Assembly (NCBI GenBank): GCA_002633005.1
Contig: NMRA01000375.1
Coordinates: 397,244 to 439,407 of the forward strand
Length of the DNA stretch: 42,164 nucleotides
Direction: 5' to 3'
Source of the DNA: Phoronis australis
Lineage: Eukaryota > Animalia > Phoronida
The notes beneath the pieces were generated by a model. That model saw only the letters and a list, made by a program, of their open reading frames with translations. It made no database searches and was not told the origin of the DNA. Numbering within the stretch: the stretch's first letter is position 1; each line of letters starts with the position of its first letter. The translations under genes and the position numbers were made by a program. This document shows, in pieces, positions 1-42,164 of the stretch.

Positions 1-766
1 TCGGACCCGATTTCAAGTGTCCGATTCAGACATTCAGACAACCAGCGTAATCGTAATGGAACTGTGGCTAAGTAATGGCGCTCCCGGTCGATATGTGCGT
101 GATATCCCAGGCTACCGGCAGCGGCGCTGCGCACTACCACTCCGTTTCCGTCCTCTGCTCCATTGTGCAATGAAGAAAATTACTAAGTTAAGTTTTCATA
201 GAAAACGGAATCTGAGTGATGATGAAGAAACAGAAGCTGCTGGTAAGATGTAAATTTTAATCGAAGCCTTAGTGAATAACAAAGAAACTCATAATTCTCT
301 TTTTGTCAAGCATTAAAATTAAGACGATTTCCAAAGCAATCGCGTCATTGGTTAATGGCCAACACGAAAAACGGATTTGGTCCTTTGAGCAACTGAAGAC
401 TATTTTAACCACGACAACTCTTGTTGCGAACTGATTGCACAAAATATATAGAGCGTGTAATAAGCATTTTTATGTAAAGAAGCAGGTTTCGCGCGCAAAC
501 GCTTTGGACCATAAACAAGTTGTCTCTTTGTGTCACATTGCAAGTAAAGTCATAGTCGTGCAGTGGTAAAGCGCGCACGCTCAGGCAGACAGGTCGTGAT
601 CGAGCTCATTCAAGTCCGTGGAATTTAAGTGTTTCCAGTTGGCATGTTTTCAGTTTTTTCGCTTTTAAAATGGTTGTTTTTAGAAGCGCCTCTACAATCG
701 TGTATTGGGCGATTGTTTATGAGACAAAATGTTGGCGCCCCCTTATGATATACTAGATCCGCCACT
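1..766 (+). mobile_element. Non-autonomous TIR element, truncated by the window start; same family as 24819-25800
   Basis: Long colinear similarity to about 25070-25800 (gatatcccaggc..., tgtgcaatgaagaaaattact, ggaccataaacaagt). It ends in ctagatccgccactg. Confidence 0.8.
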
Positions 767-867
767 GGACTATGATGTAATAGAATATCATTGAAGTGAC
801 AAAATTATTAGAAACAAGGCGATGCATTTAACAGCGCTATTGCTGTGTAAATATGTGACCCCCTTAG

Positions 868-1185
868 CAGGGACGGATCATGGATTTTGAGTTGGGGGGG
901 AGCAGGGCACAGGAATAACCAGAATTTCCCCACATGGGCACGGCCAGCCTAAAATGTAGGGATGCAGAGGTCTCGAATTTTTGGGTTTGTTGACGTGCAC
1001 CTTATTACCAAAAAAAAAAACGGTTCACGGGGTTTGTTGAAGACCTATGCTTTGAGCATTCGCCCCCGAGCCCCCTAGGTGCGCGCATATGCTAGTCAGC
1101 AATTCGCACCACGAACTGACAAATGATATCTGGGAGAATTTTAGGGGGGCCATGGCCCTCTTGCCCCCCCCTTAAATCCTCCAAT
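868..1185. mobile_element. MITE-like element with G/C-run subterminal motifs
   Basis: Starts cagggacggatc...gggggg and ends gccccccccttaaatcctccaatg. These termini resemble the CAGTGGCGGATC family. Confidence 0.45.
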
Positions 1186-3121
1186 GTGCTCCTGCTAGTA
1201 CAATTTACAAGTAAAGTATAGAGTCCCTGGTGATAGATGATGATTTTCTTATGGCAATGAAAAACCAGGAATAGATTTGCAATTCAAGTCCAAAGTCTGA
1301 AAACTGCCGGCAACTCACGACCATCGAGTGACAAACAGGGTCTATCCAACCACAATAACACTCTTTTTCAGTCACAGCATTGATAGGCCTAGGGCTAGGG
1401 CTAGCCTTGGTACAAATCAGTATACTAAATATACTACCCTGGCTGTGTGAATTTCGGGCTCTATTGAAGAAAAACACAGTGGAACCTAGCTGTATTTTGA
1501 TACCGCTAGCTGGCTGGCTAGGGTACCACTGCAGACTCGACTCGATCACGATTACTATGGAATTCAGTATATAATTTTCCCACAAGTAATGGTTTCATCT
1601 AATCCTAAGAGTAATAGTTAGACTGTTCAGCTCATACAGAGAGCAACATCGTCATCAAAGTGTTCAAGAAACGAATAAATTACCTGATTAAGGCGAACTT
1701 CTCTTCTTCGAAGCAGTACCGGAAACAGCTGACTTTGTCTGGAGTNAAAAAAACAAAAAGGTATTGAATAGTGAATATTGAATGTAGACGATCTACAAAA
1801 TGAAATAAAAGTATAGAGTATAGACGGTTGGTCAAAAACAACGAAAGGTTGGATACTACGTACGCGAAACGAAACTTAAAAGTCTGGCTAAGAAAAAGGT
1901 TAAGCAAATGATAGCTCACCGCTAACTCGCAAACTCTGATCTCGGAATAGTTTGTATAATCGGCCATCTCTATTCCGTTTACTATATCGCCGGCGTTCGA
2001 GGTCTTTATGTACACGTTACGTAGCACCTAATAATATATAGACGATAATTTATTTGCGACACGTTTATGCCCAGTGTTTGGAGTAGGGTTTGTGTCTGCC
2101 CATACTTTACGCAATGATTATGTAAGATTTGCCAAAGCTCAGACGTTGCTATGTTTATATTTGTGAACGAAAACTTGACGTCACACTTTGCATTCATCTA
2201 CTTTTATTCAATTTTGTATGCCGTTAGTAATACTCGGTTAAACCTGAAAAGTTTCTTTTCTGTCTTAGTTGGTCAGACTATTCCCAACACTATACCTACC
2301 TGCAAGATAAATTTGCTATAGACTACTTTTCTGAACGTTTTGATGATTTTATATTTGTATGATATTTGTAGTGTTGGTTTGTCATTAATACACGTTTAAA
2401 CGCTATCGGTTTTATGTTCTGCGTTAGCTGGTCGCTTCTTATTATTATTAGTACGATTCGCTCAGTACCGTCGGGGCCTGGGTTAGACTTTACACGACAT
2501 CTGTTGTTGGGTTGGGTGGTTATCGCCTTTTGCCCTTTGTTTTTGATGAGACAGAACACACAATATACAACGACACTCGGCGCACACGAACTAAGGTAAT
2601 CCACGTTTTGTTCTTGTCATCCCTCTTTTTGTTTCAATCCGTTGCTAGGAGCCGCAAAACGAGTTGCCTCTCTAATTAAACCTATTACGTCATGACGTCA
2701 TTGACACATCCGTCCGGTAGGTGTCCCTTCCGATCGCAGTTATCCCACGTGACCTCCTTTCACATAGATTACCTTTGACCGAGACCCGCAAAATAAGACT
2801 CCTAAATAACTTACTATACTACTCGCCTTTCCATTTTGAACGCATTCGACGTACTCTGCGCCGTCCATTGACCATTATATGATACTAATTCAATACCCCT
2901 AAAAGCCAGTTCAATTTGCGGTGTAGTCGTTGGCACATTTCAATGCTCGGCGTTGCTCTTGTCTTTACAATAACGGAAATCTTATGATTAATGAAGCTTT
3001 TGGTAAGATGCACGATTTTATCCATCATTCACATATTTTTCTTTGGTTTGAGTAACGTAGAAAATAAATCTGAAACTAAATAAGGCGATCCAGATCCTCT
3101 TAAGGATACTATTGTTTCACG

Positions 3122-3523
3122 AAATGAAGAATATGAATAGGTAAATAAAACAACAAGAATGGATCAATTGAAATTTTCGGATATAATAATGTCCTTCGTC
3201 GACAGAAATAGAAATAAAGTAAAATCAAACACTATATGACAATTGACATTTAAGATGTATGTATATGATAATGTATATGATACATTGTTGCGAAAATAAT
3301 TAAATGATACAATTATTTTAAGAAGTTTTTATGTTTAATTCATGAGCTATTGTATTTCCGCAACAATGTATCATATACAATACGCCACATCTTAAATGTC
3401 AATTGTCACATAGTGTTTGATTTTACTTTATTTCTGTTTCTGTTGAGGAAGGACATTATTATATCTGAAAATTTCAGTTGATCCATTCTTGTTGTTTTAT
3501 TTACCTATATATATTCTACATTT
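3122..3523. repeat. Long inverted repeat / foldback MITE
   Basis: About 3122-3298 is the near reverse complement of about 3353-3523 (e.g. taggtaaataaaacaacaagaatggatcaa vs ttgatccattcttgttgttttatttaccta), with an AT-rich spacer of about 55 bp. Confidence 0.9.
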
Positions 3524-5547
3524 TGGTTTGAGAAAATTATTATGTACATATCTTCAAGATAGCAAGGGCGAGACTTATGTTTACTTTGTCAAATATCCCG
3601 CAATTGTTTCACAGAGACTTTGGCAACAAGCCGGGCAAATTTGTATACGATAGTCAATCAATTGTGCGCAAAATCGAAATTTTGAGACAAAATATGACTT
3701 GGTCCTCACCAATCCATCTAATGACTGGTGGACAGAAGCTCACGGTTGTCGCTTGGTACACGCTTAAAGTGGTGATAGATGTGCTTAATTCAGACTTTTA
3801 CGCATATTAAAATACATTTTTGTATAAAATTGTAATCAATAGGTCACAACTATACAAATTTTGTCGTCCGTCATTTCTGGTCATCGCTGCCGCAATGGTT
3901 AAATGATCAAGTATATGCGTCTTTGAGTAGTAGTATTGGAAAATTATCAGAACCTGGAAGATTGACTTGCTCATAGGTTTGGGTAAATATCGTATCTTCG
4001 TATGTTAGAAAATAGCCTTGACAGATGGGCCACTATTTTTCATGTTTCAAGGTTGAGCAATTGCTTCATACTATATAGCCACGGATGTATGCGCTCGTGT
4101 GTGCATCTTAGTGTATGTTCAGCTGAGCGCTTAATAAAATTGAACAAATAAAATTAACTTCAAGTATTTTCTTACAAAATTTCGTGTGTCCTTTGTTTTT
4201 CAATTCTATGAAAATTGACCAAATCCATTTCGAAAGATGTGACCCCAAGCCTCCCCTTGTCCGCCACCCACGGAATTGTCCCGTGACTGATGTGCCTGTA
4301 TATGTAGCATAGTACAAGCACATGTTGTCACACACAAGGCTGTCGGGAGAAAATTGTAAGATTTCTGCCGCGAGTGCTCAGCCAGGTTACCACAAATCCG
4401 AAGTTGTGTCAAGTGGAGCCGTTGTGACAATTTAAGCCTGTGGAGCGGTGATCGATGCCATTTACATCAGAACAGATTCAATCATTAATGTACGGCGACA
4501 CCTTCACTGCCGAATTTAGTAGCAGAAGGGACAAAATCTTATAGTTTAGTATCGGCAGACCGTAACACATGACGACGAATAGTTTGAGAATTCTTGACAT
4601 TAGATTACTTGATTTTCCCAAAAATGACCGCGAGCGATCACACAAGCCTTGATGTGGCTGAATGAATTTCATGCAAGACAAATCAGTCCTTGGATTCCGC
4701 TTGATACCGAGCTCAACAGTCTCACCCGATACAACATAGATCATGGTATGCACTTCAAATGCTATATATTTATTCACAAAACCCCACACTGACTATACTA
4801 ATCATTTTCATTCACACCAACTACATTCTAAACTGATACATTAGATACATGTATAGCACTGAAACAAACATGATGGCCTTGCAGTCTGCTTCATAGAACA
4901 TCTGTGTATAGCAAAATAACCATTCACAACGAAATTACACAAAACAATCTTACAATCAGTCTGGAAATTAATAAGACAAAACAATTACAACTGTTTTAAT
5001 AACTTTAACGCTGTATATATCTTCAGCCCTCTGCTAATCGGAACTGGGAATGAAAAAGTACCATTGCTAAAATCCTATGATTATAAAATCAAAAGCGTAA
5101 TGTAAAATTCACCATAACACAAAATGAAGCAGCAGACCATAATCTAAATCTATATCCTTTTCCCCAAATCAAGCTCTGTCATTTTATACACGTTTTCTAG
5201 GCTAGGCACCTTCTGCCCTATTCGAAATGTCCTGAAATCACTAAATTAACAACGAGTATATCAGTCATAATAAATGACCTTATATCGCCTATAGACGGTC
5301 TCCTTTGTATCTCTGGAAACGGAGCTTGCGACGCACCTATTATTTTCGGGACATATTCCGAGCATAAATATAGTTTTCGGACACGGAATAAGTCAATTCT
5401 TAATAAGCTAATTGTCAAATTGAATTCGGCTTATTGGCTAAATCAAGAGTATCAATAAATGCTGACGTTGAGAAATCCACCAACAAACTCACTGGTTATG
5501 CATAACAAGAACGTAAAGCATTCAGTTCGTGCTAACTATCAAATAAG

Positions 5548-7520
5548 TCATTCTGTGTCTAAGCGGAGCACTTGTAGAAAATCGGTGGGAAGAGTCTTGA
5601 AGTATTCCACGTGTTCCTGGTTTCTGATAACCGGATGGGATATGGTGCACAAGTATAGTAGGTCATCATATTTCTCATATGCGATGAGTGGAGGCTTTTC
5701 ATACGCCGGAGAGACATTCGTACAGTTACGTCTCCCAATCATCCGCATTTCAGAGTAGTCGTCACTTAAATGGGACATCTTAGAGTACAGTAGAACAAGC
5801 TGGGAGTGGCTTTCTTTACCTTAAGGTGTCAAAGATCGGGCCAGTGAATATCTGTTCCATCCCCTGCTTGACGGTTGCGGAACAGACTTGTAGCTGTGCT
5901 CAGAGGTATAAAATCTAAGATGTCATCGGTATTAAAGTGGTCCACATAATACGATATTGTGCAGAAAATTCGGACAAAATGGAGACGAGAAAGGGACAGA
6001 TATTTCTCCCAATCTACTGAGGGCTCTCTCAACAACGCTGTGCACGGCAGCGCCCTTTGACTGCCCGTGATTTGTCTCTAACGAGGTGATCTCCTGTAAA
6101 TGTTCTGCTTTTTGTGAGACGTCCATCATCACAGCACAAATTATTGTGTTCTTGTTATGGCCGGCACAACCATATACCTTCTCATAGCACTCCGCGTCTG
6201 CACGTTGGAGATACAGTGCCAGTCAGGACAATATTACGTTTGCCCCACGTTTGACAATGGACTCATTACACAGAAAACAGTGGACTTTCCCACTGTTCAC
6301 TTCGCACACAAAATTGTATTCACACAGGCGGGGCTAATAAAAAAACTCACCACGATTTATAATGGCCAAGAATATGACTTGTTGTAGGTCAAAACAGGCA
6401 ACAAGTTCATTGGAGCCCCTTCCCTCTTTCAGCTGGCGTTTGATGTTCCTGATTTCCTCCTTTTCATTGAAATGCCGCTCATATTCAGCCTTCTCGTTTG
6501 ATTCCACGCTGGTGTCCTCGCGTCTGTAGCAATAGCAGATGCCACGAAGGTGCTTCTTTGAGGGGTGAAACTTTAATTTCATATGCTTCAAGTAATAGAA
6601 GGATAGAGTGACCGCGTCATTGTTGCAATGTTCCTCCTGATACATCGGGTGCACATTGCTTTATGTCAGATCAGTCGATAAATACTGATAGCTAGTGTCT
6701 GCTCGGCAACATTGGGATTCCACCTTTGAAAACCTATTGATATTACTGTTCACGAGACTACGCACTGTGGCATACCTCAGTTGTTGACATTTTGTCAGCG
6801 GCCGCGCCTTTCTGCTGTTGCTGGTATTTTGTTAATAGAGGTCTTAACTTGGCCATCATTTGCTCCCAAAGTATCTATGAACATAACTCGACAGACGTCA
6901 GGAGCGTCGCCGGTATTATCAAAAGGCAAAAAGTATGATAGAGTGCGGAATTTTGTATTATTTTCTTAATTGACCGTCGGGGTGGTTGAAATAAGATGTC
7001 TCGCTGCTCATGCAGACTCTGCACACTATAAAATGCGTTCAAGATGCTCAGTCGTTTTTCCTTAGAAAACAGCTCACAGCCAAGGCAATCGTTCGAACAA
7101 TATCTTCAGTTGCATTGTGGTTTCGGTGTGCCTTCCCTCCAATAATTGGTCCGATTTCCCTGATATGTAGACATCACCTCTCAGTCGCCCTTCTTTCACT
7201 TATTGCCTGTTGCACCTCTTGTCTATACGAACGTCTGAGCTCACAAATGACGAACTTCGCCCTCCATATAAAAATGTTATACCGTGGGCTCTGTGTTGCC
7301 ACACAATGTGCAAAACCTGCAAGACTCATCAAAGTGGTTTTTACAGTACATCCGAAGACATGTCTGACAGGCAGCCCAAATCTAACTTTTACACAAAAAA
7401 CAATGTCCCAGAGCTTCCTCTTCCGTTGGTACGTCAGCGAGAGTAGTGGTATCTGCACAATCAACAAGTTCGTCATTCAGAAAGCGCACCTTCTCATTTG
7501 AAATGAACTTTTCTCAAATA
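5548..7520 (-). pseudogene. Decayed Sola1-like DNA transposase
   Basis: Colinear fragments broken by stops and frameshifts: VCRVMFIDTLG, KVESQCCRADTSYQYL, ACFDLQQV...FFY*PRLCEYNF, NESIVKRGANVI, GCAGHNKN, NHGQSKGAAVHSVVE, KYDDLLYLC...HVEYFKTLP. Family assigned from remembered motifs. Confidence 0.75.
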
Positions 7521-8556
7521 AATGAGCTTCGAAAAAGGTTTTAAATTGAATACTTAATAAGGTATTGCAAAGACAATATCACACTTGCAAATTCATTAAT
7601 CGGTCTATCAGTGATGAGGAACGACAAAGATCGAGCTAAACGAAATGTTTAACATATTCAACCTTACGCAAAAAATTCGTAGTAAAATTTCTAGTAAGCT
7701 TTTCGGCTCGCCAAAAATAAAATATGAGCAACAGCCATATTAGCCAAATAATTAGGTTAAGTAATTACACAATAGTTTGTCCGATAGACACTAAATTAGC
7801 GCATGTGGATTTCTGAAAAAGAGGCGAATGATCTAAAGTATAGAACTCATATTCGACAAAAAACGCAAGTTCGACGGTTAGCCAAAAAGCCAGCGGGCTA
7901 GCAACACAGGCGAGCTTTTAATCCATAGAGTGCTTATTGTGGACGAATAATCTCTCCATAAAAAGCAAGATCACAGAAGACGACGGAAACTCTGAAAGAC
8001 GAGTTTTGCGCACTTATGCTCGAGGCCTGATTAATTTAACCTAGCAAAATGGCGTACACTGAAGGCGAGGCTGAAATGTTGAATTACGGGATAAACGAAG
8101 ATTTATAGCCGCAAAAGTACGCCAAAAGTCTTTTGGGTTTACGAAAAGTAGCCCTGGACGTGATTGTATTCCGTAGAACACGTTTGTAGCGAAAACGAGA
8201 TCACGCAAGTCTTCGCGACATAGTGCCATGCATTACAAGGGAGTAGTTTTTACTTGCTAGTGTCGTGCGTTGCAGTACGGGTTTCAGTTCTGTATACAAT
8301 CCTGAAGTCAGTAGTTTTTGCTGCAGCTTCTAAGACAAGATTTGATAAAAATCACAATGGTGACAATGGTGAAAGTGACTTTTGAATTTGTGCAGCAAAC
8401 GATGATTACTGTTGGTCAAACATTGGGCGCTGTTTGTGTCTCTCAAAAAATGTAGGTCTGCAGAATGGAGGGACGGTTGATATCATTATTCTTTGCCAGA
8501 TAGGGTTCCTGGAGAATCCAAACTTTTGCTTTGTGGTCTTGTGCTTTTCGATGCCT

Positions 8557-10626
8557 TCACTGCCGATTGTTTTCTCCAGGTTTTCCAGCTTTATTCTGTT
8601 CCCAATGTTCACGATCCATATTTGCTTTTTTCTCCGATTCAGCATTCGCTATTATTGTCCTGATTGAGTAGTCAAGATTTACAGTGAAAGGCAAGAACTT
8701 TTTCACGTCACTCATTTTAAATTTCAATTTTTGTTTAGATTCATCTTTTTTGTCAGCTGCCTGCAGGAGTAATTCGAACGATTTTGCGTCATGATCAAGA
8801 CTAAGTAACGCTTTCCAGTCGGACGGCTTGGCCAATTCTTTCTCACATTCTTTGTATATCGGCAGTAGCTCTTTCTCCAAATCTTCTTGAATTGGCTCTT
8901 TTCTTTCACGGTTTTCGTATACACGTATCAGCCAACTCGATCTATATGGCCACTGCTCTGTCAAAATCACCCATCGCACGAGCTTGTGAATTTCATCTTC
9001 ATCCATTTTCTCCCCACTCATCACAAGCTTAAACGTTGCCATCATTATGTTACGGATGCGTTTGATATTTCGCGCGTTAGGTGCAAGAAAGTCACTTGCG
9101 TCTTTCAAACCCTCCATTGCTATTATCAACGACTTTTTCTCATCTTCCCTTTTCTCAGTACTATTTGGTTTCCCATCATGACCTGGATTTCGCTTGTTCC
9201 GACTAACAGGTGGAGAGTCCCTACGTTTAACAGTACCATGCTTATGGACGCCATTATCGGGCATTTCTGTTTTCACCATGGCGTCAATATACTTTATAAC
9301 GTGCTTTTTCTTGGGCAACGGTATGCAAAAAGGCAGGTGAATGATTTTTTTAAGATACTCGTGACCGTTAATATTAGCATTTAACAGCACTTCGGGGAAT
9401 GATTGCTCGATAGCTTTCACGACAATTTGTGGATCAATGGCAACTAACGAAATGAAGGGCAGCGTGTTATCGGACAACAATATATTAACTGCTTCCAGAA
9501 TCTTGTGAATTTTGTGTTTTTCTACTCTGTCTAGATCGTCAATGATTATAAGTAAGCGATAATGTGTTTGGTATAAGAACTCCATATATCTAATAAAATC
9601 CTTGAGGAAGTATACTTCTAACTTGACTCTGTTCATAAATCCTAATTCCTTGTCAAAATTTGAACGAGCCAAATGCCTTTTCATCCGCAGTACACGTTCC
9701 GCCTCAGATTGACATAGGGAACTAATCAAACCCGCGGTTGTTTTAATTATCGGTATTAGCGCTGTAACAAAACCCACAAGCGCTACGCCAAATAGGAGTT
9801 GCTCGCGCGTGGCTGGGGGCGTTGTTTGGGCAAATTTAAACATTACCATTACTGAAAAAATAAATATGAAGATTATCAAGAAAATGGTAAAGGAATAGGG
9901 TATCCCTAGACAGCATTGCCGCTCTTCCAGCACAAGATTTGGTTGTGATCCGGGTGTCTTGTTTTCTTCCTGGGTTACCGGGTTATACCCCCCACAGCAT
10001 GACCTGAAGCAAGACTTGTCTGCGACTCCTCTGTTTTCAGGCTCAGTGCCCTCGGTGGCTTCGCCTTCAACAAAGCCGTCAATGTCCTCGGTGGCTTCGC
10101 CTTCAACGAAACGGAACAATCTAGTTTTCCAGAAACCGAATTCTTGTTCTACAACATTACAGATGTTTGTAACAATGCCAGCCCATAGAAGGTCAGAACC
10201 AGCGAACTCCCAAGCATTGAAACGAGCTTCAATCACTTTTAAGTTGCTTGGGATTGATTTGATGTCCGTGGTGCGTCGTTGATGATATGGTCGTTTGAAA
10301 AACACGAGTAACAGGACTTTTTGAAATTCATAAAACATTTTGCATCCACCGTCACAACAACACTTAACCAAGGCGACCAGAACAATTCCGGCGGAAATCG
10401 AAATGACACATATTTCACATGAAAGTTTTTGTGAGATTGTCGCGCTTGCATTTCCTGTTGTGTTGCTTTTGTCACAATATCCAAAAAGCGAACCTCCGGC
10501 AGCTGCGACTGCACCGGGCAGTAACACGAACAGAAGCAATATAAAATAGGCACATACTGGTACGTCACACGAGAAAAACCTGCACAATTTTGTCTTCATT
10601 TGGCAACAGCTTGAGGCTTGCGATTC
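8557..10626 (-). CDS. Large terminal exon of an NKPD1/Kidins220-like KAP-family P-loop NTPase
   Basis: The 680-aa ORF extends upstream to a phase-0 acceptor, ttctatcaacAG|GAA (10627/10626). It has the KAP motifs FNAWEFAGSDLLWAGIV, LGFMNRVKLEV, Walker B LLIIIDDLDR, NGHEYLKKIIHLPF, PNARNIKRIRN and WVILTEQWPYR. Two pairs of hydrophobic TM-like segments are inserted in the NTPase. Confidence 0.93.
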   Translation of the reverse strand, partial: ESQASSCCQMKTKLCRFFSCDVPVCAYFILLLFVLLPGAVAAAGGSLFGYCDKSNTTGNASATISQKLSCEICVISISAGIVLVALVKCCCDGGCKMFYEFQKVLLLVFFKRPYHQRRTTDIKSIPSNLKVIEARFNAWEFAGSDLLWAGIVTNICNVVEQEFGFWKTRLFRFVEGEATEDIDGFVEGEATEGTEPENRGVADKSCFRSCCGGYNPVTQEENKTPGSQPNLVLEERQCCLGIPYSFTIFLIIFIFIFSVMVMFKFAQTTPPATREQLLFGVALVGFVTALIPIIKTTAGLISSLCQSEAERVLRMKRHLARSNFDKELGFMNRVKLEVYFLKDFIRYMEFLYQTHYRLLIIIDDLDRVEKHKIHKILEAVNILLSDNTLPFISLVAIDPQIVVKAIEQSFPEVLLNANINGHEYLKKIIHLPFCIPLPKKKHVIKYIDAMVKTEMPDNGVHKHGTVKRRDSPPVSRNKRNPGHDGKPNSTEKREDEKKSLIIAMEGLKDASDFLAPNARNIKRIRNIMMATFKLVMSGEKMDEDEIHKLVRWVILTEQWPYRSSWLIRVYENRERKEPIQEDLEKELLPIYKECEKELAKPSDWKALLSLDHDAKSFELLLQAADKKDESKQKLKFKMSDVKKFLPFTVNLDYSIRTIIANAESEKKANMDREHWEQNKAGKPGENNRQ
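10049..10111 (-). repeat. In-frame 36-nt-period duplication within the KAP exon
   Basis: cctcggtggcttcgccttcaac occurs twice, 36 nt apart, giving FVEGEATEDIDG-FVEGEATEG. Confidence 0.9.
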
Positions 10627-11779
10627 CTGTTGATAGAAAGTAATTAGGACGTGAATAATCTGAGTCAGAGTGGCCTGCGTTTAGGTCGTAAAAGATGCTG
10701 TTTATACATGAACTTGTAGGATTGTTTTTAAACGATTCCTTGTTTCATGCAAAATCGACACCCTTCAAAAACTTCGGTCACATGATGACGAGCACCTTAT
10801 TACATGAATTGAGATGTTTCGTTTATCTATGGGTTGAGAATGGCAATTAAGTGAATTGATGGTGGGGACTTCACGTAGGCAATTAGTTTAAACTGACAAT
10901 AACTAGTTGTTCATTGTTGGGAATCATTATAAATTTGACACTTGCTTATGCAATTAATAAGAGTTAGTAACTGTTACTATTATCTAACAATTAGAGGAGT
11001 GTTAGGCGGAAGCACGTGGAATGTAATCATTGGAAGATCTGCGAGTCATTAAGTACAGGTACATCAGCGTATCTCAAACTCTATCGCGAATACACTCATT
11101 CGGTACAGTACTCGGCATTTTCCATACGGCGTTATAACGTGTATATTACATATAGTAATGTACATAATAACGAAAAACGGAAATGGAGGAACTGTGAATC
11201 GAATGAACATGATCGTGAATGAAGAAATATGTGGCATTTCCTAATCAAGATGGTAGCGCAAGCAAGTTCTTTCTATACGAGTCTCGGGATATAAACCATG
11301 TACAAGTTGTAATCACTGTCAGTTGGACAATTTTGATATTTCAAGAACGAATTGTGGATAAATTTATTTGCAATAAAGACTAATTCATCCAACGGTAACA
11401 CAGAAAAGCAGGAACAACTTTTCAGTGGAGAGATGCAAGATCGATTTGTAACATGAGAGTACAAAACCCTAAGAGGAAGTCCACGCCTAGCATCATGTTG
11501 TCTTTCACAACAGAAAACTGTAAAGTCGAGATGTACTGAAGATGAAAGAAATCAAGGCGGCTACGTCCACTGGGGTTGGTATTCGAATTCGCCATATTCA
11601 CCTATAAGGTCGTTTAGAGACATTCACGATTTCTAGAGTATTACCGGTTCAATTCAATATGTAGGCAAAAGAAATACCCTCTGACACAGCTCTAGCTCTA
11701 CCTATCGTGAAAAATGACCCGGTGGAAACATGATGAACGACACACGGAATTCCGTGTGTGGGAATCAGTAGGCATGTCT

Positions 11780-11940
11780 TGGTCGTAAGTAAACCGACCA
11801 CATCTGCACCACTTACACACGCCTTTATGCACCGTACTTGTTTTTTCTTAAACCACTGGATCGGGGTTCCCTTGATTTTGTTTACTTTGGTCACTGCCTG
11901 TTTTAATAAACTGTAACTACCCAAGTCAAAGGTGGTGGCC
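11780..11940 (-). pseudogene. RecQ-like helicase N-terminal fragment, probably transposon-derived (AcademH-like)
   Basis: FKKKQVRCIKACVSGADVVGLLTT resembles the Q-motif leading to motif I (LKxxQxxxIxxxxxGxDVxxxLPTG). The similarity stops before GKS. Confidence 0.45.
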
Positions 11941-12250
11941 ATACTTGGTAAACTAAAAGGGGTTTCCCAACTTTCAACCAATGAGAATGACTAAATGCTA
12001 TGATGTTGTGTTCATTACCTTATAATAAGAAGCCATGTTAAACAAATACAACATTCAACAGTGCTACGAAAAGTAGCGAAGTGAAAGATTGTAGCCATAG
12101 AAATTGACAAGGCACCGGTAATAAATTACCACCTCTGTCATCGCGGGTGGCATATGGAAAAAAACTGCAATGAGGCACCTACAGGCGTAATGGTTATTTG
12201 TGGAACTAAAACAATTGGCGACCTTACGCAGCTCGCCAGATACGACTTGC

Positions 12251-12460
12251 CTTCTTGTTTTTCTTGCACTTTTCACTTAAGAGGTTCAGTAGGAATGTCT
12301 TTCCTGCGCCCCAACTTCCGTAGACCCCTATCGTAGTGCCATTTGAAATACGCTCGTCCCGTACCAAATCCTCGAATGCCTTTGCGTAGACGTCATACCC
12401 AAGTTCGTCAGTATTGTTTGAAGGTCCTTCGCTGACTAAATCCCACTTTGAATCTACACC
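12251..12460 (-). CDS. KAP NTPase Walker A exon (not in ORF track)
   Basis: Manual translation: GVDSKWDLVSEGPSNNTDELGYDVYAKAFEDLVRDERISNGTTIGVYGSWGAGKTFLLNLLSEKCKKNKK. The exon is 210 nt, with acceptor ttgtattcAG|GGT (phase 0) and donor AAG|GCAAGT (phase 0). Confidence 0.9.
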
Positions 12461-14739
12461 CTGAATACAAAGTTGTTGTCATCAAACATTTATTCAAAGC
12501 ACCGTCAGCAGAGGTACATGTACAAGGAAATCTACGACAAAACAAAAGTCGAGACTGTCGTATTTTCCACTTTAACTTGCACGCAGTTCGTGAAGGTGAT
12601 TCTTAAGTCCAATATTATACAACTATAGAATTTTACCATGGTCAGAATTTTAGTTTTCAGACCTCAAAAATGTGAAGATGACCGTGGCGGAGCCCAAGGA
12701 CATTATAAGATTTTGGCATCTGGAAACCCACATATTGACCGATTGTGAAAGCCAATAATTTTTTATTATATAACATCAGCCATGTAATTCACGGAAGTAG
12801 GGTATGGGTCGTATGTTGATAACTCGTTCGTTTATTCAGCCACCATTTTCTACACTTAACGTTGTGGGAGAATTTGAAAAAAATGCTTGTCAGCCCGCTC
12901 AGCGTGCACGTGCTAAAGTGAAAGTCAGCGAACCATAGACAGGTACTTTTAGATGTCTATGCAGTGAACATTATTTTAGTCTTTGAAAAATACAGAACTC
13001 TTGGATTGGAAGGCCAACTTCGAAGTTCCAATACCCCACGTATGCGTGCAGGGAGCTGTTATCACTGAAAAGTTCTTCCGAACACTTTTCATCCATATTT
13101 CTGAAATATTTTGCCATCTAATCGCTCATGATTCTATTATGAACAAAAATTCCAAACTTTTCCCATTCCAGCTCTGCACCATGTTTTACTTTGAGAAAGT
13201 CTATGGGAGATCAATCTGTACATGTACGTTTTACAGAATTTTGAATGAAATATGTTTTGTTTAATTGTATTGTATTTTACTGTATTCCAGTCTGCTACAG
13301 GTATGCAAGGGAATATATGTTGAATGTGAAAAAAGTCGTTTCTACAAACTCCGACACTTGAAAAATGACCAACTCTTATAATGCGCAATTTATTTGCAGT
13401 TTAAAATGAATAGACGCATGTAAATTAAGCATATTAAAATTAACTATGAACACAAAATCATATCTGTCAAAATCTATAATTCCAGTTCCATGATATCCAG
13501 CGAACCCCAACAGAATAAAGATTTTGGAAAAAGGCCTTCCTTCAGCTGGACATTTATAGACTAAAATAGCTCTCATTTTATCCTGAAACAACGAAGAAAG
13601 ATTGAAAACCCTATCAAAATAAAAATCATTTCGATGTCTTGCCAAATAAGAAATAAAAAGGGGCCACAATTTTGCGTTTAAAGCGACGTGAATCTCCCGG
13701 TATTCGCATAAAATACGCGAACACTAACGGAATACGTCACAGCCAACAATGGCATGTACATGTATGGCGTGGAAATTATATATGCGAGCGTGATAATTAA
13801 CGTTCACGTGGCTTTGCGAAACTTCTCTGATATTGGCAAGGTATTCATTAGACATGTACATTGTAAGTTTCATTCAGTAGCTCAGAAGGGAAAGGCGGCT
13901 GTAAACACGACTTCCATCACAAAAATTGCTAAGAAAACTGACCGTTATGAAATTGTTCTCGAATTAGAGGGGATTTCAGGGCTTCGGAAGGTTTTATAGT
14001 TCGTTTTTGGTTGAGACTGGGCATTCCAATTTGGCTTGTCGGAGCATGTAATTTTAGGAGTCGAATCTCATGGAATAATGTTAATGAATTGCCAATTGTT
14101 TACCGAAAATTCCCCCCTCATTCGAGTAAGGAACAAGTCTGAGACCTCTTTTACAAGCTCAAGTGGACTAAAGCAAAAGTTCCCGGTTTTTGGACGGGGA
14201 GTGAGTACAAGCCTCTATTTGTCACGTTTGGTGGTTATGGTTGAACTGCAATTTACCCAGATTGTCCGAAAGATAACAAGAGCAACGCGAAGCGTTGATA
14301 TGCGCCCATGATTGCTTCCAGGAGTGTTTATTTCAAGCATAAAAATGGCCATTAGAGGTACAGAATGCATTGCACCCATCCAAAAATGGGAAGATGTCGT
14401 CGTCTTTTAAAATCAAGTGTCAAAACTGATATTTTGAGGGTCAAGCATTAAGATGGAGTAATTTTCTTCATAACCTATTACATCTAATTTGTATTATACG
14501 GTTACTTACAATCAATACTACACTAAACGTGTTCATAAGCCAATATAAACACTAAATGTGCAACTTTCAGTGTTTATATAACCAGCTCTTTAATGAGCCA
14601 AATTTGAACAAATGTTTTAAATATCCCAGGAAAAAAACTTGGGGAAATAGTTTCAGAAATATGGACAATCATTAGGTGTTGATGTCACTGATTACATGTT
14701 CTAACACTCCATGTCACTTTCCACTTTCCTCTTCTGTGT

Positions 14740-15400
14740 CTACTTCACAAATATTGGTAAACAAGAAATCAATCAGTAAGTTTGGTAAGATAGGACCACA
14801 CGATCACACAGCTTGTAACACTCTTTCCTCAGTCTGCAGCCACCCTTGTCATTCGTCTTGAGTGCTTAGTTATGGGTTCGCAAGCACGCTGGTACAAGGT
14901 CATATGGCGATTTACTCACTGGATGTGAGGTTTCAGTGCAGACTCGGGCATAGGGGAAGTCGAGCAAGGTCAATCTTAGACTTGTGAGGATTTTGTCTTC
15001 ATCAACCATTTTGCGTAGCATCTTGGCACGAGTAGCATCTATCGAATGACCCACAACTCTGACCGTACATGAGGCAGTTGAACTCTTCCAACTTACATTC
15101 CAATCAACGTCAGGTTGCCTGAATGCACGGTGAAATTCTGGATTCTTGTCTAACTTTTTAAGGGGGCCAACCTTTAGTTTACGTTTAAAGGCACTGGTGA
15201 AATCTTCTCCAGTGTATATATAAAATCCAAGTACAGCTTTACAGTAGTCTTTTCCCAAGGGTTTTGCCATGTAGGAGAGATTAAGTAGCCGTCGATGTTT
15301 TCAGACCCTGTATCTAGATATACAGTCAACTTTATAGCGTGCCTGCAGCAGAATGACAAAGACACCAGTGTCAGGGATTCTGACGACGTTGTTTCTGTAC
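14740..15400 (-). pseudogene. AcademX-like transposase relic (XPG/PIN-H3TH region)
   Basis: VVRIPDTGVFVILL (DTDV-like), VYLDTG, LGKDYCKAVLGFYIYTGEDFTSAFKRK (like HAxTGCDxTSxFxGKGK) and DATRAKML, with frameshifts. Confidence 0.65.
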
Positions 15401-16529
15401 CCAAGTGAGGCAGTGTACTGGTAATACAAAACAATTCTTACTGTAGATATGTGGGATCTCCTGAGTATGAACATCAAATCACTTTTACTATTACATTATG
15501 ACATCGCAAATTAGGTAAGTTTTGTTCATAAAAAAGATTGTGGATGCCCTTCTACGATCAGGATGACCATCTCGGTTTTCTCCAAACTGGAAACTGCCTT
15601 CTCACCACTCCAGACTTGAAGTAACAGTTGACAGAGTTGCTTTTTGTTGTGATCGTATGCAAGAAAGATTTTAAAATCATACGGCTTTTGTGTAGCTGAT
15701 CCACCAATAATTATTTTCTCTGAACTACAAAATTACCTCTTGTTGAAGGGAAATTAGCTAAGACGTGGAGAAGTGCAAAACTATCTTGGATGAACAGAAC
15801 AGCCTCAGGATAATGATAGTCTACTGGCGAAATGTTGTTCAGAAGATAATGCGAAATGGAGGCTTTGTTATTATATTCCAAATTTTATGAAAATCTGTTG
15901 AGGACATTTGAAGATACAGAGGTAAACGTAAAAAGTAAAATTGCCACTGGGGGGCACATCGGTAGTCCGATCCGTCCTAAAGTCGTTCAGTGGACTCAGA
16001 GGACCACCCTGTTTCAGGAAATGGTTCTGTTTGAAAGTGAAAGTTGGCAGTTTTGTGTACCTCAGAGCGATTGACTCTTGTTACATGATCAAAGCAATAA
16101 GCGACTCACTTACGGAATATCGGTCACTGTTTTAAATCTAAGTGACACCCAACCCATGCTGTCTGTCAAACACAAGTTTATTAAGGTCACTTACCGTTGT
16201 AACATTGGTTATATCCTGTTCTTTATTCACTTCAAAAGTAACCTCTTGTCTTGCGCAGCTCTGGCAGTCATTTCGTCAGCCATGGGAATCATGAAGCAAC
16301 CCACGGGGTTCTTTCGAAAATAAGTGTGATAAAAACCTCTCATGTGGGCGATTTCGGGACTGTTTTTTATGTCTCGGAAATGAGGTTAGGTCGAAATTAA
16401 GTTCTAAATTTCTTTTTTTATTTTTGAAGTTGATCACTTTTTACTATTCTGAATTTCTTGTTTAATGTTTGAAGTTGATCACTTGTTACTATAACGTTAA
16501 TCACAGCACAATATGTCAGATAATTTTAC

Positions 16530-16576
16530 CATTTTTTTCCGTCGATCACCTCCAGTGTCCTGCTCGATGTCTTCTC
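16530..16576 (-). CDS. Probable 47-nt exon of the KAP gene
   Basis: Acceptor cgtttctAG|GA, open frame (R)EDIEQDTGGDRRKKM, donor ATG|GTAAAA. Its phases (1 in, 0 out) exactly bridge the 17654 donor and the 12460 acceptor. Confidence 0.6.
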
Positions 16577-17653
16577 CTAGAAACGTAACACGCAGAACAA
16601 GGAGTAAGGTTCAACGTTATGTATGTACATCAGAAAAATGCCCATAGGTCAGTACCAGAAACCACATGTAAAATAGAAATGAAAGTACCAGATATAATAC
16701 TTCATACAGTGTTCTCTGAAACACAATTAAAATCGTTTGTAAAATTTGTCACTTTCATAGGCATGAGAAATTGTCAAGAATTTCATTTTTAGGATATCTA
16801 GGAAAAATGCGAACAAAAGTTGCACAAAACAAAAACGAAAGGATAATTTAAAAAAACATTAAACGATTTTGAGAGATTTTACCTTAAGCATTTATATCAA
16901 AACAAATTTGATCACGTAATTGATGTATTTACCATTATTTTTGCACGAATGTACCTTTCTTGCAAAACAAAATTCTACTAGAGTCATAGTCACGTGACCC
17001 AGTCAGTGGAAGTTTGCACTAATCACCTTTAAAAGACTTTCCACTTTCGGAAAACATGTACTTTTATCCATTTATTTTGTAGAAAAACCACAGACTTGTT
17101 GATAAGGTCAAACTAACTTTTAGAATTACATACTTATCCCATTATATTTTTCACGTGATTAAATGATTCACACGGAATATCAATTATAGCTAATAACAGT
17201 GCTAATGCTATACACTGTACAAAAGTCTCCATGATTAAGGGTAGACGGTCTTCTTTCCTTATCCCCAGATTCCCAGGACGGATGATCTCACTGATCAACA
17301 ACGTTCTCTTTTCTAGGGCTTTATGTTCGAATTTCACACATCTTTTCCATCATGAATCACAGGTGCTCGTACCCAGCATTGGTAAAAAAGAGTGTTGATG
17401 CGTTGCACCAAATACATCATTGCTTAATCACACCTTAGATATTTGTTTCAAACGGTGGTTGTAAGTAAAAGGATTTAGATCTTCTTAGTTTTCCTTGCCT
17501 TAGTTAAAAAGCTACCATTCTTGAGATTTAAACTGTAAACGACCAGAAAACATTAAATTAAAAAACTTATTCCTTGTCATTGTGCACAGTTCAATTAATG
17601 AACATCCGACAATAGCGTCATTTTGCTAAGAAGAGAGTAAAACGTAAACTCAC

Positions 17654-17945
17654 TGGGGCAGTCGGGTTCAGACAGACCTGTACCGTCACCGACTGGAGGG
17701 CCACTGGACTGGTAGAGTTGAGGTTTGTTAAGAGGTGTGTCGTTGGTGACGTCGCTGGCACTTTGGACTTGCGAATGGATTGCAGGGTCGCTTTGCACAT
17801 GTCCTAAAAATATCAAACTGTTCGATTGACTCACCCGCATCGGAACCGGACTCATGGGTGTCTGGGTGCTCACTTGACTGGTCGCCATGACGGTTGCCCA
17901 GCTGATCGTCGTATGTGTCTTTGGTGGAGTCGTTGGAATGTTACC
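17654..17945 (-). CDS. Probable Ser/Thr/Pro-rich linker exon of the KAP gene
   Basis: Open frame GNIPTTPPKTHTTISWATVMATSQ...SEPDCP with a strong donor CCCA|GTGAGT (phase 1). The acceptor is either cattcgtAG|GGT (17945) or a phase-1 site at 17980 that would include an in-frame TAG. Confidence 0.6.
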
Positions 17946-19115
17946 CTACGAATGACTTGTAAGTCTGCTTTTCACATTTTCTTAAGACACATGGAAATTG
18001 AAAATAATTAAGGCCTGACCAAGCTCGTTCGATACGAAGTTCGTCCATTTACATGTGACGTTCTCGTGTATATAATTATGTATACTTTTTGAAGTACATT
18101 ATAACGTCATAGGCGAAATAATGAATAGTGAATTGGATGAGCGCGGTCTCCCTACATTTGTAGTATAACTGCGTTATCTTAAAAATCAGAAATTATCTAC
18201 ATTACCGAGTCCCCTAATGTAAAAGGCTACATATCTTAAAAACAGAAAGAATGGGAGATAGATCCGACACGGTTCCATCGTCTGAGTCTCTCCGCGAGTC
18301 CCACTCAGTTATAATCAAGTTAAGGCAAAATCGTAAACTTCAAACTCTAATACACAGTAAGTCAAACTAGAGGCGGTGAATCTTTCTGTCGAATCAGCCA
18401 ATGAACACCACTGAGTCTATAGTGTCATGGTGGGTAACTCGCCGTATCAAGATAGTTCTACATCAAATTAAGGCTCACAACAATTGTTTTCAAATATGGC
18501 TCATGATCGTGAAACAAGATATAAATTCGAAAACAGAAAATGAGCTACATTTTTCTTCATCTAAATATTGGGTGACGCTCATTGAATAGGTTAATGTTAA
18601 TTCCAGTATACGACTGATCAAGTGGATGTATTTTAAGAAAATAATAATTTACGTCTAGGCAGCAGTACTACTCAAGGCTGGATTCACGAATTGCCAGCAT
18701 ATGCTTTTCTGTTTGACAGTTTTTGGGTCCATAGTTTGCAAAATAATCCAAAAAATCTATATGACATTTGTTCAGAAGANGAATTGTCAGCATAAGCTTT
18801 TCTGTTTGACAGTTTTTGGGTCCATAGTTTGCAAAATAATCCAAAAAATCTATATGGCATTTGTTCAGAAGAAGCTTTCGATGATAGCAGTTTTAAACTC
18901 TGTTTGTATTAAACAAACTTTCCACCCTAACCCTATGTTTCACAGCAAGAAACAGCACTGGAACAAACGCCCGCAAAAAACTCATACACATGGGTGACGC
19001 AACCTTAGCTGCGAGTGATCGAAGTTGACATTCAAGTCCTAGAGTTCTGTCTTTGCGTACTAGTCTAATTCATACATGTACGTGAGGTTGCATGTGTTTT
19101 TGCCAGCAGACCCAC

Positions 19116-19220
19116 CTGGTGGACGTGCCTTTTTCGGTTCTAACTGTACGTCTTCCTCTTCAGAAATTTGTTGCCCGGAAACGCTTTCTTGTTCTGGCTT
19201 AGAAAGACCAATCTTTGAAC
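19116..19220 (-). CDS. Possible 105-nt symmetric (phase 1-1) charged exon
   Basis: Acceptor ttctgccacacAG|GT, frame (G)SKIGLSKPEQESVSGQQISEEEDVQLEPKKARPP, donor CCAG|GTGGGT. Confidence 0.5.
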
Positions 19221-21084
19221 CTGTGTGGCAGAACGATGGGAATATTAATGTGCTGGTAAACAAGGTAATTGAATTTCTTCGAACGTTTTAGCTTTTAATA
19301 CAAAGAAACTTGGTTTGTTGATTGAGACATTGCTGGTCTAACTAGGTGTTCCCTCAAAACTTATGAAAACCGATCTTGGAGGTGCTGTCTATACCTGTAT
19401 CTTCCAAATAAAGAACCGTGTGGGAGCTGGAACTTTACATACTTTTGAACCTAAATAGAGTTCAGAAGATCAGTGTCTCGCGCCTCGAAAATCTAGCCAA
19501 AATCACATGTTCTCATTTTATGTACACGGCAAATTCTCCCGTAATCTCGCGAAGTCTTGATTATTAGCGAGGTCCCAGCGTAGGTAGTAGCGTTACTGAA
19601 CCCTCTTGCTCCATTGAATCGCTTGATGCTACAAGAAGATGGATTGAAAGAAAGGACTGTGTATCAGTGTTGCTCATGAAAAGCCGATGGTAGAAGTGAG
19701 CCGCGAGTACCAAGTTTCTTCCTGTTTCCGGCAAATCTTTTAATTTCCCGTGTGATAGTAATGGGACTGTTACCTAACGCTAAGCCCATTTGAAACTTTG
19801 TTTGAATGATAAAATCGCATTCTAACGACGCTCATGTCTCTATCACTTTTGGGAAAAAGCCCCGCCAGGCGATGAGACGAATTTGGTGGCTTTCTTTTAG
19901 CTCGAATGCCCAAGTCACATGCTCACAATTGTACGACACATTTCTTTAGTCGATTTCCATCAGCTGGCTTGTGATCCATCCCAGGGACGTAGCCAGGGGG
20001 TTCAGGGGACTTGATCAAACTCCCTCCCCACGGACAAGATCCAGCCCCAGCATTCCCGTTACGCATAGGATATAGATGAGCAACAATATCAACAAATTTG
20101 TTGTAGTTGTTACTGGCACTACTAAATACAATAATAACAAGTTGCTAATAACTTCAAAATAGGTTCAGAATTCAAGCGCTTTACATAATCACCTGGGCGA
20201 TACCCACCCAACACCGCCAAATGGCTATATATTTGCGTACCAGATGACAGGTTCGTGGACACGACGATTAGGGGACGCTTTATGTTGCTGACAGTCATAA
20301 GCCACAGACTACCACGTTGAGTGTGCGTGGTGACTGTACGGCAAGAGCGTAAGACGGGCCTTAGAACTACATGTACCTATATAGCTGCGAGAGGTCCCAA
20401 AAAGTAGGGTGTAAATGCCTTAAAACCGATCAACATACAAAACGGCATTTTTCGGTATACTTGCCAGCATATAGTGATGTGAAGGCTTTTTTAATTTTCA
20501 AATTGAAAGTTATCACCAATATGTTATTCATACAGTGCACGTTTTGGTTGTAGATTGGTGGATTGAAATTCCTTTAAATCTAGTACTCGATCGTAACTTC
20601 AATACAATGTGCACTGAGAAAATCCTGCCGACGAGCATGTTCACATCATTCGGTAAAAGTAAAAAGAGAGATATTAAAAATATTTGCTCAACGAAGAAAG
20701 TTCTTCTCTGTAAGTTTTTATCAATGGTGCACAACCTCGAAGACTTCATACGAACAACAAACTTGATAGAAGAGATTTCCACGACTACGATTTTCAAAAT
20801 TCAAAACCTTAACCAGGTGTACGTTCATGAACAATTCAAACCGGTCGAGCAAGACTCTTTACATAATCAAGCAAATACTGCGAATTTAAAAACCCACCCA
20901 GTGCACGTTGCAGCCGTGGTCTATTTGTTCTCACGCAAATGATTGTTTTTAATGAAATTGCCTCACGCTGCTAATGCTATCTTTTACTAGATAATGAAAC
21001 TATCATAAACACATTTTGGGCAACAATAGTATTTTTACGGTGGTCCAAAGATGACACCACAATTTTCTTTTCTATCTACCTCAG

Positions 21085-21190
21085 GATCTCGAGATTCCGA
21101 CTTAATCATCGCGAGTTCTCGAGACCATGGCTTAGTTATCTCGGGAACTTGGTATCCGGAATTAATTATTTCAGGATCTCGAGATACCCA
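21085..21190. repeat. Short ~30-33 bp repeats with palindromic TCTCGAGA cores
   Basis: atctcgagat, ttctcgagac, atctcgggaa and atctcgagat recur at roughly regular spacing. Confidence 0.5.
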
Positions 21191-21360
21191 GACGATTTTC
21201 GTCTGTGTTTCGCTGTACGTTAGCAGGACTTGATGATGATGCCAAAAAAGTGTAGACCTAAAGGTCAACATTTTCACACGGGTTGAAAACACTACACCTT
21301 ACATGTATTTGCGCAATGTCTTGAACATTTGATTACCTTCTACGAGATACTCAGGGAAAT

Positions 21361-21595
21361 AGGGATGACTTGATTGAAGATTATCCTAACCTTGGATTAA
21401 AGCACTTGGAAATTCTAAAATTACTGCAAAAATCATGAACAAAAGTTTAAGACAATGAAGGCGCATCTTAAAAAGCCGAGTCATAAGTAGGGGAAGTTAT
21501 AAATACAATATTGGTGCTGTTCGTGACGCTGTCCAACGAGAACTGAAAGCAAGAGCAACAAATCTTGGTTATCATGCCATGTGCAGGGTCCATGG
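21361..21595 (+). pseudogene. IS3EU/Clr5-like transposase N-terminal relic
   Basis: RDDLIEDYPNLGLKHLEILKLL...SLRQ*RRILK...VRDAVQRELKARATNLGYHAM. This fits the remembered YFxLGxxxxEI...SLRxLKRxL...GYRxM pattern. Confidence 0.5.
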
Positions 21596-21600
21596 GATTA

Positions 21601-21952
21601 ATATGTAGTTAGTTGGTTGACATTCAATATCCAATAGCTGCTCCATCTGGTGGTCAGACGGTCACTGGCAAATACAGCTAAGATTTAGTTGGATGACATC
21701 CAACATTCAATAACTGCAACACCTAGTGGTAAAATGATCGCTGACATACACAGCTAACATGTAGTTAGTTGGTTGACATCCAACATACAATAGCTGCCCC
21801 ACCTGGTGGTCAAATCATGAAGTTATACAAGGGATAGATAGTTCGGTTGGTTGACATTGAACGTCTAATAGCTGCCCAACTGGTGGTCAAATCATGAAGC
21901 TATACAAAGGGCAGATAGTTGGTTAGTTGGTTGACATCCAACATCCAATAGC
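21601..21952. repeat. Minisatellite, about 5 units of ~70-83 bp
   Basis: Repeated agttagttggttgacat(c/t)caacatccaatagctgc...ctggtggtcaaa. Confidence 0.85.
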
Positions 21953-24818
21953 AAATTTTAATTTAATGACTAAGAAAACAATATATTTTTAAGGAAAAGA
22001 AGTTCATTGGAAAAGTAAAACATGTTCAAAAAGAAAATCTTATAAATCAGTTTTGTTTTTAAAGTGGAAAATATTGAAAATAACAGGTGTTCGTAAAATA
22101 TCAGATATAAAATAATTGAAAAAACTGAATGTGAAACTGGTTTAAAACCAAAATAAAAGCACAATCAAATACAAAATATTTTGCTTTTTGTCTCCATTTT
22201 CAGATGATTTGAAAATGAAAAGCAGACCTTTGCTGCTACAGCTCATGAGTTCATGTGGAGAACTTCTTGCTTATACTGGTCACTTCTCAGATTCCCTTAG
22301 CCCCAGACAACTTTTATGATGCCTTGCAGCTCGACCTTTGTATTGATGTAGATCTGAGCTAATGAAGTTGAAAGGTAATAGGTAGCAATGCTGTCTCAAC
22401 AATGGTGCTTGTTATTTTACCTAAGTTGGTTGTGGAGTTGCAGCTGAGACTGTTTATGGATTGCAACTGTGGATAGTAGTTTTAACTTGTTGAATTAAAT
22501 ATCTCAAAACTACTAAAAAGTTAATTTGTTTTTAACTTGACTATGGGCCATTTCCCAAAGAAACGATGGTTTTAAATATGGTTCAAACCAGATTTTGTAA
22601 TTTCATTTTTAATGCTCCTGTCTTTTTCTCTTATCGGGAAAGAGTTGGTCGATATCTTTTAATTTATTCTTAAACTTCAAGCACCAAAACAGTGGTATAT
22701 TTTGATTGCCGGCGAAACTTAATTAGTCCAGTTAATTGTGAACCCATCAATAAATTTTCCAGATCACAGCTACACTAAACATTTCACTACAGGTGTCATT
22801 AGTTTAAGTTTAGTTTTTATTAAAACTCAAGCCATAAAGTATACACTAAAGTGCAAATACTGTATGATGATAGCCAAATTGAAGATTTGGAATATATGGA
22901 CAAGTTAGGTTGCACTGACTATATAACTATTCTACTCTTTTGTCAAGTCATGAAACTGAGAGGGCACAATTTAAATATACATTAACTGTGTCCGAGTTAA
23001 AACTCTGGTTTAACAAGATTGAAAGAATATTAAAAGAATAATCCATGTGATATTCTTTTAATATTTTTTCAATCCGTGTGCTGTTGTCAACTTTGTTCAG
23101 TGTTTATAAATCAATAGAGTAGATCAATACCCACGGTCGCTTATCTTCAATCGTACCTTATGTTGGTAGTTTTTATCTTATTAGTTCATCGGTTTTTACA
23201 AATCGGAAACCTTAATTGGTTGTTTTTTCCAGCTGACTACCGCCGTGGTGTTTGTCTTTAACGAAAGTTATTTGTTAATGCATTTTGAAAATTCGTCAGT
23301 AAGCACAGGCAGATATTTTTGCTACAATTTAGGGTTCGGGTAATTACAATTAATTGGGTGTTTCTCCCATGCATGGAACAATGGGATCATCACAACTGTA
23401 GTGTTCATTCACTGTCAAATTTTACAGGACTATAGGTCTATTATCGTCCATATACAATCACTCATTGATCGTTTGTGCTGTCTAAAAGATACAATGTTTG
23501 TAAACAGAAACTTAATGAGCATGTAGTGATATGACCCCACACAATAGACTAGGTTGGGTAGGCCATTGAGCTGTAGATGGGCGAACAAAGGATTAATCTG
23601 GAGTGAACACTCATAATAGAATAAGTGATCACACTGATACCAAGGAAAATGTAGTAACAAAAGATTAAAGTGAATTCTTAACAACAAATACAGATCCCTT
23701 ATAATCCTGGATGGAGACTGTATGGAAATGAAATGCTTTGTTCTAAAGTTGGTGCATGAATTAGTGCANTGAACACTCATAATAGAATAAGTGATCACAC
23801 TGATACCAAGGAAAATGTAGTAACAAAAGATTAAAGTGAATTCTTTACAACAAATATAGATCCCTTATAATCCTGGATGGAGACTGTATGGAAATGAAAT
23901 GCTTTATTCTAAAGTTGGTGCATGAATTAGTGCACAGAGAATGGCTTCAAAAACATGTCAAGATAAACAGAATATTTGATTAGTGAAGTTTGAGGCCCCA
24001 CTTGTGGTCAGAGTTGAATTTTACATACATTTAGTTTTGATAACTGTGAACTTGAAGCCTTTATTAATGCGCATGACATGGCTTAGGAAAAAATGTCAAG
24101 AGCCGAAGACAATTTGATTGTTGAATTTTCTAACTGAATGTCACTCATGGTAGGTGCAGTACCTGTTGACTTGTACACCTACATGCCCTGTATTTATGTG
24201 TACACAACAATTAAGCATTCTGCTATTCACAGGCTTGAGTTTTGCATTTTCTGCTTGATTTGATCAGCACTGTTTATAGGGACTCTCAGCTGTCTGAACT
24301 CGGATCCCACGTCATCTACTAAATAACGGGCATCTTAATGCATTTTGTTGCTGAGAGAAAGTTTGTATACTATCACCCCATCTACTAAATAACGGGCATA
24401 CTCTGTGTATATGGCTATATTTGATACAACGGACAGGAGTATTTGGGGCCCCTCAACGAAGTTAGGGGCATATTGCGTGTAAGTGACTACTTTGATGCAA
24501 CTGACACCAGTAGTTGGTTCGCATCCAACCGACATTTTCTTCCGTGCTATCCTAGAGGAGGCGCCACTTTCCTAAATTATTTGGTGTAGTTTCCTGTTAT
24601 TGTATTGCGACGGGAAATTCTCGCATCTAATTTACTGTCCAGTACATCGAAAGCAAAATAATACTTACGGTATTTAAAAGATGTTCAAAATTTTGAAATA
24701 GAGAACTGTTAGTATCGTGAGTACTTTTAGCAATGCTACTACCACCCGACCACATAACAACCGACATGGCGCAACTTTTGTAAAAGCACGCTTGCGTAAT
24801 GTAAAATAAACCCTGTTA

Positions 24819-25800
24819 CATAGGCGGATTTAGGGTGGGGGGCAGGCCCCCCTGGCTGCCGCAAAAAATAAAACAGCAAGAACGTAGGGAAATGTTGAGT
24901 TTATTAATTAACCCCGGTAATTAACATTATACGGCTGAAACAAGATTTAAATGTGTGCAGTTTTAGTGTATTTGAGGGGGGGGGGGGAGATTTCAGATTC
25001 AATTTCACGTGTCAAATTCGGTACACGGCGCAATCGTAACGGAACGATGGCCAAGTAAAGGTTCTCCCGCGATATCCCAGGCGACCGGCAGTGGCGCTAC
25101 GCACTACGACTCCGTTTCCGTCGTCTGCTTCTCTGTGCAATGAAGAAAATTACTTCATTTTTTAAAGAAAATGGAGTCTGAGTGACGATGAAAAAACAAA
25201 AGCTGCTAGTAAGATATGAATTTTAATGGAAGCCTTAGTGAATCACTCAGAAACTCATAATTCTCTCTTTTTCAAACCTTAACTTAAGACGTTTTCCAAA
25301 TTAATCGCGTCATTAATGCCAACACAAAAAAGGATTTGGTCTTTTGGGCAATTGAAGACTATTTTAAATACAACAAATTTGTTACGAATTGATTGCACAA
25401 AGTACAAAAAGTGTAATAATCATTACAAAAACAAGTAGGTTTTGCACGCAAACGCTGTGGACCATAAACAAGTAGGTCTTTTCGTATTAAATTACGTGTG
25501 AAATTGTGGTGGTGCAGCAGTAAAGATCGCGCTCTCTATTAGCCAGGTCGTGAGTTCGAGTCGGCTTATTGCAGTTTTTCAAGCTTGACACGTTCTCCGT
25601 GTTTTTTTCTTGGATAATACTTCAGGAATCAAGAAAAATGCTTGATCTTTAGAGGAAAAATATTCCCTGAGCAGGTGGGGGGCTAAACTCCCCTTCCGAC
25701 CTCCCCCCATTCGGTGCTATGCGCATCTACAATCGTGCTTTGCGCAAATGTTTACAGACTAAATGTAGGCCCCTCTTGTGATATCCTAGATCTGCCACTG
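24819..25800 (+). mobile_element. Complete non-autonomous DNA transposon with 5-bp TSD
   Basis: Imperfect TIRs CATAGGCGGATTTAGG / CCTAGATCTGCCACTG, flanked by TGTTA at 24814-24818 and 25801-25805. Confidence 0.8.
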
Positions 25801-28068
25801 TGTTACTTATTGTTAAAAATTTTATTTTAAACTTAAAAGTTGTAAATCGCATTTAGCTTCTATAACAAACGTTCAAGTTAGATTATAATAAAAACTCTTT
25901 GATGTTGAGACAACAACACTTAGCAAATGGGGAGTACGTACATGATGACAGTGGATGCTTAGGATATCATATTGAAGCATGCTGGATTGTTTGAGCGAGG
26001 TGGAGTTTAAAATGTTGATTGAGGATTGGGTAATTATTCACTGAGTGGCTGTTCTTATGTCCGTATAAGTTGTTGTTTGCATCTCCTTCCATCTGGGAGT
26101 ACATACACCCGATTTGTCAATCACAACCTTGTCAGCTCCACGGAATTTCGGCATTGTTTAGTTGTTGGTATAAGTGTTTGGTAGACGATAAAATGTAAGG
26201 CGTGTGGATTTCTACTGTGCACTACTTTGTGATTCGTCCGTGTAATATCAAAAAATTGCGTACTAGGTGTTTTTAACCAATCGTGTCGTAACGCATTCCA
26301 GGTCATGTGAGAAATGACGTTATTGCTTCACGTCATTCTTTGTATCAAACGGACAATAAACTATTTGAAAATATAACAAAACCGGATCATTGGGAAATGC
26401 ATGTCGCGTAGCTTTTCCGATTACTGATAAAAATTGCCATTTTTCCACAAGATGCCCAATATATCTGTATTACTAGTACAACTAGTACTACATGTGTTTT
26501 CAAGTTTTGACTGCATTATATGTACAGGTATAAAGTTTTCGATTTTTGTGTCTGTGGTTTTGCGTGTGACATACATTTGGATGTCAGTGTTTTGTCAATG
26601 TGAAATGTAAAATGCAATTCGTCTGCAATAGAAAGGGCATATTCTATCAACATAGTCTGTTTTCAAATGCCAACCTCTCTCAATTAATGAATCGTGGTTT
26701 CCACATCGAATAGTTTGGATAAATACACGTTGCAAACTAAATCAAATGCATACAGTAGTTAGGGATGTCGAGAGGGTGCGGAAAGGGAGGCCCACAACCC
26801 CAGGCCCGTGGCAATTAAGGCCATCTTCAGTGAAGGGAAAAAAACGGCACAACAAAAAACAAAAGTTCCAAAGGTTTGGGCTAGTCGGCCTCAGATAACT
26901 CAGAAACCTATGAAGGTCCCTCAAAATTTTACGGGTGTTGAAAGCAGGTAAAAGAAGAGACGATGTAGATTACGTGCCTGTTTGTGTTGTATAATATGGG
27001 CTGCCTGCATTATTGCTATGAAATGAACATGGAAAAACTGCTTTTGCAACATGGTTTGTATTATAATTGCCCTGCGATTACAGTTGTACATACATACTAG
27101 ACCAGTTACAAAATTACTCATGGGAACCAAAAAATGGCCAATTCACCAAAAACCAAGGAGTCATCAGAACTAATGTGCCAACCCTTTTCAGTCCTTCAAC
27201 AAAATATCATTTGTAGTGGACATAAACCCTCCTACAATCACATAAAACAACTTTTGATTTAGACAACTAAATAGGCATTATTTCCTGGTAAGTTTTGAGC
27301 AATTTAAGAATTTCAAAAGAACTGGCAATATGCAATCGGTTGAGACCTGGCTCTATAAGATGGCTTGTCAGATAGTGTGTAATTTTATACACCCAGCATG
27401 GTCTCGGGGAATAGCAAACTGTTAATTCGCTGCAATTCCAGAAATCATCTCCAATCTGGATAAGGAACAAATTGAGAAAAGTTTATAGAGGTAAATGGTC
27501 TCAATCAAATTTTTTTCTCCTGGACGGAATGTGGCTTTACAACCCAGGCAGAAAGATAAGTGAATAAAACCAGCCTAACTGTAACAGGGGCTCAAATGTC
27601 AGAAATAAATACTCATTAACAAACAAAAATCTATAATGGTAAATAAAATGCAGAAACATACATTTAGATCAAGTACACAATTTCAAGAAAAAGAAACAGT
27701 ACAATGGTCAGAAATCATCTAAATGTGTTGGCCACCCTGAGAATTCCTGGCAGACCAAAAAATCTAGTGGCTAAACAAAAGGAACAATGTACCATTACCA
27801 TGTAGCTGTACCTACTCAATCCACTGACCCAGGATCATGATCGGTGGCGGGACAAAAATTCAATTCAGGTAAATTTAGATATGTGCTGTTCACGCAGCAG
27901 TTCTTGTGCAAGCAAAGCTTGCAACAACATACAAGCCTACTTCCCTACACAGCTGTGCTGATATACCCCCACTGGTTTTAACAGATCAGCCAGAGTATTT
28001 ACAGGTCCATCGACTGTAGTGTTTCCTTCCTTTGAATTTTTACAATGCTACATCTTTGACAATCTTAA

Positions 28069-30035
28069 GGTAGGTGTATACATGTACACTGATCAAATCT
28101 CCAGGTTCTTAACTAAAATGAGTAAAAGGGAGTTTTAGCTAGTTAGACATGACTCTGAAAGTGACAAAAATCGAAAAAAAGTTTTGTTTGTAGTTCGTTT
28201 TATAAAAAAATCGAATTTTTTAATTTCCAAAAAATCCAATTTTACCTCGAATTTCTTTTTAAAATGCACAGGGATTATCATCAACTGTTTCCTTACGCAA
28301 TATTCTACTTATCCATACCAAATATATGTACAAAATCATTATGATCTTGATTTTGTGGCATTTTTTGTGTGTGAGATGGGGCAAGCACGCCACTTTTTGT
28401 CATTTGGTCACGTTCCGTCTAATAACTAAAAATCTGGTCCATTTATCAAAAAACCCTGGCACGCGATTTTACTTCAGTCCTAGAGGATTTCAAATTTGCA
28501 ACTTTCGTAAAAATTGAACCACGTGTTGTGGAAAAATAAGCCCGAGAATCTTGTCACTATCCTGAAATCACGAGCCGAGAAAAACGGCTTTGAAGTTAAG
28601 CGGTCATCGATTGCCACTTGAGATCAAATTTCGTTCAGAATGCGTGGTCATTATGTTCCAATTTTTGTTGAAGTACTAGAAATAAAGCTTATATTTACTT
28701 CATATTTAGAAAATGTGACACACCTGTTTGTTAACAGTGTAATTTTAATCATTTTTCGAACTTGTGAAGCACGACAGACGACCAAAACAAATATGGCTGT
28801 CACGTGGGCGGAGCTTAGCGTTGATCTATTGTCTGCTGTACTGGTGTGCCGATCACACATTAAAACCATGTGTTGATTGTTTATACGACTCATCTGAACT
28901 CTCCACTCAGTTTGTAAAAGACTCTCTAACTATATTACACAGACCTGTTTGTTAGTTTTCCAATATTATCATCAACCAATATATATGTTATATCAAATCG
29001 CCGCGTTACTGCCTACATAACAATATTGGCGACGAGGATAAAGAACTACTTTCATAGTAATGGTTCAACATTTTTACGTGCCTGTACCGAATGGACTTTG
29101 GGATAAGAAAATATCACTTTCTGCGCAAATAGCGCCGTTTGGGTGAGGTTCTCAAGTTACTTAAGTTTCTTATATTGCTTTCCTCTAGAATTGTATAATA
29201 TCATGAGTTTTAATTCAGGGTTACGTTTGAATCTATGCACTAGAAAATTTTTTGTTATGTTGAACATTGGGTCATTTCTCTAATTCTTTGGGTTACGGCC
29301 AGTGGCAAGTTAAAAATCCTCTGGGTTTGACAGCATAATTTCTCCACGGCGCGTTCCCAGCACAGAAGCACGGTTTATCTGCGAAGACTCTACTCTGACG
29401 GCAAGTAGTTGTCCATGTGTCGCGCGCGCGGCTTGTCTTCACAGCGGGTGCATGCACTCTCACCGAATCGTGCAACACCACCCACGTCGACACTCAGCGT
29501 CCTCTCGCAAGACACCTGACCTTATATTACCGACTTCTCTTATACATGCACAATTTCTGCACGGACTCCTCAAGAGTGAGTGCAGTGATGGCTTTGGTAG
29601 GGCTTGGCGTACTCAACTTAATGTTTTTGCAGATAGACAAACAGGCTCAGGCTCGGAACAGGAGCTAGTTCACCATTTCACTACCAACTTTCACATGATC
29701 AAGAATAGAATTGTTTTATTCTTGGTCTTGCTACAACACCAATATCAGCTGGTACATCACTCTCGATTGCCCGGTTACGCAATGCTTGTTGACAGGGTTA
29801 GATTAGAGCTAGTGTCCTTGTATATAAGCTCCGCCCCAGTTGTCAATCACTGAGCAGGTGAGCACTCAAGCCATATGACTTACTGAGGCTTGGTCAAATA
29901 TAGCTAAAAAACAACTTTGGATTTTCATAATGATTTTATTTTTCTTTAGTATACTGTGCATCAAGAATTAAAGATTAGGATGACATAAAAGTGTAAAAAA
30001 CAGTCAAAATTAATTTTTTTGTGTATCCACCTACC
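28069..30035. mobile_element. Non-autonomous TTAA-specific DNA transposon (Kolobok-like)
   Basis: TTAA|GGTAGGTGTATACA ... TGTATCCACCTACC|TTAA. The TIR matches at 13 of 14 bases, with TTAA at 28065-28068 and 30036-30039. Confidence 0.85.
28730..29039 (+). mobile_element. Gypsy-like LTR 3' end with tRNA-Ser primer-binding site
   Basis: ...cataaCA is followed by atatTGGCGACGAGGAT (29027-29039), complementary to the 3' end of tRNA-Ser(GCT) (ATCCTCGTCG-CCA). The left boundary is approximate. Confidence 0.55.
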
Positions 30036-30599
30036 TTAAGTAATCGTGAACCTGTTGCTGAACCACCCTTTGTGGGAATAGTTGATAAACGTTTCCGTGT
30101 TTCTCAAGTTGTGAGCCCTTTGCTGACGTCATGTACGTTATCTGTTCGCCTGCAGCTGGCGCAGCGATTAGTGTGAATCGTTGGATTAGTTGAATTGTGT
30201 GTTTCGTGTCTTTCAAGTTGTGAGCCTTTTGCCAACGTCATGTGCGCTATCTGCTTGCTAACAGGGAAGGAGGTATAAAGGAAGACGGGGGGGGGGGGGN
30301 NNNNNNACGAGTCCGAAGATCTTAGATTCTAGTGACACTGTGTCTACTACACATGATATACGTGACGATTTTAATCAATAATAAATTGATAGTTTCTGTT
30401 TGTTCTAACAGGACTCGATCAAAAAAAGGAATATTCGTATAACCACTACATTGCAATTTAAATGTCTCGTCCTCATTCGTCTCATCCTCCTGCTTTCTGT
30501 TGTCTATTGGCACTGGTGGTGGTTCTTCACAAGCGGTATAATAATAGAATAACATAAGCCACATTTCATGGTGACTGTGGACGAACAATGCATTGGTCG

Positions 30600-30643
30600 T
30601 CATTGACATTGCTCGGAGAACATGTCATCTGTGCAAGGCATAC
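30600..30643 (-). CDS. Possible short terminal exon after the RHIM exon
   Basis: Acceptor cattgttccacAG|GT is phase 1 and compatible with the 30923 donor. It reads (G)MPCTDDMFSEQCQ*. Confidence 0.35.
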
Positions 30644-30922
30644 CTGTGGAACAATGGCGCTCGTCTGCCTAAAAATCTTACAATAGTTTAATAAAAATCA
30701 GTTTGGACAAAAGCGACTACTGACTTGCTATATAAAACCGAAGGACTAAGCGGCCGCCAGTGTCACATGAACTGTTTAATAAAACTGTTCTTACAATTGT
30801 ATACGATGACAGAATTGGACTTTTAAAGAATGTGTACATGTAATGTCTTGAAAGTTTGAGAGGAGACAAAAGTAACATTAATTTACGAGTACTATGTTTA
30901 AATAATGAGACTGTGTCATTAC

Positions 30923-31195
30923 CTTCTTTGATTGTGCTTTCGGAGCTCCCATCTGATGACACACCCTGTTCCTGACCAGATGGTCCCTTTGGGATTGAAC
31001 GTCCCTTTTGTTCATGCTCGGCCCTAACGTATTCTATGTCTTCTTCGCATTGATTAACATTCATTGTGTTATAGTTTCCAATCTGGACGTTCCCTGTTTT
31101 ACCCGAAAAAGTGACCCTTGGAGAAGTCGCATACTCAGGAGTGTTTGAAGTACCACTAAAAGATTGTCCGCTACAGTCTTCGTTCTGTATTTCAT
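30923..31195 (-). CDS. RHIM-containing exon (273 nt, phase 1-1)
   Basis: Acceptor attatattccAG|AT and donor GAAG|GTAATG. Translation: EIQNEDCSGQSFSGTSNTPEYATSPRVTFSGKTGNVQIGNYNTMNVNQCEEDIEYVRAEHEQKGRS...STIKE. The VQIG core is at 31077-31088. Confidence 0.8.
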
Positions 31196-31486
31196 CTGGA
31201 ATATAATCATATGCTTACATAGACCAGCACTTATACTTATTTTTCTGCTCAAAGAATGAAAATCTAACCTGGCCTTTTATTCTCGCAAAATTGGTCTCAC
31301 AATACCGCTTAGCGTGAGAGATACGTATACTTTTCATTTCTTAAATTTTATTTTACGGGTACAGGTAAATATTGTAGCTAACATTCACTGCTCAGAAATC
31401 GAATTAACAGTTGGGCAACAAGTAAATATTGCACAAATGAATTATCATAGAAACAATTAAAAACAGTCATAGTTGATGCAATTACA

Positions 31487-31504
31487 AACACACACGCACA
31501 CACA

Positions 31505-31548
<44 letters not shown>
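31487..31548. repeat. (CA)n microsatellite
   Basis: Read directly; ends at an n. Confidence 0.98.
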
Positions 31549-31599
31549 NCAGATATGACAAGAATCAACAATTTTAACAACGACAATTTTCCCCTTACT

Positions 31600-31815
31600 T
31601 GTTCATTTTCTTGTTTTTCAATTTTTTAAAACTTGCATTTGTAAAATTCGTATCGTAAACCACCATTGCTCGATGTTTTATTGTTTTGGGATTGTTTTAA
31701 AGCGTCAAAGCGCTCCTCCTTTGTGATCTCTTGTTCTAATAATACGGAAAGATCATCTCTCAATACTTTCCCACTAGTCAGAGTAAATTTATCAGAGAAT
31801 GTTTTGTATCTGTTT
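31600..31815 (-). mobile_element. Tx1/L1-clade LINE ORF2 fragment (pre-RT region)
   Basis: LLEQEITKEERFDALKQSQNNKTSSNGGLRYEFYK fits the pattern LExxITxxExxxALKxMxNNKSPGxDGLxxEFYK. Confidence 0.8.
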
Positions 31816-34800
31816 ACTTGGCGGAATTCTTCAAATTCCGACAACTATGTTGCTCTGCCATCAAGTTTGTTTTTACTTTTAAATTTCGCCAAGTATGTCG
31901 GTCTTCCACCAAGTTTTTACTTGGCGGAATTCTTCCGCCAAGTATGTTGCTCTGTCGTCAAGTTTTTTTATTTTTACTTGGCTGAATTCTGGTCGCAGTT
32001 TTCGGCCGATCCGCACGAAATTTGCACACGACGTGTAGATTGGAAAGTCGTGGAAGCCTATTGTTTTTGGTTATGATTGGATACAAAATGGCGGACGTGG
32101 CGGCCATTTTGTATCCGATTTCACAATCAAATGGTCGTAGAGGCCGCATTTTTAATGTACCTGGCTGAAAATCAACACGATTATACTACAACGCATGTGT
32201 TACAACTGTGCAGAAAATCGTTGACTTCCAGTCAAGGATGGCGGAAAAATTGGAAGTGGTGCATGCGCACCCCGAAATATGGCCAAAACGTTTTCTCCTG
32301 TAGAGGCGCATTTGCAAAGCAATCACTTTCAAACTGGTCACGTGTTTGTTGAGTTTAATAAGCTTTTGTAAAAATTTATTGAACCGGAAGTCACTTTCAA
32401 GATGGCGGATGTGGCGCATGTTCACACGGTTTCAATCGTTCTGCTGTAGCGTTTTTAACGGGAAGAGCAAATGACGTGAACTTTTGCATGTGGATTCCTT
32501 TAAGTATGGCCTTTCAAAATGTCTGTGAGAGCGTATTTCTCAGACTTACCGTTTTCGAGTTATTTGACTTTGAATTTCAGAAAAAAACCCGCAAATTTTC
32601 AATTGTTTCGAAATTTTTTGGATTTTTGCCAAAATATCACCTTAGACAGAGTTTTGAACGGGCTTCCATAAGATATTTTACATTTTGCGCTACGATCTCT
32701 CCTTTTTGAAATATTGGAGATTTTCGGATACTGTTGTTCCTTCGGTCAGCTATGCAAGCACGCAGCTGGCTGGCTTTCAGTTCACTTTGGTTTGGTTATG
32801 CCTAGTTGACCCCGACTGACCCAGCCAGCACTGTCCTACTGTAGACTGGAATTCCAGGCCAAATACTTTTAACTTTGCTCTGCAGACTGTCACATAGCGC
32901 CACCTATTTTGGAATGTGGGAACAAAGCATGACTCGTCCGTCATGTTGCGCCATCTATTGTTCTTTATTGTAGTTGATTGTATGCTCTCTATTTGATTTC
33001 TTCGCTAGTCAAATGAATGTTATGGTGCTATTCATAATTGCCGCCTTNTTTCTTCGCTAGTCAAATGAATGTTATGGTGCTATTCATAATTGCCGCCTTG
33101 ATCGTCATGATTGTCGTCGTCCTCACCATCGTCGTCTTTTCTATTAATTCCGCCAAGTGTCGCTCCTCCGAGCGCTCTCGTTTTTTTTGGTTGTCCGCAC
33201 GATACAGGTCGCAATTTTCGTCCGATCATCACGAAATTTACACATAACACGTAGTTCCAGAAGTACTAAAAGCCTATTGTTTTTCGTCAAAATCGGATCC
33301 AAGATAGCGACTGTGGCGGCCATTTTGTTTTCATTTTAAGATTCAAAGGCTTCTGAAGGCTACAATTTTTTACGTACAGAGCTGAAATCAGCACAATTAA
33401 TGGACCTGATGTGCACTAGAGGTATACAGGAAATTGTTTACTTCCGGTTAAAGATGGCGGATATATCAGTGATCGGGCATGCGCACCTCGATTTTGGCCT
33501 AATAACGTTTTCTCCTGTACAGGGCGCATTATAAGACAAATTCCTTCGAATTTTTACAGGCATTAGTTTCTTATGACATGCTACTACACAAAGCCAAAAA
33601 ACCGGAAGTTGCTTTCATGATGGCGGATCTGGCGAATGTTGACCCCTTTTCAGTCGTTCTGGAGTGCAATTTTAAACGAGAAGAGAAAAAGACGTGATTT
33701 TTGGCATGTGGATTTTTTCAGGTATACTCTTTCAAATGGCATGTACAATTTTTTTCTCAGACTTAGCGTTTTCAAGTTGTTAGACTATGAATTTCATAAA
33801 AAACGTAAAATTTCAATTTTTCAAAAAATTAGGCGATACCATCAATTAAGATAGAATTTTGAACGGGTTTCAGGTGGTGTGTTCCATGTTTCGCTAGGAC
33901 GTCTACTTTTCGAGTTATTTGAGATTTTCTGATAACGCTGTTCCTTTGTTGCGCGCTTTTGCTGCATTGATGTTGGTTTATCTTCAATTGAACTAGACTG
34001 TAAACTATTTCTTATAGATTTATGACATCTAAGTTCGTCATATGAATGCTGTGATGTTGTTTCTCATCGCCACCACCATCGTCATTTTCGTCGTCATCGT
34101 CATCATCTCCGTCGTTGTCTTTTCCGTTAATTTCGCCAAGTGTCGCTCAAGACTGTAGCCTTTTTCTTACTGACTTCGGACTTCTACGTTCGTCATGTGT
34201 ATGTTATTATTACTTCTTTTGTTCATCCTCGCCACCATCGTCGTCATATTCGTCGTGTTCGTCATCATCTTGATCGTCATCTTTTTGGTTAATTTCGCCA
34301 AGTTTCGCTCCTCGGAGCGCTTTCATTTGTTTGTTCGCACGATACAGATCGCAATTTTCATCCGATCATCACGAAATTTTTTCATAACACGTAGTTCCGG
34401 AAGTTTTGGAAGCCTATTGTATTTCGTCATAATCGGATCCAAGATGGCGGCTGTGGCGGCCATTTTGTTTGCATTTTCAGATTCAAAGGCTTCTGGAGGC
34501 TACAAAGCTGAAAATTGGCACTATTGTTGGACTGGATTTTCTCTGCAGGTACCCCGGAAATTGTTCACTTCCGTTCAAAGATGGCGGAAATATTGGCAAT
34601 CGCGCATGCGCACCTCGATTTCGGGAAAAAACGTTTTCTCCTGTAGAGGGCGCATATAGGGCTAATTCCTTCGAAAATTTCCAGATATTAGATTTTAATG
34701 ACTTGCCATTATATAAAGCCCAATAACCGGAAGTTGCTTTCAAGATGGCAGATCTGGCGCATGTTGACCCATTTTCAGTCGTTCTGAGGTGCCATTAAAA

Positions 34801-37037
34801 CGGGATAAGGAAATGACGTGAATTTTTGCATGTGGATTGTCTAATGTATATTCTTTCAAAGGAACTCTAACAATTTTTTCTAAGAGTCACTGTTTTTGAG
34901 TTATTTGACTTTCAATTTCTTAGAAAAACGCAAAATTTAATTTTTTCGAAAAATTTACGAAAGTGCGTGAAAATATTATTTTAGATAGAATTTTGAACGG
35001 TCTTTCAGATGACATCTTTCATTTTTTGCTAGGACTTCTACTTTTTGAATTATTCGAGACTTTCTGATAGCGTTGTTCCTTTGTTAAGCGCTCTTACTGC
35101 ATTGATATTGGTTTAGCTTCTATTGAACAAGACTGTAGCCTATTTTTTACTGATTTATGACATCTAAGTGCGTCATATGAATGTTATAATGTTGTGCAGC
35201 ATCATCACCATCGTCATCATACTTGTCATCTTCGCCATCATCTGCGTCGTCGTCTTTGAGTTTACTTCGCCAAGTGTCGCTCAAGACTTTAGCCTATACT
35301 TACTGATGTCTGGCCTTTACGTTCGTCTTGTGAATGTTATAATTACTTGAATTGTTCATCATCGTCACCATCGTCGTCATATTCGTTATCTCTATCGTCG
35401 TCTTTTTTGTTATTTTCGACAAGTGTCGCTCCTCGGAGCGGTTTCATTTTTTGTTTGTTTGTTCGCACGATACAGGTCGCAATTTCCGTCCGATCATCAA
35501 AAAATTTACACATAACACGTAGTTTCCAACGTTCTGGAAGCCTATTGTTTTTCGTCATAATCGGATCCAAGATGGCGGATATGGCGCCATTTTTTCATTT
35601 TAAGATTCAAATGCTCCTGGAGGCTATATTTTGTACGTGCAGGGCTGAAAATCAGTACAATTATTGTAGAAGACACGTGTTAAATATGTACCGGAAATTG
35701 TTAACTTCCAGTTAAAGATGGCGGAAATATCGGCAATCGCGCATGCGCACCTCGACTTTGGAAAAAAACATTTTCTACTGTAGAGGGCGCATTATAGAGG
35801 CAATTCCTCCAAATTTTTGCAGGTGTTAGTTTCTTATGACATTCTATTATTCGGATCTAAAAAACCGGAAGTTGCTTCCAAGATGGCGGATTTGGCCCAT
35901 GTTGACCTATTTGCAGTCGTGCTGGGGTGCCATTTTAAACGGGAAGAGAGAATGACGTGAATTTTTGCATGTGGATTCTTTGAAGTATAGCCTTTCAAAT
36001 TACCTCTAACAATTTTTCTCAGACTTACCGTTTTCGAGTTATTTGACTTTGAATTTCTTATAAAAACGCAAAATTTCATTTTTTTCGAATAATTTACGGA
36101 ATTGTGTGATACTTTCAATTGAGTTTTGAACGGGATTTCAGAAGATATTTTTCATTTTCCGCTACGACGTCTACTTTTTGAATTATTCGAGATTTTCTGA
36201 TAGCGCTGTTCCTTTGTTGAGCGCTGTTACTGCATTGATGTTGGCTAAAGGCCAAGTATGGTGCCAAAATGACTATTTTTATATCTAAAATACATTACAT
36301 ACCCCAGTCCTTAATTAAGTAGGCCTTCGACAATACAGTAGCCCCATCACGAACCACATTTAGCGCCAAAAAAACTTGAGACGGCGCTCGCGTCAATCGA
36401 AGTTTATGACATCATCGTTACTACGAATTTGGCTTTCACCGTGTCTCCACAGTATCGGAATCAGCGATGCGATGACTGGCCATTTACTTTAGTGCAAAAT
36501 ACGTGGAAAATCAAGGAAACACACTAATTTTTCATTTCATGTCAGTTAATATTAAAATTGATCAAAATTATTTCCTTTAGAATTTTTTATTCAATTATTT
36601 AGCACGTATTCTATTACGGGCCCGTATGGTAATCCCCGGCAGTGACTGGGGCCGTCGAAACAGCCTGAAAAACAAAACGCTTCGTCTGAATTGTTATCAG
36701 CAATTTCGCAATGTGTATTTTAAAGAGTAATTTGCTTGATACAAAAACTTTGATGTTAGGAACTTAGGATTCATGTCCTTTTGAAGCCCAAGGTGTGAAC
36801 GCTGCGCGATTTCAATACGGGCGGCTGTCGAGTGAGTGTCCCGTATTGGTATAGGCGACAATAGGCCATTTAATTTGGTGCAAAATACTTGGAAACGTTA
36901 CAACACATATCAGCTTGATGTTTTCGCACAAAGCAATTAAATAATCAAATTCATTGAAAACTTTATATTAGAAACTCAATTTTCAAAATTGCCTTGAAAT
37001 GCTGCAACCCGTAGCCTAATCGCCGCCATTTTGACTC

Positions 37038-37255
37038 TAGACCTGGATCCCAGAGCTTTTTTGGGCAGGAAAAGGTAACCAATTTTCTTTGGTGCCACAG
37101 TGCTCTAGGGGTATCCTGATGCTTGGAAATGGCCGTCTGGCAGGTTCGCTATGGTGAGTGTGGTCAGGAGAACCAAGAGAATTACTGTACACTAGAACAT
37201 TGAGCTAGATCAACTTTTCTGGTAACCACTTCAAACTACCTGGGATCCCGGTCTA
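37038..37255. mobile_element. 218-bp MITE with TAG...CTA termini (Academ-like)
   Basis: TAGACCTGGATCCCAG ... CTGGGATCCCGGTCTA; the TIR matches at 15 of 16 bases. Confidence 0.75.
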
Positions 37256-38329
37256 CTGGGTCAACCTAAAAAATTGAACATTTAATACACTGTAGCAACA
37301 CAACATTGTGAGTGGCTGTAAAAAATTAAAACTACGAAATAAAGTCGGAATTGCATGAAAACCTAACCAAATTTAAGAAATTGTAATCAATTGAACGTTT
37401 TAAATTCAGTGTCAGAATTCCGTTAGGCCAGAATATTCCGGATTTGGGCCGGATTCCTTATACTCTGGGCCGGAACAGTAACACGGAACATCGAAGTGCA
37501 CACTGCAAATTTTGTTTTGAAGCCAGCCAGCTAGCTGTTTGAGGACTATCGCCAAAATACAGCAAGGTAACACTGTGAATTGAGCTCCGTATAGTCTATG
37601 GTTAAACCACGAAATCTCATATACATGTAGGCCGGGTACGAGTTGTGTTAGTCACCTCGTCGTGAAACTTATATGGCAGGGCCAACGACCAACGGCCGGG
37701 GTGCATGCAAAATCTGGGAGACTGACAATTCAGACACTCACCTTGCCCGTTGGCAGTTGTTTACGGGAAGAACAATCTAATAAACGTAATTTTCTAACAT
37801 TACTTTGCGCCTTTTGAGTTACGTAACAAAGAAAGTATGTCGTCGTTTTAAAAACAGCACGATCGTGACACGCGCACGCGCCGTACTAAAATTTTGCGAC
37901 TTCTTTTGGGACATGATGACAGCTTCGTAGCAGTAAATTTTGTTCTAAATTCGGTTTGCTGGTCTTAAAAATGCTAATAACTTGTAACGAAATGAAACCA
38001 GTTCCTGCAATTTGTTGTGACAGTACGCATTCGCGTGGCAGCAAAGAACAGTTGATAGAAGAATAAACCGGGGGAAAAGAAACTGTTCAGGCCAGGTGAC
38101 GTAATCGCAAAACGCCGACACGCAAGAGCGCACTTCAATTTTAGCAGTAGGCCTAGATGAGCGGTAGGACGATAATTCTTCCAACTCCGGTAATTAATTT
38201 GGTTTACTCAAAGAGCGGTGCAGCTTTTAATGACACTATTTCTGAGTCAGATTTTATTCAGTCATTTTTACCCACATGGACACGAAGCTGTAGATTTTGT
38301 ATAGCCTACAGCTTTGCACCAAGCCTAAA

Positions 38330-38481
38330 ACAGATCTTGCCGATCGGAAAAGTTTGTCGCCAGTCCTTGTCGTGGATACGCATCTATTCCACGCACGGCA
38401 CACGGCGTGCTCGGTTGGGAAGTTGTGCAAATGTATCCTATTGTCGCTGACATTGCTACACCCGCACACCACGCAAAGAGG
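38330..38481 (-). pseudogene. THAP zinc-finger domain relic
   Basis: MPLCVVCGCSNVSDNRIHLHNFPTEHAVCRAWNRCV contains CxxxxC, FP and W. The CxxHF part is degraded. Confidence 0.75.
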
Positions 38482-40117
38482 CATTTTAGCCCAAAGATCG
38501 ACAAGTACAGAACGTTCAAAAAATAGCACTCAGCTGTTACGCAGTGTGGCTTCCCAGAGATTTCGTGGCCACGATGATGTCATATGAACCTCTTTACGCT
38601 GATTGGTTGAGATTTTTTCTGGGGCGCTCGAGGGGGCTACGAATTATGAGCAGTGTAATTTGCGTTGCAATTACTTACTTTCCGTGGTATGTACGAAGCA
38701 AAAACAATATTTTTTATGAACAATTCATACATTTCTGGTGTCAAAAAGGTGTTTTAGCCGCTGGACGCTTTCTTTATGCTTCAATTGAAAAAGACTTTAG
38801 CCTATTTCTTACTGATTTATGACATCTAAGTTCGTCATATGAATGTCATGATGTTTGTTCATCATCGCCCCCACCATCATCATATTCGTCCTCTTCGTCA
38901 TCATCTTCGTCATCATCTCAGTCGTTGCCTTTTCAGTTAATTTCACCAAGTGTCGCTCATTACTTGGCGGAATTGTTCCGCCAAGTATGTTGGTCTGACA
39001 GCAAGATTTTTTACTTAGCAAAACTAATAATATAGATAGAGTTTGGAACGGGCTTTCAGAAGATGTTTTTCATTTTTCGCTAGGACGTCTACTTTTTGAA
39101 TTATTTGAGATTTTTTGATAGCGCTGTTCCATTGTTTAGCGCTCTTACTGCATTGATGTTGGTTTAGTTTATTTGAATAAGACTGTAGCTTATTTCTTAC
39201 TAATTTATGACATCTAAGTTCGTCGTATGAATGTTATGATGTTGTTCATCATCGCCACCTTCATCATCACAATCATCATCCTCGTTAATTTTGCCTATTG
39301 TCGCTCAAGACTGTAGGTAGCACTGAACAGTCAGTCCGCAGCCACGGAGCATTTTCTAGTCCCTAGAATTTATGTTGAGGGCGTGTGTCAGGTTTGGCGG
39401 GTGTTTTGAGGAAATTGTTGGCAAAAATTGTTGCCAGGAAACTTATTTACTTGTGTTTTTGAATGAGAAAAGCCAAATTTTACCTACTTTTGATGCAAAC
39501 TGGTGGCTGTCATTTGCTATCAACCCCGACCTGTCGTCTGCTGTCCTAGAAACCGGGTGCGATTTCAGGTGGCTGTCAGACAGATCAAATTTTCCAAAAA
39601 GAAGCTGGTAAGAATTTAACTATGACCACATAGTTAGAATCTAGTGAGGACGAGCAGTCTGAATCTGTAGTCAGACTCTTTCTAGCACTTGCAGGAAAGT
39701 GGTTATTTCGGGGAGAAAATTGTCAAATTTGGCGTTTTTTTGCAAATAGTTTTGTGTGCCGGGATTTTCTTGCCATGTATATTAACCGATCAGAAATCTG
39801 TACAGTTCGATAAAGTTTTAAACGGACTTCCATGAGATATTTTTTATTTTTTGCTAGGACGTCTTAACTTTTCTAATTATTCGAGATTTTCTGATAACGC
39901 TGTTCCTTTGTTGAGCGATTTACTGCACAGTGATTGGTTCACTGAACAAGACAGTAACCTATTTCTTACTGATTTCTGACATCTTCAGTGGTCATATGAA
40001 TGTTATCGTGTTGCTCATAATCCCCACTATCACCATCAAAATCGTCATCGTCGGCGTCATCTCCGTCTTCGTCTTTTGGGTTAACTTCGCCAAGTGTTGC
40101 TCCTCCGAGCGCTCTCG

Positions 40118-40605
40118 TTTTGTTCTTGGGTCAATCCGCCATTTGTTCCCAGTTCCGTTATGTTTTAACCGTGGCTTTTTCAAGATTCAGAGAATATTCA
40201 GAATTTGTTTTACCTTCTTCCACCCACTGAGATTTACTTCTAACAATCATACCTTTTATTACTTGGGTTTGCAAAATTTCTAGGTTTAATTTGCATTTGT
40301 TTCGACATGTGTATTTAACTACTCGGTCTTTTAATAACTGTTTCTATTGTCTATTTCTAGAACATACGCGTATTTAAATTTGTATTGACTTGTGTCAAAT
40401 TTTCGTTTTTAAAAAATCCCAAGACATCTTTTCATCCTCTTTGTTCTCCGTCATGTAGTGATTAGCAATAATTTCTCCCATCTCATTCGTGTAGTCTTTT
40501 TCAAGAAGTAAGCTGTTATTTAATTTCCTGAAACACGGTCCTGGTTGAGAGTTACCAAGATTAACATTAGGCGTAATAGATGAATGATGCGAATATATAC
40601 AAGAG
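40118..40605 (-). mobile_element. Tx1/L1-clade LINE ORF2 fragment (end of APE plus linker)
   Basis: YSHHSSIT (SDH-like), GPCFRKLNNSLLLEKDY, WDFLKTKI, then after a frameshift IKGMIVRSKSQWVEEGKTNSEYSLNLEK. Confidence 0.85.
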
Positions 40606-40689
40606 CAACGCAGTGCTTTGAGCTGCGCCCACGAATGCAATGTAAACGGTTTGCTTCTGGGGGTGTTTAGTTGTTTCCTAATAATGGCC

Positions 40690-41220
40690 ATTAGATGCCG
40701 CAAAATACGTCGATGGCTTGTACGGCCGCTATGCAGATGTTCTAAAGAAACATGAAATTTAAAAATAATTAAGGTCTGACCAATGTTGCTCGAGACAAAG
40801 TTCCTCCATTTCCGCGTGCCGTTATCGTGTACGTTAATACTAATATGTTTCATTAATGCATACTACAGTGTGTAATGTCGTATTGAAAATAACAAATTGT
40901 GCGTGGTCTGATCAAGGAGAGTAGTACTCTCCTTGGTATGACCATGCTCAATCGATATGAAGTTCGTACATTTCTGTGTAACGTTATCGTATACATTACT
41001 ACTCTACTTAATAAATGCACATTTTAAACTTTTACGGAAAATGACGAATTGTATCGATGAGTGTGATCTAGTTGCATTCGTGGTATATCTGGTTTATGTC
41101 ACAAATCAGCAATCATCCCCATCGCTGGTCAAGTCTTTACTACAAAAGGTTGCATATCACTTAAAATCAAAAAGAGAGTGAGACCCAACAAGGTTGTGTT
41201 ATCTAAGAGTCCCTCCAGAG
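40690..41220. repeat. Diverged copy of the intron/exon junction region at about 17950-18300
   Basis: aaaataattaaggtctgaccaa...aagttcctccattt...gttatcgtgta matches aaaataattaaggcctgaccaa...aagttcgtccattt...gttctcgtgta at 18001. Part of it is tandemly repeated at about 40940-41100. Confidence 0.7.
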
Positions 41221-42164
41221 GAACTTTTTAAGAATGATTCCATATAAAACCATATGAAAATGAAAAATCACTATATACTCAAAAATTCATACAGAACTAA
41301 TACTTTGTGCATGTGTTGGGATGCTGGCCCAAAGTACACTGCTGCAATATTTGCACTCAATGACCTTTGGTTACCGAGATATGACCTATTTGGCTATCAA
41401 GTCATATTTTGCATTTCTTCATGTCAGTAAAACTGCATTTTTTGAACGGCAAAAAATCAGACTTGGAAACCTGGTGACAAAGTTTGACATTGATGGTCAT
41501 AAAGACTTATGTAAGGTTAGTAAGAAAATGAAATTTGCAACTCATAGGTACAATTAAATTTCCAGCAGGGGAGAAAACTCCGAGTCCACTTTCCAGGCCA
41601 GTCACAAGTGGCAAGATGTTGCTTAACCTACCTTCTATATCGGAATATATTTGAAGTTGAAATTCTCTTTGTAGACACTTTTAAGATTGAACTTTGATAA
41701 TTGCTTTTAAAAAAACTTGTCTCTTTTATATTTAATTTTAAACGTGGCCCTCGAATTTGGGCATTCTTTTGATGTGGCCTTGCTCTGACTGACAAGAGAG
41801 TTGAGGCTACTCTTTTAGTTTAGAGATATCACCTAAAATATATGATATAATATCAACAATGCAATATCGCAAAAATTTAAATTTCATTTTTGAGACCCCA
41901 ATTTTCTAAAACACTCCATTCTTTGTTTAACTTTACCAATAGCACTTTAGGGTTCGAGATTACATGCACTTCCTGTCACTGCAAAGAATATGGAGGAATT
42001 TCCTTCTTGTACATTTGGACATTTGGTCAATTTTCGTTACATACGTGTGATCGCGGAGGAAATGTGGCCTTATTTAGCCGTGTTAAATACGTCAGAAGTC
42101 ATCTGAGGTCGTGCAAAGTGCCACAGAAGTTTGAAAGTATATCGGAATTACAGCTGATTCTTGC

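Follow-up and report, generated by a model that had tools for sequence, protein, structure and literature searches.

The window analysed here, a stretch of 42,164 nucleotides from Phoronis australis, carries on its minus strand an intact KAP NTPase of the PF07693 family, with putative NTP hydrolysis and oligomer formation. Upstream of it, on the same strand, lies an exon with a RHIM-like motif, and it is slightly more probable than not that predicted splicing joins the two into one RHIM-KAP reading frame. A serious possibility, although short of a probable one, is that the membrane KAP NTPase forms the C-terminal part of a RHIM-tailed protein working as an NLR-like amyloid-seeding switch.

We know of no mechanism for animal KAP NTPases besides Kidins220. 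Bacterial KAP members were recently shown to defend against phage (PMC13552941). If real, a RHIM attached to a KAP protein would link the animal members of the family with innate immune or death signalling; amyloid signalosomes would gain a third class of NTPase and a place at the membrane. The pairing has not turned up elsewhere: the original prediction proposed looking for it in related proteins, and none of 219 KAP relatives has a RHIM, nor was any report of a RHIM paired with a KAP NTPase found in open-access full text. The features of the locus are the following.

8557-10626, minus strand: terminal KAP exon, with two pairs of predicted membrane helices, Walker B (IIIDDLDR), a helical C-terminal lobe and the stop codon
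12251-12460, minus strand: KAP exon with Walker A (GSWGAGKT), phase 0-0, GC donor, matched by the PF07693 and PifA profiles
16530-16576, minus strand: linker exon, 47 nt, phase 1-0, open; coding signal strongest in phase 1 (null fraction 0.005)
17654-17803, minus strand: linker exon, 150 nt, phase 1-1, open; replaces a version starting at 17945 or 17980
17835-17945, minus strand: exon-like segment, likely a dead or alternative exon, 111 nt, phase 1-1, stop at the second codon
17952-18274, no strand assigned: dispersed repeat outside the gene, 68-78% match to 40713-41195
19116-19220, minus strand: linker exon, 105 nt, phase 1-1, open; coding null fraction 0.003
30449-30512, minus strand: acidic exon-like remnant, possibly a decayed exon, with a weak donor; coding score taken for 30506-30449
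30644-30664, minus strand: possible micro-exon, optional and frame-keeping, 21 nt, phase 1-1, donor at the 99th percentile
30923-31195, minus strand: RHIM-like exon, AG..GT, 273 nt, phase 1-1, open, 90 codons, polar and of low complexity
about 31056-31115, minus strand: RHIM-like motif, tetrad VQIG at 31088-31077, then NYNTMNV

The KAP part of the original prediction, a complete NTPase made of 12251-12460 and 8557-10626, is borne out. The two exons (12460-12251 and 10626-8557) read as 759 codons with zero internal stops, and the intron after 12251 starts with a GC donor. Positions 1-47 of PF07693 match the Walker A exon (E 3.5e-11, 43.4 bits) and positions 125-258 the large exon (E 9.2e-25, 87.9 bits), both above the cut-off of 20, and the PifA profile matches the Walker A exon at E 1.5e-10. 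Both Walker motifs are intact and line up with those of KAP relatives in the alignment. Four hydropathy peaks in the large exon (residues 24, 72, 245 and 276) correspond to four predicted membrane helices, and the structure model of this exon has a mean pLDDT of 74.6.

The best match of the large exon is a Lingula protein (32% over 85% of the exon). In a FastTree phylogeny of 97 rows and 545 columns, which includes 96 hand-chosen homologs of the 219 and has a midpoint root and weak deep nodes, the KAP protein falls into one group (support 0.94) with Lingula and unnamed proteins, the clades of Kidins220-like proteins and of vertebrate NKPD1 being separate from it. KAP relatives differ in the modules that they carry on the N- or C-terminal side, examples being two amphioxus KAP-NACHT-LRR models and TIR-KAP proteins of bacterial type. 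For the Lingula relative, an N-terminal TIR domain was considered and rejected: a profile built from nine TIR-KAP proteins scored no better than shuffles, the Atlas gave no match and the single-sequence model reached a pLDDT of 41. The top fold match of the KAP model is RdrA, with a weak Z of 7.2 (rmsd 7.7) in the range that the tool calls common. Foldseek gave no match at E 0.001, and a profile search of PDB sequences gave none below E 0.3.

The RHIM-like exon is as originally described in its structure, i.e., a 273-nt open exon of phase 1-1 at 30923-31195. Its coding score is best in phase 1 (null fraction 0.007-0.01), and it is a genuine exon type; transcribed paralogs splice at its exact donor. 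Its identity as a RHIM stands only in part. The core consensus of RHIMs is (V/I)Q(V/I/L/C)G (PMC9444067), which VQIG fits, and other features are an Asn-x-apolar triplet after the core and unstructured flanks (PMC4262963). The triplet is present (within NYNTM) and 77% of the residues of the exon are polar, a composition that points to disordered flanks. However, PF12721 scores the exon at 10.4 and 12.8 bits, over profile positions 12-21 of 22, against a gathering cut-off of 20, and the profile does not match the 165-aa ORF. The motif by itself is only modestly above chance, since the core pattern occurs in 13 of 300 simulated windows (5 of 300 for the extended pattern) and the real window holds one further match, on the plus strand.

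The RHIM was also expected to be N-terminal, whereas the exon is internal and does not form the extreme N-terminus. No exon upstream of it was found within the window; the true N-terminus would lie beyond the window on the 5' side or have been lost. Pfam searches of 64 minus-strand ORFs of at least 42 aa upstream of the RHIM exon yielded two weak matches, a THAP fragment and an unrelated one, and no exon with a death fold. In the same way, neither kinase, Z-alpha, TIR nor death domain was found among the ORFs of the window. The RHIM exon had no match at E 10 among PDB sequences or among 28 candidate proteins of 159-2000 aa, its best Atlas match (0.76) is an unnamed protein, and metagenome scans gave 0 of 164 with the RHIM exon and 0 of 40 stretches when combined with KAP. 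These blank searches give no proof of novelty.

The low profile score bears on one alternative, in which there is a single reading frame and phase-1 exon shuffling has brought in the motif as a degenerate passenger or a simple docking site, the protein being a Kidins220- or NKPD1-like scaffold that nucleates no amyloid. Symmetric phase 1-1 exons are easily shuffled, and no oligomer has been shown for this KAP clade. On the other hand, the tetrad and the downstream N-x-M fit the published consensus, and a paralog preserves the motif end while adjoining residues change. We consider this reading improbable.

Whether the RHIM-like exon belongs to the KAP gene depends on the exons between them. The originally proposed linker exons 19220-19116 and 16576-16530 are open in phases 1-1 and 1-0, as had been stated. 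The third, 17654-17945/17980, had to be redrawn: the acceptor at 17980 falls inside the dispersed repeat, and the acceptor at 17803 is better (94th percentile, compared with the 78th for 17945). An in-frame TAG at 17946-17948, which had been thought to lie on the fully phase-consistent path, disappears with this acceptor, and the six-exon path from the RHIM exon to the KAP exons is stop-free over 950 aa; paths without exon 17803-17654 are likewise open. A match at 40741, considered as an exon of a duplicate gene, is a copy of the dispersed repeat.

All four upstream exons (the RHIM-like exon and the three linker exons) score best in phase 1, which is the phase needed, under a 3-periodic coding model trained on the KAP frame alone. 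The null fractions range from 0.003 to 0.07, exon 17803-17654 being the weakest (0.03-0.07). The sites 19220 and 19116 form the top splice-site pair from 12.2 kb to the end of the window. The optional micro-exon has neither coding signal nor reads. The intron after the RHIM-like exon spans 11.7 kb, compared with 1.1-4.1 kb for the other introns. No other recognisable domain was found by Pfam in the ORFs between the RHIM exon and KAP, and 96 further ORFs gave two weak unrelated matches.

Exon 16576-16530 ends in an ATG (16532-16530) that could be an independent KAP start. The locus could thus hold two adjoining genes, namely a RHIM adaptor, whose last exon would be 17803 extended as far as the stop at 17597-17595, and a separate KAP protein beginning at this ATG. 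The ATG has a strong context, with A at -3 and G at +4, and a start there (Met 191 of the 950-aa model, whose Walker A is at 239) would put Walker A at residue 49, close to the 50-59 of tunicate relatives; the absence of RHIM from the 219 relatives also fits separate genes. So does an AATAAA at 17076, which weighs little because there are 20 AATAAA between 8 and 31.3 kb. However, exon 16576-16530 has a 97th-percentile acceptor and is coding in the frame that runs into KAP, and its coding score 5' of the ATG argues that coding extends upstream. Furthermore, the donor of exon 17803, at 17654, is in the 98th percentile, and only about 500 nt would be left as promoter space for KAP. Two genes are unlikely on this evidence, though of the alternatives this one deserves the most attention.

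RNA was examined in three runs (X1-X3) and one contig set, picked by species label, with 18-19% of the reads of each run and with the Walker A exon as the KAP part of the mapping. The locus is nearly silent in these runs, its exon bins being at depth 0-1.3, and the RHIM-to-KAP splice was not observed in the reads examined. For the junction 30923>19220 of the original prediction, none of the joints listed (15 of 28) comes from the locus itself, and the reads that leave at donor 30923 are from paralogs. One record with 99% identity looks like DNA, as does the coverage of the opposite strand in X2, which is unspliced.

The paralog transcripts are about 85% identical to the locus over 110 nt, lie on the sense strand and leave at donor 30923 (3 reads in X1 and 7 in X2), running into an open phase-1 exon. 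Of 2301 minus-strand AG sites, 19220 gives the best protein-level alignment with the start of this next exon (p 0.0014-0.0028, compared with p of at least 0.16 for 7 other named sites). In a blind window-wide scan the match is not significant, its score being reached in 62 of 200 protein shuffles and 49 of 60 DNA shuffles. At the motif end a paralog retains M-N-hydrophobic, and directly after it the length changes in frame, as read by hand from a loose read end. The 30 paralog letters read cover the motif end and not the tetrad; one X3 read fits about 31056-31087, as judged from depth bins. With 4 synonymous and 9 non-synonymous codons, the changes in the linker of the paralog look neutral.

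Another possibility is that the 5' exons are what is left of a duplicated RHIM gene in decay, or that this entire copy is a paralog both young and silent, with the active gene elsewhere in the genome. Sense reads come from paralogs and not from this copy, and no known-domain upstream exon was found in the 11 kb of repeats 5' of the RHIM exon. Two exon remnants at the locus also suggest decay: the stop-bearing phase 1-1 segment 17945-17835, which sits 31 nt upstream of acceptor 17803, and the remnant 30512-30449, about 34 nt of which are matched by 5 sense reads from another locus. Yet all 759 codons of the KAP frame are intact, and each of the four upstream exons chosen is open and has good splice sites. 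The small share of the three runs that was read (18-19%), and the fact that many immune genes are expressed on induction or in certain tissues, also speak against this reading. Decay or silencing seems rather unlikely, somewhat more so than two separate genes.

The fusion of RHIM and KAP is therefore better supported than originally thought, because the stop is avoidable, the linker is coding in the needed phase and a paralog splices from the same donor into a 19220-like exon. Against it stand the missing locus junction read, the 0 of 219 relatives, the sub-threshold RHIM and the plausible start at ATG 16532.

If the fusion is real, the locus would splice all six exons into one mRNA, giving a protein whose polar N-terminal tail carries the RHIM-like motif, with about 200 polar residues between it and Walker A. 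There is no predicted membrane segment between the motif and Walker A, and the motif would lie on the cytosolic side with the ATPase. The KAP ATPase could form a ring, like the RdrA heptamer or the Tmn membrane decamer. Such a ring would cluster the motifs and nucleate RHIM fibrils, thus seeding amyloid-type assembly of RHIM partners, and the fibrils would drive inflammatory or death signalling. That the RHIM-KAP protein is an NLR-like amyloid nucleator is a tentative proposal, and an immune or cell-death function is conjectural. Equally tentative is the wider picture of an animal amyloid-signalling immune receptor built on a membrane KAP ATPase, whose ring would sense a cue and seed RHIM fibrils, in an expressed and diversifying paralog family.

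The motif resembles those of RIPK1, RIPK3, ZBP1 and TRIF in its tetrad, the following Asn-x-apolar and the disordered flanks (here deduced from composition), but it falls below the Pfam cut-off and none of the kinase, Z-alpha, TIR or death domains accompanies it in the window.

As in other members of the KAP family (Kidins220/ARMS, NKPD1, PifA), four predicted membrane helices lie between Walker A and Walker B, and the FNAW, YLKK and QWP motifs are conserved. Unlike Kidins220/ARMS, the protein falls outside the long ankyrin-bearing clade, and Pfam finds no ankyrin repeats or SAM in the window ORFs. It keeps both Walker motifs whereas the NKPD1 rows listed lack them, and its predicted RHIM tail is missing from the relatives.

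Among bacterial defence NTPases, whose KAP fusions protect against phage (PMC13552941), PifA and QatA give weak profile matches with this protein, whereas Tmn belongs to the YobI family and has two helices. In contrast to these systems, the phoronid gene is an animal gene with introns, and its proposed effector logic is amyloid seeding rather than ion or nucleotide loss. A KAP of the same broad group occurs in an immune-receptor architecture in Branchiostoma lanceolatum, (Ank)-KAP-NACHT-LRR (XP_066275097.1 and CAH1256141.1, both gene predictions only), but there KAP is N-terminal to the NLR and lacks a RHIM.

Precedents for an amyloid motif on an oligomerising NTPase are the fungal NWD2 and the amphioxus RHIM-NACHT protein BF82280 (PMC4262963). 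The phoronid NTPase differs from such NLRs in being a KAP, neither NACHT nor NB-ARC, in its predicted membrane anchor and in its internal motif, about 200 residues from Walker A. By Pfam, the window ORFs match only KAP/YobI profiles and no LRR, WD or TPR repeat sensor, and no effector gene with a matching motif was found in the window. What the predicted fusion would share with NWD2/HET-S, PNT1/HELLP and BF82280 is the central arrangement, in which a short amyloid motif precedes, on the N-terminal side, a P-loop NTPase that oligomerises (PMC4262963; PMC7889193).

A fusion of a RHIM-like exon to a membrane KAP NTPase is predicted for this locus and is likely, and both the KAP gene and the RHIM-like exon family are genuine. 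The six exons of the model are as follows.

31195-30923, minus strand, RHIM exon with the tetrad VQIG
19220-19116, minus strand, first linker exon
17803-17654, minus strand, second linker exon
16576-16530, minus strand, third linker exon
12460-12251, minus strand, Walker A exon of the KAP gene
10626-8557, minus strand, large exon of the KAP gene

The complete KAP NTPase originally predicted is confirmed: its two exons give 759 codons without internal stop, and both match PF07693 (E 3.5e-11 for 12460-12251, 9.2e-25 for 10626-8557). The Walker A and B motifs are intact and align with those of relatives, and hydropathy of the large exon places four hydrophobic segments, arranged as two pairs, between them. 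For the AlphaFold model of this exon (mean pLDDT 74.6), Foldseek gave no match at E 0.001, and the top structural match is a weak one to RdrA of the RADAR defence system (Z 7.2, rmsd 7.7, 275 aligned). The Walker A exon is followed by a non-canonical GC donor (12250-12249, minus strand) in an otherwise strong context. The large exon also holds a short in-frame tandem duplication (FVEGEATE twice, about 10035-10110, minus strand) in the loop between the helix pairs, and 21 cysteines, several of them in CC pairs close to the membrane helices and possibly lipidated.

The RHIM exon is open in phase 1-1 (translation VTFSGKTGNVQIGNYNTMNV), with splice sites at the 93rd and 98th percentiles of an approximate matrix. 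It matches the tetrad consensus and the Asn-x-apolar extension, as set out in PMC9444067 and PMC4262963, respectively. PF12721 scores only 10.4-12.8 bits against a cut-off of 20; the exon is a RHIM in part, by its tetrad and extension and not by its profile score. Simulated windows show the core pattern in 13 of 300 cases, and the real window contains it one further time; the motif therefore needs outside support.

When 18-19% of each raw RNA run was searched against 11500-31400 at 90%, depth on the exon bins was near zero, and no exon-exon joint, the predicted RHIM-to-KAP junction included, was among the 15 listed of 28. At 80% over 30380-31400, sense-strand reads about 85% alike align from 31045 to 30921 and then depart from the window sequence, at the predicted RHIM donor (three in run X1, seven in run X2); their downstream letters are identical, and two letters are compatible with either side. 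A contig of the set X4 aligns without a gap over 31045-30936 and shows 17 differences. Therefore, the RHIM exon belongs to a paralog family that is transcribed and spliced. Read by hand upstream of 31045, the paralog translates in frame and keeps M-N-hydrophobic at the motif end, its printed letters stopping short of the tetrad. Its 15 listed differences alter 13 codons (4 synonymous, 9 non-synonymous, no stops), a pattern that looks neutral. The only coverage of 30380-31400 possibly derived from the window locus itself is one unspliced, opposite-strand X2 pair, likely DNA.

The in-frame TAG at 17946-17948, an obstacle in the original prediction, is avoidable: the 17980 acceptor used there sits within a repeat, and acceptor 17803 yields an open phase 1-1 exon. 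The resulting six-exon model runs to 950 residues without a stop; its tetrad lies at residue 36 and its Walker A motif at 239. A periodic model trained only on the KAP frame ranks phase 1 top in all four upstream exons (null fractions 0.003-0.07), a result not fully independent because these were picked partly by phase. In the paralog, the exon after the RHIM exon has no stop in phase 1, and the beginning of this exon aligns to 19220 (4/11 residues, 19/29 aligned bases), which ranks first at the protein level and tied fourth at the DNA level among 2301 minus-strand AG sites. The alignment p is 0.0014-0.0028 for this site, which was named beforehand, and seven further named sites give 0.16 or higher; against this, an equal score at some site of the window was obtained with 62 of 200 shuffled protein queries and 49 of 60 shuffled DNA queries. 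The paralog sequence observed reaches this exon and includes no KAP domain. A stand-alone KAP protein could instead start at ATG 16532, placing Walker A at residue 49, against 50-59 in tunicate relatives, and neither a start exon nor a death-fold exon was found upstream of the RHIM exon within the window. Overall, the balance leans slightly towards RHIM and KAP sharing one reading frame. Within 17654-17945 lie two phase 1-1 exon-like segments, one of 111 nt containing a stop and one of 150 nt that is open, separated by only 31 nt; they may be mutually exclusive exons, or fragments of a single older exon. Two exon remnants, 17945-17835 (with stop) and 30512-30449, point to turnover or decay.

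The window (about 39% GC) is rich in repeats and contains spliced genes. A THAP domain fragment (38257-38529, minus strand, E 0.00026, under the cut-off) is probably a DNA transposon remnant. The end of a minus-strand ORF at 40398-40560, without Pfam match, resembles a LINE endonuclease/RT fragment. Other repeats are a MITE-like imperfect palindrome of about 400 nt (3122-3523, 84%), two copies of a second, abundant and transcribed repeat (45-604 and 25028-25560), and disrupted ORFs resembling a decayed DNA transposon (5500-7500), three of which were scanned without Pfam match.

The closest relatives of the KAP protein, at about 30% identity, are brachiopod, amphioxus, tunicate and hemichordate proteins, pointing to a marine invertebrate as the likely source. 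In a FastTree phylogeny of 97 rows, the KAP protein shares a group (support 0.94) with Lingula and with unnamed proteins, separate from the Kidins220-like clade and the NKPD1 clade, the deep nodes being weak; Walker A and B, which it retains, are absent from both NKPD1 rows listed. The RHIM+KAP architecture looked for in related proteins was not recovered: none of 219 KAP homologs carries a RHIM-like motif (the core pattern occurs in three, never in a RHIM setting), and PF12721 is missing both from the domains precomputed for 85 homologs and from Pfam scans of 79, the sets overlapping. The KAP family exchanges modules freely, for example C2-ankyrin, PAW-like-ankyrin, OTU and long polar tails. 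Of 12 unnamed proteins picked by hand, 10 have the TIR-KAP combination; these TIR_2 fusions to a KAP NTPase (P0102, P0108, P0114, P0134, P0155, P0179, P0183, P0185, P0213 and P0216) look bacterial and lie near the animal KAP group, and other members of their clade seem, by eye, to have lysozyme-, peptidase- or SH3-like N-termini. In the Lingula relative P0001, a TIR-like N-terminus suspected by eye from strand-helix alternation (residues ~40-150) found no support in profile, Atlas or fold tests. In two separate Branchiostoma lanceolatum gene models (P0079, XP_066275097.1; P0080, CAH1256141.1), a KAP NTPase with four helices is joined without an intervening module to a NACHT-LRR receptor, giving two NTPases within one membrane-anchored NLR; they could be a genuine fusion or merged gene predictions.

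In the six-exon model, the RHIM motif would face the cytosol, because no membrane segment is predicted between it and Walker A, and a polar stretch of about 200 residues would tether it. Ring assembly is described for related defence NTPases: Tmn is a membrane decamer (PMC13001434) and RdrA a heptamer (PMC9994260). By analogy, nucleotide-driven KAP ring formation could cluster several RHIMs, which might then seed partner fibrils; receptor assembly is the accepted route by which fungal NWD2 activates HET-S through an amyloid motif (PMC7889193). That the fusion and an amyloid function both hold is a tentative proposal, somewhat improbable at present.

Neither a paper (in open-access full text) nor a protein combining RHIM with KAP was found in the searches made; a RHIM on an amphioxus NACHT protein is already described (PMC4262963). 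The window protein is a member of the KAP family, distinct from Kidins220, and is not an NLR. The membrane scaffold would be new here, whereas the pairing of an amyloid motif with an oligomerising NTPase is known already.

Follow-up and report, generated by a model that had tools for sequence, protein, structure and literature searches.

On the minus strand of a 42,164-nucleotide stretch of Phoronis australis DNA (hereafter the window; contig NMRA01000375.1, positions 397,244 to 439,407), which is intron-rich animal DNA with a GC content of about 39%, a real, spliced and transcribed exon encodes a RHIM-like peptide, and an intact KAP NTPase is encoded downstream on the same strand (Table 1). 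The reading that we favor, at a probability of roughly 0.45, is that the motif would act as a functional RHIM in the disordered cytosolic tail of a membrane KAP NTPase, the clustering of which would seed a fiber. This probability follows from the two parts of the reading. We consider it likely that the motif is a working RHIM, and we lean, with a little more reserve, toward assigning its exon to the KAP gene. The tail is taken to be cytosolic because it precedes the P-loop.

Table 1. Features of the minus strand discussed in the text, with positions in the window and the basis for each.
Feature	Position	Strand	Description and basis
RHIM-like 20-residue peptide	31056..31115	-	VQIG tetrad at 31088-31077, then N-Y-N-T-M-N-V; translation and PF12721 (13.5 bits)
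Coding exon with the motif	30923..31213	-	phase 1-1, 291 nt, or 273 nt from acceptor 31195; RNA donor, ab initio
Predicted next exon	19116..19220	-	phase 1-1, 105 nt, acidic low-complexity linker; top ab initio exon, diverged-copy continuation, X3 sense depth
Predicted linker exon	17654..17803	-	phase 1-1, 150 nt, alternative donor 17678; ab initio only
Predicted 47-nt exon	16530..16576	-	phase 1-0, closes the frame to the P-loop exon, ends in ATG; ab initio, picked by phase
KAP NTPase exon, Walker A GSWGAGKT	12228..12460	-	PF07693, 44.1 bits; donor GT after 12228 or GC after 12251
Terminal KAP NTPase exon	8557..10626	-	four hydrophobic helices, Walker B IIIDDLDR, stop at 8557; acceptor 10626 or 10579; PF07693, 87.9 bits

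The peptide, which reads VTFSGKTGNVQIGNYNTMNV when 31115-31056 is translated, had been reported in the initial annotation without a strand, and it is indeed present, on the minus strand. According to the accessible portions of two papers, RHIMs have a core tetrad of consensus (V/I)-Q-(V/I/L/C)-G (PMC9444067) and an Asn-x-apolar C-terminal extension with unstructured flanks (PMC4262963). Here the tetrad occurs as VQIG and the extension within G-N-Y-N-T-M, such that these two parts of the pattern originally proposed stand. The third part, an upstream hydrophobic strand, may correspond to V-T-F, 7-9 residues N-terminal to the core, but Pfam aligned only model positions 12-21 of 22, leaving out the N-terminal half of the model. 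For the 20-mer and for a 39-mer, Pfam lists no family other than PF12721 (RHIM), which scores 13.5 bits for the 20-mer (E 0.053), 11.8 for the 39 aa and 10.2-10.3 for the exon against a gathering cutoff of 20, a curated value that is uncalibrated on true invertebrate RHIMs. The PF12721 scan suggested with the initial annotation thus does return a match, but one below the curated cutoff, and calling the RHIM canonical was too strong for such a score and such a short alignment. Because of the score, we class the peptide as RHIM-like and not as a member of PF12721.

Seven sites in the six frames of the window match the loose tetrad, and only the one in this peptide is followed by xxN-x-apolar. 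In Markov simulations of the window (150 for each of orders 1 and 5), the strict pattern arose on average 0.033 times per window at order 1 and 0.027 times at order 5, and together with an upstream hydrophobic strand 0.0 and 0.02 times, respectively; shuffling the residues of the exon produced the pattern at 1.25e-4. The match therefore exceeds what chance would give in a single window, but not what it would give in a scan over many windows. These figures bear on an alternative that we consider unlikely, namely that the exon does exist and codes for a disordered, rapidly drifting linker of the KAP gene product, in which the resemblance to a RHIM is accidental or a relic and has no amyloid function. 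With about 3% of simulated windows holding such a pattern, a large scan will meet such matches, and in 245 proteins (265,510 residues) the same regular expression also picks up two sites that are not RHIMs, in helices internal to the KAP domain; the subthreshold Pfam score points the same way. On the other hand, the motif is read in the frame of a genuine exon, and neither that exon nor the disordered tail has another hydrophobic island.

The description of the exon as S/T/E-rich and disordered holds up, as the flanks of the motif are rich in S, T, E and G and are predicted to be disordered, with FoldIndex values of -0.26 before the motif, -0.31 after it and -0.20 in the linker exons. A phmmer search against PDB sequences gave no match at E 10, and the ESM Atlas gave one match, at 0.76, which is below the lead threshold and hence uninformative. 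The AlphaFold2 single-sequence prediction of the exon (mean pLDDT 39.9) draws three strands over the motif, which carry no weight at such confidence. Several isolated tyrosine motifs (YDYI, EYAT, EYVR) flank the RHIM-like core in the low-complexity tail (31213-30923) and are possible phosphotyrosine docking sites.

The frame around the motif is open from stop to stop for 165 codons (31214-30720), and its first Met, at 31064, is the M of the motif itself, so that an ATG-started ORF track misses the core, just as had been pointed out initially. In splice-site scans with our own approximate consensus matrices, the exon 31195-30923 (phase 1-1) is the second-ranked ab initio locus of the minus strand above 10.7 kb. 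The RNA data comprised three raw RNA-seq runs (X1-X3) and one contig set (X4), all under the same species label. At 90% likeness over 11450-31400, repeats dominate, the exon bins are nearly empty (depth below 0.5 in the RHIM and P-loop exon bins; 0.05, 0.05 and 0 for the latter), and no joint between any two modelled exons is listed. At 80% likeness over 30350-31400, reads about 85% identical to the window cover 30921-31045, and ten of them from two runs (3 of the 22 aligned in X1 and 7 of the 24 aligned in X2) part from the window at 30921, corresponding to the predicted donor 30923|GT plus two letters, GT, common to the next exon. The first mates of these reads lie on the plus strand, which would mean minus-strand RNA if the libraries are stranded as usual, strandedness being off the record. 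The exon, the expression of which had been named as a point on which its case depended, is thus spliced and transcribed.

At the same donor bin, two X3 reads with the window's own letters appear from bin depths to end, and these may be one fragment. Two X1 reads, again judged from bin depths and possibly one fragment, end at 31214, and for this reason we tentatively place the acceptor at 31213 rather than at 31195, although our matrix scores 31195 best (5.4, versus -0.1 for the AG before 31213). As such, the claim of good splice sites is confirmed by RNA for the donor, and the 5' edge of the exon is less sure. Read ends at both of its edges mean that the exon is real and that at least one further exon lies upstream; none was found in the window. 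A further X2 pair, oriented the other way, crosses the intron and probably stems from DNA or from antisense RNA that was not spliced. Separately, the minus strand at 30440-30521 carries an acidic stretch (..EEPPPVPIDNRKQEDETNEDE..) that looks like an exon, being in phase 1 and following a pyrimidine-rich tract, but has CG in place of the acceptor AG. It is either a decayed exon or an assembly error; a 36-letter part of it matches a few reads, which then run on unlike the window.

Most reads over the motif exon come from a diverged copy that is about 85% identical to the window. An X4 contig of 224 nt covers 30936-31045 with 17 differences, and its 111 letters upstream of 31045 fail to align to the window at 80%. 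The flank of the copy has 15 differences in 13 codons, of which 9 alter the residue and 4 are silent; counted as letters, there are 11 non-synonymous to 4 synonymous changes, a near neutral ratio, which speaks for a string that is accidental or decayed. Translated in frame, the 30 letters of the loose ends at 31045 give xAC-V-M-N-I-A-G-P-T-N-K in X2 and xAC-V-M-N-I-P-G-Q-T-N-K in X4, where the window has N-T-M-N-V-N-Q-C-E. Judged by these sequences, the diverged copy appears to keep the N-x-M-x-[VI] half of the motif, followed by a net two-codon insertion. The retention of V-M-N-I in both versions despite their differing neighbor residues argues against a chance match, as does one X3 read that aligns only to the motif core (31087-31056), a single 32-letter match which may itself be due to chance. 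Conservation, which had been proposed as a check on the motif, is seen only for the C-terminal half (xAC-V-M-N-I), as the 30 letters stop short of the copy's tetrad. A search among proteins of 52-168 aa found no relative of the motif exon.

The predominance of these reads also raises the question of whether the window copy is a silent or decaying paralogue, with the ~85% identical copy as the working gene. The depth of less than 0.5 at 90% likeness in the RHIM and P-loop exon bins would fit this, as would the CG where an AG is expected in the exon-like stretch 30521-30440. However, no stop interrupts the predicted exon chain, including its 689-codon terminal exon, both Walker motifs are intact, and the few X3 reads that carry the window's own letters stop at the donor, so we regard a silent window copy as very improbable.

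Two KAP NTPase exons lie 18.5 kb downstream of the motif exon on the same strand, both of them above the PF07693 cutoff of 20 (Table 1), and they have the Walker A and Walker B motifs with transmembrane helices between them that mark a KAP NTPase. A possible GC-AG intron is found at 12251 on the minus strand (AAG|GCAAGT), in the right phase for the strong acceptor 10626. When the motif exon, the three predicted exons and the two KAP exons are joined into a six-exon chain, the result is an open frame of 949-951 residues with no internal stop in either variant. In this model, the motif is at residues 36-42, Walker A follows about 200 residues later at aa 239, Walker B is at 621, and hydrophobic segments are at 285-303, 333-351, 506-524 and 537-555.

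We infer with moderate confidence that the motif exon is spliced to exon 19220-19116. This exon and exon 17803-17654 are both of phase 1-1 and are ranked high regardless of phase. Past the splice, and after a G whose codon spans the junction, the diverged copy continues as ASVGCTAEPE, which is similar to SKIGLSKPE at the beginning of exon 19220. Compared with that continuation, the start of exon 19220 ranks second among 2310 minus-strand AG sites by DNA and again second of 2310 by protein score, and it is the only site in the top eight of both lists; site 1485 ranks first by DNA and has a negative protein score, the junction match being 30 letters long. In X3, about 220 sense-side bases fall in the bin of exon 19220, where the two reads ending at the donor would leave about 200, as estimated from bin means. 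The subsequent joins, from 19116 to 17803, on to 16576 and on to 12460, are ab initio predictions.

Since exon 16576-16530 ends in ATG, a potential start for a short-headed KAP, the RHIM could also belong to a separate gene. In this alternative, which we do not think likely, the RHIM is a true one and its exon sits in a gene of its own further upstream, such as one for a death-fold or kinase adaptor, with 5' exons beyond the window, that ends in exon 17803 read through to a stop near 17598, and the KAP gene starts at the ATG at 16532-16530. With such a start, Walker A would fall close to residue 55, similar to the short-headed KAPs of tunicates, where it is at residues 50-59, and there is no RNA joint past the first junction. 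RHIM adaptors are also common in lancelets, according to the accessible part of PMC4262963. An AATAAA stands at 17076 on the minus strand, but this hexamer is frequent in the AT-rich DNA of the window (9 copies in 5 kb). Further evidence against a separate gene comes from the good phase-1 donors of exon 17803 (7.4 and 6.6) and from the good acceptor (6.4) and open acidic frame of exon 16576. In addition, a Pfam scan of 105 ORFs of the upstream minus strand, together with 129 others (of at least 30 aa upstream and 42 aa downstream, a threshold that shorter exons would escape) found no death, CARD, DED, TIR or kinase domain.

Much of the region above 31.2 kb is filled by a repeat with a unit of ~1.13-1.22 kb, present at 31900-36300 and 38800-40130 as four or more copies in tandem along with partial ones, 60-89% alike. 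Each ~1.15-kb unit contains a degenerate triplet tract that is Asp-rich when read on the minus strand and has no Pfam match, and the repeat is probably a non-autonomous mobile element or a satellite. On the minus strand, 38257-38529 holds a THAP domain fragment (22.1 bits versus a cutoff of 23.9) that is likely a transposon remnant. We also take the broken ORF pieces at 40161-40862 (minus) to be a LINE-like mobile-element remnant and those at 14869-15437 and 5829-6660 (both minus) to be transposase-like; none of these pieces has a Pfam match. Single Ns at 33048, 23769 and 18780 are followed by a repeat of the preceding 51, 28 and 15 letters, respectively; these are scaffolding duplications and hence local artefacts in the assembly.

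The window protein has PF07693, Walker A and B and two helix pairs inside the P-loop domain in common with Kidins220/ARMS, NKPD1 and the KAPs of Lingula, lancelets, tunicates and hemichordates. Its best relatives by BLASTP, however, are only about one-third identical (Lingula 32%, lancelet 29-33%), and it differs further in its disordered N-terminal tail with the RHIM-like motif, its intact Walker A and the lack of ankyrin repeats among the window ORFs scanned. No NACHT, NB-ARC or repeat family is listed for the NTPase of the window, which is a KAP. In a quick tree of 55 rows (the window and 54 homologues picked by hand from 237), the window falls outside the Kidins220 clade, which has 100% support, and outside the NKPD1 clade, and it groups loosely with Lingula and five other rows (support 82, below the starred level). 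With no ankyrin match in those ORFs and a position outside the Kidins220 clade, the protein is not classed as a Kidins220/ARMS orthologue. The placement suggests a divergent, probably invertebrate, KAP lineage. To our knowledge, little is known about the function of animal KAP NTPases other than Kidins220.

The domain that precedes KAP in animal proteins varies and can be ankyrin, C2 plus ankyrin, PF04721 plus ankyrin, or none. From a set of 245 KAP proteins, a Walker A-like motif was located in 168, and 150 of these have at least 60 residues before it; none of the 150 has a tetrad with xxN before Walker A. An architecture of RHIM plus KAP is therefore not a widespread family in these data, and the fact that no KAP relative among those compared carries the motif is a further point for a chance match. 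Two predicted proteins of Branchiostoma lanceolatum, P0035 and P0036, have a KAP NTPase fused N-terminally to NACHT and LRR; they may be real fusions or merged gene models.

Known RHIMs provide a second comparison. Those of RIPK1, RIPK3, TRIF, ZBP1 and Branchiostoma have in common with the window peptide the core tetrad, the Asn-x-apolar extension and the unstructured flanks. In contrast to them, the window peptide is below the Pfam cutoff and its probable host is a KAP NTPase, the window having yielded no kinase, death, TIR or Z-alpha domain. The accessible part of Kajava et al. 2014 (PMC4262963) reports many RHIMs in Branchiostoma, including a RHIM-NACHT-repeat protein, and a figure legend there lists RHIMs together with NACHT, death, repeat, transmembrane and 'other' domains, the last of which may include KAP. 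In the accessible portion of PMC12119088, RIPK1-like RHIM proteins are described in lancelets, Lingula and the zebra mussel, with C-termini that activate NF-kB partly via the RHIM.

Fungal and bacterial systems offer the closest parallel in arrangement. Excerpts of two sources (PMC7889193; bioRxiv 10.1101/2020.01.06.895854) describe NWD2 and the BASS-NLRs as proteins in which an NTPase clusters an N-terminal amyloid motif. The NWD2/HET-S, PNT1/HELLP and BASS-NLR pairs and the lancelet protein BF82280 likewise carry an amyloid motif on the N-terminal side of a P-loop NTPase with the potential to cluster it. Unlike in these NLR amyloid signalosomes, the NTPase of the window is KAP and not NACHT or NB-ARC, it has a four-helix membrane anchor and no C-terminal repeat sensor, and the motif is ~200 aa from Walker A instead of at the extreme N-terminus; nor does the window contain a neighboring effector gene with a matching motif. 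The putative KAP-RHIM protein is thus not a member of the NLR/STAND amyloid signalosomes, but it may work alike. Our search of the full-text literature, which covered main texts with few subscription papers, found no description of a RHIM-KAP pairing, and the accessible part of PMC7159879 contains none of KAP, RHIM or amyloid as a whole word.

A role in defense would be in keeping with bacterial KAP proteins. The accessible parts of three papers state that phages are blocked by KAP NTPases of bacteria in a manner that depends on Walker B (PMC13552941), that Tmn, of the YobI family and related to KAP, is a membrane decamer (PMC13001434), and that the counter-invader systems of bacteria can use KAP instead of a STAND NTPase (PMC8195603). 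PifA and EF_KAP (PMC13552941) and Tmn (PMC13001434), as far as these excerpts go, likewise consist of a membrane P-loop NTPase with a variable accessory region, making a defense role plausible. The gene in the window, by contrast, is an intron-containing animal gene, and Tmn is of a different family, so that its decamer serves as an analogy only. Among the KAP relatives in our set, many that are apparently bacterial (P0106-P0237) have what we take to be varied N-terminal domains (TIR-like, kinase, caspase-like, CHAT-like, lipase and Roc-COR-like), which occupy the slot of the disordered tail of the window protein.

One bacterial KAP, P0141 (L002:5001-6953), was tried as BASS3 support. Its N-terminal G/D/V/I-rich pseudo-repeat resembles amyloid signaling sequences in composition, but it has no Pfam RHIM match. 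No ORF with a matching repeat was found within 5 kb, and a scan of genome contigs for it gave only a weak, unrelated match. P0141 was dropped as support because it has no RHIM match and L002 has no second ORF with the repeat. An ORF 3.4 kb upstream of P0141 on the other strand is presumably TIR-like.

By analogy with these systems, we propose that NTP-dependent oligomerization of the KAP domain at the membrane would gather the N-terminal RHIM-like motifs, and that the gathered motifs could then seed a cross-beta signaling fiber with RHIM-bearing partners. Such a fiber might recruit RHIM partners such as RIPK1-like proteins, and its output would be NF-kB activation or cell death through a RIPK1-like kinase. 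The principle would be that of fungal NWD2 and the bacterial BASS-NLRs, except that KAP takes the position of NACHT or NB-ARC. That an animal membrane KAP NTPase is an amyloid-nucleating immune sensor, and KAP accordingly the third NTPase class wired to amyloid signaling after NACHT and NB-ARC, is a broader proposal that we regard as doubtful at present; it would also link bacterial anti-phage KAP proteins to the RHIM pathways of animals.

Invertebrate RHIMs were already known, and what is new here is the likely fusion of a RHIM to KAP. It is the probable link to a KAP gene that makes the RHIM-like exon interesting, the initial annotation having named no gene for it. More generally, short motifs in exons separated by introns escape both ORF tracks and Pfam cutoffs. 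If the fusion is real, RHIM signaling would be set off by a membrane ATPase, whereas kinases, TIR adaptors, nucleic-acid sensors and NLRs are its other starting points. A true fusion would be a direct sign that some animal KAP NTPases are hubs of innate-immune signaling.
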